This document shows, one piece after another, positions 1-64,000 of a DNA stretch of 64,000 nucleotides; the first letter of the stretch is position 1, and each line of letters begins with the position of its first letter. Below the pieces are notes generated by a model. That model ran no database searches, was not told the origin of the DNA, and saw nothing but the letters and a program-made list of their open reading frames with translations. The position numbers and the translations under genes were made by a program. Source of the stretch: Chiloscyllium plagiosum. Taxonomy: Eukaryota. Location: contig NC_057719.1 in NCBI RefSeq assembly GCF_004010195.1, positions 18,257,438 through 18,321,437 of the forward strand, in the 5' to 3' direction.

Positions 1-905
1 TATGCTTCCTTCTTTTTCTTAATCAAACCCTCAATTTCTTTAGTCATCCAGCATTCCCTATACCTATCAGCCTTCCCTTTCACCCTGACAGGAATATACT
101 TTCTCTGGATTCTTGTTATCTCATTTCTGAAGGCTTCCCATTTTCCAGCCGTCCCTTTACCTGCGAACATCTGCCTCCAATCAGCTTTTGAAAGTTCTTG
201 CCTAATACTGTCAAAATTGGCCTTTCTCCAATTTAGAACTTCAACTTTTAGATCTGGTCTATCCTTTTCCATCACTATTTTAAATCGAATAGAATTATGG
301 TCGCTGGCCCCCCAAAGTGCTCCCCCACTGATACCTCAGTCACCTGCCCTGCCTTATTTCCCAAGAGTAGGTCAAGTTTTGCACCTTCTCTAGTAGGTAC
401 ATCCACATACTGAATCAGAAAATTGTCTTGTACACATTTAAGAAATTCCTCTCCATCTAAACCTTTAACACTGTGGCAATCCCAGTCGATGTTTGGAAAG
501 TTAAAATCCCCTACCATAACCATCCTATTATTCTTACAGATAGCTGAGATTTCCTTACAAGTTTGTTTTTCAATTTCCCTCTGACTATTGGGGGATCTAT
601 AATATAATCCCAATAAGGTGATCATCCCTTTCTTATTTCTCAGTACCACCCAAATGTACTTTCGGGAATATCCTCCCTCAGCACAGCTGTAATGCTATTC
701 CTTATCAAAAATGCCACTCCCCCTCCTCTCTTGCCTCCCTTTCTATCCTTCCTGTACCATTTGTATCCTGGAACATTAAGCTGCCAGTCCTGCCCATCCC
801 TGAGCCATGTTTCCGTAATTGCTATGATATCCCAGTCCCATGTTTCTAACCATGCCCTGAGTTCATCTGCCTCCCCTGTTAGGCCCCTTTTCATTGAAAT
901 AAATC
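1..905 (-). mobile_element. CR1-clade (HER1-like) LINE, ORF2 N-terminal AP-endonuclease region, frameshifted, running off the left edge
   Basis: Minus ORFs 640..894 and 275..649 give APE motifs: ELRAWLETWDWDIIAITETWL, RKDRKGGKRGGGVAFLI, GLYYRSPNS, MVGDFNFPNIDW, PTREGAKLDLLLGN. Confidence 0.95.
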
Positions 906-3263
906 TCTTGGTTGGAGAACGTTTTGGTAATAGTGATCACAACTCCCTGACTTTTACAATAGTCAAGGAGAGGGATAGGAGCAGACAGTATGGGAAAGAA
1001 TTTAGTTGGGGGGAGGGTGGATTACAATGCTATTTAGGCAGGAACTGTGGAGCATAAATTGGAGGCAGATATTCTCAGGGAAATGCACGACAGAAATGTG
1101 AAGGTTGTTGAGGGAGTACTTGCTGCAAGTGTTGGATAAGTTTGTCCCTCTGAGGCAAGGAAGGGGTGGTAGGGTGAAGAATTCTTGGATGGCATGAAGG
1201 AGATGTGGAACACCTAGTCAAGAGGAAGAAGGAAGGTTACTAAAGGTTGAGGAAGCAAGTATCAGACAGAACCTTAGGGGATTACAAGGTAGCCAGGAAG
1301 GAACTGAAGAATGGATTTAGGAGAGCTAGAAGGGGGCATGAGAAAGCTTTAGTGGATAGGATTAAGAAAAACCCTAAGGCGTTCTACACTTATGTGAGGA
1401 ACAAGAGGATGGCCAGAGTGAGGGTAGGGCTGATCAGGGTTAGTAGAGGGAACTTGTGCCTGGAGTTGGAGAAGGTAGAGGAGGTCCCTAATGAATACTT
1501 TGCTTTAGTATTCTTGGCTGAGGGGGACTTTGACATATTTGAGGACAGCTAGAAACAGACTGATATGCTAGAACAGTTTGATGTTAGGAAAGAGAATATG
1601 CTGAAACTTTTGAAAAACATAATGGTAGACAAATTCCCTGGGCCAGATGGGATATACCCTGGGTTACTATAGGAAGTGAGGGAAGAGATTGCTGTGCCTT
1701 TGGCGATGATCTTTGCATCCTCACTGTCCATTGGAGTAGTGCCAGATGGTTGGAGGGTGGCAAATGTTATTCCCTTGTTCAAGAAAGGGAATAAGAATAA
1801 TCCTGGGAATTACAGACCAGTCAGTCTTACATCAGCAGTGGGTAAAGTATTGGAGAGGATTCTAAAAGGCAGAATTTATGATTACTTGGAAAACTATAGT
1901 TGATTGAGATAGTCTTTATGGCTTTATGAGGGGCAGGTCATGCCTCACAAGTCTTATTGAATTCTTTGAGGATGTGACAAAACATATTGTAGAGCAGTGA
2001 ATGTGGTGTACATGGATCTTAGCAAGGCGTTTGATAAGGACCCCTTTCAGAAAGTAAGAAGGCATGAGATACAGGGAAATTTGGCTGCCTGGATACAGAA
2101 TTGCCTGGCCCATAGAAGACAGAGGGTGATTGGAGATGAAAAGTATTCAGCCTGGTGCTTGGTGACCAGTGGTGTTCTCCAGGGATCTGCTCTTTGTGAT
2201 TTTTATAAATGACTTGGATGAGAAAGTGGAAGGGTGGGTGAATACATTTTCCAATGACACAAAGGTTGGTGGAGTGGTGGATAGTGTGGAAGGCTGTTAA
2301 GTATTCAGCCTGGTGCTTGGTGACCAGTGGTGTTCTCCAGGGATCTGCTCTTTGTGATTTTTATAAATGACTTGGATGAGAAAGTGGAAGGGTGGGTGAA
2401 TACATTTGCCAATGACACAAAGGTGGGTGGAGTGGTGGATAGTGTGGAAGGCTGTTGTAGGTTGCAATGAGACATTGATAGGATGCAGAACGGGGCTGAT
2501 AAGAGGCATTTGGATTCAACCTGGAAAAGTGTGAAGTGATTCACTTTGGAAGGTTGAATTTGAATGCAGAATACTGGCTTAAAGGCAGGATCCTTGGCAG
2601 TGTGGAGGAACTGAGGGATCTTGGGGTCCATGTCCATAGATCCCTCAAAGTTGCCACCCAGGTTGATAGGGTTGTAAAGAAGGCATATAGTGTCTTGACT
2701 TTAATTAGTGGGGGATTGAGTTTAAGAGCCGCGACTGTGAACAGTTCTGGTCGCCTCATTAAAGGAAGAATGTGGAAGCTTTAGATACAGTGCAGAGGAG
2801 ATTTACCAGGATGCTGCCTGGACAGGAGGGCATGTCTTATGAAGAAAAGTTGAGGGAACTAAGGCTTTTCTCATTGAAGCAAAGAAGGATGAGAGGTGAC
2901 TTGATAGAGGTATATAGAATGATGAGAGGCTTAGAAAAGTGGATATCTGAGGCTTTTTCCCAGGACGGAAATGGCTATTATGAGGAGGCATAATTTTCTG
3001 GTGATAAGAGGAAGGTTTAGGGGACATGTCCAGGGTAGGTTCTTTACACAGAGAGCAGTGGGTGTGTGGAATGCATTGCCAGCAGTGATAGTAAAGTCAA
3101 ATATATTAGGGATATTTAAGTGACTCTTGGATAGGCACATGGATGATAGTAAAATGTAAGGTATGTAGGTTAGTTTGATCTTCGAGTCGGATTAAAGGTT
3201 AGAACACAGTCAAGGACTGAAGGACCTGTACTGTACTGTGCTGTACTGTTCTATATTCTATGT
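906..3263 (+). mobile_element. Decayed CR1 LINE: end of endonuclease, RT and 3' UTR with microsatellite tail
   Basis: Fragments VGERFGNSDHNSL, IKKNPKAFYTYV, WRVANVIPLFKKGNKNNPGNYRPVSLTS, VVYMDLSKAFDK, FANDTK (from FADDTK) and VQRRFTRMLPG, with many stops. Ends in (ctgta)n/ttctat. Confidence 0.95.
2141..2456 (+). repeat. 158-bp tandem duplication inside the CR1 RT region
   Basis: aagtattcagcc...gaaggctgtt occurs at 2141-2298 and 2299-2456, with 2 substitutions seen. Confidence 0.95.
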
Positions 3264-4705
3264 TTACTTGCTCTTGTATTAAAATATACAAAAATTGGAA
3301 TGTGCCATTATTTGACCACAGTGCTATCCATGCACAGCTTGTCCATGTCAGTTCCTCTCGAAATGGGCAGTCTGTAAAGTTGGCACTGCCACTTTACTGT
3401 TTTGACAGTACTGCTGAACAAAGCATCTCCCACGACGACCTTCCAGGTAGTCTACTATCAATGTCAAAGAGCATGAACAAGACTGGCAGATGATAACTTG
3501 GGCTGCAGACCCAGACAAACTGAGACTGAGGACCCTTTTTTTTGTTGTTTTTGTGTGCGCATAACCTCTGCCCTATCTTGTGGTATGAAACAATGTTCTT
3601 TGCCAGATTCAGAAACTCATTGCAACACCTCCAAACCCAATCCAACCCACCTTTGGACACTTTACAATTGTAGATTCCTGACACATTCAGAAATAATAGT
3701 GGAGTATCAACCTTGCAGTCAGATTTTCCCATTGCAGGTGGGAATTAGGAGGCAGGATTACTTCTACAATACATTCCTGCCTTCATCTCCTGTGTGAGGT
3801 GTGAAGGATAGAAATCAGAATCACAGAATGAACGAGTTGACCAAAACTCTGACTCATGATCAATTTGGAGAATGGAACATGTTATCTGTAATTGCTGGGG
3901 AAAAAAATAACTAGTTTTGTTGAAGCCACTCAGAGGGTGCTGCTTTCAAGCCTGAAAGACTAATTTGCTTCTCACATAAATGAGTAATCTGGTATATGAA
4001 TTTCAGTGACGGTGTGATGCCAGTCAATTGGGGCATGCATCTCAAAGACTGGCTGATCATACTGCACAGTATCTGCCTGTAACTGTTCACAACATGCCAT
4101 GTGCTGACCATACTCAATCAGCCCATGCTTGCAGAACCAACAACACAATGTCCAACGTAAATGTGACTCCACACTTTGACAGCATATGCTGGATAATCTT
4201 GAATATACAAGAAATTAAATTGGCAACTAATGCAAGTTTTCTAGTCTGGCTCTGAGTGTAAACTGGAAGGAGATATGGACTTGTCTCTGACCTTGCAGTT
4301 CTACACAGCTTGTGAGATTGAAAATTTAAGATAAAGAGGTTGTTGGATAAACTTGCACCCGATGCCCAAGAGTGAGATGGTATGACTGAGGCACTCTTGG
4401 AAAGCACAGCACTGCGGCATGGTCACTACAGTCAGATGCAGAAGAATAGGGACCAGTCATCTCCAAATCCAGGCCTACAATCTGCACCAGTCATGATCAG
4501 CCACATGGGCAATTGTAAGTTTCAATTGTAATTCATAAAGATTCTAACACTTTGTTGATTTATTAAATTAATGATTTATAGGTTGAGTTGAACCCTGTTT
4601 GAGATGTGCATATTGTTCTTGTAATTCATGGGTCTATGAATCTCAGTGAGATGGAAGGGAACATAATCTTTTGCAAGTGAAGCACAATTTTTGTGGGGCC
4701 GAGGA

Positions 4706-4940
4706 TATGTGAGTGTTTGTGTCTGTATGTGCATGTGTGTGCCTGTGTGCATATGTATCTGTGTGTGTGTATGTGTGTGTGTCTGTGTGTCTGTCCGTGT
4801 GTGCATATGTGTGTGTGCGTGTGTGTGTGCATATGTATGTATGTGTTTCTGTGTCCGAGTGTGTCTGTGTCCGTGTGTGTGTGCATATGTATGTATGTAT
4901 TTCTGTGTCCGAGTGTGTCTGTGTGTGTGTGTCTGTGTAT
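4706..4940. repeat. Compound (TG)n/(TATG) microsatellite
   Basis: Directly visible; produces spurious HT/CV-rich ORFs. Confidence 0.95.
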
Positions 4941-5159
4941 GAGTCTGATGCTCTAAATATAACAGGACGATCTTCACAATGCACATGATGAGCTGCAATA
5001 TGAGCTAAGCTAGGGAAAGGTTGATTAATAAAGTTTTGCACCTGCTATGTTATTTCTTTTTGTCCAAAATTTCATTTTATTGCACTAAATAAAACACTTT
5101 TAGCACTGTCACCCCGGCATGCCCCAACTCAGTGCTATTCAGTCTCACATAGCTCCACA

Positions 5160-5777
5160 TTGCATTCAGTACTGGAATTGGGAGGTCATGTTGTGGCTGT
5201 ACAGGACACTCTTTAGGCCACTTTTGGAATACTGTGTGCAATTCTGGTCTCCATCCTATAGGAATGATGTTGCAAAACTTGAAAGGGTTCAGAAAAGACT
5301 TACAAGGATGTTGCCAGGGTTGGAGAGTTTGACTACAGGGAGAGGCTGAATAGACTGGGGCTGTTTTCCCTGGAGCATCAGAGGCTGAGGGGTGACCTTA
5401 TAGAGGTTTATAAAATCAAGTGGGGCATGGATAGGGTAAGTAGACAAGGTCTTTTCCCTGGGGTAGGGGAATCCAAAACAAAAGGGCATAGGTTTAAGGT
5501 GAAAGGGGAAAGATTTCAAAGGGATCTAATGGACAAGTTTTTCATGCAAACGGTGGTGCATGTATGGAATGAGTTGCCAGAGGTAGTGGTGGAGGCTGGT
5601 ACATTTACAACATTTAAAAGACATCCAGATGGTTATATGAATAGGAAGGGTTTGGAGGGATATGGGTGAAGTGCTGGCAAATGGGACGAGATTAGGTTAG
5701 GATACCTGGTCGACATGGGTGAGTTGGACCGAAGGGTCTTTTTCGGTGCTGTACATCTCTATGACTCTATGACTCTA
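5160..5777 (+). mobile_element. CR1 (HER1-like) 3' fragment
   Basis: LYRTLFRPLLEYCVQFWSPSYRNDVAKLERVQKRLTRMLPG; tail ctctatgactctatgactcta. Confidence 0.93.
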
Positions 5778-5965
5778 AATGGCCTCTCATCCCACAAACA
5801 TTTTAGCAAATGAGAAGGTTAGCTCTTAATGAGTTCTCAGTTAATTAGTTGTTAATGTAACAGCTCCCCCCACCACACCACAGCATCATTTAGCCTCCCT
5901 CTTCTTCAGACAGACAGTGCACTGCAGGGCATCAGTGCCATTTAGTCTTTGCCATCCACCCTCTA

Positions 5966-6077
5966 ATCTGATATGAAAACTGAAATTGCTGGAGAAACTC
6001 AGCAGGTCTGGCAGCATCTGTGGAGAGAGAGAAAAATAGAGTTAATGCTTTGAGTCCAGTGACTCTTCTTCAGAACA
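5966..6077 (-). mobile_element. PLE-derived short element, family A, with decayed hammerhead motif
   Basis: Minus strand GUU-CUGAAGA-A-GAGUC-ACUG-GACUC-AAAG-CAUU-AAC; body homologous to the copies at 11267, 47408, 47898 and 56032. Confidence 0.75.
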
Positions 6078-7002
6078 GTTCTGCCATGACTCAAGATGGA
6101 AAAATCCCACCCTTGTGGGTGATGTGTAAATTTGTTGCATGGACCTACAGATTCTGATTTAGTAAGCAAGCATCACATCAGCCTGTGAGTTTTTAATGTC
6201 ACAGTGCCACACATTCAGTACTTATAGAGGATAGATGTGTAAGCTGGATGGGCAGGAGGACCTTTTTCTATGCTATAGGTCTTTATGAATGTGACACTTT
6301 TCTCAAGGATGATCAGCCTCAGCAGCACTATCTCTGCTAAAGCTATTAATTTACACTTTGTGTCCCATACTTCAACTATTGAATCTTCTTCGCTATTTTA
6401 AATATGGTGTTCTTGCCTTGTCTTGCTATATTCAGAGAATACATTGCCTACACCCTTGCATCTCTGTTCATGCATCCTTTTTAAAATTATAACATTTAGT
6501 TTTTGTTGCCTCTTCTCATTTTGTATACCAAAATGAATCATTGTCACACTTTTCTGCTCAACGTTTTATCTACGAATGGTTTCAATCCTGACGTCCTGCA
6601 TTCTGTTACTTTCATTCTCACAGGTTACTGCACTTCAGTTTTCTGTCATTTGACAACTTTGAGTTTACATCCTATATATCCAAAGCTAGGTAAGGGAGAA
6701 CAATATTCCTAGTATTGATTTCTGGGACAATAACTGTATACTTCTTTGTACTTTAAAATGCATCCAGTCACCATACTCTGTTTTCTGTGCCTGAGCCAAT
6801 TTTGTTTCCATGCTGGCACAGCCCACAGATTCCACGCACCAAAGTTTTACGAACAAACCTATTATGTAGTACTTTATGAAATGCCTTTACAAGTCCAATA
6901 TGATTTTTCTGTGTATCCAACTTGAAATGTTAGCTTCTTCACAAGCCCTTTTTGTGCAGTGCTTATCAACGAAGTAGGCTAAATAGTCAGAAATAAGTGT
7001 AT

Positions 7003-7084
7003 AAATTCACACAACACCAGGTTATAGTCCAACAGGTTTATTTGGAAGCACTAACTTTCAGAGCACTACTTCTTCATCAGGTGG
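7003..7084 (-). mobile_element. PLE-derived short element, family B, with decayed hammerhead
   Basis: cacacaacaccaggttatagtccaacagg...cttcatcaggtg, homologous to 14685 and 32531. Confidence 0.75.
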
Positions 7085-7089
7085 ATCAA

Positions 7090-7870
7090 CTTATGGTTGG
7101 AAGCATGTGGGGAGACCAAGACCGCAATTCTAAATTGACTACAGGAGCAGAGAGACCTGAGCATATGTCTACATAAATCAGTAAGGGTGGTAGGAAAGGC
7201 TAGGAGTGCAACTTATCAATGGTACAATATCTTAGACTTTAGTAATGGTAGTATAGAATACAAACAGTAGGAGGTTATGTTCAATCAGGAGAAAGCACTG
7301 AAAATATTTTAAAAACGGTTTCAAACACAAGAAATTTCAGTAGATAGATCTGAGAAGTTATGATTATATTCCTTGGAACAGAGAAGATCAAGGAGGAACT
7401 TGATGGAGATATTCAAAGCCATGAGTGACTGGACAGATTAGACAGAGAAAAATCTCCCATTGGTGAAAGGATGGAGAGCAATAGGGCACAAAATAAAACA
7501 ATTGACAGGAAGGGCAATACTTCAATGAGTGAAAACATTGACATACGAGTTTTGTGATCTGGAATGCACTGAGAATGTGATTCAATCAAAGCATTATAGA
7601 GGGGATTTGATTAATATCTGAGAAGGCAGACTGCACAGTGTTTTGGGAGAAGGCCAGGGCCTTGCACTAGATTCCTGATGAAGGGCATTTCCCCGAAACA
7701 TTGATACTCCTGCTCCTCGGATGCTGCCTGACCTGCTGTTCTTTTCCAGCACTATACTCTCGACTCTGATCTCCAGCATCTGCAGTCCTCACTTTGGACT
7801 ACGTAAGTTACTCCTATGGAAACGCAAAAACTGGCCAAATGACCTCCTTCTGCACTGCATCCATTCTGAG
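7090..7870 (+). mobile_element. Old CR1 3' fragment, interrupted by a PLE-derived element
   Basis: Degenerate CR1 3' motifs (ccttggaacagagaag...ggaacttgatggagatattcaaa; ctggccaaatgacctccttctgcactg). Confidence 0.7.
7671..7795 (+). mobile_element. PLE-derived short element, family C, with hammerhead motif
   Basis: AUUC-CUGAUGA-A-GGG-CAUUUC-CCC-GAAA-CAUU-GA, followed by the family C body ctcctcggatgctgcctgacctgctg. Confidence 0.8.
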
Positions 7871-8896
7871 AACACAAGCGTAACTACCATTTAATCAGAA
7901 GGCGATGTGGGCTAAAATCACAATAATAGATTATTGATCCTGAATCCCATTATCTGATTTAATGCCTATCAATTTTTTGGGCTGGGACGCTTTTAAAAAG
8001 GGACGCGCTTAAAAACACTGACTTGAAGTGGCCAAAAGCATCACCTAACCCATAGGTTGACCAAATTTCCTGAAGGTAATATGGACTCAACAAAAGACAG
8101 CCTAATCCAATTTAATATTTTCCCCAAGGGTCAATGAGACTGGTTAATCAGGTTCCTATGGAAAATGTGAGCTGGCTATCATCCCCTAATAGGTTTACAC
8201 CAATATGAGAATTTTTAAATGTTGGAGATGGGGCCTTGCCTACAATTGTGAAGCCTCAAAAGTTAACCTTTGTTGACATGGAATGTACAAACAAGCTACC
8301 ATTTCAACTGATGCCATACTGCCAGAACAGAGGAGATAGTCTTCTGGCTATAGAATTGAGGCAGTAAGGAGATCTCTCTTTCTCTCTCTCTCTGTGTCTC
8401 TCGTCTTCTCTCTCTCTGTCTCTCTTACTCTCTTTCAAGAAGAAGAACCTGGTGATAAAATTGAAGAAAAAAATCTGGATACTGTAAATTTAAAACAAAC
8501 TGCAATGTTTACTTCTGACAGTCTATCAAACTGTAATGTCAGGCTAAACTTATACCTTAAAGACATTCAAAGGACCCTAATTGGTATGCTTTTCAAAAAT
8601 CTTTCTTTTGCTTTCGATAATATTCCTTAATACCTCAATACATTGGTGTACATCTGTCTGAGAGTACCCAAAGATCATATGTTTGATGTCATGCCTGTAT
8701 TATTTTGCTCAGGGTTAACAAGAAACAAACCTGTTCTCTAATTAATTCAAGAAAACCTTACAATTAGTTCTTTATTTTGACAGAGGTGAGCCGCATTCAG
8801 CCAAGGTAAGAGTTCAAGTTTACTTTTTAAAAGAAGAAACTTAAACGATTTTCTACTTAGGTTAAGTCTAGAGTAAAACATCCGTTTAATAAGAGT

Positions 8897-9400
8897 ATGG
8901 CAGGGGAACTCAGTCCCATGTGATGAACAGTCTACACTACATGGGATGGTGTAGATGCTCCTGGCAGTCTAGATGATGACATCTGCAGGAATTGTCATCA
9001 GTTTGATCAGCTTCAGCACTAGGTTCCCATGCGTGAGCATCAGACGGAGGCACAGCAATGCATCTGAGTGGCAGACCGCTACATGGAGAGCACATTTTTT
9101 GATGTGATTACCCCACAATAAAGGATTTAGAGAAGGAATGGGTGCTTGCGAGTCCGAAGAAGGGAGGCAGGTACGGAGTCAGGAATTTGACAGTTGTCTC
9201 TAACTTGGCAGACAAGGGGAAATTAATGCAGCTCTTTACAGACAGGAACCTGGTGGGCCTGGTGGATGGGCGGTGCAGAGAAAGAGGGTTCATCATCCCT
9301 TCAGGGCCAGCAATGGAGGCCACAGCACTAGACCCTGCCTTCCTCATTTGAGGTAGTCCTTGGAGTCAGTGTAGTCTTGACTGTATGCACCTCACTTCCC
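8897..9400 (+). pseudogene. CR1 ORF1 N-terminal remnant (zinc-finger/coiled-coil region)
   Basis: Manual translation from ATG 8897: MAGELSPM**TVYTTWDGVDAPGSLDDDICRNCHQFDQLQH*VPMREHQTEAQQCI*VADRYMESTFFDVITPQ. This resembles the CR1 ORF1 pattern CxxCxMW...DD.xCxxC...L...TF..VVTPQ. Confidence 0.7.
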
Positions 9401-9427
9401 GTTCAACAGGACCTCCAGAGTCAATTG

Positions 9428-9635
9428 AGGGGCAAATGTTTCACACAGAAGATAGTTTGCATGTAGAATGAACTTCCTGACAAAGTGGCAGATGTGGACA
9501 CAAATGCTACATTTAAAAAACATTCAGATAAGTACTTGAGTAAGAAAGGTTTTGGAGAGATATGGGCCAGGAGCAGGTAGATGGGACTGCTTTAGTTTGG
9601 GCTGGTTGGACCAAAGGGTCTGTTCCTATGACTGC
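9428..9635 (+). mobile_element. CR1 3' UTR fragment
   Basis: aggggcaaatgtttcacacagaag...ttggaccaaagggtctgttcctatgact, homologous to the 5160-5777 tail. Confidence 0.8.
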
Positions 9636-9919
9636 GTATTGTAGGGTAGTTAACTGTGTTTCGCAGGAGGAATTCTCATGTCTTCTCCCTGAATTTCCTG
9701 GAACAGGTTCCAAACTGTATGATGCCTTTCTGATATTGACTCCTGATATTTCTGGAAACATCCCTAATTCCCATGTTCCCCTGTGCCTTTATGTAAAAGT
9801 ATTCTGAAAGCTCAAGAAGGACTAAAAGGAAATGTTGGCAGCATGCATCAAATCAGAAAGTATCCCATATCTAGCATTCTGAAAGTAGGACAAATTCTCC
9901 CCATTGCCTGTCCACCATC

Positions 9920-10770
9920 TACATGTCAGAAGTCTGGAGTGTGATAGAATACTGTCCACTTGCCTGTATGGGTGAAGTTCTAACAATACCTTTAAAGTTT
10001 GAAACTATCCAGGACAAAGCTTGATTGGCACCACATCCACGATCATGCACTCTCTCCACCACCAATGCTCACTAACAACAGTGAATACCATTGCCAAGAT
10101 ACATTTTTAAAAAAATCACTCACATGATGTGTGTGTCACTAGCTAGGCCAGCACTCAATACCCACCCCTAATTGCTCAGAGGCAGCTAAGAGTCAACGCA
10201 TTGTTGTGGGTCTGGAGTCACACGTAGGCCAGAGCAGGTGAGGATTTCTGAAGGTTGCTAGTGAGCCAGATGGGTTTTTCTGAGAATTGACAATAGTTTC
10301 ATGATCATCAGTAGATTCTTAATTCCAGATTTTTAAAAAATTAATTCAAATTCCATCATCTGCCATGGCAGGATTCAAACCCGGGTCCCCAAATATTAAA
10401 TGAGCTTCTGGATTAATAGTCTAGCCATAATACCAGCTGCCATTGCCTCCCCGTTTAGTGGTATACATTGTAGTAACTCACCATGGTTCTTCCAATAGCG
10501 CCTTCCAAACCTATAACCTCTATTGCATAGAAATCAAAGGCAGCAGGTAAATGGAAACATGACAACTTGCAAGTTCCCCTCACACACCATTTTACCCTGG
10601 AGCGATATTGCCTTACCTTTACTATTGCTGGATCAAAATCCTAGAACTCCCTTCCTAACAGCACTGTGAGTGTTCCTACACCCCAATGACTGCAGTTATC
10701 CAGGAAGGCACCTGTCTGTTCCCTACGACAGGGCAATTAGATAATGGGCAATAAATGCTGGCCTGGGCAG
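9920..10770 (+). mobile_element. Old CR1/L2-type LINE 3' fragment, split by a SINE
   Basis: Ends gggcaattagataatgggcaataaatgctggcct; homologous to 11670-12440 (KLDTIQDKAAH) and 50972-51430. Confidence 0.7.
10106..10452 (-). mobile_element. tRNA-derived SINE, second family
   Basis: Minus strand has a tRNA-like head with B-box-like GGTTTGAATCC and a 3' tail matching the host LINE tail. atacatt is repeated at 10099-10105 and 10463-10469. Confidence 0.8.
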
Positions 10771-11266
10771 CATAGGGCAGCATGACTGTTTTGAGATGTA
10801 AGCTGTTGTCACATCTTGTATCACTAAGATATTTCCCATATTCTACTCCCTATCTAAGAAGTCTTCTTCGTTATTATTTTTCTCGTGGATAATAAATGAT
10901 ACAGTGCAAAACTGCCAAACTGATCTGCAGTAACACCAATGCTGTGTCTACACGATTTTGAGATCATGTTTTTGGAACATGAATACCATATTGGCAATCT
11001 CAGTACTTAGACAGCTGAGTACAAATGAAGGGAGTGGAACAATGTTGCTTTGAAGTGATAGCAAGTATAAAGTTGAATGAGTTCTGTAAACCCCATACTC
11101 AGCTAAATTCCAGTGGGATCAGTGAGCACTGTTAATGAGTCAATGGCTTAGACATCAGTATTTTTACTAACAAAACAATTGAAATGTGTGGCATCTTCTC
11201 ACATCTGGACAGACACGACTAGTTGCCAGTAATTAAGTAATGTAGCACATTCAGAATGGTCCTGTA

Positions 11267-11481
11267 AAAAACAAAAGAACTGCCAATGCGAGAATTCAGA
11301 AACAAAATCAGAAATTGCTGGAAAATCTCAGTAGGTCTGGCAGCATCTGTGAAGAGAAATGAAAGTTAACTTTTCAGGTTTGGTGACACTTCCTCAGAAC
11401 TGTTCTGAAATGTTAACTTTGATTTGAGTTCACAGATGTTGCCAGACCTGCTGAGTTTTTTCCAGCAGCCTCTGTTTTTGT
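11267..11481. mobile_element. PLE-derived family A fold-back (inverted-repeat) element
   Basis: Arms cagaaattgctggaaaatctcagtaggtctggcagcatctgtgaa and ttcacagatgttgccagacctgctgagttttttccagcag; 17-bp TSD ttcagaatggtcctgta at 11250-11266 and 11482-11498. Confidence 0.85.
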
Positions 11482-11669
11482 TTCAGAATGGTCCTGTACT
11501 CAGGCCTATATGGTGGGTCCTCTTTCCTATAGACGTGGGTCCTTTTTCACTATAGATATACTCCTTGCCTTTTCCATTCAGGTGATAATTTGATGTTCTA
11601 GACTTCCTGAGCATTTTTAATTAAACTGTGTTTTCATCCCACTGAATTGAATAAAAATCCCAACACTTA

Positions 11670-12440
11670 CATTTATTCAAAGTAACATTCACATCACTAC
11701 ACAACTGCCAGGGAATGACCATCTCCATTAAGAGAAATTTGAACCACTGCTCTTGACATTCAATGTCAGTACCAATATTGAATCCTCCATTATCAACATC
11801 CTGAAGGTCACCATTGATCAGAAAGTCAACTGGATTTGCTGTATAAATACAATGGCTACAAGAGCAGTTCAGAGGCTAGGACTACTGGGGTGAGCAAGGT
11901 GAAGGCAAAGTTGCTGTCATCCTACAAGTTCATAAGGCTGTTCCCCTCAATGGAAAGAGATAATTGATAGTGGTTTAACCTGAAGGCCACAACCTATCAG
12001 GTAAGGGGAGAGGTTGGGAAGAAGAGTCCTACATGGTAACCTTGGCTATTGTGGGAACTCAACTCCTGATTCCTCAAAGCTTGTTCACCATCTAGAAGGC
12101 ACAAGTCAGGAGTGTAATGAAATACTTCTCACTTGGCTAAATAAGTCAGTTCCAACAACACACATGAAGCTTGATACCATCCAAGACAAAGCAGCCCATT
12201 GATTGACACCATCAACAAAGCTCCAGTGCCTCCACTATGCTCAGTGGCAGTAGTGTGTAACGTCAGGATGGAAATATCTTCCATTCTTTCACTGTTGCTG
12301 GGTCAATATCCTGGGAAGTCTCTCCCAAACAGCATTGTGGGTCTACTTACAGCAGGTGGACTGCAGCGGTTTAAAAAGGCAGCTCACCACCATCTTGTCA
12401 AGGGCACTGAGAGATGTGCATTAAGTGCTAGCCCATCCAC
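11670..12440 (+). mobile_element. Old CR1/L2-type LINE 3' fragment with a nested short insertion (~11895-12065)
   Basis: Degenerate ORF pieces THMKLDTIQDKAAH and GLQRFKKAAHHHL; same family as 9920-10770. Confidence 0.7.
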
Positions 12441-13049
12441 TGTTACTTAGCATATTCTTTCCAAGTTAAGCTGACACTTCCCATTTCATTTTCACAGTTT
12501 CAGTTTTCATCATTTTTCATTAATTAATACTTTTGGCTTCAAATCTGAAATAGAATTCCTGCATCTCCAATGTTGAGTATGTCTACAAAACGCCTGATGA
12601 TCCTTTCAGTGCCAAATACTTCTCCTCACATTCATTTGAAACTCATTAAAGCACTACTAATCCAGAGTTAAACATAACTCCCTCATGTGGCAATGTTCTT
12701 CTAAAACCTCACTTATTCTTTTCTCAACATATTAAGTTATCTTTTCTTTTTCTCCATTATCATCATGACAAAGGACAGGGTTTCTCTGAATTTCTCCTGA
12801 GCTTCAAAGGAACTGGCAAATGTGCACTTTTACTGCTAATGGGAATCCCTAACACCCCAATAAACCGAACTAAAGGGCCTGACTCTAAAACTGTGGACGC
12901 CCCTCCCTCCTCTATTTTTTTGTTTATTCTGACTTATTGGTGTGGATAGCAAACTGCCAATACATCCTTTGCAAAAGGGACAAATGGATCCACTAGAAGA
13001 ACAGGCATGGGATGAGGGTAATCCCTTTGCAGATGTACCATCAGGAGTA

Positions 13050-14512
13050 TTTGATTTGATTTGAATTGACACATGCACCTCAGGACAGTGAAATGTTTTT
13101 GTTTTATGTGCAGTACTGGCAATCATACCATACAAAGTGCAAAGGTAATAGAACAGAGCAAGGAGTACAATGTTACGGCTGCAGAGAAGGTGCACAAACA
13201 GCGAGATCAACATTAAGTTTAAAAGTTGAGCAATCCATTTAGAAGTCTTATAACAATGGGGAAGTAGCTGTTCTTGAATCTATTTGAATGTTTATACAAA
13301 CCTTTATATTTTTTGCCCGACAGAAGAGGGTGGAAGAGAGTATAACCAGGGTGGGAAGGATCTTTGATTTTGTTGGTTGCTTTCCTGAGACAGCAGTAAG
13401 TATAGATGGAGTCAATGGATAGAAGATTGGTTTGTGTGATGGACTGGGCTGTGTTCACGATGCTCTGCAGTCTCTTGTGGTCTTGAGAAGAGCGGCTGCT
13501 AAACCACACTGTGATGCATCCAGATAGGATGCTTTCGATGATGCATTTATTAAAAATTGTCCCTGTGGTCAGATCAAATTTCCTTAGCCCTCCTGAGGAA
13601 ATAGAGATGTTGTTGTGCTTTCCTCACCATTGTGCCAACATGGCTAGCCCATGAAGTGATCATCACTTCCAGGAACTCTAAACTCTCCCCGATCTCCATT
13701 TCAGCACCATTGATGCAGCCAGAGCTAGGCCTTCCCCTCTAATTCTTGAAGTCAATAACTAGCTCTTTCATTTTGCTGACATTAATGGTGAGATTGTTTT
13801 CTTTACTCCGCTAAGCACTCAATCTCTTTTCCTTTATTCTGTCTCGTTGTTTGCAATCAGCCCTTCAATGGTGGTGTCATCAGCAAACTTGCAAATGGAG
13901 TTGGGGCAGAATTTGGCCACATACATAGAACATAGAACATAGAAGAATACAGCGCAGTACAGGCCCTTCGGCCCTCGATGTTGCGCTGATCCAAGCCCAC
14001 CTAACCTACACTAGCCCACTATCCTCCATATGCCTATCCAATGCCCGCTTAAATGCCCATAATGAGGGAGAGTCCACCACTGCTACTGGCAGGGCATTCC
14101 ATGAACCCACGACTCGCTGAGTAAAGAACCTACCCCTAACATCTGTCCCATACCTACNNNNNNNNNNNNNNNNNNNNNNNNNNNNNNNNNNNNNNNNNNN
14201 NNNNNNNNNNNNNNNNNNNNNNNNNNNNNNNNNNNNNNNNNNNNNNNNNNNNNNNNNNNNNNNNNNNNNNNNNNNNNNNNNNNNNNNNNNNNNNNNAATA
14301 AATGCCAGTACGCCATATGCCTTCTTCACCACACTATTTACCTGGGTGGCAACTTTCAAAGATCTGTGTACATGGACACCAAGATCCCTCTGCTCATCCA
14401 CACTACCAAGTATCCGACCATTAGCCCAGTACCCCATACCTGTGAGTGTATGAGGAGTATAGTCAGGGACTGAGTCCACAGAATTGTGGGACACTGGTGT
14501 TGAAGAGGATAA
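13050..14512 (-). mobile_element. Rex1/Babar-clade LINE 3' part, interrupted by a CR1
   Basis: ORF 13219..13509 (QDHKRLQSIVNTAQSIT...IKDPSHPGYTLFHPLLSGKKY...RFKNSYFPIVIRLLN); KFADDTT at ~13870-13890; VPQFCGLSP*LYSSYTH at ~14440-14500; (tcaaa)n tail at ~13050. Confidence 0.85.
13921..14434 (-). mobile_element. Young CR1 3' fragment nested in Rex1; contains an N gap
   Basis: (catagaa)n tail; ILGSVDEQRDLGVHVHRSLKVATQV; GRFFTQRVVGSWNALP. Confidence 0.92.
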
Positions 14513-14544
14513 GGGAGACATTTAACTGAAGAAAATATACTAGG

Positions 14545-14675
14545 TAAAAATAAGGAATTGTAGATGCTGGAAACCAGATTCTAGATTAGAGTGGTGCTGG
14601 AAAAGCACAGCAGTTCAGGCAGCATCTGAAGAGCAGGAAAATTGACCTTTTGGGCAAAAGCCCTTTATTCCAGGA
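14545..14675 (-). mobile_element. PLE-derived family C element with decayed hammerhead
   Basis: gtggtgctggaaaagcacagcagttcaggcagcatc...ttgggcaaaagccctt; homologous to 42960. Confidence 0.75.
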
Positions 14676-14684
14676 AAGATGGGC

Positions 14685-14850
14685 ATGATTTGAAGGTGCC
14701 GGTGTTGGGCTGGGGTGTACCAAGTTAAAAAAAGGTGACATCAGGTTATAGTCCAACAGGTTTATTTGGAAGCACTAGCTTTCGGAGTGCTGTTCCTTCA
14801 TCAGGTGGTTGTGACACAGAATAAGGTCGCAAGACACAGAATTTATAGCA
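14685..14850 (-). mobile_element. PLE-derived family B element
   Basis: Homologous to 32531-32757; carries the intact-core hammerhead at 14773-14807. Confidence 0.8.
14773..14807 (-). ncRNA. Minimal type-I hammerhead ribozyme motif (family B)
   Basis: CAC-CUGAUGA-A-GGA-ACAGCAC-UCC-GAAA-GCUA-GUG: stem I CAC/GUG, stem II GGA/UCC, palindromic AGCU, CUA triplet. Confidence 0.75.
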
Positions 14851-15692
14851 AAAGTAATAGAGTGTAGCTGGGGTTGTTGCTCTTCAAGAAGATAAGGTTG
14901 AAAGAAGATTTAATAAATAACTGTGATGGGTCTAAATGCAGAGAGGACTGTTTGCATTGACAGAAGGGTCGGGAAGAAAAAGAAACTGTTGAGAGGTGAG
15001 TAGTGAAAGAAATAATGGTGTCATGAGGAAGCATCTTTCTTCAACACCTTTACTTGAGGCTGAGGGAGGCAGGGCTTTCAAAATGGAGGAAGTAATAGTA
15101 TGAAAAAGTGTGGGGAAGAGGAAATAGCTGAATTGTTCCTGTAGTGGGCCAGCAAGGACACAAGAGGACAATAGTCTCCTTCAGGACATAATCATTCTTT
15201 TAATTGTAGTAAAATTTTAAACTAGGTTGCTGTGCAGAAAGAAGAAAGCCTGATTTGTGATGAAGGTAGTTTTCAGAAAGTAGATCCTTGTGCCTTTTGA
15301 TTAGTAAGCCAGATGAAGAATTAGAACAAATCATTTTATAGCTTTAAGCTTCGGTCAATTCTTTTCTTCTTTTTTAATTGGCAGATTGGAATTGACGCTA
15401 AGCAGAAGGCAGGGTTAGAATTTCCATTTCATTCATTTTCTCTCATAAACACTTGCATTTTTTAAAAGTCTCTGCTTTGTTCTCCATATGAGAACATTTA
15501 GTGTTAAGCTCCTGTTGAGTGCAATGTCAGAAAAAAATTATCGCAAAACTGCCTCAATGTAAATCCCATAAATGTAATATGCACTGTGAAAATGGAGCTG
15601 ATAAATAGATTCTATGTAACTTTCTAAACTTTAATGTGATGGGAACAGGTTAAAAAAGCAATGAATCTGTTTTGTAAAATGTAGAATGGATA

Positions 15693-16112
15693 TCAGAAAT
15701 AAAAACAGAAAATGCTGCAGGTATTCAGGTCTGTGCAGAGAGAAACAGACCTCGTGTTACATATCATCAAACTACCATCAAAACTGGAAAAAAAGGTTGG
15801 TGGTGTAAGAGATCTACTGAGACAGGGAAAGGAGGAGTGGACAGCACAGAACAAAAGAGAAGGTCTGTAATAGGCTGAAAAATAGGAGCTATTCAAAAGA
15901 GGTGAGGTGGTAAAGTGTGCTATACCATGAAGAATCAAAAACTGGATCCTGTGAAGATGTAAATGGGAACTAGCTGAATCATTATCAAAAGTAGATGTGC
16001 AGAAAGTAATGGAGAGAGAAAAAATGCTCTGAAATTGTTGAACACTGTTTTAAAGCTGATTTGCTCTAAAAACATAATTCAAAAATGAGGGGCTGTTACT
16101 TGAGCTTACAAT
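15693..16112 (-). mobile_element. Longer Penelope-like 3' fragment: decayed ORF C-terminus plus family A-like terminus
   Basis: Minus translation of 16110-16021 gives CKLK*QPLIFEL...(frameshift)TVFNNFR, resembling the PLE GIY-YIG-domain tail RKLEEQHLIFRLG...NIEFNNFR. The left end resembles family A (cagaaataaaaacagaaaatgctg). Confidence 0.6.
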
Positions 16113-16182
16113 AAACTATGTGTAAATTAGCTGTCAGATGTCCTAAATACAATGGTAGCTCCTTTACAAAAGGGCATTATTG

Positions 16183-16385
16183 ACTCCAGAGATGGAAATG
16201 TGTTGCTGGAAAAGCGCAGCAGGTCAGGCAGCATCTAGGGAACAGGAGAATCGACGTTTCGGGCATTAGCCCTTCTTGAGGCAAACGTGGGTACTGCAGT
16301 GGGTCCTACTCCTGATGAAGGGCTCCTGCCCAAAATGTCCATTTTACTGCTCCTCGGATGCTGCCTGACTTGCTGTGCTTTTCCA
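16183..16385. mobile_element. PLE-derived family C fold-back element with two decayed hammerheads
   Basis: Arms ~16204-16281 and ~16311-16388 are reverse complements; near-TSD gcattattg (16174-16182) / gcattactg (16386-16394). Confidence 0.8.
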
Positions 16386-17705
16386 GCATTACTGTAATCT
16401 GAGTTCAATCACTTCTAATTTTGATCCAAGCTCTTTGCTCAAGTTGCAACTGATGCAATATTGCAATTGGTATGTCAAGTACCCATGACACTGGGTCTGC
16501 AAAGTTATTGCAATTTTTGACACATTAATTAAGGAGAGACGTAGGAAAAATGGATGTGGTCTTTCTGCACTGTAACTTGAATTGGAATCCATATGATTCT
16601 GGAAAAAGTGTTATAAAGCCATAAAATATCATTTTAACTGGAAAAAAGATATTCATTATTCCAATTTGTGAGTGTAGACAATATAGATCTTTGTTCAATT
16701 TGTTTAAACACTTTCATACCCATCCTCACTTGCAAACATTCCAAGCAACAACCTGACATAGTGTAATAATAGTGTCATTAATAGTTTAAACTAAATCCTT
16801 TAGCTCGCAATAGGTTAATGTCTCAAAACTGGCTAATAAATGGGTATGAAACAATGAAAAAGATACTGCTTGGAGGCAAAATATGGGGGATGATGAAACA
16901 TAAAGGCATATAAAGGAGACAATCTACTTGCTAAAGGCTGACCAAGCATTCTGACTGATAGAGTCCTCTTAATTGCTAATAATTCTACCTTCCTTCATTA
17001 TATCTTACACCTTTGCCCTCTGATTCAATTACCAGTTACTGAGAAGTAAGAGAAAGACAATCGGTTTGCCACAATCTGACCATTGTTTAGTCTAGAGCTG
17101 TCACATGACCGAACATATCTGTATGACCATTTTACTGACCTGAACTCTTTTGCTAAATTGACTTCATCTGTTTATTCTTGGGACTATTCAACAAAGTGAC
17201 CTTGAAAATAATGTGCAGCCTTGCTAGTTAGTCTCTCATGTTATAAAGCGTACATTTCAAACTTTAAAGGGCTCTGCTTTTCTTTCCCACCAACAGGATA
17301 ACTGCTGTTTTTAGAAGAACGAGAAGCAATGGCAATTTGACCTGCTACTGTTTCAGAAGAAGTAGGGCTAAACCAGGAAGGAAACTGATTCTGAGGGAAT
17401 TTGGTACCCTCAATGGGAGAAAGACCCCACCCTGTTCAAGCAACAGCAGAACTGAGTACTTGGCTCAGGTAGGACTGTAAGCACCTCTAAATAGAACACC
17501 GATAATGACCAGACCAGGACTTTTGGCTAAAGATTAATTGCTTTTCTGAGATATTGGGCAGGTTCATTTTGAAGGCCAGGGAAGGCAGAAAGAAAGGTGA
17601 TGGTGGAGTGGGGTTGGGGGGAGGGGTCAATAATCAAAGGCTGGGCTGGGTGTGGTGGGAGACATGAGGTCCTTTCATGGTTTTGAGGAGAAAAGGTCCT
17701 TCTGA

Positions 17706-17878
17706 CTCTCTCACACACACATGCACACACTTACACATATACACTCACAAGAACACACACACACATTCACACAGATGCACACATGTGCACACGCATGCGT
17801 AAACATTAATGCATACATGCATGTGAATACACACACTCACACACACATGCATTCACAAAAACGTGCACACACTCATAC
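17706..17878. repeat. Degenerate (CA)n microsatellite
   Basis: Directly visible. Confidence 0.9.
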
Positions 17879-18480
17879 CATTCTTAAAGTTGTACCAGTC
17901 TTCCTCTATTTTACCGCCTGTATTTTGTATTCCTAGTTGATGGTGAAAGAAAATATCATCATTGCAGCTCATTTCAAACTAACTAAAACTGACAAGTGAA
18001 ATCAAAAAGACAAAGCCTTCTTATGCCTGTTTGAACTGGCTAGTTCATTGGTTCCATTTAAATGAGGCGGTGTCCTTTAAAAATGCTGCATTGATTTTGC
18101 TGCAAGCACAGGTAGATATTATTTCATTTCTAGTTGTCTGGCATCCAAAGGTGGCCTCAACGGAGAATCGCAGCTGCCAGACTCCTGGGTGTGTTCGATC
18201 AGCTGTTTTGCAGCATTGACTCTTGGTTTCTTTTGGGGGTAAAAGGTGTTTTTCTTCACCTTTGCCTTTGGGGGTGACTTTTAAGGATGGTCTTGGCGAC
18301 TCCATTAATGGGGGAGAGCATGTGCTGTGAGCTGATGCTGTGGCTTCAAGAATTGACCAACTCATCTGTCACAGTCTCCATCATTCTTCTGTGAACAGAT
18401 GTTTAGCCTCTAAGTGACTGTTTCCAGGTTAGTTAGTCCTCTGTCCTCCTGAGGGCACTGTCACTGCCCCTTCATGTTGT

Positions 18481-18643
18481 TAGAGTCATAGGGTTTTACA
18501 GCACGTAAACAGACTGTTCTGTCTAACTCGTCCATGCCGGCCAGACACCCTAAATTAATCCTGTCCTATTTGCCAGCAGTTGGTCCATATTCCTCCAAAC
18601 CATTCCCATTCATGCACCCACTCAGATGCCTTTTAAATGTTGC
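18481..18643 (-). mobile_element. CR1 3' end fragment
   Basis: Reverse complement of the HER1-like 3' UTR (agagtcatag...ctcgtccatgcc...gatgccttttaaatgttg). Confidence 0.85.
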
Positions 18644-20194
18644 GGACTTCTGCATTATGTCCCTACCTCTGAGCCAGGGGTTCAAGTTCCGCTAACTTCT
18701 GATGTATGGAATAACATCTCTGAACAGGTTGATCAGAAAATACCTATTTAACCTTCGACAAAAAAATATGAAGAGGCATTGCCCCTTTACGTTCAACACC
18801 AGGGAGGTACGGCTGCCAATTTCCCATTCAGAATGTGAATGTTGTTAACGAATGCTGCAAATCTGGAATTAAAATAAAGTGGTGAAAGTATGCAGTAGCT
18901 CCTTCTGAAAGTTGACAGGGTCCAACAAAGGTGCTTATAGACGGGAATCATTGGCCCCAGCTTTCTCTTTCTGTGTGCTGATGAGCCTGTTGTGTACTTC
19001 CTTCCCATTTCTGATCTTAATTCATATTCAGAGTACCATCCTTTTCCCCCTCTGATAGTGAGTTCAATGCTTTCTGGCGATGGCTGCCATTTTCTTGCTT
19101 CATTTTGCTGTTCCATGCCAATTATAAAAAATATATAAATCAGGAGGACCAGGTTCAGCATTTACAATGTGAGACCCCGAACTGCAAAATAAATGCATCC
19201 TCTTCTCCATTCCTCTACCCACCATTTCTAGAAGAAAACAACACAATTATTTTTTAAAAATTCCGTTCTGTCTGCAGCATTATCAATTCATAATATTGGG
19301 TTTTGGCTGGCAGTGCAATCTGAGACCCTCAGAGTCATTACAAGGAAGATTAATTCCTAGCATGTTTGTAAATATAATTTGTTCCTCCCAGTCCGAAGGC
19401 CTGAGTTAAGCACTTTAGGTATCGGGCTGCTGAGCTAACATCTGTCAGAGACCAGGGAGCTCAACGCAGGGAGTGAACCAAACCATTGGACTCCATGCAT
19501 GGTGGTTAATTGCAGTCTTGGCAGGTAGCTAGGTTTACAAATCTTTTGTAGAAACTAATATCTCTGCTCCACACCATTTTCCTCTGAGCATACCTATTAA
19601 CAGCTCAGAGGCCATCTGAGTTTCCTTTTCAAGTTTTGCCACTAGCTGTGCAGCTTGTGTGGCTCCTACAAGATGTTGCTAGAAAATTGCTGCTGGCAAA
19701 ACAGTTCATGCGAAGCAAGAAAATACTTAATTTTTTTTCATATTTGTTAAAAATTGAACATTTTACCTGCTGTCGTGACTCAGCCTGAAAGCAGAACGGG
19801 AAGTAGAATTAATAATCGGCATTTTATACCCACATCCAGCCTGAAACATTCCTCAGCAACTGATTTTGCTTGCCTACCCTTCTGTCCCAAATCTGACTTC
19901 AATTTCCCTTTCTCCTGAACTCTGTCTCATCCCAGAGTACAGTCAGTGGTGCCTCGACACATGATCCGAACTGTGTTTCTCAAATGGAATTCTGAATTAA
20001 ATTGCCACCTTTAGAGTAACAAGTCTCGGTGCCTCAGTGAGGCTAACAAAGCAGGGTTGAATTTTTCTGTGTCTGATAACATATGCGTAATGATTGATGC
20101 TGACTGTCTTCGATTATTCAGGCCTGGCTGTGGACTCATGGCAAAGTAAACAAATTGTCAGAGGAGCGGGAGAACTGAAGCAGGGAGCAGATGC

Positions 20195-20310
20195 AGGTGG
20201 TTCTCCTACAGCGCGGTAGTTGCATTCCCTTGCAATGTTGTGTTATAGAAAATCATGCAATAGAAATAATGAGGCCCATGGGAAAAACAGGGTTTGGGGT
20301 AAATCACCAA
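20195..20310. mobile_element. Possible Tigger/pogo-like DNA transposon terminus
   Basis: caggtggttctcctacagcgcggtagttgcattcc resembles TcMar-Tigger termini; no partner end found. Confidence 0.3.
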
Positions 20311-21039
20311 AAATATCAGTAAAAACTGAAACAAAGATAGTAGTTAGCTTGACATAAATGATAGCAAAATCTAAATAAATTTTTAAATCCTATGTTTCAA
20401 TGAAATAATGCAGTAAATTTAATACTTTAAGAGGTTTCAGAACCTGCTGAGTTACAGTACAGAACTGTTTTAAGATGGGATGAGAGTTATCATCAGCGTC
20501 ATCATTACTTTCAAAACAACAGGACCTAACATCACTGAGTACTGCACTGTACGTTTCTGGAAACTCTTTACCAGAAAGCACGAGAGCCGACTGACCACGT
20601 GATGTCAATATGGAGTCCAGTCCTCTGCGCACCCCAACACCTAGTGCCAGGGATGGGATTGCACCATAACTAATAATAGATTGCTTCATAAAAAGAAGGG
20701 TCAGCAATTCACAAATCATATGACAGGCAAATCAAGTTTACAAAACGTGTGCTAATATTAAAGCTCTGTCAATTGAACCTGTCACCCATAGAGAAAGTTG
20801 TCTCACCTCTGAATTGCTGTGTGAGATGTACGGACTATTCAACAGTCTCTATTAGAGGGCTAATGCAGAAGGGAATACCAAGTTTGCAAATGGCAAGCAA
20901 AGATTTGCAGAAATCAGCAGGGACTTGAAATTCCATCCAGCGGCGGAGACTGTTTCAGAAATAATAGATGCACAGAGCTTAATATTGGACTTCACCCCAC
21001 CCTAGAAAGTTCATTCTTTTACCTCAGAACAAGGTTCAT

Positions 21040-21400
21040 CATGTCAACTGATAAATCCACAAAAATAGACTGGGCCATTGTGAGGCAACAATTAATTGAA
21101 AGGATGGCAAAGAATGCACTGATAATCTTAGGAAGATGGCAGTGAATGGTAAGGAGTTCATGGCAGAAGTTATTCAGCTTAGCTTCGGGGATTGAACTTG
21201 ATGCGATATCCTTTGAGAGCACTGGAGAAGGAGGTTGAGGTTACTGATCTGGTAGAGTCAGTGATAGGCATTACAATGAGTACAGTGAAGGATACCAAAG
21301 GCAAAACTGAGGGAGGTTGTATGTTCATCAAGAGGAGACTCAAGCATAGGACAGAAACTAGATGCTGTACAATGAACAGCTCAACTCTTCATACCTGATC
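21040..21400 (-). mobile_element. Very old L2-like LINE remnant
   Basis: Minus strand ctctaccagatcagtaacctcaacctccttctccagtgctctc loosely resembles the YRPISNLPFLSKVLE coding region. Confidence 0.35.
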
Positions 21401-22159
21401 AGTTACCTGCAAACATGAAATGGGAGCGTTTTTAAACTTATTCTCCTGTGTGAGATTGGTGCTTCTGGCAAGACCAAGATGTTATCCATCTCTATTCACT
21501 CTTGAATTGAGTGGGTTTGCCAAGTTATTTCAGTGGCAAGTTTAGAATCAAACATATTGTTGCTCTGGAGTTTCAAGACTATATTAGAATGGCAGGTTTT
21601 CTGCCCTGAAGGAATGCTGTGAGATATTCACTGCTCATCCAACAACATAACCACCCTCAAGGAATTCCATCCAGCCAGGACTACTTATTGGACCAACAGT
21701 ATTGCCTTCGCACTCAACATCAACCTTCCATTAGTGGTGCTTTGTGACTGCAGTAGCTGCTATGTGCATGAAGTTCTGTCATAACAGAACAGACAACTTT
21801 GCAAGTATCCCATTACTTTGACCACCAAGGAGGACTAGACCAGCAATGTGAGGGGAAAACCATTAGCCTCAGACTCTCCTTGCCCCATCCTGATTTAGCC
21901 ATATACTTCATCATTGCTAAAATTCTCTATGCTTTATCATTTTGTGGCTACTATGGTCAAAAAGACTGCCATGTTTAAGGAGCTGGCCCAGCAGCACCTT
22001 CCCAAGGCAATTAGTGGTGGGTAATAAATACGACTTTGCTTTAATTATTGACATCTGCAGAACAAATAAATACATTATTAAAAGGAAAGATAGTTTTGTG
22101 GAATTATTTCAACAACTGTGACCTACACTACTTTTTGAAATTAATTATAGAATCATAGA

Positions 22160-22250
22160 AGGTTAAAATCGGCTCATGCCCGAAACGTCGATTCTCCTGC
22201 TCCTTGGATGCTGCCTGACCTACTGCCTTTTTCTGCAACACATTTTCAGC
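22160..22250 (+). mobile_element. Truncated PLE-derived family C element inserted in a CR1 tail
   Basis: ggctcatgccc-gaaa-cgtc-gattc (3' half of the hammerhead) plus body; 14-bp duplication tatagaatcataga at 22146-22159 and 22251-22264. Confidence 0.8.
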
Positions 22251-22712
22251 TATAGAATCATAGAGTTATACAGCATGGAAACAGAGCCTTTGGCTCTATT
22301 CAACCATGCTGACCACATCTCCTAACCAAACTAGTCCCATTTGCAAGCTTTTGGCCCATATCCCTCAGTACCATACCTATCTATGTAATTGTCCAAATGT
22401 CTTTTGAATGTTGTAATTGTACCTGCCTCGACCACTTCCTTTGACAACTCGTTCCATAAATGCACGCCACCCTCTGCGTAAAAAAGTTGCTCCTTAGGTC
22501 CCTTTTAAATCTTTCCCTTCTCACCTTAGTTTTAGACTGTCCTGCCCTCGGGAAAAGACCAGTGCTATTCAATGTCCCTCATGGTTTTATGAACTTCTAT
22601 AAGGTCACCCCTCAAGCTTCTAGGCTCCAGGGAAAGAAAGTCCCAGCATATCCAGCCTCTCCTTACAACTCAAACCTTGCAGTCTGGGTAACGTCCTTGT
22701 AAATCTTTTTGC
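22251..22712 (-). mobile_element. CR1 3' fragment
   Basis: RERFKRDLRSNFFTQRVA; tagaatcataga tail. Confidence 0.9.
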
Positions 22713-25543
22713 AGCACTTCTGGACATATCCAAAAGTTTAACTTCAAACTGCTCATTGTTTCAGTCAATTAAATGAATCCATGCTAAAGTTGGTTACTAA
22801 ACTCTTCCTTGCCAAGTTACAAACTTGTGATGTGTTAAACAAAACGTCCTGCTTGTTTCTGATCCATAGTTTCAGAAATGCTGGGCTTTAAACTTCCGCT
22901 TCAGCTTGCTATTTCCCCTCCTGAAGAAGGGACTGGGTGCAAGGTTATGGCTGTACAAGCATAGGAGTGGGATTTCTCCCCTCAATCACTGTTTCAATAT
23001 CAAATACAAAAGGCAAACACCTCACATGCCTGTCACACTTGGAGCATCACATTTTGAGGTGTCAAAAGACGGTAATAAGGCTGTGATTTCAAGCTGGTTT
23101 CCTCTGACTTGTAGCCAAAAATTTACAAGCACCTGCCCATCTGAAAAATTCCCTTATCAATGGCAATTACCCTCTAATTGACCTCTCATTAAACCTATTT
23201 TAAACACAGCTCCACATTACACAATGTAAAACTCCTGTTGATTTATCTAGCCATACTGTGCTGGAGGAGATCAACCCATAATAAAATTCATATTAATGTG
23301 TATCCAATATGCTAAAGCTGTCCTCTGCTTTGTAAAATCACTTTTTAGAAAGTTCTGGTAAATCAACCATGCCTTTATCCTCATTTCTTTAATATATGCA
23401 TGAAGAGGGTGTCTTGTCTTGTACCAGGTAATTCATTAGGATGGCTATCGAGAGTGCAAGTTTTATCTATTCAATATTTGTTATAGTTTCTCTTAAGTAT
23501 ACTACATAATGGGCCCTATATTCAGAGGAGTAGTAATTTTACCACCTAAATTACACTTTCCTATCATTTTTCTATGGCTAAGCAGATACTGCATCATTCT
23601 CATTGTTAATGAATTCCAATTGTTCTATAAATCCCCACAGTTTGATATGCAGCTGAAGTTATATGGCAGATTTGTGACCAAATATTTCTCTTATAAAGTA
23701 GTAATATTAAACTGTATTCAAAAAAAGCCTTAATTGCACACATTCAGTGCTCAAAAAAACTGATTTAGCATCATCACTGGCCTTAATCTAGTTTATTATA
23801 CCCTTTAATTTTTGGCTTTGTTGGTAATTTATTGCATAGGTGGTAATGTATAATACTTGTGATTAATTCACCACCCACAACTCAACTTCAGAGCAATAAT
23901 GGTTAACGTACATTTAAGGTTCAAAGCACAATTTGCAGCGAGTATTTCTGCAGAAGGACATCTCTGTTCCCTTTTCCATTCTGATTGAGTCACATGTGGG
24001 ATCATTTTTTTGACACCATTTTGTTTTTCTGTAAGTCTTATCTTGTCTTATTGTTTCGCTGAGTTACACAGAATGTGAGTGGAGGTGGTCAAGGACATAA
24101 AGACACGTTGATGCGGTAAGACAAAGAGAGGGACACTGCATATTGCAGTAGGTTATACAGACAGGGACCAAGAGTTACATGAAGATTGGTATGTGGAGGA
24201 AGGCAGATAAAGGGCAGAAACATAAATAATGTTACTAGTTAGAGGGTGCAGAGATGGGTTGAAAGGGAAGGAGAAAAAGAGACAGAAGAACAAGGATTCT
24301 AAAGAAAGCAAATCAACACAGAAAGCGACAGACACCAAGGATAGGGATGGGCATAAACATCAGGACATTGAAAAATGCAGAGTTCAATTCAATGCTGGTG
24401 TTGAAATAGGTAAGCATGGCAACTATTATAGAAACAAACAGATCTCGGGTCAAATGCAACACAAGGATTTTGGACATGATTTGATGATTAGTTTAGAGAA
24501 AAGAGAAATGCCAAACAGGGCCATAAAAGGTGTGGAGAGGCACATATAGGAAACAAAAGACAATGAGAGACAATTCAGATAGTTACACACTGTAGGTCAG
24601 AAAAATGGAATGGAAATCATATCAGTCTTGCATGGCATTCATCTGCTACTTGAAAGATTTCAGGCCATTCCATCTGCCTACGTGTGGCATCGGTACAGGT
24701 AACCTTTGATCTTGTCAGGATATTTATTGTCTGGAGACTGGCACCCTTTATGCATGTGTCAATGTGTATGTAAGTCTGCTGGTGAAATAAAAACAGCACT
24801 GAATCTATAGATTCTACTAGCACCAGCGTTTCAGCTTATGCTACTTTTTAAAGGTACTTTAAACCACCCTTCTTATTTTCTTGGTTTCCCAGGAAATGGA
24901 CAACACTTATTATTCTTTCCTGTCAAGATGATGATAAACCCTGCTGTATTTGAATAGCCACTCAGAAGATTAACAGTAAAGTATCACTAAAATGGATTAG
25001 CTTTATATCTTCTGCGTTACCTAAGGCTGGAAACTTGAGTATGCATTTTTCTGAACTTAATTTCTTTAATGTTTTATTTGCTGTCAAGTCTTTCTCAAAA
25101 GAAGCATGCTTCATCATCATACTAGGCTGCAAAACATCATTATTGCATTGAGCCTAGTCTGATTGCACAACCAATTTAACCAAACTTCTCAATTGATTGG
25201 TTTCTTCCCTGGATGGGGGATCATTTTTCATTGATGACTTGGCCATCAGGATATTATTAACTTTTCCAAGTCAAAATGTTGATCTAAAGTCACTCCTGAC
25301 TTATTCTGCTTCATACCTCAACCTAAACAACACCTGACTTTTAATCCTAAATTTCCTCTTTCTTTTCTTGATCATATATTGCTCAAAGTCTGTCGAAACT
25401 TCTCATAAAAAAGTCATGACGTGGATCATAAAAGCGCCTGTTAGTTTCTCTTTGTAGAACACTACTGATTGTGCTTTGAATTGAATACAAACTACTTTCA
25501 GCAAGATGGACTGAACTGAGAATATCATATTCTTGTGACATCA

Positions 25544-25815
25544 ATCATAGAATCCCTACAGTGTGGAAGCAGGCCATTTGGCCCATCAAGTCTACACCAA
25601 CCCTCTGAACAGCATCCCTGTAACCCTGCATTTTCTATGGCCAATCCACCTAACCTGCACATCTTTGGACTGTGAGAGGAAACTAGAGCACCTGAGGAAA
25701 CCCACGCAGACATGGAGAGAATGTGCAAACTCCACAAAGATTATCAGCCGTGGCTGGAATTGAACCTGGGTCCCTAATGCTGTGAGGCAGTAGTGCTAAC
25801 CACTGAGCCACCGTG
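25544..25815 (-). mobile_element. HE1-type V-SINE
   Basis: Homologous to 59207-59528; A-box-like TGGCTCAGTGG, B-box GGTTCAATTCC, V-domain gtttgcacattctc. Confidence 0.9.
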
Positions 25816-25907
25816 CTAACCCTTTATAGGTTCAACTCGTAAACCTACATATTTCTCCTTTAGGAAGGTCATAGTCCATGCCAATATATCTACTATATTT
25901 TTCCATT

Positions 25908-27348
25908 GATCACAGAGTCAAAGAGTCCCACAGCATAGAAACAGATGCTTCAGTTCAACTAGCCCACAGTGATCATGTTCCCATACTGAACTAGCCCTAC
26001 TTGCTTGTGTTTGGCCCATATCTCTTCAAATCTTTCCTATTTATGCACTTATCCAAATGTCTTTCAAATATTGTAACTGTATCGACATTGATCACTTCCT
26101 CCAGCAGTAAACAAGTTACCTCTCATGTCCTTTTTAAAACTTTCTCCTCTCACTTTAAAAATATGTCTCCTACCTTTGAATTCCCTTGCTATTCACCTTA
26201 TCTATGCTCCTCATGATTTATTAAGTATCTATAAGGTTACCCCTCAACCTTCTATGCTCCAGTGAAAAAGTCCCCACCTATCCAGTCTATCGTTATAATT
26301 CAAACTCTCTATTCCCAGTAATATGTTGGCAAATCTTTTCTGAACCCTTTTCAATTTAGTTATGTCTTTCCTATAGCAGATGAGCAGAACTGCACATAGC
26401 ACTCCAATGTCCTGTACAACCTCAACATGACATCCCAACTCCTATACTCAGAGGTATGAGCATGAAGGCAAGCGTGCCAAACACCTTCTTAAACACTCTG
26501 TCTATTTGTGATGCAAATTTCAAAGAATTATGTACCTGAACCCCAAGGTCTCTCTGTTCTACAACATTACCCAGGGCCCTACTAATAATTGTATGTCACT
26601 TTCTTGTTTGTTTGACCAAAATGCAATACAAGGCATTTATCCAAATTAACCTCCATATGCCGCTCCTCAGCCTATTGACCCAATTACAGTCATAGAGTCA
26701 TAGAGATGTACAGCATGGAAGCAGACTCTTTGGTCCAACTCGTCCATGACGACCTAACCTAATCTAGTCCCATTTGCCAGCATGTGGGCCATATCCCTCT
26801 AAACACTTCTTCATCATATACTCATCCGGATGCCTTTTAAATGCTGTAATTGTACCAGCCTCCACCACTTCCTCTGGCAGCTCATTCTATACACGCATCA
26901 CTCTTTGCGTGAAAAGGTTGCCCCTTTGGTCCCTTTTAAATTTTTCCCCTCTCACCCTAAATATATGCCCTCTAGTTCTGGACTCCCCCACCCCAGGGAA
27001 AAGACCTTGTCCCTCATGCCCCTCATGACTTTATAAACCTCTATAAGGTCACCTCTCAGCATCTGATGGTCCAGGGAAAACAGCCCCAGCCTATTCAGCC
27101 TCTCCCAGTAGCTCAAATCCTCCAACCCTGCAACATCCTTGTAAATCTTAATTTATCAAGGTCGCTTTGTGATTCCAGATGACCTTTTTCACTGTCCACT
27201 ATACGACTAATTTTGCTGTCATCTGTAAACTCACTAACCATGGCTCCTATATTCTCATCAAATTTGTTTATATAAATGACAAACAAAAGTGGACCCAGTA
27301 CCAATCTCTGTGGACCCAGTACCAATCTCTGTGGACCCAGTACCAATC
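25908..27348 (-). mobile_element. CR1 3' fragment with a second CR1 (26687-27149) nested in the same orientation
   Basis: Two successive CR1 tails (agagtcaaagagtc; agtcatagagtcatagag). The outer element resumes at aatttatcaagg and encodes LGPLLFVIYINKFDEN...EFTDDSKI. Confidence 0.9.
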
Positions 27349-27629
27349 AATAAAGGTCAACATCACAAAACTTCAGTGGGAATTTGCATCCCAGCATTTT
27401 ACATTGCATTTCAGACACTTAGCTAACAACTAATTAAAATTTCAATCTTCTGTCTGAAAAAAAACATAATTTCTAATCTCTTTTAGGCAACCATTGTCTG
27501 TGACCAACACCAACTCAGATCTAAATCTGTGGGGGAGGTAGAACTCAAGACATTTTTCTCCTAGTAGATTGTGTTTATTGACTACTCAGTCATCCGACTC
27601 TTCCCACACCCAATACCATCTATTCCCTC

Positions 27630-27955
27630 TTGATATTTATAGTCATTAAGTCTAGAACTCAGGGAACATAGTCTAAGAATTAGAGCCAGATCGTTCAGGA
27701 GAGATGTTAGGAAACATCTCTACACAGAACAGTAAGTAGATGTTTGGAACTCTCTTCCATAAACAGCTGTGGATGTTGGATCAGCTGTTAATTTTAAATC
27801 TGAGATAGATAATATTTTTGCTCAGCAAAGCTGTTAAAGGATATGGGGCAAAGGCAGATATATGGATTTAGTTCACGGATCCATCATGATCTTATTGAAT
27901 GGTAGAACAGATTCAAGAGGCTGAATGGCCTAGTCCTGTTCTTATGTTTCTATGT
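27630..27955 (+). mobile_element. CR1 3' fragment
   Basis: Ends gctgaatggcctagtcctgttcttatgtttctatgt. Confidence 0.8.
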
Positions 27956-28879
27956 AATAATCAATTAATTCCAGCCAGTAGCATCAACTGTTCTATACTG
28001 GCAATGTAGTAGGTATCATAATGGGAACATCTTGGAAGTCAATTAGAGACAACTGAACTGGAAAATTGGTGCTGGTCAAACACTAGCTAAGACTAATAGC
28101 TGGTCACTGTCCAGCAAGCCTCTATCATGGTGCTCATTCTACCCTGAAAGGAGATCAGGCTTGGATCCAAGGCTGGGCCCAAATATGGATCCCAATTTCA
28201 CTGCTCCAATGACATTTATGCTGAATTCTTTATAATTAGAGAAGCCAAGGATGAAGAAGTACCTGAGGTGTGATTTCTCTCCTCTGCTGCTCTCCTCCTT
28301 CTGATATTACATGCCATTTTGGGACAGGTGGAGGTTTTGTCTTAAATAGATACCAATGCAAATCCAAAATGCTGAACTGGAATTTGACTTATTTCAGTAT
28401 TCCAAGAAATTGTGTCTCTTTGGTATCTTTGTGGGAGACTCAGAGTTTGGAACATTAAATTATAATCTCTCTGATCTGGTTTAAATCTCGTCTGGACTGA
28501 TGCGATCAAGGCTTGGCCTGGCTCTTCAATTTATGTTGAACTTGTTTCAACCATGCTCCATGTTGATTTTGGATGTGGTAAGTTCTTTTTCATTTTGCAA
28601 ACTAGCATGGGAACTGGGAAATTGTTAGAATGACCCAGAAGATTTCTGCTGAGAGTTGGCACTTTTTGAATGAGAAAATTTGCTGAGAGAGAGGAGAGGG
28701 AGAGAGCCTCATTCTGCATTTTACCAACTTATACTTGATCTGGGAATGCGTGATGCTGATAACGTGTCCAAAATGAAAAGCATTTTATTGTTTGATACTT
28801 GACATACCTTCATGAACATAACATGAAAGAAGGAAAAGTTAAACTAAGCCAGAGAGCTTTTTAAATGTTTACATTGGAT

Positions 28880-29697
28880 GTAGAACGTAGAATACAGAAC
28901 ATAGAAGAGTACAGCAGAGTATAGGCCCTTCAGCCCTCGATGTTGTGCTGACCTTTTATCCTACTCTATGATCAGACTAACCTACATACCCTTCACATCC
29001 ATGTGTCTATCCAAGAATCAAGAATTGCTTAAATGTCCCTAATGTATTTGTCTCTACTATCACTACTGGCAGTACATTCTACGCACCACCACTCTCTGCG
29101 TTAAGAAGCTACCTCTGATATCTCCCCTAAACTTTCCTCCACTCATTTAAAAAAGTATGTTCCCTCATGATAGATATTTCTACCATGGGAAAAAGTCTCT
29201 GGCTATCTACTCTATTTATGCCTCTCATCATCTTGTACACCTCTATCAAGTCATGTCTCATCCTTCTTGAGATGAGAAAAGCCCTAGCTCCCTCAGCCTT
29301 TCTTCATAAGACATGCCCTCCAGTCCAAGCAGCATCCTGGTAAGTCCCCTCTGCATCCTCCCGAAAGCATCCACATCCTTCTTATAATGAGGCGACCAGA
29401 ACTGAATACATTATTCCAAGTGTGGTCAAACCAGGACTCTTTAGAGCTGCAACATGACCTTGCGGCTCTTAAACTTAATCCCCCGCTAATGAAAGCCAAC
29501 ACACCATATGCTTTCTTAACAACCCTATCAACTTGGGTGGCAATTTTGAAGGATCAATGGACGAGGACCCCTCTGTTTATCCACACTGCCAAGAATCCTG
29601 CCTTTAACCCTGAATTCTACATTCAAATTCGACTTTCCAAAGTGAATCTCTTCACACTTTTCCAGGTTGAACTTCAGCGTTTGCTGCCCATCTCTAA
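28880..29697 (-). mobile_element. CR1 3' fragment (same subfamily as 906-3263)
   Basis: (catagaa)-type tail; MLAFISGGLSLRAA matches the 2690-2730 region. Confidence 0.9.
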
Positions 29698-29934
29698 TTG
29701 TCCCTGAGAAGTGATGGCGAGCAGTCTACTTGAACTACTGCACTGCCATTCAATAAGATTACAGCTGACCTGCTCTGAATCTCAACTCCACACTCCTGTC
29801 TGCTACACATCACCCTTGACTCCTTTTCCTTTTCTATCTAATTCAGTCTTGAATGAAATCAATGACCCAAACTTTACTGCTTTCTGAGGAAGAGAATCGT
29901 ACAGAGTAGCAACCACAGTCCTACCTTCTGGAAC

Positions 29935-30138
29935 AGTAAGAATCTGAGGAAGGAGGCCATTCAGCCCATCAAATCCACATTAATCCTCCCAATACCACAG
30001 CTAATCCACCTAACATACTCATCTTTGGACAAAAGCCAGTGCAAACTCCACACAGGCAGTTACTAGAGGTTGGAATTGAACCCAGATCCCCAGTACAGCG
30101 AGACAGTAGTGCTAACCACTGTGACACCATGTCTCCCA
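29935..30138 (-). mobile_element. Degenerate, internally deleted HE1-type SINE
   Basis: tgcaaactccacacaggcag...ggaattgaacccagatccc...gtgctaaccactgtgacaccatg. Confidence 0.8.
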
Positions 30139-31807
30139 CAAGGCTAAGCTGTAAATTTATGGAACCAAGTTCATAATGCATAATCATTATTCACTTCTAT
30201 TTAGAGTGGGATCCTATCCTCTCTGGAGGATAAATTAGTTTAAACCGGACACATTTTGATGCAGGTTTAACAAAAGCACAGTAAACAACAGAAAACACTT
30301 TTGGAATGGAAGCACTGGGGAGATCTTGACTTTGTGAGATTACATAAATTGGCTAATACTGAAACAGTGAGATGGTAGGCTGTTGACACCTCAACAGTGA
30401 AAATAAAAATCTGGTGAGTTATAAAACAGGTTGCCCACTCACTATTACCAGAATCATGCAGTCAAAACCTACGCCATTCTGCTTAAAAGTGAAGTATATT
30501 TTAAGAAATCACACACAATTCTCAATGCTTTCAATGAAGCCAATAAGTGAGCATTGTGTTTTAAGATTAAAGACTGCAACGTCTTGCTATCGTACGGTAG
30601 TTAGTGGGACGAACATTCATGTTAAAAAGAAATTGCCCTTATCCCAGGTCAAACAATTCTTGACAGGAATTGAAAGAAGAAGCGGACAGTGAGTCACCCT
30701 CTCCCTGGGGGCTAGAGTTTAGCAGTTGAAGGTTGCTGGTGTAGGTGAAGGTCAGCTGCCCATGCTCTCACACAGGAAATGATGCATTCATTCATAGGAA
30801 AATCTGAAGCCATTGAGGGACAGAACAAGAAAGATAGCAATTTTATTGACTTTACTGAGATCTTTGTTTCAAGACAGATTTAGACTTGTTTTTACTTTCT
30901 TTCACAATATTTACTGAAGAGAGAGTAATGCATTTATAGATATGCACTTATAATGGTATGCCTTGATAAGTCGATTCTAGAAAATCACATGCAGTGTTTG
31001 AAATGCAAAAATAAAATTGGTCCAGTTGCAACACTTCAGATCAGCACATTTGTTGTCATAGTAACAGACACAATCAGCTTGTGACCTTTGAGACCAAATG
31101 GGTAAAGATTGGATGGATGGCCAAGCAAGTAAAATGAAGGGGTCGGATGAAAGACTGTGTGTGATATGGATCTCAGGCACTCCAGCATTCAGCACACAGG
31201 CTAAAGTATCACATCCAAGAACAGACCGATCAATGCAGGCTTTTTACTGCTTCAAAGAGATCTCATTAATGCTTGAAAGGTGCCTGCACTTGTGCCCTGG
31301 CGACCTATGGGGAACAGACTTAGCAAGCATCTAGTTCAATATTTATGCAGTGGAACAAGAGACGCTCGGATCTTCAAGAAGTACGGCAAGTTTCTGTAAA
31401 GTCAGACATACAAAATGAGAGAAAATAAAAACAATAATCCAAGATTGCGTGAAATTCTAGTTACAATTGTGTTATAAGAAGATGGCATTTGAGGTGTGTT
31501 AACTCACTGAGGTTTCCTGGCATAAAGGTATTGTGACCAGGTTTGAGAAGGCATTACACAAGAGGAGATGATATGATTAGATTCAATGCCCTGCTGTGAA
31601 TTTCGATAATTCGGACCATGCACCACATGTGTCCTTTAGAAGGACAACATACGATATCACAGTAACATACAAAGACAACTTTAAAGATTTCATCATCAGT
31701 TCACTTTACAACTTCAACCTGACTTTTCAACTTACGAGTTATTTTCACAGCAATGGACTAAAACAGAAATAAACCTGATAAGTCCCTCTATAATTGAATG
31801 CATATTT

Positions 31808-31910
31808 TTAACAAACACAGAAAATGCTGGAGAAACTCAGAAAGTCCGAAGGCATCTGCGGAGATAGAAGCAGAATTAATGTTTCAATGCAATATGACTC
31901 TTCTTCAGAA
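31808..31910 (-). mobile_element. PLE-derived family A element, decayed
   Basis: acagaaaatgctggagaaactcag...ttaatgtttcaatgcaatatgactcttcttcagaa. Confidence 0.65.
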
Positions 31911-32530
31911 TGTAAACATTTTTAAGATTGAGAAATACTCTGGCAGATCTCAGATATTACTGAAAATTTGTTTGCCAAATTTTCATTTTTTGTTTGAGGA
32001 AGTGAAGAGCTCAACATCACAATGTTACAATTATATTGAGGGTGGTACCTCACTATTTGTTACTTTCTTTGCAGGCTCGTTGACTCAAGCAGATCTGCCC
32101 CCTTAAGCAATTCCATTCCTTACAAAAGGTGAGTCATTGTCTTGGGTTCAGAACTTGTCCTAATTCTCTGGTCCCAACCGAAGCAGGAAATCATTGCGTG
32201 AAAAGGTGGCAGATGTGGAAACTACCATTACATTTAAAAAACAGTGAACAAACATTTGAGCGGCTTTGCCTTTGTGTGACTAAAACTTGAAAGTAGAATT
32301 AGACCAGATAGCACTTTCTCAACAGTGAGACATGATAGGGCAAACATACTATCAAATTTGCCATGTTTCTGTGCTTCTATCACCAATGCCTTTGGGAATC
32401 AAAACAGTGTAAATGGGTAAAAGTATATATTTAAATTGTTTCTCCAAGGGTTATGTTAATTGTTCACTGAAGTTCTTCCAGGTAATTTTAACAACTTCCA
32501 TATAAATGCATGACCACACTGTCTCAATGT

Positions 32531-32757
32531 CATGATTTGGAGATGCCACTGTTGGACTGGGGTGTACAAAGTTAAAAATCACACAACACCAGGTTATAGT
32601 CCAACAGGTTTAATTGGAAGCACAAGCTTTCAGAGTGCTGCTCCTTCATCAGGTGGTTGTGGAGTAAACAATTGTAAGACACAGAATTTATAGTAAACGT
32701 TTACAGTGTGAGGTAACTGAAATTATACATTAAAAATAATTGTGTTGTTTTTAACCT
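32531..32757 (-). mobile_element. PLE-derived family B element with a short inverted end
   Basis: 11-bp TSD tgtctcaatgt (32520-32530, 32758-32768). Terminal tgtgttgtttttaaccttgt is an imperfect reverse complement of internal acaaagttaaaaatcacaca. Confidence 0.85.
32621..32655 (-). ncRNA. Minimal type-I hammerhead ribozyme motif (family B)
   Basis: CAC-CUGAUGA-A-GGAG-CAGCA-CUCU-GAAA-GCUU-GUG; core intact, G-U wobble at the base of stem II. Confidence 0.7.
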
Positions 32758-35555
32758 TGTCTCAATGTGTTGGTCTTTATCACTGGTTCCTGGTGTTCAG
32801 TTATGTATGGCTGCTCTTTTCTTCTATTTTTTTAGTTTCATCCTGTGTACCATGTGTGTCATTTTTTGATATGATACTCTTTTATTTTGTCTGTGTCATT
32901 ATTTTACATTTCTGCTCTTTCTCTTGCTATCTGCAGCTTATTGACAATTACTTATGGTCAGCTAAATTGAGCAATTCTGAGTCCAAGGAAGGCAATTTGA
33001 AAATCAAGGCATTGTGTCATCAGGAACTAATGCAGCAACAGTGGACTGCTTCAGCTGGTGTGAAGGAGGTAAGAAGGAAACCGTTGCTCTGAATTAAAAT
33101 GATGTTGATGAAAATTTATAAGAAAAAGTCAGCATGGTGTCCAGTCCAGTCTGGGGATATGAACTGATAACAATGTAAAGTTTTGATGCTTAACACCCAT
33201 TAAGAAGCCCAAACCAGATGGCGGTACATTTAATTTCTTCTTTTGTTAATGAACATACACATTGTCCAGGACAATGTTAAAGATGAGAAAGAAATTCTGC
33301 AATAGTTCCCCAGGTTGCCATTGCAACCCAGCTGGAACGCTGTTGGGAGTCCTTGATGGCACAGTACAAATGGTTGGTTTGAGTTACTCATGCTTTTTCT
33401 TTGATGATTCTACCAAAGTTACACTCTGAGAGTGCGTGGAAATTTGCAGAATATTCAGGTGCTGATCTCTAGCTTTTCAATCTCATCTTTGTTGTATTTG
33501 GAGATCTTTAGGAGGCTTGCAGCATAACCTGCAAGAAAGTAATGTTAGACTTGAAATAAAAAACAGCAGCAGATACAGATTTCCTCTGTGTGTGAATTCT
33601 CTGGGGCTGTCGCTGTAAGAGAACCTGTGCAGCAACAGGAAGAGCATGTGAAAATGTAATGAATATTGACAACACATTCCACATTGTAATGTAATATTAG
33701 TAAACTGGAAAGTCTATACAACATTAACCCAATGTCATCAATGACCAGGGTAAGATTGTTCAGTTCTCAGGTACTGGTATCACATTGCTAAAAAAAACAT
33801 CAACAACTTATAAAAAGCCACCAAAAGGTTTTCAGGACGTAGCAAGTCTCAAAACTTTGCAATCCAATTGTCTTCCTCCCAAACAACACTCTTTTTTAAT
33901 CGAATATGGGTTGAAATCACACTGTACACATTAGTAATGAATGTGTTAATATGCTGATATCAAATTCCTCTGTCTGCTATCTTAATGAGGTTTTAAACTG
34001 AATGGTTTATGCCAATTGTTGAGGCATTGTACTAAGGCACATGAGCAATGTAGCATGCTGTTTCCTAATATCAAGCAGCCTGAAGTTAACTCTGTGCATT
34101 TTATTTTTACAGGCATTGAATTTCTCAGCAGAACTTTCCAAAATTTTAATCACTAGAGGTTATGTTGTAGAGTAGGATTTTATTTCATCCTCTAAGAGAT
34201 GGAAGTGATAAAATGAGTGCGAAACACATGTCTTCTGGCAGTTCATAGAAGAATAGAAATTTACATTGGAACTTTCCTCTGGGCTTCTTGTGGTCGGGTG
34301 CCAGAGTCAGCAAATTTGTCAGAGGATTGTTGGAAATCCCTATGGCCTGGAAGGGATTTTAACACTATCCACCCAAGGGAAACCTAGGCTACTTACCTGT
34401 CAGAGAGGTGCCTGGATCCCACATAAATTAAAATAATTTAACCTTGAGCCTTTCTTAGTTTTCATAACCTCTATTATTAGTGGAACTGAGGTAGCCCCCT
34501 CTTAATAAATATATGTGAATGATTTAGCCTACAGGCACCTATCTTTCGAAAGCATGGACATGTGAGATTGGAAAAGTCTCAACTGTGCACAGCTCTTCCG
34601 TTATTTACCTCAATTTTGCAACAACAGAAGTTTTACAGTATATTATTTTAGGTTCTGAAGTAACAAAATCAATCTGGAGGACAATAGTAAATAGACATGT
34701 TATGGTGTGGGGTTGTTAAATGCAACTTCAAACGCATTTAGGAAGAGTATCACATCATCAGCATTTCCACAGCAAGGCATGGATTGCTGTAAATTCATCA
34801 AGCCTCAGAACTAAGCCAACTTATCATATATCAGAGTGGAGGAATAGCAGTTTTAAATACCCTGCCATTTCCAAATGACTCATTATGAGTTTAATAGAAG
34901 GACTTTCACACAATATCTGTCGGCTGGCCTGGAGCTGCTAGTGAAGACTATAGTGTTTGAAATATTACAATCATTGGGAGCCTAATCACATTTATTATTT
35001 TTTCCTTTTTGATGAGACTTAAATGAGCTGCATGTTCTATTTCTATTTAATGAAATGCAAATCAGGCTTTGTTCATTCCTCAAAAAAGCATACTTGAATT
35101 AATTGAGACAAATCACAAATCCAACCAACAGCACTTCCCTTAGCCGAGTCAATCTTTCCTGAAAGATCCTCTCTCCTCTTCCCATTTTGTTCTCTCTGAG
35201 AGTCAGCAAACTACAGGTAGGCTGTCCATCATGCCTATCATCATACCAGGCCTTTTCAAGGTTTTGACATCAGGCTGCAACTGAATGGAAACCCATTTAC
35301 TGCCTTACCTGAGTAGATGTGTGCACTTCGTACATGTTTTGTACAAAAGATTTTTTTTAACATTTCTCTTGAATATTGCTGGAAAATAAACATTTTTTCT
35401 GAAGCTTTTGTCTTGTTGCACTCGTGAGAAGCAGTGGAAAAAATGCCAAATCTCTAATGATCGCGATAATTTACAGCATAGGAAGAAAAGTATCCTGTCA
35501 TCATGTCATTGGATGCTTCAAGAAAAAGTGCAAGGCTCAAACATAATCCTTCTAT

Positions 35556-35777
35556 GGATGTAGGTTTGCTCAGTGAGCTGGAAGGTTCATCTTCAGGCGT
35601 TTCGTCGCCATTTTAGGTAACATCATCAGTGAGAGCCTCAGGAGCTTCATCCAGGGGCTCACTAAAGATGTCACCTAGTATGGTAACGAAACGTCAGAAA
35701 ATGAACCTTCCAGCTTTGCGAGCAAACTTACATCCAGAACCTGAACCTGAGCTACAAATCTTCTCAAAACTCGTGAT
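35556..35777. mobile_element. PLE-derived family D fold-back element with a hammerhead in each arm
   Basis: 79-bp arms at 35555-35633 and 35658-35736, 24-bp spacer, unpaired tail; degenerate TSD taatccttctat/tagtctttctat. Confidence 0.85.
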
Positions 35778-36972
35778 TAGTCTTTCTATTTCCATGCAAT
35801 GTGTCCACGTGTAGGAATATATGTCCCTTCTATTAAATGTAAATGAACCATGTTACAACCTTGACTGGTTGTTAACAAATCTGAAATTGGTTGATAACAA
35901 GTACTATTCCTAAAGTATGTATTTTTAATTAACTATTCAGATGTGTTACAACACACCTTTGGCGCAGGTGAGATTTGAACCCAGGTTTTCTGGTCCAGAG
36001 GTAGGGACATTTCCACTCCATAATAATGACCATCTAGTATTACTGTTAACAACACTAACAACTGAAATTAACTGGACTTATAGCTCCCATTGTTATCATG
36101 ACAACGCCTTGGCCGTTGAGAGTGGTCATGCCAACCACTCAGGAATCCTTTGCTCCTTAGTATATATTGTTGTGATTGTTTAAACATTGGCATTCTTATG
36201 TTTGTCCTGAAGAGTGCAAGCAAAATATCTCTCTTTTCAGCAGTAATCAAAACTTACTCATGAGCTCAAAAATGGAGGGATTACTCGACTCAACCAATAC
36301 CAATTTCAGTAGGGGATCACTAAGATCACTGTTACAGCTAATAAGCAAATGTTTTCTATTATGTCCTGTGAACAAGAGAGGCATTTTTAATTTTTAAAGA
36401 GTCTTGATTGTTCAGAAATATCACTGCTTGCACATGACATCATCTTAACATATATAACGTGCTTGCTTCGCCACAACTAATTGATGTTCATTTTGAGTGT
36501 CTCAGCTCCTTCGACTTGAAATCATTTTCTTCTGAACACAATTTCCACTGTAGTGTTTTGGTACAGAGCTATCATCATTGATATGATTTAGAAAGTTCAA
36601 CATTGCATCATTATTATTTCCTAAGAAATTCTGCTGTACAAGCTATACAAAAAGAGATGGACTGCCAGATTACCATAACTCAGATATTTATCACCTACTT
36701 GGACACGAGAGGTTAGACACCTTTGTTCACCATGAGTTAAAAGAAAACAGGTTATTATTTATTTTAATCACATATTTTAACCTGGTTTCTTGTTCTGTTT
36801 CCAGTGATTCAGCTTGTCTTCTTGCTGGCTATTGGCAAGAAATTAAAGCTGTGACATTCAAAACATGTCCTCCTACACATACATGTGGCTAATTTCTTGT
36901 AAAAACATTTGGCATGTCTGAAGCAAATAAAAATCCATACTTAGTCAACTCAAACCTTTAACATTTGTCCAA

Positions 36973-37210
36973 AACATATGAAATAGGAGGACGTGTGGGC
37001 CCTGCTCAGCTATTCAACAAGATTGTGATTTTGAATGTCAACCTTACTCTCTTTTCTAACCTCTGCATCACATGATTCTCTTAGAGTCCAAAAGTCCATT
37101 GATCACAGCCTTGTATATATTTGCTGACTGAGAAGGCACAATGCTCTAGGGGAATTCCAAGCTATCATAACCTTCTGAGTTAAGAAGTTTCTGTCATTCA
37201 AGTTTAGAAA
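36973..37210 (-). mobile_element. Old CR1 3' fragment
   Basis: RNFLTQKVMIAWNSPR; tail aacatatgaaataggag. Confidence 0.7.
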
Positions 37211-38439
37211 ATATACGTAGAAATGTGTCCCAATGGGACATTGTAGATATTTTGATGGAATGAGATTCATGTAAAACATGACGATGTAATGGACCATATG
37301 AGAATGAGAGAGAAGACACCAATCCAGCATGAGCATGTGAAGCGAAAGTGTATTTAATAGCCAACAATGCACAGATTTTAATAATGGAGTGTTATATCAC
37401 ATGAGGAGTTGAAGAGACTTGCTTAGAGATAAGGAGACAACAGCATCAGGAACAGTGTGTGTGTGTGTGTGTGTGTGTAGATAGCCAAAGACCAATATAT
37501 TCTAATTTAGTAATTGAGCAGAGAACTGAAAAGGACCATTATTCTATGCAACTTAATACGTGTTGAATTGTCAAGTGCTTTTTTTGAGACTGGGGATGGG
37601 GACATACATGGAGGTACTACTAGGGTGTTGTAAGAAGTGTGGATTGAAACTATCTTTAGAATGAGCCTGACCCCTGCAGGATCCTTTCACTGAGATGAAC
37701 TGCAATGTATATAAGTCCTCCAATGTTCCGTTCCCTGGTTTTGTCTTTCCTTCACAATGATGAATGCAAAGAACTCAAGAGAAACCAAACCCTCTTAACC
37801 ACATACTGAAAGTTATTTTTTGCATATCTGATTTTTAGGGGATTTCTGTGTCAGTCAAAACATTTTAGCGAATGTTATAGACATCTGTTCTCTCACACAC
37901 TTGTTTTATCTGTCCAATCTGTTTGGTCGTTGACCTCAAACTAGGCAAACAGTCCCTCGCAGCCCTTCATATGTAATTTGGAGTTTGTTGAACAATGAGA
38001 TATTCCAAAGGCTGATAGCATACATTTATCTTTCCTTTTCTAGTGAGTGAAGCCTTCACCTATTTAATCTCGAACCAAATTGGTCACTGAGTTTTGATTA
38101 TATTAGAATTTTGTGTGCACTTAGGAAGAAACAAAATACTTCAGAGAGATGGAACTATCTATCAATTTTCTTTGAACTTCCTACTGTTTAAAATCAACTT
38201 TTCCTCCATATTTCTTCTCTCAGATATTTTAGTCAAGAGTAGCATGGGCTGCAGAATAAATCTATGCAAATGCAGAAACACAGATCAACCCTAATCTAAC
38301 TGAATGGTGGAAGGGGTTCACTAGCTGAATGATTGCCCTCTGTTTCTATATAACATGAATAAAAGTCTCAATACTCTTCTCAATAACTAAGTTTGATTTA
38401 GATTTGGTTAGAGAGACACACACTGTTTAAACTATGGAG

Positions 38440-39395
38440 CCCCAGTAAGATTTTGAGTGACTTTGGGAGAATATGGAAGGTTTATTAGATTAGGCTGATA
38501 TTTACTGGATGAAATTCAGTGTAATAAAAAGTGAGTCGATATATTGTGGGAGTAAGAAGATGGAGACTATTGAGAGCAAATTTTGCAATTCCTTCATGTC
38601 CTTCTATGCAGCCGGTTTGTATCAGAAAAATGTTAAATAAATCAGATCTACATAAGATCAAGTTACATAAATTCTGACAATTGTTAATGTAATAAATTAA
38701 GTAACTAACTTGTAATTATTTATTGCAATAAGTGTATTTACAATGTAATAACTTTTGAATATTTAGTAATTTATTTGCAATAAATTCAGAATTTTATTAT
38801 TGACAAATAAATAAATAGTTGTATTTATTGAATTTAAATCAATAAAGCAACAAAAGTCCATGGAAGTTTTACAAATTAAAGAAGCAATGAGGTTCTGATA
38901 AATTTGTTGGAGACAAGACTTATGCCACAGTTGGAGTGTTTGTGTGTTGTTTTGGGTGCTCCATTTTGAAAAGATTAATAAAGCTATGGAGGAAATACAA
39001 TGCAGATTCACCAGGATGTAGCCAGGGATGAGGCAATGATAAGTGAAGAACATGGACGGTTTCACAAGAGAATAAGGAAGTATAATTTCCTTTGGTGAAG
39101 AGTCAATAGTGACAGAGTGTGAATTTTAAGATGTCAGTAAGGTATTCAGCAGAAGATCTTAGGACAAAAAAATGTTAGAGCATGTAACACTATGCCACAG
39201 TAAGTATTTGAACTAGAGACCATTGCTGAATTGGAGACCTGTAAAAGAAAGAATTTCTGTACACTGGAATCAGCAAATGATACAAGGTAACTGTGAGAAG
39301 ACAGGGTAGTGAGGTAAGATTTGGACTGCTCTAACAGAAAGTGCACACAGGTACAATGGGATGAAGGACTTATTTCATCACTCCAAGCTCTGCGC
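38440..39395 (+). mobile_element. Very degenerate CR1 3' region with an AT-rich interruption
   Basis: ggatgaaattcagtgtaataaaaagtgag; atacaatgcagattcaccaggatgtagccagggatgagg. Confidence 0.6.
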
Positions 39396-39629
39396 ATTTC
39401 TTTACAAAATGGGCCCACTCAGGCTACTTCACATCAAAAAGCATTTATCATCTGTTCTTACCTTCTGATGGTATTTACAGATTGCTATAGTACCCCTTCT
39501 TAGTTAGCAAACCTCCTACTTTTTTATACTTAGTAAATGTTGCTAATTGCTTCTCATACCCAGTGTTTGTACCTGGATCAGCCTTTTGGCAAACTTTTAC
39601 CAGATATTGGCTAGTGTCATTTTCATGAT

Positions 39630-40800
39630 GGGTTTCTCTCTGTGATGCCTTGTGAGTTTTTTTGCCTCATTAACTAAGTCCCCAATGATGTCTCGGAAGG
39701 GGCCAGTAGAGCTCAATGCAGCTGTCAATTTGATGATTCAATGACCATTGGGATAAGATGGCCACCAGCTACCTCAGATCACAGTTCAGACTCCAGCAGT
39801 TGGCATAGTCCAGTCACTGTGTCCCAGTATAGCTTCCATCTGTGACAACACAGTGTCTCACTCTGGACAAGAAGGCAGATTATTACCTGAATGGAGATAA
39901 ATTGAGGTGCAACGAGCCCTGGATGTCCTTGCACACAAGTAGCTGAAGGTAAGCACACAGGTGCAAGAAGTGGTGAAGAAGGCAAATGGTATATTAGCCT
40001 TCATAGTGAGAGGATTCAAATACAGGAGCAGAAATGGCATGCTGTGTTAGTACAGGATTTTGGTGAGACTGTGCTTTGGTCTCCTTATCTGAGGAAAGAT
40101 TTTCTGGCTGTGAAGGGAAGGCAATGAAGGTTTACCATACTGATTCCTTGGATGGCTGGACCTAGGTAGGAAGAGAGGCAAGTTTGATTTTGGACTATAT
40201 TCACTTAGGATCTTATAGAAACCTATGAAATTCTAATAGGATTAGACAGTTAAATCAGGAAGATTGTTTCTGATGTCCAGGGATTCCAGAACAATGGATC
40301 ATAGTTTAAGGTTACAGGATTAGTCACTTAGTACTGAGATGAAGAACAATATCTTCATCCAGAAAGTAGTGAATCTGGGGAACTGTTCAACAGAGAAAGC
40401 AGTTGAGGTCAAATATTATCAAGATGGAGTTAGATATCGTTCTTTGGACTAAAAGGATCAAAGGGTCAGGGGAGAAAGTGGGAACAGGGGACTGGTCAGT
40501 CAACATCATATTAAATAGCAAAGTAGACTTGAGGGCCAAATAGCCAACACCTATTCCTATTTTCTTAGATTCTGTGTTTCATCTGGAGAAAGTGGCATTC
40601 AGACCTTTAGATCCTTCCTGTACCCTGTGCATTCTGAGAAGCCTTTCAGCTACAACCTCCTCACAGGAAGACTGAACTGTATCTGTGGGAAGTTGGTGCT
40701 GGTCCTGGTCTTGCTGGTGTCTGTGTCCCTCCTCCATTTCTCTGGGCCTTTGTTCCATCACAACCTTGCTGTTGTCTGGCCCATCGGTGATACTTGTAAT
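39630..40800 (-). pseudogene. Fossil PIF/Harbinger (HARBI1-like) transposase N-terminus, split by a CR1
   Basis: Removing the CR1 joins ...FLQM (40580s) to SETLCCHRWKLYWDTVTGLCQLLESEL*SEVAGGHLIPMV..KLTAALSSTGPFRDIIGDL. This resembles the Harbinger pattern SFLQMSE.QC.RRLRLS.ETV..LC.LL...GGH.LPV.VKVT.AL.F.A.GSFQ...GDL. Confidence 0.7.
39865..40578 (+). mobile_element. CR1 3' fragment inserted in the Harbinger fossil
   Basis: caggtgcaagaagtggtgaagaaggcaaatggtatattagccttcat (QVQEVVKKANGILAF); CR1 tail ending ~40575. Confidence 0.85.
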
Positions 40801-42959
40801 GATCCTGTGTGGGGAGCAGAAGAAACAGAGCAGGTTGTTAGTAAAGGGAGCAATCCACATTTGCATCAACACAAATGACAATTTAACTTACTCCTCTCCG
40901 TGTGCCATGGAGCACTCTGACAAGACTGTGTGGACAAGACTGACAAGACTCTGGCTGCTTCTGTGTGGAACCTCGTTGTTGCACTTTATTCTGATGAATG
41001 CCAGTGATGCTTCAAAGCAACTGTAGGAGATTGTGAGTACTGACTCCTTGTGCTTCCAGCCCCACAACACCCAAGAAAGGCACCATTGCAAAACAAAAGA
41101 GCATGTTGCAAAATATGTACAATCCAAGATGATAGGAGATCAGTCCTGTGTCTCTGCACAGCCTATGCAACGTTGGTTATCTTCATGGTTTCTGGTTCAT
41201 GGGTGAGACTTTAAAGACCAGCCAAGGTCTTTTCACAAAGCTGACTATCTTCAATCTGCAATAACCAATGATGATGTGCAGCTTGCTTGTGGCCAGGATT
41301 TGCTCCCCATGCAGTTGGACAATGCTTGTAATTCACTTACACCATGATATGATGGCAAAGGACTTCAGCCTGCAGTCTGCAGATACATGTTTGATGTTAT
41401 AATGCCCTTCAAGGGCCTCCTGTTGCTCAGAAATGGAGCCTACATGCTAAAGATGAATACTGACTTGACCTAGTCTAGGTCTGGCCATAGCTATTTTCTA
41501 TTCTTTTTACCCATTTAGGAATTGACAGATTGTGGAATGCAATCTGGATTTGCTCAGCATGGTAAGTTGCAGTTTCAGTCTGCCAATCAAGCCATCCCGT
41601 CCATCCCCAACACTCCCTGAGCCCCATCATTGCACTTTTGTCCTGCCTATCATCGTTGCCCCACAGATGTCCATTGAAGCCATGGTGGTGATGGCCAAAA
41701 CACCCCTCCTGCAGCATCCCACATACCCTCATGGACTACTGGCCCTTCCCACCCCAGCACTCCTTCCTCCCCCATGTGTTGACCTGCCCAGATTCACCCA
41801 TCTTGCCCCCTCTGCATCCCAGGTCGTTGTCTCCAATTCCCAGCCTTGAATTCTCACACTTCCCTATCACAGAAATGTCCCCTCTTGGGCCTTCACCTTT
41901 GCCTCCCCCCATCTCCAACAAACTGGGACAGACAGCCTCGCCCGGTGACTGGTCAGCCCCTTGACCCCATTTTCTGCAGCTCCACAAATTCCTTGAGTCA
42001 TCACACAAGGCCTGCAAGAGTAGCCATCACTCCCTCTCCTGACTGCAGTGAGACAGATCCTTGACTCTGACCTTACATCCTCTCCTAATTTTCGTTTCAC
42101 TTCGCAGATCTTTGAGCTCCACATGAGGCAGCAGCTTCAGAACCAGAAGTCAAGCTGTCCTGTGCTGACTGTCTGAGCCATGCAGCTTAGAGGGAACTTT
42201 GGCCCTGACTGCCCTTAGCAGCCAGATGACCATGCCCAAGCCCCTGCACTGAGAGTCAGATGCCCATGATAGTTGTACTGGGATCCCCAGACTCACAACA
42301 ATACTCTTGACTTGACTGAGGATTCCTTCACTTGGAATTTAAGGAGTGACCACTTTTTGGAAGCATATGCCACGCGTTGGCTGCCGAGAATCCTGGGGCA
42401 TGTTGTCGTTGTGAGATCGAGCACTATGCTGTACAGTAATATGTTCACCCCCTTGACTAATGGCTGCTGGTATGTGTGCATGCTGAACAGCAAGGCAAAG
42501 CAGAAGGACTGTAAACATTTTAAGGTGTGACTGAACAGATAAAGCAGCAGAAAGCAAGACAAGGTAGCGCAGGGGAACTGTGAGCAACAAAGCAGGCACA
42601 AAGCAAGTGAGTGCTAAGAGAGTGTGTGAGCAGACTTGGTCCAATCCTTGAGCTGGGTACTTGTCCCTGCACACCAAGTGTCCTTGTAGCAGCAATGTTG
42701 GATTATAGTGCAGAAGTGTACGATAAGTGAATCCAAACTGTGCCACGCTGATGTGATAGAATTTTACCCGTCCTGTGCAACGTTGTCTGTGGCTGCTAGT
42801 AGAGGGTGCCATGGGATGTTGATACTTTAACAATGATCTTCTGACTTAAATGTAGGATTATCTCCACTGAAGTACAGCTAACACTCAGCAAATATCAGAA
42901 GGAACAGGTCTCCTTACACCACAACTTCATGCACAGTTGGTTTTCTTCGGGATCAGGCA

Positions 42960-43093
42960 AAAGTGAGTACTGCAGATGCTGGAAATCAGAGTCTAGATTA
43001 GAGTGGTGCTGGTAAAGCACAGCAGGTCTGGCAGCATCCGAGAAGTAGGAAAATCAACGTTTCGGACAAAAGTCCGTCATCAGGAATGGAGGC
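42960..43093 (-). mobile_element. PLE-derived family C element
   Basis: Family C body; 8-bp duplication atcaggca at 42952-42959 and 43094-43101. Confidence 0.85.
43052..43087 (-). ncRNA. Minimal type-I hammerhead ribozyme motif (family C), intact core
   Basis: AUUC-CUGAUGA-C-GGAC-UUUU-GUCC-GAAA-CGUU-GAUU. Confidence 0.78.
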
Positions 43094-46000
43094 ATCAGGC
43101 ATACTCCCACTAGTGGGAAGACACCAAGATTCATGGCAACATTGACAGGTAAATATTTTAAAAGATACCTATGATCGCACTTACCTCTATATGTGAATTG
43201 GATCCACTTGAATCACATCTGCATCATGTCTGGTCAGTGTTGGATTGTATTCCAAGGAATTTCAAGCCTCATTTCCAATGCATATCCTTTTTTCTGTAAA
43301 AACATTATCTTTTTAAAGAAATTTTATCAAATTGGCTGAAGGCAATTTTCTGTCACCAAATCTATACTGGGTATGCTTCATTATGTTATCATTCATGTAA
43401 TTCTTAATTCTAGAACTGTAGTACAGAAGATGACTAAAATACTAACTTTTTATCTAATTTACTTTTCCATCTTGTTTTCAAGGTGTTGAATTAACAACCC
43501 TTCAGTCCCATCAGGAATGCTACATCCTGTTTTGGATATGACATCATTTTATAATCTTGGTCTTCATGCAATAATGTGGTTGGTTTAATATAAAGATAGA
43601 ATTTCGCTTATTTTCAAACTGGAAAATAAAAGCCAAGAGATTAGCAAGTCAGTGGCCTGCTCAACCATGAGAGAGAATTGACTGGAAAATTATTCCCAAA
43701 GGTTGGAGTGGGAAAATTTGGTGCATCAACATTAAGATGGTCCAATTTGACTGAATAGTCTGTTTCTATACTTAACATTCAATATGTGTAAACAGAGGTT
43801 GAGCTTTGACATGTGGATCTGTGTTTTGCATGAATTTCTTAGAAATCCAAAAGCAATGGTCAACTCTCATCAGCCAATGTCAAATGCACAGTGGCTTTCA
43901 TAACTTAATATGTAAAAATTTATTTTGTTGCAATAGTGCAGGAAGCCTGCCCTAATCCCAGCATTAACCATCAACAGCTGACCTCCATTTATTGCCCCCA
44001 ACGTAGACCTCCCCAGAGACCAAAGCACAGCTCCATCCACTTGTAGGATTAACAGCTGCATGGGAGACTGGGCATTTGTAGAGCATTGAAGTACTCACTG
44101 TAACTCTCTCCCTTATCTAAGGCTTATTATGTGGAATAAGGTCTGTGGCAACATTGGTTTAACAAGCATGTGCATTTTATCACTGTTAAATAAACTGTGG
44201 CCGCAAACATTCCGACGCCAGTTAAATTATAGGTTTGTTTTAAGATGAATGCCTGTTTCTGTCTTTCCTTTTTTCTTCTAAACATGGCCATAATTTCCAT
44301 TCAGTAAATGAAATCTGTGCGGCCTAGTGTGGGAAAATGATTCAGTCAAGCTAATGTGGCAATTCAGTATGGCAGCTATTATCACTTTTGCTTGAAGGCA
44401 AGTTCTAATTCCTCTAGCCACTAACCACAGCTATTTTGAAGGTTTTGTATGCCCTACTTATTCATATATGCACATTTAACTGTTGTGGTTGTGACAGTTT
44501 GTGTATTGGGTACTCTTAGTAAAAATAAAGTCCTGCATAATCTGTCAGAAAAGATTTTGTAATCGTTTGACCATCCTGGAGGTTAACTCTTCATGTTGCT
44601 GGATTAGAGTGCTTTAGAACACAACATAAAATGGCTGCTGTTAGGCCTAACCTTAACATCTATTCCATTACATAACCTTCCCTTGATTTAAGGCCTCAGG
44701 TGGGCTGATGATGTTTATTTGATTTTAGGTTTGGAGACGGTACTGAAAGATTTATGGAGAAGTCCAGGCTTGGCAATAGATTAGGGACAGGTTGCTGGGA
44801 GTAAAATACTTCTTATTTGGTTAGGGAATACTGCACCAATTTAAACTAATATGAAGAGTGACTCTACAAATATACATATTGATCCAAAGTGAAAGGATGC
44901 TTTTGACACCTCTAGCTTACATTCAAGATCTCATTATCACATGGTGCTAATGACCTTTGCTTTTCTCCTCTTCCGTAAACTCTCCCTTTGTAGCTTAAAC
45001 CTGGAAATTATATTGTGGGATATTATCATACAAACACTTAATGTGTTAATCAACTTCCTTTGTCCACATGTTTAACGGATGGTTTAAGCCATTTAAACGT
45101 GTTAATGCCTCATTAAAATAACAGATAGGGGAATTTGATGCAGAAGCATTCAGAGCTCCTCTGATAATATTGCACAACATCCTTAAGTCATAAAATGATT
45201 CTTGACGCTTTTCTTTGGCGTGCCTCCAATCTTTCAGTGTCCTTCTAATATTCCTGAAATTAGCCACAACTGATTAAATGTGGTCAGTGTGCAAGGTTTC
45301 ACCAACTCCATAGATTTCTGTGCTCTTGGATCAACCAATATTTTCACACTGTCTGTTTGTGCAATGTGATTGTGAATTATTCCAAGGTCCAGAACTATGT
45401 GCTGAGGGATGCACCAAATCTTGGGTTTAGATGCTGCCAAGGGACAGTAGGGAAAGACCACTGCCTGAGGTCCTCCTACTAAGTTGAATGGGGGTCCATT
45501 CAATTATCAGGCCCTCCCAGTGCCTTGATTACATCTAAATATCGTCTTGTTCAAGTAAGAGATGTCTTTGATTTGTTTGAATAGAATCAACCTCCAATAT
45601 TTGTGTGTATCCTTGGTATGTTACTATACAGAATTGAACTGCGTTTGTGACTATAATATAAAACATACACACACACAAATATGTATATAGTATATTTTTA
45701 TTTCAAACATATACTATATATAGTATATGTTATTTACTAAAGAAATGGCACCACAAGGATATTGAACACTATGACTGTTACAAGTCTAATAAATCTGCCT
45801 GATAATATCCTGGTAAAGTAAGTATCTCTAAAATAAAAATGTACATACAGTGTGATTTAAGGCCATTCATTTTGTCTATCTTTTCCCATTATTGCCACTT
45901 GCCTACGTTCCCTTTGATGCTTACTAATTTGAATTATTTATGTCTTAATTATTACATTAGTTTCTATGAAACTTTTCATTATTTGTTTTTGATACTTTGA

Positions 46001-47407
46001 ATCAATCTGTTTGGATGTGTTATACCACACCTCTGGATAAGTTGGGTCTTGACCTCAGTCCATTCTGGCCCAGAGATAGAGTTACTAATTTAACCAATCT
46101 GTTATGACACATTTCTGCAACTATCATATGCTGAGGTGGGGCTCAAACCTGAACCTTCTGGCTTAGAGGTAGGGACAATATCAATGCTCAGGACCTTCTC
46201 TTATTGTCTGTATTATGTTTAATTAATAGTCATCATTCCACTTACATCATTCCTACCATGCTGCCTTTGCTTCCCATCCTCGGTCCCACATGATTCAGCA
46301 TCTATTCCATTTTGAGACTGAACATTGGAATCTGATCATTTTATTGGGTGACCAACTCAAATGGTAAAGTACTTTAAGTGTTCACTTTTGAAGGAACGAG
46401 TGCTCAATGAAATAACTTATCATTGCAGTAAATCTGCACTGATTTAAAATAAGGTCGTCTTGAACATATCCCAGTCTGCAATTAGCCTTTTTTGATGAAT
46501 TCACACTCGAGTACTTTAACTGAATACTCAACATATACTCAGCATATTAAAAGTGTAACAACAAGGAAATAACATATAATGTGTTGTACTGATCCTATCT
46601 ATTATGTAGTTTTTCTGTCATACCCACAATGATCCTTGTGTGTCTCAACTTGAAGCCAAGATATCGAGCTGCTAAGGATATATTGCCATTTGGTGTTTTG
46701 GTGCTGATGTGACAAAAGTTCCAATGGTTTTTACAACAGAATTTACTGCTGTTGAAATTAAATTGGATTAATGCATATGCTTGCGGTTCTTTGTGGGATT
46801 TTCAGCTGGGACCCAAGTATATCAAACCTTAATGAGATTTAAGGAGCGAACTCTGTTAAACTACAACAGAAGAATGGTCAAGTGTCTTAAAGGAATCATT
46901 TTTGAAAACTGCAAAATTCATCAGGCAGGTGGCTCTTTTGCCACCAACTACTTTTTAAAATAGAAAGTGCCTTATTGGTACAGTATATCAGTCTCACAAG
47001 TCATTTCTGGGTACAATGGCTCTGCACACAACACATGATGAAAAATGTTGCAAGGTTGAAGTGCAATTGGTGGGAGTGAGGATTCAAAGAGCTTTCCAGA
47101 AATAGGTAGTGCATTGTAAAACACATTGTAATGATATTATTCTATCATGAAGCCATGCTTTGCATATTCCTTAATATTTTTGCTCCAATTACTCCAAACA
47201 CTTAGCAATGTATGAGTGAAGACAATTTCATCATCAGTAAAAAGGAACATTTTTATATTTACTAATTTTGTGAAAGTTTTGCAATATTCATTAAGGACAA
47301 ACACCCTGTTGCCGTCATTGACTCAAAATTCCATGAAACTCTATGAGGCCGATATCCCGGCTGGATGAACTGACCAGATTTGGCAGTGCCCTGTTAAACT
47401 TTGTGAA

Positions 47408-47629
47408 AACCGAAAGAAGTGCAGAAGCTGTAAATCAGAAACAAAAACAGAACTTGCCAGAAAAGCTCAGCAGGCCTGGCAGCATCTGTGCAGAGAAATC
47501 AGAGTTGATGTTTCAGATCTGAATGACCCTTCTTCACAGCTGCCAGCTTTGAGGAAGGGTCACCTGACCCAAAACATTTACAGATGCTGCCAGAGCTACA
47601 GAGATTTTCCAGCACCCTGTGTTTTTGCA
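47408..47629. mobile_element. PLE-derived family A fold-back element
   Basis: Inverted arms; 15-bp TSD gttaaactttgtgaa (47393-47407, 47630-47644). Confidence 0.85.
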
Positions 47630-47648
47630 GTTAAACTTTGTGAAGTTA

Positions 47649-47804
47649 AAAAATCACACAATACCAGGTTATAATCCAACAAGTTTATTTGGAATCACTA
47701 GCTTTCAAAGCACTGCTTCTTCATCAGGTGGCTGGTATAACCTGGTATTGTGTGATTTTTCACTTTGTCCGCCCCAATCCAACACTGGCACCTCCACATC
47801 AATG
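47649..47804. mobile_element. PLE-derived family B fold-back element
   Basis: Arms aaaaatcacacaataccaggttata and tataacctggtattgtgtgattttt; 13-bp TSD ctttgtgaagtta (47636-47648, 47805-47817). Confidence 0.85.
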
Positions 47805-47897
47805 CTTTGTGAAGTTAGTTTGAACATTGTGTAATGAAAGAACATCCACCTACTTCGCTCTCTTTGTAAAATAGCCAAAACACGTTCTCCTTTTTGG

Positions 47898-48108
47898 ATA
47901 ATAAAATAAAATAAAGAACTGCAGATGCTGAAGATCTGAAACAAAATCAGAAATTGCTGGAGAAACTCTGCAAGTGTGGCAGCATCTGTGGAGAGAGAAA
48001 GCAGAGTTAACGTTCTGAAGAAGGTCAATGGATTGAAACACAAACTCTGCTTTCTCTCTACAGATGTTGCCAGACCTGCTGAGTTTCTCCAGCAATTTTT
48101 GATTTTGT
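47898..48108. mobile_element. PLE-derived family A fold-back element
   Basis: Inverted arms; 13-bp TSD ttctcctttttgg (47885-47897, 48109-48121). Confidence 0.88.
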
Positions 48109-48379
48109 TTCTCCTTTTTGGGAGTTCACTGCGATATATTTCAAATACCTAGTTTGTTTCGGAGCAATGGAGAGATGGCATAAATATGAAACAAGTTTAC
48201 CCATGTTGTTTAAAATATCTCCGCAATTATGATTGCCTATTCCAAGCTTTTCCCAGCTCTAGCTTCTAACAGATTCTGTGTGGTTTGTGTTTACTTTGCT
48301 CTGAATCTGCCTTATCAAAATTATCAAAAATCAAACATACTGGCAATGGATCAGTTCCCAAATTCACACCATCAAGCAT

Positions 48380-48665
48380 GAGAATAAAAGCAAAGCACTG
48401 CAAATGCTGGAGGCCAGCATTCCCTCTCATCTTTTTCCCCAGCTGCATAGATCTCTATATATGGCAGCGACTTCCAGACTTGGGGCTGACTGCTGTGCGT
48501 GGTACCTTAGCGCGACTGCACAAATGCGCAGCCGCATAGCTTAGAGAGAAGACTGAAGACTGGCAATAAAAGCAGAAATTGATGGAGAAACTCAGCAAGT
48601 TCTGGTAGAGCCTGTGGAGGATGAAACAGAGTTAATGTTTCAAGACCAATTTAACTTCTTCAGGC
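48380..48665 (-). mobile_element. PLE-derived family A element interrupted by a MITE
   Basis: aaagcactgcaaatgctggagg | insert | aataaaagcagaaattgatggagaaactcagc...cttcttcagg. Confidence 0.65.
48415..48555. mobile_element. hAT-like MITE
   Basis: Imperfect TIRs cagcattccctctca / ttagagagaagactg, resembling CAGTGTTCCCTCTAA; CpG-containing interior. Confidence 0.55.
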
Positions 48666-49239
48666 AAGATCAAACACTCCGTTCATCCTTTTCTGTCTGT
48701 GCATTTGTTTGTCATCTTCATCTATCCATCCGCCATTGTCACTCATTCATTATGCAAGCCAGCTCACTGACATACCCATAATTCAGCATCTCGTTAATTC
48801 CCTCTATGTCTTTTTCTTCCATGCTTGTGGGAAAACAGAGGATAGAATAAAAGGTAGAGCCAGAGAATCAGGTGTAACCCAAAAGCCATTTCTTAATTGT
48901 CAGCTGTAGAGAAGGAGGCCGATGTGGGTTTTGCTTTGAGCAGGATATTGTATCTAGTGCAGCTTACAGTATTGAAGAATCCAGCAGATGTTTCTTTTAG
49001 CTGTTATCTGCAAATGCTATGTTTGCAGGCATATACGTACTGGGCTCACATTAAACTATTAGGTTGTAAAGAATAGCATACTTCTATTAACATGCTTCAA
49101 GTTGTCCTTGGATAAGATGGAGGATGAGACCTTCATACCACCAAATTACATGCTATGATATAGTGCTGATATCATAAGCATGCCTCTTAAAGATATTTAA
49201 ACATACAGAATGTGAGACCTAACACAAAGTCATCAGAAG

Positions 49240-49378
49240 AAGTTTTGAGGAAGGGTAGGTAGACCTGAAAATTTAAAGCTGATTTCTCTCTACAGATGTT
49301 GCCAAACCTGCTGAGAATTTCCAGCAATTTCTGTTTATACTTTAGATTTCCAGCATCTGCCATTTTTTTCGGTTTTTT
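49240..49378 (+). mobile_element. PLE-derived family A element, decayed
   Basis: gttttgaggaagggtaggtagacctgaaa...acagatgttgccaaacctgctgag...ttccagcatctgc. Confidence 0.7.
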
Positions 49379-49774
49379 TGACTATTATTGGAGTGTTCTT
49401 TGTTGCTTTCTTCATGTGTGACTCCGATGCAGTATATTGGTCTCAGCTGGCTTCTGTTCCTTTGCAGTGTAGCACCATGCCTTGGGATGGGATGATTGCA
49501 TGGTTTAGAAACCTATGCTAATATTCAAATATTTGCTTTAGTTTCTCAAGATTGTTTTTCTCACCCAATGTAGCATTTTGGTAGGTGTTGATCTGCTTGT
49601 TTATGATGTGTCTCTTTCACTCCCCTCTGACTTTGAGGAAGAATGTCCAGTCTCTTGGAATGATGAGACAATTGGATGATGAGCAAAGCCATTCATGCTT
49701 ACCTCGTATGCGTAGTTTGTGTGTGGAGACTGTTGTGTTGGTAAATTGAGGAACAATGGGAAATTTGGTGAGTA

Positions 49775-50670
49775 ATAGGAACGTAAGAACAGGAGGAGGC
49801 CATTCAGCCTTCAAGCTGGTTCTGCCTTTTAATGAGATCATGCCTGGTCTGTGACCTAACTACATATATCTGCCTTTGGTTCTTTTCCCTAAATACCTTA
49901 GTTTTTAAAAATATCCAGCTCAGGCTTTAAACTATCAATTGATCTAGCATCAACTTCCATTTGTGGAAGCAAGTTCCAAATCTCTATCACTTCTTATTTG
50001 TAGAAATGCTTTCTAACGTCTCTGAAGAACGGTCTGGCCTTAACTTTTAGACCATGTCCCCTTGTTCTAGAATTTCCTCCATTGCTTATTTTGATTTACC
50101 CTTTTATTCCTCATTAGTGTCTTGAAGATTCCATCAGATCACGCCTTACCCTTCTAAATTCTGGAGGACACCAACCTAATTTGTATACTCTCTGCTCATT
50201 ACTTAACCCCCGAAGTCCAGGCATTTATTTTGTTTACCCATGGTTATACTCCCTCCAAGGCCTGTAAATCCTTCCTTAGATGTTATGCCCACAACTGCTT
50301 ACAGTACTCCAAGTAGGGTCTAAGCAGGGTTTTGTATAACTGCAGCATAACTTCTGCACCCATCCTTTCCTGTCCTCTTGATATGAAGACTAGCATTCCA
50401 TTAGCTTTGCTGATTATTTTCTGCACCAGTTGCTGGCATTTTAAAGATCGATGCACCTGAACTCTCAAATCTGTTTGGACAGTTACTGAAGTTAACTTCA
50501 TATCATCTAGAAAGTACTCTGATCTATCCCTTTTCAGTGCAAATTGGGTAACCACAAACTTGCTCACACTGAACTCCATCTGTTACAGTTTTGCCCATTC
50601 ACTGAGCCTATTGATATCCCTTCATAACTTTATACTACCATCTACACTGTATACAATGCTGTCTAACTTT
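49775..50670 (-). mobile_element. CR1 3' fragment
   Basis: ORF 50283..50579 KANGMLVFISRG...VMLQLYKTLLRPYLEYCKQLWA; taggaacgtaagaac tail. Confidence 0.9.
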
Positions 50671-50971
50671 GAATAATTCATCACAAGCAGGTACTGTGAA
50701 TAAATCTGTTGACATTTTCATCCAAGGAATGGATGGAATCTGATCTGGATGCAGAGGCTGTCCCAATAATGGGGTTAATGTACTTTCCTTGTCATGTGTT
50801 TTGAGCATGCTCACTCATCCCTGGCCAGTACACAGATTCAGCGTTTGATATTCATGTGTCCCTGCTGTAACAAGAATACGATATCTTGGCATAATTCTTT
50901 CAGTATGAGGACTTGTTTCCCTTGAAAATAAGTTGTTGAGCTGTACTATGGTTGTCTCTATGTGGGCTAAA

Positions 50972-51430
50972 TTTATTTTATTATTTTATGGGATATGAGC
51001 AATGCTGACTAGGCCATTACTTATTGCCCATCCGTAATTCACCTTGAGAAGGTGGTGGTGAGCTGGCTTCTTGAACCATTGGTTAATTTGATGTAGGCAC
51101 CCCCACAAAGCTTATAGATAGGCACCCACACAAACCCTGAGATAAGAAGTTCCAGAATTTGAACTGATGGAAGTGAGGCAATGTGAAGTATTTTGAATTC
51201 AGGATGGTGAAGGGCTTGGAGGGGTACTTGCAGGTGGTAATCCTCCCAAATATCTATTGCTCTTGCCCTTTTAGATTGCTTGTTTGATTGGAAGTTGCTG
51301 TCTAAGGAACATTCTGTGAGACTGCTTTTCCAAATTTGGCACTAGTTCTGACGTGTTGGTCAGAATGTATTTGCAGGTTTTACAGAGCTGTGATTGCTAC
51401 TGGTATTTCTGGTGCCTAGGTCAATTTTAG
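50972..51430 (-). mobile_element. Old CR1/L2-type LINE 3' fragment
   Basis: ttattgcccatccgtaattcaccttgagaaggtggtggtgagctggcttcttgaacc is the reverse complement of the family tail seen near 10740 and 12370. Confidence 0.75.
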
Positions 51431-51765
51431 ATTGTTCTTCTGATTTCACTTCTATATCAATGATATTTCCATTTTTTTCTTAATCAGAAGGTTTTTCCTT
51501 AGGTATTTAGTTGGTATGGAAGTAGTGACTAACTCAAAGAGCATCTCTCTCTGAAAGGTCCTCTTCAGAAAAATTACACTTCTGCTCTTTACTGCAGTAT
51601 TTTTTGGTAAATTAGTCAACCAGTTCTTGGAGTTGCTTCTTACATCTCAATGAGTTGAAGTCTTTTAATGCTGAAGTTAATTCTTAGCTTTGAGAAGACC
51701 TTTGAGAACTTACAAGATCTTCAGTGGACCTTCCTGATTGTCTGTGAGGAGATCAGGTGTTTTAG

Positions 51766-52598
51766 TTTTATGACACCCCATTTACCAATCGGAAGTAAGA
51801 TATTTAAAGCTCTTTGGTCAGGACTATCTTGAAATGTAAAATAGAATTGCATCCATTTTTTGAATAAGATGTCACAAAGCTGGACCTTTTTTTCTAAAAG
51901 CTGATGCCTTCCTCAACTATACTGTGACCTTGGTTTTTCTTCAGAGGGGTTGTAAACATCTCTCGGTGCTGGTTAGACTGGTTTGTTACAGAGATTAAAG
52001 GATATCGAGAAGCCTTTTTCTTTATATGTAAACAGATGAGATTTCAGGCCAAAGTGGTCATGTTTTAGAAGTGACTTGTATATTGAAAGGGGAGTGGTCA
52101 GCTCTCTAGCTGAGCAGTTCAGTTCCATCCAGAACTGGTTAGGAATTCAACGGTGAACTGTATGGAAACTCTCTTACTTTCTGTCCTTGTAACTTCACCT
52201 TGAAAGTATCTGTTCCATTTTTTGCTGTGTTTTAGGTGATTTGCTTATTGGGACTGTTGTGTATGTTTGGAACAGCATAATTAAGTCCAGTTTGGATAGA
52301 TTGAGTTCTGGATTAGTGGTACTGGAAAAGCACACCAGTTCAGGCAGCATCCGAGGAGCAGTAAAATCGAAGTTTCGGGCAGGAATACGTTTCATCAGGA
52401 ATACAGTTCTGTTGGGGTTCTTTATTCTGTTCTTTGTATTTCATTGTGTAATTTTGTGAATAAATGTTTTGTCTGTTTTAAAACCTGATAGTCAACCTGG
52501 CTAGCTCACTTCAGGTAACTTTCTGAAACAAATTGCAAAGTTATGGTCTGGGTTGCCTGCTGAAGAATGTTTTGAGTGGTCTGGCCTAGTTCATAACA
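51766..52598 (+). mobile_element. Probable solo LTR
   Basis: Starts ttttatgac (like TGTTATGA), ends tcataaca (inverted terminal match, ...CA), AATAAA at ~52459; no TSD seen. Confidence 0.45.
52311..52404 (-). mobile_element. PLE-derived family C element nested in the putative LTR
   Basis: Family C body; CUGAUGA and GAAA are retained but stem II is disrupted; agttctg flanks both sides. Confidence 0.75.
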
Positions 52599-53471
52599 AA
52601 ATGTATTTCAGTAAAGATGTCATTGGTGACTCAATTGATATTTAAGGGTTTGCCTTCCATTTCTCTTTGCAGGTCTTCACTTTCTTTTAGCAGAGTGCAG
52701 CCAAGTGTCTATTGCTTTCTTCTACAGGTTTTGTTATGTCCTTCTTTTTATCCTCCTTTCCTCCATTGGTTTTTCTTTATTTTTCATTGGCCATTGCTCA
52801 CTTAGTCTGGCTTTTGTCCATTTAAAATGGCACATTTAAGAGTCATGGTTGCAGAATTTTCCCTATAGGTCTGGTTCATGGTCTTCCTTTAACATTTTGC
52901 AACTGTAATTTCTTTGTGGGAATGCCATCAGGGTCATTTAACTGACAATTGAGAAAGGCTCTCTGGCTTTGTTTCTTTAAAGAGCCAAAGTTAGATTGCT
53001 GATTGCTTTTAGTTTTGCTTGTATTTGTAACTTCAGCCTTCTATTTTTAAGTAAAGGACCTCTTAGAAACTTCCTCTGTCTTGAACTATCTTAAATTTTT
53101 CTCAAGAATTTAGCTTGATCTTCTGGCTAGTCAATGATCATCTGCATATTTGTGTGGCAGGGAATACTCACAGAAATTAATACTGTTGATTTAATTTTCT
53201 AATGTCCAAAACTGTTGTTTACTTGATCTTTAATTGGTTTTCCAAATATTTACTGCAAAGAACTTGAAGTCTAAAGTTTATATAAGACTGTCTCTCTTAA
53301 TCATTGTGGCAATACTTACGTTTTTCCACAAAATGTAAGAAACTAAACATTGATTTTCTAGTAATGAAGAATCTAACAGATGTTTATTATAGCTAACTGC
53401 TGCAGGCAAACACAGGTATCTGAGTGTCTGGGCTCACAATAAGCTACCAGGTTAAAAAGAACAGCATATAT

Positions 53472-53680
53472 AGAATAGAATAGAATAGAATAGCAACCCT
53501 ACAGCGTGGAAACAGCCCTTTGGCCCAACAAGTCCACATCGACCCTCTGATAAGTAACCCACCCAGACCCATTCTCCTACTACTTTACATTTTATCCATG
53601 ACTAATGCACCTAACATACACATCCCTGAACACTATGGGCAATTTAGCATGGCCAATTCGCTTCACCTGCATATCTTTGG
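53472..53680 (-). mobile_element. 3' half of an HE1-type SINE with (tagaa)n tail
   Basis: Homologous to 59230-59375. Confidence 0.85.
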
Positions 53681-54865
53681 ATCTAGTTATATGTTATGAT
53701 TCAAATGTTCCAGGTAAGATGAAGTGTGAGATCTTTATACATTGGTGTCATATGCTACGACACTGTGATAATATTATGAATATCTTCTTTAAAGATAAAC
53801 TGACATACTTATTATGAGATAAACTGACATACTACTGTGCGACATAACATAACAAAGGCCTTTAAGCCAAGTGGTGTTTTAGCATGACTGATTATCAGAG
53901 ACAGAAGAGAGGCTTTCTGGTGACAGAATGAGTTATAAGTCAACCAGAAGGAATACATCAGTCTCTCATGCTAACTTTGTGATGTTGCACATTTTATTCT
54001 TCTATCTATTGCAGATGTACAAATCATACAAGAAGGATTTCAAAAACAATAATGTGAATTCCCTAGTTGAAGATAATTGTGAGTATTGGAAGGCTCTATA
54101 AACATGTCTGACCTGTCCAGTCGTGGCTCTGTTCTCTGTACAGAGTAAGTTGGATTACACATCACATCCTAACTTGTGGAGTATTGTGGTCAGCAGTTAA
54201 ATTATGTCTCTTTAAGGTACATCACAACATCCCCCATATTTTTCAACATCAAATATCTATCCTTAAAGGGTCAAAAGCTATTTACATTGTACAAAAAAAA
54301 ATGTATTGCATTTTATTACACAAAGCAATGAATCACTGAACATACCAGAAATTTACTTATGGATGGAATCTTATAGCAAAATGGGATTTGGTGAAATTTG
54401 TGGCAGAAACAATGAAGAGTCTGTTGAGATGAGCAATTCATTGAATCCTTTAGATATGTTTCATCAACTTGTACATATATGTTATGGCACACATCTGGAG
54501 AAGCCAGGCCTCCTGGCTCAAAGGTATAGACAGTACCTTGCAACAGCCCTTTCCATCTGAGCTTTTATGTTTTTCAGAAGCAGTGTGGGAATTTCTTGCT
54601 GGGAAATAGAGAGTTTCCAATTCAGGGGGAATCATTACCTGTTAAACACTTTGTTAGTAGTACAAGTCAGCTTAATAACATGCAGCCGTAGGTCCAAGAA
54701 ACAGCTGTAGTCTGAACAGAGTGATCTTCTGCCTTCCAACAAAGGGTCAGAAATTTGGTGTTTGGCAGGACTAGCCGGAATATCAATGGCACTGTTCAGT
54801 CTCTCAGTTCTGTGGCGCTTGTGTTTTGTAGCTCCTCCTTCCTTCCCAGGTTTTCCATGAGTTCT

Positions 54866-55142
54866 CAAATAAGAACAAAATACTGTGGAAATCCAGCACT
54901 AACATAGAGAATACTGGAGGAACTCATCAGCTCTGAAAGCATCTGTGGAGAAAGAAACAGAGTCAATGTTTCAAGGCCAGTATGACTCTTTTTCAGAACT
55001 GAAAGGTGTTGGAAAACAGGTTCTGTCAAGAACATAAAAAAAGTTCCCAACCTTTTACTGAACCAGAGATATCCCGGGCTCAAAACATTATTTCTATTTC
55101 TTTGCCAGACCTGTTGAGTTTCCCCAGTGTTCTCTGTGTTTA
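54866..55142. mobile_element. Old PLE-derived family A fold-back element
   Basis: Degenerate inverted arms; TSD tttccatgagttct (54852-54865) / tttccacaagttct (55143-55156). Confidence 0.7.
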
Positions 55143-56031
55143 TTTCCACAAGTTCTGCCTACAAAGTTGTTTTTTATCCTTCACTGATAGAGAACTTGCC
55201 CCTTTTCTGTGTCTCTGAAGCATTCTCTTCCGTGTCCCCTTCTTTCAACAAGTTATTTGCATGGAGAGCAGATTACAGGGAAATAGTGAGTGAGAACAGC
55301 TACTGAGAAGTTTAAGTTTGGTTAATGCAGGTCACATGCAGAAAGAACGATCGAGGTGCTTTCCCTTTGCAGGCTGGATATCTCTGCTCTATTAGTCAAG
55401 AGTGTGGTCCTGGAAAAACACAACGATTCAGGCAGTGTCCGAGGAGAAGGAGAATCAATGGTAATCAATGGTAACATTTCAACAGAGATGAGGAGATGAG
55501 GGAAAATTCTGCCCACCCCTCTGGATTTTATGCCACTCCTGCCTTGGGATAGAAAAGCTCTGGTTAATAATGTAAACGCCCCTCATGAGTTTCATAAAAT
55601 CTGAAAAGGACACTATTAGGACATGAGTGCAAAGAGATTCCTGCAGTTTTAATCTCTGAAGACAGATTGTCTTAGATTTCCATTCAATTAAGTGTTCACT
55701 TGACTCAGTGAAAAAGCTGAGGACACTGTCCATGCATTAGACTGTGGTCCGTACTGAAGGCCGAAAGCTCATTTTTTCAAGATTGGCTAAAAATGAACAA
55801 TATTGAAAATTTTGACATGGTGCAGAATCTCATTGCCAGTCTAATATCTCAAAATTCACAATTCTTTCTGCAAAAATGAAATTATCCTCAGAATGAATGC
55901 TGATATTAATACTATCACTAAAGCACTCCAGGCGTCAAGTCATGAATGCAATTAACTGTGTGGCAGCAAGTAAAGAGTAATGAAACAGAGCCTAAACATT
56001 TTCACACTGCCATGGCAAACTCTGTGTTTAC

Positions 56032-56126
56032 TGAAATGAAAACAGAAATTGCTGGAGAAGGTCTGACACCATCATTGGAGAGAAAGTGGAGTTAATGTTT
56101 TGGGTCCAGTGACCCTTCTTCAGAAC
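56032..56126 (-). mobile_element. PLE-derived family A element; hammerhead with G12->A
   Basis: GUU-CUGAAGA-A-GGGUC-ACUG-GACCC-AAAA-CAUU-AAC; perfect stems I and II. Confidence 0.75.
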
Positions 56127-57061
56127 CAGATTGTGTTCATCAGATTCTCACACTGGGCAATAGGCTCCTTTCCCTCAGTGAAGCATTAAACATCAGCACA
56201 AACCAGTTGGACCACAAAGCCAGTCCTTATGCTATTACATGTACTGTTATGTCCTGTGCGCTTCAACATTTGGTGCAGTTTTTGGGATCAATTTTAACTT
56301 AACCCTCTTGTTAAAAGTCAGAAAGAGTGGAATATAATGATGGGTTTGCAACCTGGTCAAATTGCATTAAATGTGATAAATATTGGAGGGGGTGTGAAAC
56401 AGGTACTCTACCTGATCCCATGGGATTCCTGTCCTGCAAGTTAGGTCAAAATAACAACCACAATAAGATCACTTTAATATTGCTGTCCTTTGTCAATTCA
56501 CCCCATACTACGTGGGACTGTTGGACACAGATTGGATTAGAAGACATGGAAAGAGCCAAGTATTTTGACGAGTTGACAAATCCCTCTCCTGCTACTGAAT
56601 CTAAATGGTTCGAATTTAGCACACAAACTCTGCAGGCAGTTGAATGACTGGTAGAAGATGTCCTTAAAATATCCAGCATGTCTGTTAGAACCTGAATGAG
56701 AAGTATTGTTTCATGTTTCATGTGAGATTGTTCACAAGCAGAATTCTGGATAATGCTGCTTTGGCATATTTAAGATGGCTCCAAAGGGACAGGGTTTTTT
56801 GAGAATTGGAAGATTTTCAATGGGGTGTTGCTGTTTTCAGTGTTTATTTCATGTTCGTTTAATCCTTCAGGTAATGAATTATAAGAATTCACCCTCCAGA
56901 GATTCTTTGTAAGCATGGTGAATACAAAGGTTGGTTTTCCATTCTGTGTTTTCACTCCTGTTTGTTTATGCATACAAATTAAAACAGAGAAAATTAAAAT
57001 AACATAAATTTGATGCTTCACTAGCTTATGCTATCTGTTCCAAAACAATAAACTATCTTTA

Positions 57062-58675
57062 GTCAGGAGGGCAAAAAGGGGACATGAGATAGCTTTGGCA
57101 AATAGAATTAAGGAGAATCCAAAGAGTTTTTACAAGTACATTAAGGACAAAAGGGTAACTAGGGAGAGAATAGGGCCCCTCAAAGATCAGCAAAACGGCC
57201 TTTGTGTGGAGCCGCAGAAAATGGGGGAGATACTAAATGAGTATTTTGCATCAGTATTTACTGTGGAAAAGGATATGGAAGATATAGACTGTAGGGAAAT
57301 AGATGGTGACATCTTGCAAAATGTCCAGATTACAGAGGAGGAAGTGCTGGATGCTTTGAAATGGTTAAAGGTGCATAACTCCCCAGGACCTGATCAGGTG
57401 TACCCGAGAACTCTGTGGGAAGCTAGAGAAGTGATTGCTGGGCCTCTTGCTGAGATATTTGTATCATCGATAGTCACAGGTGAGGTGCCGAAAGACTGGA
57501 GGTTGGCAAACGTGGTGCCACTGCTTAAAAAGGGCGGTAAAGACAAGCCAGGGAAATATAGACCAGTGAGCTGACCTCAGTCGTGGGCAAGTTGTTGGAG
57601 GGAATCCTGAGGGACAAGATGNNNNNNNNNNNNNNNNNNNNNNNNNNNNNNNNNNNNNNNNNNNNNNNNNNNNNNNNNNNNNNNNNNNNNNNNNNNNNNN
57701 NNNNNNNNNNNNNNNNNNNNNNNNNNNNNNNNNNNNNNNNNNNNNNNNNNNNNNNNNNNNNNNNNNNNNNNNNNNNNNNNNNNNNNNNNNNNNNNNNNNN
57801 NNNNNNNNNNNNNNNNNNNNNNNNNNNNNNNNNNNNNNNNNNNNNNNNNNNNNNNNNNNNNNNNNNNNNNNNNNNNNNNNNNNNNNNNNNNNNNNNNNNN
57901 NNNNNNNNNNNNNNNNNNNNNNNNNNNNNNNNNNNNNNNNNNNNNNNNNNNNNNNNNNNNNNNNNNNNNNNNNNNNNNNNNNNNNNNNNNNNNNNNNNNN
58001 NNNNNNNNNNNNNNNNNNNNNNNNNNNNNNNNNNNNNNNNNNNNNNNNNNNNNNNNNNNNNNNNNNNNNNNNNNNNNNNNNNNNNNNNNNNNNNNNNNNN
58101 NNNNNNNNNNNNNNNNNNNNNNNNNNNNNNNNNNNNNNNNNNNNNNNNNNNNNNNNNNNNNNNNNNNNNNNNNNNNNNNNNNNNNNNNNNNNNNNNNNNN
58201 NNNNNNNNNNNNNNNNNNNNNNNNNNNNNNNNNNNNNNNNNNNNNNNNNNNNNNNNNNNNNNNNNNNNNNNNNNNNNNNNNNNNNNNNNNNNNNNNNNNN
58301 NNNNNNNNNNNNNNNNNNNNNNNNNNNNNNNNNNNNNNNNNNNNNNNNNNNNNNNNNNNNNNNNNNNNNNNNNNNNNNNNNNNNNNNNNNNNNNNNNNNN
58401 NNNNNNNNNNNNNNNNNNNNNNNNNNNNNNNNNNNNNNNNNNNNNNNNNNNNNNNNNNNNNNNNNNNNNNNNNNNNNNNNNNNNNNNNNNNNNNNNNNNN
58501 NNTTGCAACATTTAAGAGGCATTTGGATGGGTATATGAATAGGAAGGGTTTGGAGGGATATGGGCCAGATGCTGGCAGGTGGGACTAGATTGGGTTGGGA
58601 TATCTGGTTGGCATGGACGGGTTGCACCGAAGGGTCTGTTTCCATACTGTACATCTCTATGACTCTATGACTCTA
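57062..58675 (+). mobile_element. Young 5'-truncated CR1 (HER1-like) LINE spanning an N gap
   Basis: ORF 57095..57574 IKENPKSFYKYIK...SPGPDQVYPRTLWEAREVIAGPLAEIF...WRLANVVPLLKKGGKDKPGKYRPVS; tail ctctatgactctatgactcta. Confidence 0.95.
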
Positions 58676-59206
58676 AGTCCTTTGCAATTCCTTTTGCGTC
58701 ATGCATCCAAAATGGAAAGTTTTGTGAGACTGCACCCTTCTTGGGTGGCTCCATTGATCCTGGCCAGTAGGGGAAAGCTACATTCCTGTGCTGCATGAAT
58801 CAGGAGTGTGTCATCCAATGCATTTACTCTCATGAATATTCAGGCCCCCAACTCATTATTTTTCAGTTAGTAGCTCTGTTCAATTAGAAGCAAACTATGA
58901 ATGCACGTTTCGAACCAATAGCTTTTATGCTACCTCTGCTATGAGGCAAAACCATTCAGGACCACACCTTGCCTGGTAATTTGGCTGATACAGAAAGGAA
59001 CATCGCACCAAATGTTCAAAAATTTCATTCCTGGGAAATTTTATCCTGTGGGCCCCTTTGGTGTAACATTAGTACTGCTCTCTTTGCTGCTGAATTTTAT
59101 TTATTTTGTGTTTAGTTCTTACACTGTTTGTGAAATGCTTATAATTTAATTCTCAGCTTTGGTTAAGGGCAAGTACCTGAAAAATCATGGAAAGAAATAA
59201 TGTACA

Positions 59207-59528
59207 TTTTTTTTTTTAGATTAGATTACGTTACAGTGTGGAAACAGGCCCTTCGGCCCAACAAGTCCACACCGACCCGCCGAAGCGTAACCCACCCATA
59301 CCCCTACATTTACCCCTTACCTAACACTGCGGGAAATTTAGCATGGCCAATTCACCTGACATGCACATCTTTGGACTGTGGGAGGAAACCGGAGCACCCG
59401 GAGGAAACCCACGCAGACACGGGGAGAACGTGCAAACTCCACACAGTCAGTCGCCTGAGACGGGAATTGAACCCGGGTCTCTGGCGCTGCGAGGCAGCAG
59501 TGCTAACCACTGTGCCACCGTGCCGCCC
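59207..59528 (-). mobile_element. Full-length, CpG-rich HE1-type V-SINE
   Basis: Minus strand: GGGCGGCACGG-TGGCACAGTGG (A box), GGTTCAATTCC (B box), V-domain, CR1-like 3' tail gggccgaagggcctgtttccacactgta, then (tctaa)/A tail. Confidence 0.93.
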
Positions 59529-59534
59529 ACCTTT

Positions 59535-59810
59535 AGGGACATCAGTTTAAGGTCAGAGGGGAAAGAATAAAAGGGAACCTGAGGGGCAATGTTTTTAGAC
59601 AGAGGGTGGTACGCATATGGAAAAAGGTGCCAGCAGAAATGGTTGAGGCGGGTACATTAACAACATTTTAGAGGTGTTTGGAAAAATACATGGATAGGGA
59701 ATGTTTAGAAGGAGATGGGTCTTGTGCAGGGAAATGGTTAATGGACATTTTGGTCGGCATGGACCAATTTGGACCAATGACTCCATGCTGCAGGACTCTG
59801 ATTCTTTCGG
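59535..59810 (+). mobile_element. CR1 3' UTR fragment
   Basis: gaacctgaggggcaatgtttttagacagagggtggtacgcatatgg...gtcggcatggaccaatttggacc. Confidence 0.8.
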
Positions 59811-62800
59811 AAGCATGGAAGGTACCAAATAGTTTTGCATTTAATAAAGTGTTTCGAAGCCAGTGTTGCTTTGCAGGCAATTCTTTTAAGGGTTTACAAA
59901 TGCTGTCTAGCCTGCCATGCATTTCTAGAATTTGATTTCAGATTCTCAGCATTTGCAGTTTATCACACAGAAGAGCGGGGTGTGAACCAAAGGCCATTCA
60001 GGCATATAAGTGGCAGCCATGAATGAGGTCATCAGTGGTGGTTGTCCCACCTATCTACAGCCACTGGCCAATTAGAGGCTGCCAGCATCAGCAGGTGTTG
60101 TGATTTCTGGCATATCTGTTTGATAATGGCCACAAGAGGAGTGTTGGCATCTTTCAGTGGCCCCCATCCTCCTGACACCAAGACATCTGATTGGAGTGCA
60201 TGGTTTGAGTGAATCTACTCCCTGGGAGACCACTAGCAAATCCCATTGGGTTTACTGGGCAACCTTTCAAGGGCATGGGAAACTGCATTGCCTCAGTTTA
60301 ATCCCTGAATCACTGCTAAATTTCAGTCTACTCAGGGCTAATGGGTGTCAATTGATGAGCCTGCTTTGACACGCTGCCTCTGGCAGCTAGGAATCCTGTG
60401 TCCTCTTTCCACTTTTAACCCAATTCGAAAGATTTTGCCATGGCCAGGAGAAGGAGATTCGACCTCCCTGTGATTACAATCTGAGGAATTATGCACCCCT
60501 CCACCGTGGGATGCAGAGAAGGAGGCAATTCAGCCAATTGTGCTAATGCTGGCCCTTTTGAAAGAGCAATCATGGTTAATCCCACAACTCCATTTTTTTT
60601 ATCTGTAACACTGCAACTATCTCATTCTTAAGTAACCGTACAATGCCATTTAAAGCTATTTACAACTGGCAGTCTTCAGTTGCTGATGGGATTGGGAAGA
60701 GTTGAGGGTATAAGTAAAAAATTGTTTTCTCTGGATGGCCTCTGATGGCTCACTTAAAAGCACGTGCGGGATGGCAAGAGTGGAGCACCTGTTTTGCCTT
60801 TAGTTAGGAGACCTTTAAACTCCCTGAGATGCTTTGCTAATGGACTAGAAAGGGTAGGAATGCAATTTTCAGGGATGTGATCAATGAACCCAAACCCTAT
60901 TGATGCCAAGTTGTCAAATTCAAAACTGGAAGAATTAAAGTTGAAATGTTTCAGGGGCAGGAGCATCTCACATCTGATCCATGTATTTTGCTGCACTATT
61001 GACCCTCTTAGTCAGATCTGCTTGGTGAGATTGTTGGTCCTCTTAGCTTTGATCTACCCACCTCTGCAAAGCATTTGCTGCTTGCATTCAGCAGGTAACC
61101 CTTGTAGATCCACAGTGGCACATAACCAGGGTTTTAGTTCCAGTAGCTCTAGCAGTTTCTCTAGCATTCTCGGTGTACATTTCTAATTCACTGGATTGAT
61201 CCTTAAGGTGGATTGTTCAATGATGGGAGGCTGGGTAAATTGGGCCTAGGTTTAGCATCGTCTACTCTTGCTCCTACATTCTATGTTCTCATCGTCTTAA
61301 GTTGATGTTATAAGATCAAAGACTTTAAAAGTTGCCATTGTTATATGTTGCCACGCTTCCAATTTAATTCTACATGCTATAATCGTATTTTAAAATTTAT
61401 AAATGAATTAGTCAAGATCCCATTTGATAAGAGTATCATGCAGCTTGGAGAATAGTTTAATAACCCATTCTAGACAGCCTTTCTCCCTGAGTGGACTGAG
61501 CTAACAATCCACATCATCCTACTGAGCAGTCTCTATGTACACCAAGTACAAATGTGGCTGCTCCTCCCACTGAATTTGTATCGAATTTCTCAAGAATAAG
61601 TACAAATGAGAAAAACAAACATCAGAAAACAGTATACTCAGTGTAATTGTGAATTAGGGGAAGCATAAGTCTGTACTTGAGACTATGTACAATTATTTCT
61701 ACTGGAAGACCTGTCATTCACCAAAGTAAAATAAATCCCTTCTGTGATATGATTTTGTATACATATTTTGTTGAGCAAGTTATTGGGTTACGGTGACATT
61801 TCTGCTATTTAGAGATTGTGCCATATTAATTCTCTGAGACAGCCTTTCTAACCTAACACCTCAGCCAGGTTGATCCACAAACTTCAGGGATGGTTGACCA
61901 ACTTGTCCAGAACTTTAATGGGCTAGAACTGTCCTTATGAACCAGGATCATGAATCCTGAGTGTGCAGTGGATTACGTTGGTGACCAATCTTCTGAAGTA
62001 ATTCAAGAAATGAGCTTACCACCAATTTTCCAAGTGTAATTAGGGATATACAACAAATGCTGACCCTACTAGAAAATGCTCACAGCATATGATCGAATAA
62101 AAACAAGAGTCCATTCTGAGATCCATGAGCTCAGAATACTTCATTTCCCTTCTTGAGTTCATGAACAGCCTAATCACACTTCCTTAATGGGACCACTCGA
62201 CACAGTGCCAAGCACTTCCTTTTATTTGATTCTAGTTAGGAGGAGCAGCAATGTTCCCATTTCATTTCTAAGGATGGGTCATTCATCAATTCATTAAACT
62301 CTCCTCTCTTCTGTCAGATGTGGATGGACATGCAGTATATTTCCAATAGTCCTTCAATTGTCAAATCAAATTTCTACTGATTTCACTTGTTGCTTTAATG
62401 TTAAAAAAGGTGTTTTGAAATGACCTTCTTCTCTCCACCAACACCCTTCAATCTGTTACTAAAACAAGAACTTGGTTTTCTAAACTATAATCATGCACAC
62501 TTGTTCATGTGCTAGTCCATACTGTATTATTTCAGAAAATAATAAATGCAGCAATTCCCACTGGTGGCAATAAGTGACTGGAACTTTCAGAAATGCAAAA
62601 GACCCAGAAATCAGGAGCTCATGGGCATACGTGCACAGTGATGGTTTTTTTTGTGTGTGTGCAATTGACAGAATATCCAGATCTAAGAATTCCTTTTAAG
62701 ATATTCTGGTATTCCTCAAGAGTAAAGAATCCTTCATACCACATGTTTATCAGATGGAGATTAATAAGTATGTGGCAATGATTATGAGCTAGTAATTCAA

Positions 62801-64000
62801 TAGGATGATCGTAGGCTGGAATACCTTCTGAAGCTTAAGACCATCACCTGACACTGTGTGCTATATACAATGGAATAAATATTTCAAATGCTTTTCTGCT
62901 TATTTTTTAAAACAACAAAAGAGACAAAAATTGTCCAGTCAATAATCAAAGTGAAAAAATGGTGTGAGTACAAATCAAAAGTAATGACCCAGAGAAAGCA
63001 CGCATTTAAACTTCATAGTGAGAGAAATAGAGAAAGGGGGAGAGAGGGAAATAGAGTGGAAGAAAATAAGAGATGAAAGTGTTGTATTTATGTCAAGACT
63101 TTCACAACCTCAGGACGTTTTAAACATCCAATTAATTACTTTTCAAATGCTCTCAATGAGTTTTGAAGGCAGTTGATACAAAGAGGAGACACAGAAAAGA
63201 AATTTTTGAAAATTTGACGAGAGAAAAGGACATAATGGAAGGAGAGGAACAAAGAGAAATAGTGAGCTAAAGGAATAAAATACTGACTGTTATTGCCTTG
63301 ACTCTTACTGCATATTCAACAGAACACCTGCTAGGCTTAAAATATTATCGCTAACCATCGCTACCACAATGACAGCGGTTTAATCTTTCGTGCTTGATTT
63401 TCTCAGATGGACTGTCCAACCTTGACAATTCAACCTTGAATTTTTTCAAGGAGGAACCCAATCAGGTTTGAGTGTGCTTGGGGAAAGTCTCTCTGAACTC
63501 CTTTCAGCTGCACCGATTAGTTTTGTGGTATTCAAAACAGCTTTTCAGTTCTGATTCAGACTTCAGAGCCAGTTGCACTTTGCTGGATCCCACTGACATC
63601 CTCCCTGCTGCACAGGGTAACCAGACAGGTAGACAAACGCAGTCTTCTACATACAAAACCATAAAGTTTGAAACAAACGAGAAATTTAGGAGTCTAATCG
63701 CTCTGACAGGCAACTGACTGAGTTGTACTAATGTTTTACAAGCTGATATAATATCCATTCATGGTGACATTTAACATACATTCTCAAATCTTGGAGAGTA
63801 GGAAGAAACTCAGCTGATTTTTTTTTCACAAGAAATATCCAGAAACATGTAAGCACGACCCTCTTAGGTGAAGCAGAAGGTGTAACATTGAATTGCGAAC
63901 TGATACTTGATCAGTACTAAATGGTTTTGAAGTGGGTGTTGGAAGGCTGCATTTTTACATTAAGCTTTGAAATTGGGAACATCCTTTCATTTTAGCCACC

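Follow-up and report, generated by a model that had tools for sequence, protein, structure and literature searches.

The 64-kb window of the Chiloscyllium plagiosum genome (the whole stretch of 64,000 nucleotides analysed here) contains many short elements with a hammerhead-like motif, and this raises the question what these elements are and which part the motif plays in their spread. Family models were aligned to the window for a census, with motif positions given relative to the core base C3 = 0. The 30 aligned segments correspond to 22 elements (family A 10, including one 31-bp scrap; B 4; C 7; D 1) at a density of one per 2.9 kb of non-N sequence, which agrees with a sequence-only reading that had noticed about 20 short elements of four families with one motif, roughly one per 3 kb. 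The sizes given there (~80–420 bp) had to be corrected to 31–261 bp; the 420 bp probably stem from an A and a B element that lie side by side at 47407–47799. Seven of the 22 elements are head-to-head pairs in the family-model alignment. Head-to-tail arrays were not found among the 22 elements, and partial tandems occurred occasionally in the genomic loci. Stem II is covered by 23 of the 30 segments, and 4 of these 23 motif copies have an unbroken core and palindrome and keep both stems, one of them with a 3-bp stem II. No coding remnant of a Penelope-like element (PLE) was detected within the window itself.

The family B copy with tail at 14688–14865 (minus strand, −57..+117) carries a near-intact hammerhead at 14773–14807 (minus; 3-bp stem II, with the core, stem I and the AGCU palindrome unimpaired), and that at 32535–32750 (minus, −99..+117, 92% identity) an intact one at 32621–32655 (minus). 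A further intact B hammerhead (47696–47730, minus, 5-bp stem II) lies in the head-to-head pair at 47643–47799 (47643–47734 minus, −7..+83; 47736–47799 plus, +54..+117); the latter two match the strict descriptor. The intact C hammerhead at 43052–43087 (minus) belongs to a copy with tail at 42955–43094 (minus, −11..+126) and shows a double change in stem II (GGAC/GUCC) together with the consensus stem I of its family. The fourth B element is a stub at 7003–7084 (minus, −4..+77) with an intact core and a mismatched stem II. Family A comprises stubs at 5965–6076 (minus, −3..+103, 83% identity, compensated stem II GAGUC/GACUC, G12 lost), 31810–31910 (minus, −2..+96, decayed), 48565–48663 (minus, 0..+96, decayed), 49241–49375 (plus, −4..+129, decayed) and 56033–56126 (minus, −3..+98, consensus stems, G12 and palindrome CpG-decayed), a scrap without hammerhead at 15687–15717 (minus, +77..+107, weak match with E 1e-4), and head-to-head pairs at 11276–11487 (11276–11402 minus, −5..+121; 11407–11487 plus, +22..+101), 47407–47627 (47407–47542 minus, −5..+129; 47544–47627 plus, from −5, internal deletion), 47915–48117 (47915–48014 minus, +24..+121; 48012–48117 plus, −3..+104) and, with a spacer, 54886–55146 (54886–55002 minus, −6..+107; 55103–55146 plus, +55..+98). 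Family C stubs are located at 7671–7787 (plus, −4..+113, CpG-decayed palindrome), 14542–14668 (minus, +3..+126, incomplete core), 22171–22241 (plus, +9..+80, start inside stem II) and 52306–52406 (minus, −8..+90, broken stem II), a C head-to-head pair with both motifs broken at 16193–16393 (16193–16281 minus, −1..+87; 16307–16393 plus, −5..+81), and a C fragment at 55404–55456 (minus, +28..+80), the single case that begins at the predicted cleavage site. The only, Poseidon-like, family D element is a head-to-head pair at 35556–35773 (35556–35633 minus, −4..+73; 35644–35773 plus, −17..+111), again with both motifs broken.

A descriptor scan, as proposed in the sequence-only reading, gave 2 strict matches in the window compared to a mean of 0.01 (maximum 1) in 100 dinucleotide shuffles. 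The proposed consensus sequences occur in exact form 29 (A), 1,563 (B), 15,524 (C) and 398 (D) times in the genome, in total 17,514 times, while the reversed consensus of each of the four families gave 0 genome-wide matches. In Rfam, no hammerhead family was hit at E values of 10 or less. The core CUGANGA...GAAA-N-N-U-H is present in type I topology. One extra base follows A9 in 97/97 descriptor hits in the loci, with ties settled by the script in favour of such a base. Families A, B and C have A at this place, and 109/109 D copies have U. The 10.1–11.1 pair is G-C or G-U, the latter in one D subfamily (60/109 of a selected sample). Helix III is replaced by a palindrome at 15.1–16.1, ACGU in A, C and D and AGCU in B (99/104), from which copies deviate chiefly by CpG decay. 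The extra base and the 4-nt palindrome were both as anticipated, and together with the G10.1 pair they correspond to the published minimal hammerhead of PLEs (PMC4209133). These data support, at the sequence level, that all four families carry a minimal hammerhead of the PLE type I kind.

Two details of the proposed consensus sequences had to be corrected: stem II of D is commonly GUUACC, GUCACC being a minor form (pair II.3 UA 75, UG 23, CG 4 among 109), and stem I of C usually carries a mismatch (U-U at pair 3 in 96/126 copies). Likewise, the view that the families share little except the motif holds for B and D and fails for A and C, whose homology reaches past the motif itself (local score 38 vs a shuffle maximum of 15), so that there are three unrelated leaders and not four. 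Pairing is kept despite divergence, as had been claimed, and the stems covary between subfamilies: in family A 17 double-change cells were counted vs 9.0 ± 2.4 expected (reached in 2/500 shuffles, relatedness not controlled), and pair I.3 of D is CG in 71 and UA in 26 of 109 copies. Compensatory changes are few in B and C. G12 is replaced by A in 18/73 C, 17/40 A and 5/28 B copies, and with such losses most dispersed copies are predicted to be non-working ribozymes.

Longer copies extend upstream into decayed coding sequence. Reverse transcriptase (RT) and GIY-YIG regions are found in B, C and D, which provides, in decayed form, the partners that the sequence-only reading had wanted to be searched for. 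Upstream of family A a GIY-YIG endonuclease remnant alone is present, and no RT region was found for this family in the loci. The D frame P0003 matched Pfam RVT_1 with E 2e-10 and GIY-YIG with E 0.008 (below the curated cut-off); RVT_1 in B (E 8e-5) and GIY-YIG in C (E 0.007) both scored below the Pfam cut-off. All coding frames of B and C are decayed or truncated, no intact full-length ORF was found, and the long open frames that were fetched consist mostly of N-gaps. A layout of 5′ pLTR, hammerhead and ORF is present in 2/30 D loci (L215, L239; motif at both ends) and 3/30 B loci (L251, L257, L258), and the A and C loci yielded no 5′ pLTR. A Zn-finger-like Cys linker between RT and endonuclease is present in A, B and C and absent from D; by this linker alone, which is compatible with Nematis as well, the former would be Neptune-like and the latter Poseidon-like.

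Each stub represents a pLTR end, i.e. a minimal type-I hammerhead followed by a leader of 80–130 nt, and the 3′ ends alternate between two sites. Since the longer copies continue into coding sequence, the stubs are very probably pLTR ends of coding PLEs rather than the separate non-autonomous families that had been assumed; long and short copies also share subfamily markers and divergence. In all likelihood the elements arose through insertion by four families of Penelope-like retrotransposons with coding capacity. The loci show 5′ truncation, an inverted 5′ copy and a tail at one end, and in head-to-head pairs the tail is on one arm only in 68/81 cases vs 40 expected (p 2e-10). Target duplications of at least 7 nt flank 7/38 copies vs 3/182 control pairings, five of them 10–13 bp long and one copy with an empty site; 31/38 copies lack a clear duplication. 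After insertion the dispersed copies decay neutrally; outside CpG, mismatch in family B is 8.5% in the core and 8.9% downstream. Core mismatch is lower than leader mismatch in C (1.4% vs 14.6%) and A (7.1% vs 17.7%), a contrast inflated by subfamily positions, base composition and alignment bias, and some selection may act on dispersed copies of these two families.

The short unit is nevertheless a discrete entity, as claimed earlier, because A, B and C have a fixed 5′ edge. In flanks of loci chosen for other families (0.6–0.9 Mb, a non-random genome sample), the ends within −60..+40 fall at −9..0 in 44/71 cases for C (binomial p 1e-26), 31/52 for A (p 2e-18) and 11/21 for B (p 1e-6). In 70 C copies the match to the family's upstream sequence is 67% at −4 and only 27% one base further out, at −5; an anchor method that avoids alignment-end effects gave 70% vs 22%. 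In three runs of public reads the best-supported 5′-side loose end is exactly −4 (478 contigs, 304 RNA reads and 96 contigs), and the flanks beyond these loose ends agree at 0.33–0.5 only. The edge in these families coincides with the structural limit of the ribozyme, not with the cleavage site. Family D in contrast has no fixed edge (0/30 starts after −10); this contrast rests on 30 copies selected for the exact motif, because unselected D segments numbered only 4. We found no description of the fixed edge in the literature searched. It is the one new clue of this analysis, and its position at the start of stem I hints at the role of the motif during jumping.

By analogy to the Anolis element PAc, the RT-endonuclease would bind the leader RNA and nick the DNA, reverse transcription would start at either of two internal positions (near +80 or near +120), and the RT would copy back through the hammerhead. 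In the Neptune-like families about half of the events would stop where stem I begins. There is an even chance that the template RNA ends there, either because nuclease trimming halts at the ribozyme, which when folded and bound by protein would shield the end, or because transcription starts there; the latter is disfavoured, since 0/3 full-length B copies begin at −4 and no cap-derived G is visible (G at −5 in 15/70 C copies). Next in rank, possible if rather doubtful, is that the RT stops or switches strands where stem I begins. Palindromes would be two such events primed on opposite strands, and the ribozyme would be selected in source elements only, nearly all dispersed copies being inert.

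An unlikely alternative are true non-autonomous, SINE-like families with an internal promoter starting at −4, whose stubs are recopied in trans by PLE protein. The fixed edge, the target duplications and the 5′ junctions, unique in 4/4 genome searches with edge stubs, are equally compatible with it, and the base at −4 in A and C stands in what we take to be an initiator-like context. Furthermore, Penelope of D. virilis has an internal promoter (PMC2377424), and non-autonomous PLE partners have been described (PMC8557442; bioRxiv 2026.07.22.740005). Against this, no short-only subfamily with its own markers was found in 43 edge and 14 long C copies (small samples); the two main C signatures are common to both (12 and 8 of the edge, 5 and 5 of the long copies), and short and long copies are equal in identity (Mann-Whitney p 0.7–0.9). 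The missing cap G at −5 is a further objection, and a poly(A) single-cell run, a weak test as one run, showed about equal strands and no start pile-up. Quite improbable is a ratchet, in which copies in host transcripts are recopied with upstream sequence and truncation erodes them to the smallest unit that folds stem I. It would explain why the edge lies just at the ribozyme's structural limit, family A, the oldest, was counted as having the highest edge share, and PLEs are able to mobilise host genes in trans by retrotransposition (PMC8557442). However, inherited edges should share the parental upstream flank, and the junctions were unique in 4/4 genome searches; moreover, the observed duplications adjoin the 5′ edge, and edge copies are no more diverged.

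That self-cleavage at H17 frees a 3′ piece which is then reverse-transcribed into stubs is more improbable still. Ends within 4 nt of the cut number 5/71 in C and 4/52 in A, and the window fragment starting at +28 fits as well; nevertheless chance alone predicts 2.7 (C) and 2.1 (A), B has 0/21, and no RNA molecule ending at the predicted cut was found in one RNA run. For PAc, insertion still took place with catalytic mutants, and the cut was not the end point of any RNA-seq read (PMC11167929). As the main stub route, self-cleavage is largely refuted here. Palindromic MITE-like DNA transposons with an incidental motif, to which the 7/22 palindromic window elements might point, have practically no chance: arm lengths are unequal at both ends, most copies are one-armed, and the descriptor almost never matches in shuffles. 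The link of the upstream extensions to RT and GIY-YIG coding sequence refutes this reading.

With the motif class in the literature since 2014 and the host elements already known, there is nothing unusual in the find as such. Hammerhead cleavage is weak in vitro and dispensable for insertion in one reconstituted PLE, and the shark genome offers a large natural read-out of insertion starts. In three Neptune-like families these lie at the first base of stem I and not at the cut site, which makes the role of the hammerhead testable, by an RT stop of a Neptune element at −4 versus an RNA end. Tentatively, and with considerable doubt, we suggest that the minimal hammerhead of Neptune-like PLEs is mainly a protein-bound boundary and dimerisation module and not a pair of scissors. 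If so, a strong-stop-like cDNA of fixed length would be inserted with target duplication, either alone or as a head-to-head pair; a rough extrapolation puts the number of such insertions in the genome at the order of a few hundred thousand. The stubs would then be the fossil record of a stage in the PLE cycle that is still unexplained. Caution is due with hammerheads in shark introns that look intact, as they are usually passive stubs.

Minimal hammerheads from the pLTRs of metazoan PLEs (Cervera and De la Pena 2014, PMC4209133) are type I without a real helix III, as here, and have in common with the shark motif the palindromic 15.2–16.2, the extra base between 9 and 10.1 and the G10.1 pair. 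They likewise form several covarying consensus families per genome and are mostly single motifs on truncated PLEs, with opposite-strand pairs. They are known from Xena, Poseidon and Neptune of fish, from coelacanth (about 4,000) and from Xenopus (about 9,000); the parts of text and supplement considered contain neither a shark nor a fixed 5′ edge. In the shark genome 17,514 exact consensus copies were counted. In the Poseidon element PAc of Anolis carolinensis (Frangieh et al. 2024, PMC11167929) the ORF opens where stem II begins and the cut lies 26 nt after the start codon. Family D is similar, with AUG at A9-U-G10.1 and the predicted cut 28 nt later, and its 3′ ends near +75 and +112 recall PAc, where the tail is set by a pair of internal RT start sites. 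The family B ORF differs in starting at +121, past the motif. PAc cleavage is protein-assisted in vitro and dispensable for insertion, and the parts of that paper considered do not address a fixed 5′ edge. Neptune and the Penelope/Poseidon clades (Craig et al. 2021, PMC8557442) have an RT with C-terminal GIY-YIG, as here, and share with the shark families heavy 5′ truncation, partial tandems, an inverted 5′ copy, a 30–40 bp tail at one end and trouble in short-read assembly; the Zn-finger-like linker of A, B and C, lacking in D, is a Neptune/Nematis trait. Non-LTR retrozymes (Cervera and De la Pena 2020, PMC7229834; bioRxiv 10.64898/2026.07.22.740005), reported in one chondrichthyan genome, resemble the shark elements in their type I hammerhead and their relation to PLEs. 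Retrozymes form head-to-tail tandem arrays and make circular RNA, whereas the shark elements are dispersed, single or head-to-head.

Self-comparison together with family models resolved 30 segments in the window into 22 elements, ten of family A, four of B, seven of C and one of D; seven of the 22 elements are head-to-head pairs. Stem II is included in 23 of the 30 segments, and by our own reading of the model alignments four segments keep the whole core, the palindrome and the stems. A strict descriptor found two matches in the window versus 0.01 per shuffle (100 shuffles). An Rfam scan of the window returned no hammerhead family at E-values up to 10. Exact matches to the consensi given in the sequence-only reading number 29 (A), 1,563 (B), 15,524 (C) and 398 (D) in the 3.56-Gb genome, with none for any reversed control. 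The hammerhead-bearing short elements noticed in that reading are real and were correctly recognised. Relative to core base C3 (position 0), the predicted cut lies before +28 in C, +29 in A and B, and +34 in D.

Other repeats are present as well. A LINE-like coding fragment of 186 codons at 57014-57571 (+), presumably CR1-like, is repeated at 1319-1863, and a dispersed short repeat family without hammerhead (25547-25816, 29945-30139, 53490-53681, 59232-59530) resembles shark HE1/V-SINE. The AT-rich self-inverted stretches at 38751-38857, 45010-45180 and 33959-33996 contain no motif; the first two are palindromes. A 158-bp tandem duplication (99%), TG-rich/CA-rich microsatellite tracts and two N-gaps occupy 2141-2456, 4690-4965, 17697-17875, 14158-14296 and 57622-58502. 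Outside the window, a C copy is adjoined by a 456-codon open frame (L194:748-2115) that resembles retroviral RNase H and integrase.

The claim that the four families share little except the motif holds for B and D, which have no relation to A or C outside it, but not for A and C, which have a leader in common (score 38 vs. a shuffle maximum of 15). The endonuclease remnant of A is only 33-38% identical to that of C, so the two families are related but distinct. A Cys-rich linker, a trait of Neptune and Nematis according to the accessible text of PMC8557442, is present in A, B and C and absent from D. The closest named ORF relatives are carpet shark proteins (90% for D, 88% for C), on which basis the genome is treated as that of a shark. 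Beyond carpet sharks, the family D frame P0003 (L210:1495-2892) has further matches at ~55%, followed mostly by flatworms. Among the matches listed, the best 120 of 282, the named relatives after sharks are mostly parasitic tapeworms and flukes (~41-53% identity) and include no named bony fish. A host-parasite transfer of family D is possible; annotation bias could explain the flatworm matches.

The link to Penelope-like coding sequence was followed from 102 exact copies. Their 3′ ends scarcely vary, whereas on the 5′ side they reach anywhere from -2 to about -950, and many are inverted or partial-tandem copies. Upstream extensions of B, C and D were translated into decayed GIY-YIG and RT sequences, that of A into GIY-YIG. 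P0003 matched RVT_1 (E 2e-10) and GIY-YIG (E 0.008); the B and C frames gave weaker domain matches, below curated cut-offs. Endonuclease peptides yielded 95,079 (C), 32,754 (B) and 64,979 (D) first-look candidates, which are not copy numbers. No intact full-length ORF was recovered: 18 of 20 long-frame loci contained N-gaps, and the only two gap-free ones, both D, have frames of 466 and 430 aa. At 2 of 30 D and 3 of 30 B loci a motif-bearing 5′ pLTR runs into the ORF. Two other D candidates, L228 and L221, were dropped as a chance match and a C copy; six further C loci all contained gaps, and none showed a 5′ pLTR leading into the ORF. Gaps are found in most long inverted copies, and since they fall inside long copies, these are under-represented. 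Within long and head-to-head copies the assembly gaps measure 0.7-4.8 kb (L193-L211, L273-L278).

In family D an in-frame AUG spans A9-U-G10.1, with the extra U as its second base, and the preceding ORF copy stops in loop II. The leader frame is supported at locus L239; at L215, where the model end was unreliable, a pairwise alignment showed indels of +1 and -10 that are compatible with it. The D motif, for example at L239 and at 35556-35773 of the window, is triple-coded, as upstream ORF end, ribozyme and start codon. Judged from this arrangement, cleavage would remove the start codon. The B ORF starts with an AUG at +121.

Comparison of subfamilies shows a conserved core and covarying stems. 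D pair I.3 is CG in 71 of 109 copies and UA in 26, and the stems of 38 A copies contain 17 double-change cells vs. 9.0 ± 2.4 in shuffles (slid controls were lower), a comparison uncontrolled for relatedness. B and C stems show few double changes. In one D subfamily (loci L163-L212) the usually fixed 10.1-11.1 pair is a G-U wobble, in 60 of 109 copies of a selected sample. Single copies have decayed: the general base G12, which lies within a CpG, is replaced by A in 18 of 73 C copies, 17 of 40 A copies and 5 of 28 B copies. Core and leader differ from the model by 1.4% vs. 14.6% in C and 7.1% vs. 17.7% in A, a contrast inflated by subfamily positions and alignment bias; in B they diverge equally (8.5% vs. 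8.9%). Model folding gave stem II pair probabilities of 0.94-1.0, except for B (0.48), and supported stem I in leader context only for D. The weak stem I in these models is compatible with dependence on a partner RNA or protein.

For the 5′ ends, 191 segments were sampled from the window and from loci picked for other families, after removal of matches below 45 bits, duplicates and same-family matches; end counts exclude six C segments that lie at a gap or at the edge of a locus. Among ends between -60 and +40, 44 of 71 in C, 31 of 52 in A and 11 of 21 in B lie at -9 to 0, and 17 of the 30 window segments start there. Ends within 4 nt of the cut are near chance (C 5, A 4, B 0). Self-cleavage is not the main source of the stubs, the short copies consisting of the pLTR end. 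Upstream of the edge the sequence is either an inverted arm or unrelated flank. In C copies, stem I opens with the base at -4; the match to upstream sequence is 67% at this position and 27% at -5. An anchor method gives the same picture: of 56 C copies, 38 match at -4 to -1 only, six continue upstream and 12 do neither. In public reads on a long C copy, the best-supported 5′-side loose end is exactly -4 in three runs; these may come from the same species and do not establish independence. RNA reads show a roughly tenfold depth step on that copy. Run X19, from a poly(A) library poorly suited to the question, has reads on both strands and no pile-up of starts or ends. The edge is absent from 30 D copies, which were selected for an exact motif. 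Five unselected C 5′ ends lie at +9, inside stem II, several of them in inverted pairs, perhaps through a strand switch at the hairpin of stem II.

Each of four edge junctions searched for occurs only once in the genome. One lies inside another repeat, whose empty site reveals a 13-bp target duplication; duplications of at least 7 nt were seen in 7 of 38 copies, compared with 3 of 182 controls. In head-to-head pairs the tail is on one arm only in 68 of 81 cases, a known PLE trait in the accessible text of PMC8557442. C stubs are inserted into other PLE copies at L231 and L176; one of the two lies in D coding sequence and has a 12-bp duplication.

An alignment artefact from diverged upstream sequence of old subfamilies was rejected, because old long copies align to -371 to -444 and the anchor method agrees. 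Edge and long copies do not differ in age, and they have the same subfamily markers and the same identity. Splicing was rejected too; an acceptor-like AG is found at the A edge but not in C or B, and exons are shared among flanks in 0 of 136, 1 of 190 and 0 of 15 pairs.

By analogy with PAc, the Poseidon element of Anolis carolinensis reconstituted in vitro, the protein would nick DNA and reverse transcription would begin at one of two leader sites. The cDNA would then run back through the hammerhead, and in the Neptune-like families A, B and C about half of the events would terminate where stem I begins. Our first choice is a template RNA that itself ends there; trimming up to a protein-bound ribozyme fold fits the exact coincidence of edge and structure, the 1-2 nt overlaps with the target seen by eye at four junctions and the absence of a cap-derived G, none being seen at the edge. 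Transcription may instead start at the edge, where A and C have an initiator-like context; however, none of three full-length B copies begins there, and they extend to -122, -297 and -335. An RT stop at this point may also be the cause. As a side result the fixed edge is solid, although its cause is inferred, and it opens the ribozyme's role to testing.

The literature searched contained no description of minimal hammerheads in sharks and no fixed 5′ edge; preprint supplements may list these families, and Dfam or Repbase may contain earlier names for them or consensus entries starting at the motif. The edge is without match in that literature, and the minimal hammerhead and its host elements are of an already known kind. 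The start codon within the D motif resembles PAc, whose ORF starts at stem II (PMC11167929, accessible part). The accessible part of PMC4209133 already describes the motif with its extra base and palindrome, the diversity of families, the association with truncated PLEs and the pairs on opposite strands. Retrozymes are reported in one chondrichthyan in the available portion of bioRxiv 2026.07.22.740005, where they form tandem arrays, unlike the dispersed shark stubs.

Follow-up and report, generated by a model that had tools for sequence, protein, structure and literature searches.

The inverted repeat at positions 35544–35789 of the window (the whole 64,000-nucleotide stretch of Chiloscyllium plagiosum contig NC_057719.1 analyzed here) is very probably a dead-on-arrival insertion of the hammerhead-bearing pLTR end of an EN+ PLE, a member of a family present in great abundance in a shark-type genome. 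The unit consists of two 5'-truncated copies of one element end, joined head to head so that the 3' ends point away from the junction, of which one stops at the proximal terminus and the other runs ~37 nt on, and a probable 12-bp target-site duplication (TSD) bounds the whole (table 1). It is an ordinary old Penelope stub whose insertion pattern has already been described, and the locus probably does nothing today.

Layout and Boundaries of the Fold-Back Unit

The two 79-bp inverted arms reported in the initial annotation of this DNA (35555–35633 and 35658–35736) are real: they align as reverse complements at 64 of 79 positions, match one another in a within-window blastn comparison at E 2.5e-32 and, folded as the annotation had suggested, give a unit (MFE −117.3 kcal/mol, z −12.8) whose stability none of 200 shuffles equaled. 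What had been taken for a 24-bp spacer between them (35634–35657) is instead element sequence, as the arm alignment runs through this region, interrupted in the left arm by 2 inserted nt, until the arms abut at 35643/35644. The true arms hence measure ~89 and ~93 bp and are directly joined, and in the fold the hairpin is closed at this junction by a 3-bp stem and a 6-nt loop. The proposal that an inverted, truncated pLTR with a tail fits PLE integration is upheld by the alignment, by the contig termini and by the layout described for such insertions in PMC3846280 and PMC8557442.

The direct repeat proposed as the flanking duplication matches at 10 of 12 positions; it is imperfect and lies ~3 nt off the family end, and no empty site was seen. 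With the ends anchored near the given boundaries, random placements were as good in 0, 2, 12 and 38 of 978 cases at slack 0, 2, 4 and 8, respectively. In an unanchored wide search 16 of 40 random sites scored equally, so the TSD rests on the boundaries, and these are backed independently by the loose ends of family contigs. The family end lies near 35773–35774, with ~3 nt (35775–35777) between it and the right TSD copy; in the loose-end consensus of other copies, TAA follows the family end immediately and gives way to an AT-rich flank.

Table 1. Features of the fold-back insertion (window coordinates)
Feature	Position	Strand	Basis
Left copy of probable 12-bp TSD, begins TAA; last base overlaps first aligned arm base	35544..35555	+	10/12 against 35778–35789
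Left arm, 5'-truncated pLTR end, no tail, ends at proximal terminus	35555..35643	-	Alignment through center; contig loose ends
Minimal type I hammerhead, decayed: U16.1 missing (35597), mismatch in stem II (35607) and altered loop II (35612–35613), with core box and GAAA preserved	35592..35633	-	Motif reading, alignment, family majority
Head-to-head inversion junction	35643..35644	.	Arm alignment, fold, 5/21 listed family pieces starting there
Right arm, 5'-truncated pLTR end	35644..35736	+	Alignment, family contigs
Minimal type I hammerhead, decayed: G5 (35664) and the first base of stem I past the cut (35696) missing, mismatch in stem II (35672/35685)	35658..35699	+	Motif reading, alignment, family majority
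Stop-free 36-codon frame, ATG at stem II start, through arm and tail	35668..35775	+	ORF reading; open by chance in 2915/19607 random windows
One-sided tail of ~37–38 nt, A/C-rich (24/38), between two family termini	35737..35774	+	Contig loose ends; composition
Right copy of probable TSD, ~3 nt past family end	35778..35789	+	10/12 against left copy

Apart from two chance matches of 17–23 nt, the 64-kb window holds no further copy of this family. It does hold five further fold-backs of other hammerhead families, each with a different center. Four of the five have perfect TSDs of 13–16 bp that outscore each of 40 random controls (the best of which scored 10), and the same four carry one-sided extensions of 27–44 nt; the fold-back at 16204–16388, without a convincing TSD, was excluded when TSDs and tails were counted. 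All five TSD-bounded fold-backs of the window carry their tail on exactly one side.

Hammerhead Decay and Family Abundance

Both hammerhead parsings given in the annotation agree with the sequence letter for letter, the nominal plus-arm cut falling after 35695. The single core losses that it assigned, U16.1 in the minus arm and G5 in the plus arm, are confirmed, but each arm holds further damage: an A–C mismatch in stem II of the minus arm (35607) and, in the plus arm, a C–A mismatch in stem II (35672/35685) together with the lost stem I base at 35696. With G5 gone from one and U16.1 from the other, neither motif alone keeps the full set of C3–A9, G12–A15.1 and U16.1–H17. The family majority in DNA runs of three organisms restores G5 (G in 74–84% of aligned family depth at 35664), U16.1 (its letter in 85–89% at 35597), the pairing of stem II and the missing base of stem I, and the two core losses are private decay of a copy whose family majority is intact. 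The claim that the two arms rebuild an intact ribozyme hence holds for the ancestral state of the family but is not supported as to function: the arms sit on opposite strands, and the RNAs made from them anneal into sense–antisense duplexes.

Each of the 15 mismatches between the arms involves a position listed as variable in the family (40 of 94 letter rows are listed), and in none of them are both partners listed. Transitions account for 10 and transversions for 5, G–U-forming mismatches number five on the plus and five on the minus strand, and among the arm mismatches we saw neither a compensatory change nor a strand bias in those compatible with wobble. Private changes amount to ~7 per arm, indicating that both arms are of similar age; N7 differs between them, the alternative letter occupying 20–29% of family depth. 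Rfam models, the hammerhead included, gave no match at gathering score over the 64-kb window, and five subthreshold matches at the locus (two miRNA and three snoRNA, the miRNA reaching 29 bits against a gathering score of 90 bits) were rejected. A scan for bacterial promoters and terminators, irrelevant here, merely recovered stem II.

Other genomic copies, whose absence the annotation regarded as fatal to its reading, are plentiful: 8661, 10212 and 12780 contigs from the DNA runs of the three organisms align to a 611-base stretch, and summed depth (summed word depth is not copy number) climbs to 1e5–1e6 on the element against ~100 or less on the flanks. The 35544–35789 locus itself is, judging from the contigs, probably common to the three organisms, and patterns of the element found no match in metagenome contigs or in viral contigs. 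Loose ends occur before 35555 in 305, 309 and 336 contigs and at 35769–35773 in 882, 830 and 948 contigs (four listed rows per run; 24 listed of 836 loose-end rows), such that the family has two preferred ends separated by ~37 nt, as is characteristic of the Penelope tail. Toward the 5' side depth drops to ~1%, indicating a dispersed family of mostly 5'-truncated copies.

Depth at the center of the fold-back is 1.15, 0.54 and 0.48% of peak in the three runs, and none of 24 pieces crosses the junction among the matches listed of 32133, the longest ones being retained. Five of 21 listed family pieces start at 35643–35644 and no listed piece starts earlier; old copies among the listed pieces span 120–130 nt with ~20 differences. 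The listed joints (15 of 68) are all different, 14 of the 15 occurring in a single contig per run, and most are weak, matching at 80% over fewer than 30 letters on their shorter side. The low center depth, the lack of junction-crossing pieces and the differing joints together indicate that the inversion formed anew at each insertion, and the same three results contradict an amplified unit with a fixed spacer, which the annotation had put forward as one of two outcomes to be checked; Logan contigs break in repeats, such that young identical fold-backs may be missed.

Published Penelope-Like Insertions and the Origin of the Inversion

A head-to-head inverted pLTR with a one-sided tail and a TSD has already been published for PLEs (PMC3846280; PMC8557442), although PMC8557442 still describes as undefined the way in which these elements build their inverted copies and their tails. 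In the EN+ PLE insertions described by Arkhipova et al. (2013, PMC3846280) and Craig et al. (2021, PMC8557442), a 5'-truncated inverted pLTR likewise abuts another copy, the tail (30–40 bp in PLEs) lies on one side only, and the first ORF codons lie within the pLTR and tail; the TSDs given there are 8–10 bp, against 12 bp here, and unlike that layout, described on longer copies, both arms here are truncated within the pLTR, without RT/EN sequence. Very short 5'-truncated PLE insertions are reported to be common (PMC9977147). In the Poseidon element PAc of Anolis carolinensis (Frangieh et al. 2024, PMC11167929), which has two adjacent RT start sites, the ORF starts at stem II, the cut lies 26 bp on and RT starts at 111–118; our unit has its ATG at the stem II start, its nominal cut at +28 and its distal end at +106/107, and shares with PAc an A/C-rich element end, a tail between two termini and an AT-rich target, a likeness that, as with the clade assignment, is one of geometry.

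The hammerheads resemble the minimal hammerheads (min-HHR) of metazoan PLEs (Cervera and De la Pena 2014, PMC4209133) in their type I minimal core, the extra base between A9 and 10.1, G10.1–C11.1, the long stem II and the palindromic 15.2–16.2 region, and pairs of opposite-strand motifs 100–700 bp apart have already been reported from Schistosoma (PMC4209133). They differ from these in that both cores are mutated and stem II has 6 bp, and, facing away from each other within one hairpin, they are unable to form the tandem dimer. Non-LTR retrozymes, reported in one chondrichthyan (Li, Clavereau and Pollet 2026, bioRxiv 10.64898/2026.07.22.740005), are similarly noncoding, PLE-pLTR-related and equipped with a type I hammerhead; we rejected this identity, as retrozymes are described there as head-to-tail tandem arrays in which two or more consecutive units carry a complete hammerhead, and here the copies stand head to head with none complete.

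Judging only from its position, the 35668–35775 frame may correspond to the N-terminal part of the ORF in the parent element. A protein search with a 48-aa frame returned two candidates, none at an E of 10 or better, and the sole phmmer match of the 36-aa frame, P0002, was discarded as a repetitive false positive (11 matching repeats at 20.4 bits each). No Pfam match was found for the 120 ORFs of at least 62 aa scanned between 18 and 52 kb (of 247 ORFs), and no RT or GIY-YIG ORF linked to the family emerged from the protein searches of frames and this Pfam scan. The hammerhead, tail and geometry are what suggest PLE membership.

Under the reading that we favor, AT-rich target DNA would have been nicked at staggered positions by the parent's GIY-YIG endonuclease, reverse transcription would have started inside the RNA at two adjacent sites of the kind known from anole Poseidon, and it would have halted after ~90–130 nt, just upstream of the hammerhead. 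The second arm would have been made in the same event, by priming at the second nick or by self-priming, such that the inversion was built at insertion and not carried in by a pre-formed mini-element; both hammerheads would have arrived intact as passengers and then decayed neutrally by ~9% per arm. We propose, tentatively and as less likely than not, that each arm was copied from an RNA molecule of its own, with a dimer of the PLE protein priming at both nicks, one subunit at the distal and the other at the proximal start site, and the truncated cDNAs being joined head to head. The N7 difference between the arms and the strictly one-sided tails of the TSD-bounded fold-backs hint at two templates, as does the anole enzyme, a predicted dimer that can extend either strand (PMC11167929).

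A palindromic mini-element that already existed before insertion (either MITE-like or a non-autonomous PLE whose center is fixed) and was amplified as a whole fold-back would also have inverted termini and a TSD, and contig assemblies can break inside young hairpin repeats and so hide such copies; the near-empty center, the listed pieces that all stop short of it, the differing joints, the one-sided tail and the window's TSDs of 12–16 bp nevertheless make it highly improbable. DNA transposons have short, fixed TSDs, unlike those of 12–16 bp here. That two members of the family inserted here independently, or that an inverted duplication arose later at the site, might be suspected from the 15 differences in 79 arm positions, the family-variable N7 among them, but a single TSD candidate surrounds the whole unit, the private changes point to similar ages and the layout recurs five more times in 64 kb, and we regard either origin as extremely unlikely.

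Alone, the locus matters little, being one decayed copy among thousands with a published pattern, and the family may well be catalogued already. Its value is as a data point, since short TSD-bounded stubs record both cDNA ends and their junction in ~220 bp; if the arms were indeed written from two templates, shark genomes, with stubs of this kind in their thousands, would settle the choice between two-nick priming and the self-priming model already published. We found no paper devoted to such stubs in sharks in a literature search that covered few subscription papers.

Possible Hairpin RNA Role and Possible Complementation in Trans

As the annotation predicted, a transcript of either strand folds into a strong hairpin (−113.9 and −112.5 kcal/mol), in which the longest stacked run is 16 bp. 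One of 317 RNA reads was at least 99% alike to the locus, with none on the flanks, in a single polyA single-cell run of which ~2% was read and whose library type does not capture small RNAs; read ends are not listed as piling up in this fragmented library. Among the sequencing runs searched, none of RNA was listed as carrying the element. It is very unlikely that the locus is transcribed, that dicing of its hairpin yields small RNAs silencing the family, and that the copy is retained for that purpose. The hairpin on both strands, the probable sharing of the locus among three organisms and the antisense small RNAs of rotifer PLEs (PMC3846280) would fit such a role, but the mismatches show neither compensation nor strand bias and the stacked run reaches 16 bp at most, to which the single matching read, from a library blind to small RNAs, adds a weak point.

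It is scarcely credible that the defective arms complement each other in trans, minus-arm RNA giving C3–A9 and G12–A15.1 and plus-arm RNA giving U16.1–C17, in the manner of minimal hammerheads that act as dimers. Formally, what one core has lost the other still has, and minimal PLE hammerheads are thought to act as dimers (PMC4209133), but transcripts of both strands would be needed, and these form a perfect duplex of −451.7 kcal/mol, far below either monomer. The plus arm also lacks its first stem I base, and even intact minimal hammerheads cleave poorly in vitro. Isolated arms, when cofolded, yield an antisense duplex and no hammerhead, and forcing stem II in the plus transcript costs ~18 kcal/mol.

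The fold-back unit and its hammerheads

The fold-back element at 35544-35789 is a real feature, and the initial annotation correctly recognized it as PLE-type. Its arms (35555-35633 and 35658-35736) pair as reverse complements, with 64 of 79 positions matching, and the RNA fold of the whole unit is predicted at -117.3 kcal/mol, versus -58.3 +/- 4.6 in shuffles (n = 200). The 24 bp initially read as a spacer are element sequence: the arm alignment runs on through them with a 2-nt insertion, and the arms adjoin directly at 35643/35644. The direct repeat claimed as a TSD (35544-35555 / 35778-35789) does agree at 10 of 12 positions; however, it is a probable, unproven TSD, because 16 of 40 random sites score equally well in a wide search (with the search anchored near the boundaries, random placements equally good number 0, 2, 12, and 38 of 978 at slack 0, 2, 4, and 8).

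Both hammerhead readings (plus and minus arm) agree with the sequence, and neither arm holds a complete core; the intact ribozyme said to be reconstructed from the two arms is merely the ancestral state. For the two arms to complement each other formally, RNAs from both strands would be required; these favour a -451.7 kcal/mol duplex, and cofolding of isolated arms yields an antisense duplex. In a full-length transcript the hammerhead is predicted to lie buried inside the hairpin, since imposing stem II carries a penalty of about 18 kcal/mol. We find no sign of function for the unit.

Coordinates of the unit and of other hammerhead-bearing features (window positions)
Feature	Position	Remarks
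Fold-back unit	35544-35789
Left arm	35555-35643 (-)
Right arm	35644-35736 (+)
Tail	35737 to about 35774 (+)
Adjacent fold-backs, different hammerhead families	47393-47817	TSDs: first 47393-47407 / 47630-47644 (15/15), second 47636-47648 / 47805-47817 (13/13)
Third fold-back after that pair	47885-48121
Fold-back	11251-11498	perfect 16-bp TSD; centre a short palindrome
Single hammerhead stubs (examples)	7675, 14560, 32570, 42970, 48560, 52310, 54900, 56030

Family copies and the origin of the inversion

The stretch is present, whole or in part, in 20 runs from three organisms. We surveyed the family in 4 of 24 listed runs, aligning contigs or reads at 80% likeness. Aligned contigs numbered 8661, 10212, and 12780 in the DNA-type runs (organisms A, B, and C, respectively), and summed depth, which is not a copy number, reached 1e5-1e6 on the element versus at most about 100 in the flanks. 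One cluster of loose ends lies before 35555 (305, 309, and 336 contigs in A, B, and C, among the 24 rows listed of 836) and another behind 35769-35773 (at least 882, 830, and 948, from four listed rows per run, again 24 of 836); these clusters are two family termini about 37 nt apart. A target preference is suggested by TAA, which opens the left TSD copy and also lies past the family's distal end, where the consensus continues AT-rich; TAA could instead belong to the element.

The initial annotation asked whether the fold-back is amplified as a unit with a fixed spacer or made separately by each insertion; the contig data favour an inversion that arises afresh with every insertion. Over 35645-35665, depth amounts to 1.15, 0.54, and 0.48% of peak (organisms A, B, and C). 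Among 24 listed pieces of 32133 (longest retained), 21 span right arm and tail, starting at 35643-35660 (five at 35643-35644), and none crosses 35643/35644. Among the 15 joints listed out of 68 no two are alike: 11 are inter-arm skips, three are strand switches, and one is a step back, and 14 were seen in a single contig per run; most have a short side of <30 letters and are flagged weak, and contigs break within young repeats. The window's other short fold-backs (11294, 16204, 47442, 47649, 47938), all of other hammerhead-bearing families, point the same way: their five centres all differ, even among three of one family. Four of the five are flanked by perfect repeats of 13-16 bp, which outscore every one of 40 random controls (highest control score 10), and carry a one-sided extension of 27-44 nt; that at 16204 has no convincing TSD. 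The same junction test speaks against a MITE, as none of the 24 listed pieces crosses the centre and the 15 listed joints all differ.

In each arm the window and the family majority disagree at about 7 of 79 places (40 of 94 letter rows listed; at 35572 and 35728 the majority holds in some runs only). Both inactivating changes are private to the locus, since 74-84% of family depth carries G at 35664 and 85-89% carries the U16.1 letter at 35597; such calls are conservative, because best-fit placement of contigs biases shares towards the window's letters. The 15 arm mismatches comprise these 14 places plus hammerhead position N7; ten are transitions, five are wobble-compatible on each strand, and no pair has both partners among the listed rows. 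Decay is neutral and amounts to about 9% in each arm, several times more than the flanks differ between organisms (1.6-3.2%). At N7 (35625 / 35666; family-variable, 20-29%) the differing letters are a weak hint of different templates for the two arms.

Left-flank contigs of organisms B (4 differences in 251) and C (8 in 249) extend past 35555 and end 25 and 23 letters inside the left arm. The insertion is therefore likely, though only likely, present at the orthologous site in both, as these overlaps fall short of the 31-letter bridging rule; no empty-site joint occurs among the 15 listed of 68.

Classification and mechanism

The structure described as typical of Penelope (PMC3846280; also PMC8557442) has head-to-head inverted pLTRs (hammerhead-bearing PLE ends), a 31-bp tail on one side, and a 9-bp TSD; Schistosoma has minimal hammerheads on opposite strands 100-700 bp apart (PMC4209133). 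Retrozymes are excluded, as they need tandem complete units. By its geometry the unit is a probable Poseidon-like, PLE-derived stub.

In the anole, the Poseidon protein nicks AT-rich DNA and extends both strands; reverse transcription starts at two adjacent internal sites, which define the tail, and insertion in vitro does not require hammerhead activity (PMC11167929). The ORF of that element opens at stem II, with the cut 26 bp downstream and the RT start 111-118 nt in (PMC11167929); counted from an ATG at the stem II start, our unit has its nominal cut at +28, proximal end at +69, and distal end at +106/107. The 36-codon frame from that ATG is open, but 2915 of 19607 random windows are open too, and protein searches with it and with a 48-aa frame found no credible relative.

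We hypothesize that staggered nicks in target DNA would be followed by a pair of short cDNA arms that end at the two RT start sites and would join head-to-head and then decay. Arkhipova et al. (PMC3846280) ascribe such junctions to self-priming on an antisense template; alternatively, the second arm would come from priming at both nicks, and the present data fit either.

Expression and window setting

The RNA sample covered about 2% of one polyA single-cell run (X21), or 12.96 million records, from a library that is blind to small RNAs. Of 317 aligned reads, a single one reached 99% likeness; 15 fell at 95-99% and 301 below 95%. Family copies elsewhere are represented in RNA; in this sample we saw no sign of expression of this very locus, no reads on its flanks, and no pile-up of read ends among the rows listed. 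Family reads over 35561-35770 show a strand bias that is in most bins about 4- to 6-fold, which would reflect one element orientation, since it runs opposite ways on the inverted arms. Behind 35769, 25 loose-ended reads (agreement 0.54) open with an A run, and behind 35774 another 28 (agreement 0.95) point to a single expressed copy elsewhere. Upstream of 35656, 25 reads share a consensus (agreement 0.51), possibly more pLTR from a related subfamily, which may lead to the full-length element.

The window is eukaryotic, of 33-46% GC, and full of dispersed repeats, with no second copy of the unit's family in its 64 kb and no Pfam match among the 120 ORFs at 18-52 kb (of 247 in the window with at least 62 aa). 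Fragments at 275-3200, 5283-5669, 57014-57574, and elsewhere resemble LINE (CR1/L2-type) endonuclease and RT in their motifs, and we take 35950-36030 to resemble a SINE end. N bases total 1020, with runs near 14.2 and 57.6-58.5 kb, and a 158-bp direct duplication (2141-2456, 99% identity) may be an assembly artefact. Many single, non-inverted stubs of at least three other hammerhead families, mostly decayed, lie at 5970-56150. In the adjacent pair, the second fold-back inserted at the edge of the first, as shown by the overlap of its TSD with the first's right TSD copy. The right arm of the fold-back at 11251-11498 appears, past the centre, to be without hammerhead core and stem II, and that at 47938-48111 has its inversion junction inside the left arm's hammerhead, near the nominal cut site, with about 3 letters in common with the right-arm start.

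Follow-up and report, generated by a model that had tools for sequence, protein, structure and literature searches.

The window analyzed here is a stretch of 64,000 nucleotides from Chiloscyllium plagiosum. On its minus strand, positions 43052–43087 contain a small hammerhead ribozyme motif in which stem II has an A-U pair at the place where related copies have G-C. The first-pass annotation took this double change as a sign of selection on structure in a source subfamily and named the copy the top candidate for an active ribozyme. The locus raises two questions: whether this copy would cut, and whether the A-U pair needs selection to explain it.

The motif and its repeat family

The features of the locus are as follows.

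43052–43087, minus strand: minimal hammerhead motif of type I; the comparison was with the descriptor and Fig. S3 of PMC4209133
43077–43083, minus strand: core box CUGAUGA, intact
43076, minus strand: extra nucleotide before stem II, C here and A in the family, with predicted pairing to G12
43064–43075, minus strand: stem II, GGAC/GUCC with a 4-base loop; the altered pair is 43073 with 43066
43056–43063, minus strand: core box GAAA-CG-U-H with the ACGU palindrome and without helix III; H17 is U
43084–43087, minus strand: 5' strand of helix I; against 43052–43055 it forms two pairs, a U-U mismatch and one more pair
42960–43090, minus strand: solo 131-base insert, likely a Penelope-like pseudo-LTR end, with the hammerhead at its 5' edge (from identity, depth edges and duplication)
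42949–42959, no strand: target-site duplication, left copy
43091–43101, no strand: target-site duplication, right copy, matching 42949–42959 at 10 of 11 positions

A direct read of the minus strand from 43087 to 43052 agrees letter for letter with the reading first given, and the core nucleotides are intact. Comparison of the window copies also bears out the stem II contrast, GGAC/GUCC here and GGGC/GCCC in copies 16260 and 16320. The CpG dinucleotides had been described as retained. The two that were noted do read as written, but a third, at the cleavage site, was omitted from that description and has decayed. Before stem II, the 43052 copy has a C as its extra nucleotide, where its six siblings have A (five copies) or T (one). 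Position 17 is C in five of the seven family copies and U in the 43052 copy and copy 7675. Helix I has two contiguous pairs followed by the U-U mismatch, which looks family-wide since copies 7675 and 52380 share it.

Hammerhead-like motifs are enriched in the window, with five matches compared to a mean of 0.49 in shuffled sequence. When the published descriptor is applied without its helix I rule there are six matches, compared to 0.14 in 100 first-order Markov simulations. Rfam covariance models gave no hammerhead match in the window (E 1) or in positions 42900–43200 (E 10).

The motif is at the edge of a repeat. The 131-base insert is 77–84% identical to six other copies, which gives seven family copies in 64 kb, and paralogue depth goes up and down at the insert edges, 42960 and 43090. 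The insert is flanked by the 11-base duplication, although 11 of 298 random placements score equally well; at the one duplication mismatch, 43093, contigs of two related organisms carry the letter of the left copy. There is no tandem array at the insert, which is a solo copy bounded by the duplication. By analogy with published end-pieces, 42960–43090 is probably the truncated end of a Penelope-like retroelement. The inserts at 7670–7793, 42960–43090 and 52311–52404 start 5–7 bases upstream of the core and not at the cut site, as judged from their duplications, of which the one at 7662 is weak. A further family copy at 22146–22264 is truncated within stem II and has a perfect 14-base duplication.

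The family is very abundant, with 21,000–24,000 contigs aligned to the insert per DNA run. Depth at 43073 is 10,000–30,000 times flank depth, a ratio that is not a copy number. The insert differs from the family majority at 9–10 of 128 positions (about 7–8% divergence) and has a CpG observed/expected value of 0.20. It appears to be old, since contigs from two related organisms, which differ by 4.5 and 5.7%, enter it from both flanks; among the junction pieces of these organisms, 31 letters are present on both sides in only one of four. Two scans of viral contigs gave no further family copies, and all nine matches in a scan of genome contigs were bacterial and short, of only 20–27 bases. A set of 22 metagenome loci was considered as family copies and rejected, as these loci belong to other hammerhead families and the similarity ends at the core; at least three other minimal-hammerhead families are present among them.

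Coding sequence for a parent element was sought with Pfam. No match was found in any of the 58 reading frames of at least 50 aa at 39,000–47,000. Elsewhere in the window 116 of 123 frames of at least 72 aa were scanned (the seven others are simple-repeat frames), and the sole matches are LINE-type endonuclease and reverse transcriptase pieces at 278–1900. No reading frame with a reverse transcriptase and a GIY-YIG domain was found among those scanned.

Several other hammerhead-bearing repeats and palindromes are present in the window. A second family, with an AGCU-type palindrome and a 3-bp helix I, is found on the minus strand at 7052–7080, 14776–14804, 32624–32652 and 47699–47727. The segment 35572–35719, a palindrome of about 150 bases, is composed of two copies of a third family placed head to head; both have a hammerhead-like core, and their stem II is longer and imperfect. 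At 16200–16400, 11276–11467, 47420–47616 and 47915–48094, end-pieces form inverted pairs, head to head, whose hammerhead ends meet in the center, and the hammerhead cores in these four pairs are degraded. A perfect 26-base palindrome is at 45706–45731.

The 43052 copy had also been called the best preserved. This is correct in that it is the sole family copy in the window (one of seven) in which the core is complete, stem II has four Watson-Crick pairs and the ACGU palindrome is intact; it is however no closer to the family. Its motif differs from the family at 4 of 33 positions, with the majority of the other six window copies as the reference, and the siblings differ at 4/33, 4/32, 5/32, 5/33, 6/30 and 11/33. 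The motif is not less diverged than the rest of the copy (4/33 vs 4/46, Fisher p 0.71). Under neutral decay, one fully intact core among seven copies is expected with P 0.46–0.87. All four motif changes miss the constrained core, with P about 0.12 by chance, and this leans slightly toward the original reading.

Predicted cleavage

The top-candidate designation is not supported: the copy is solo, its helix I is 2 bp, and four motifs in the window fit the descriptor better. These are the four second-family motifs listed above, which satisfy the full published descriptor. The 43052 copy fails the strict form of that descriptor because helix I has two contiguous pairs and the minimum is three. A single minimal hammerhead shows no cleavage as a monomer and weak cleavage as dimers and trimers, according to the activity results reported by Cervera and De la Pena (2014, PMC4209133). 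The nearest family copy on the same strand is 9.2 kb away, with stem II and palindrome broken. The nearest descriptor-passing motif on that strand is 4.6 kb away and has the AGCU palindrome, which cannot pair with ACGU. Little or no cutting is therefore predicted for the 43052 copy, as there is no compatible partner in cis. In the fold model, a homodimer with the core held open, i.e., in an active-like fold, is 6.8 kcal/mol above the minimum and has no helix I. In vivo the copy is very probably inert.

Other properties of the motif do not discriminate. The probability that the core is all unpaired is 0.003 here, compared to 0.000–0.030 in 19 distinct natural motifs, and there is no separation between them. 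With values of -1.0 to -2.1, the fold z-scores do not stand out.

G12 is the general base of the hammerhead. In the fold model the extra C pairs with G12 (P 0.98), lengthening the hairpin, and the model also pairs an extra U with G12 (0.85 and 0.91). An extra U at this position is reported to raise hammerhead activity. GUU is listed among active NUH sites in published work. As counted by eye from the figure text, the extra C is present in 11 and U17 in 24 of 56 published representative motifs. Neither is thus a proven defect, as both are found among published motifs. The combination of extra C and GUU triplet, which had been considered as ribozyme-killing, was downgraded, since the letters are natural and the fold model treats an extra U alike.

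Transcription of the locus was examined in one single-cell poly(A) library, about 2 in 100 of the reads. None of the 1190 aligned RNA reads in this run is 99% alike to the locus. The unique flanks are without RNA depth; only eight bins of 29, all in the repeat, had depth, and there was no pile-up of read ends. Family sequence is present in the poly(A) RNA at 42960–43086 on both strands, all of it from other loci.

Published work suggests how such a copy could originate. In the source element, one tandem transcript would contain two motifs whose ACGU palindromes pair with each other, forming helix III, and the paired motifs would cut after the NUH triplet. The RNA end would next be copied at a nick by the endonuclease and reverse transcriptase of the element, resulting in the insertion of short end-pieces. 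The 43052 copy would subsequently have drifted to an inert state. The source-element steps are taken from the literature; for the 43052 copy itself we infer the inertness and the stepwise origin of the A-U pair discussed below. Nick-primed reverse transcription by Penelope elements has been demonstrated in vitro in the work on endonuclease-bearing elements (PMC3846280; PMC11167929).

Origin of the A-U pair in stem II

The double change is real: G-C is replaced by A-U at 43073/43066, and pairing is kept, as first noted. Among the seven window copies this pair is G-C in five, A-U in one (the 43052 copy) and unpaired in one. Selection on structure in a source subfamily, the meaning attached to the change in the first-pass annotation, is nevertheless not supported by covariation, by the frequency of the GGAC half or by a chance model. 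Covariation over the seven copies is not significant, with its score reached in 130 of 500 shuffles. No sibling in the window has GUCC, and none has any of the three stem changes (0/6 for each). In a neutral model, a double change that restores some stem II pair arises in 1.2–1.9% of copies at 8–10% divergence, which scales to hundreds of restoring double changes per 20,000 copies. In a repeat whose copies decay by the tens of thousands, and where a hairpin can serve as the template for its own repair, a compensatory pair in a single copy is a weak sign of selection.

The two halves of the stem differ in frequency among paralogues. The shares of paralogue depth that follow come from an alignment at 88% likeness and are unphased and biased to reference-like copies. 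At 43073, in three organisms, 95.9, 96.1 and 91.8% of the depth has the family letter, as do 33 of 35 RNA reads; the GGAC half therefore has at most 4.1, 3.9 and 8.2% in the three runs. The family letter at 43076 has 98.1, 97.4 and 95.5% (34 of 35 RNA reads), and that at 43066 has 69–70% (38 of 42 RNA reads). Of the depth spanning 43073, at least 15–18% is without the family letter at 43066. The GGAC half is thus rare and the GUCC half appears commoner among close paralogues, and the G-U wobble state, with the GUCC half alone, appears common given this non-family depth at 43066. The contig share at 43056, 9–13% family letter, was discarded as a product of reference-seeding bias; it conflicts with five of the seven window copies and with 38 of 78 RNA reads.

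The explanation that we consider a little more probable than its alternatives together is that the solo insert is a truncated, inert Penelope-like end-piece and that its A-U pair was formed without selection in two steps, via a G-U wobble. The GUCC half, which appears common in close paralogues, would have arisen first and produced the wobble. One further transition, G to A at 43073, would then have restored the Watson-Crick pair.

The alternative that survives best, although we consider it unlikely, is that a minor source lineage had GGAC/GUCC, perhaps with the extra C, fixed by selection, and that the inert solo copy inherited this stem. In run X1 there are approximately 4,000 depth units without the family letter at 43073, compared to 3–5 in single-copy flank, and between a few and a few hundred copies of such a lineage fit under the unphased depth bound. 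Contigs of the right flank start exactly at 43058 in runs X1 and X19, and breaks at this position would result if a few other copies share the same 30-mer. GGAC/GUCC is also the stem in 13 of the 22 metagenome motifs from unrelated families, obtained with a search pattern that allowed either stem (GGGC/GCCC in 9 of 22, the extra C in none), and the extra C is natural, as the count by eye of the 56 published motifs gave it in 11. Against a source lineage, the non-family share at 43073 (4–8%) and at 43076 (2–4.5%) is not above background decay, despite an alignment that favors the reference, and the six window siblings have none of the three stem changes. A rough tally of the unlisted differences in the orthologous contigs favors, by about 4 to 1, changes in this lineage after insertion, a weak and model-dependent figure.

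Next in order, and also improbable, is one short template switch, during DNA replication or reverse transcription, that copied the GUCCG arm over the left arm. Such a switch would yield the G-to-A change and the A-to-C change of the extra nucleotide together, and the compensation would be a mutational product and not the result of selection. The changes at 43073 and 43076 are three bases apart and together turn the stem into a perfect inverted repeat of 5 bp that encloses the 4-base loop. That the third change also perfects the hairpin has a P of about 0.0006 under independent hits, but this value is post hoc, as the copy was selected for the pattern. The published footprint of template switching is a compensatory change with stem extension, and the study that describes it finds an enrichment of 4-base loops; the tract here is 5 bases, however, and the minimum in that study is 6.

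Host retention of the copy for self-cleavage of a minus-strand transcript, with activation by proteins or in trans by one of the many transcribed family copies, is very improbable: the core is intact, the insert appears old and family RNA is found on both strands, but there is no excess of conservation in the motif, helix I is only 2 bp, the one RNA run has neither locus-specific reads nor an end pile-up, Pfam reveals no host gene nearby, and the first base of the X19 contig, 43058 (G16.2), is unaligned, a weak hint from one terminal base at a lost core letter. We give as little credence to the lone hammerhead as a host RNA switch that cuts only when a transcript from any of the thousands of sister copies pairs with its ACGU palindrome in trans. 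If a lone copy did cut in trans in vivo, this would imply a host function for dispersed Penelope hammerheads. On the most probable reading the locus matters little, as one more dispersed minimal hammerhead of a kind known since 2014.

Comparison with known systems

An extra nucleotide between A9 and G10.1 is also found in the (+) hammerhead of Chrysanthemum chlorotic mottle viroid. The review passage on this viroid describes the change of A10 to C as strongly detrimental, but the viroid hammerhead is canonical with three helices, and the effect may not carry over to the minimal form.

The animal non-LTR retrozymes (Li et al. 2026, 10.64898/2026.07.22.740005) are similar in being non-coding and in having a type I hammerhead. 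That preprint relates them to Penelope pLTRs and includes one chondrichthyan case. A retrozyme is defined there as a tandem repeat in which two or more units bear the motif, whereas the 43052 copy is solo. A literature search, with most subscription papers outside its reach, found no paper on Penelope hammerhead motifs in elasmobranchs or Callorhinchus. With this one preprint as the chondrichthyan record, the host group may be thinly covered.

Penelope elements that bear an endonuclease have solo pLTRs and truncated insertions, end-pieces with duplications, and the insert resembles these. In the two studies that describe them, solo or inverted end-pieces have duplications of 8–10 bp (Arkhipova et al. 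2013, PMC3846280; Frangieh et al. 2024, PMC11167929). The present insert differs in that it is shorter (131 bases), has an 11-base duplication and starts 7 bases upstream of the core. Penelope minimal hammerheads are located in the pLTR of an element with a reverse transcriptase and GIY-YIG reading frame, and here the link to such an element rests on the published pattern.

The closest likeness is to the minimal hammerheads of Penelope-like elements described in PMC4209133. The type I layout is the same. The published CUGANGA-H consensus with its extra nucleotide corresponds to CUGAUGA-C here. A helix II of 3–7 bp with G10.1-C11.1 and a loop of 3–10 is required, and the 43052 copy has 4 bp and a 4-base loop. 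The GAAANNUH box with palindromic 15.2/16.2 and no helix III is represented by GAAACGUU. No cartilaginous fish is present in Table S1 or Fig. S3 of that survey. The descriptor asks for at least three contiguous pairs in helix I, and the 43052 copy has two followed by the U-U mismatch. A Drosophila virilis variant with a 2-bp helix I is accepted as a minimal hammerhead in PMC4209133, and on this precedent the 43052 copy is filed as a short-helix-I example and not as a strict match. The minimal hammerheads in the survey are mostly single dispersed motifs in large variable families, as is the case here. By this analogy, the 43052 copy is predicted to work as the minimal type I hammerheads of Penelope-like elements do, in a dimer-dependent manner.
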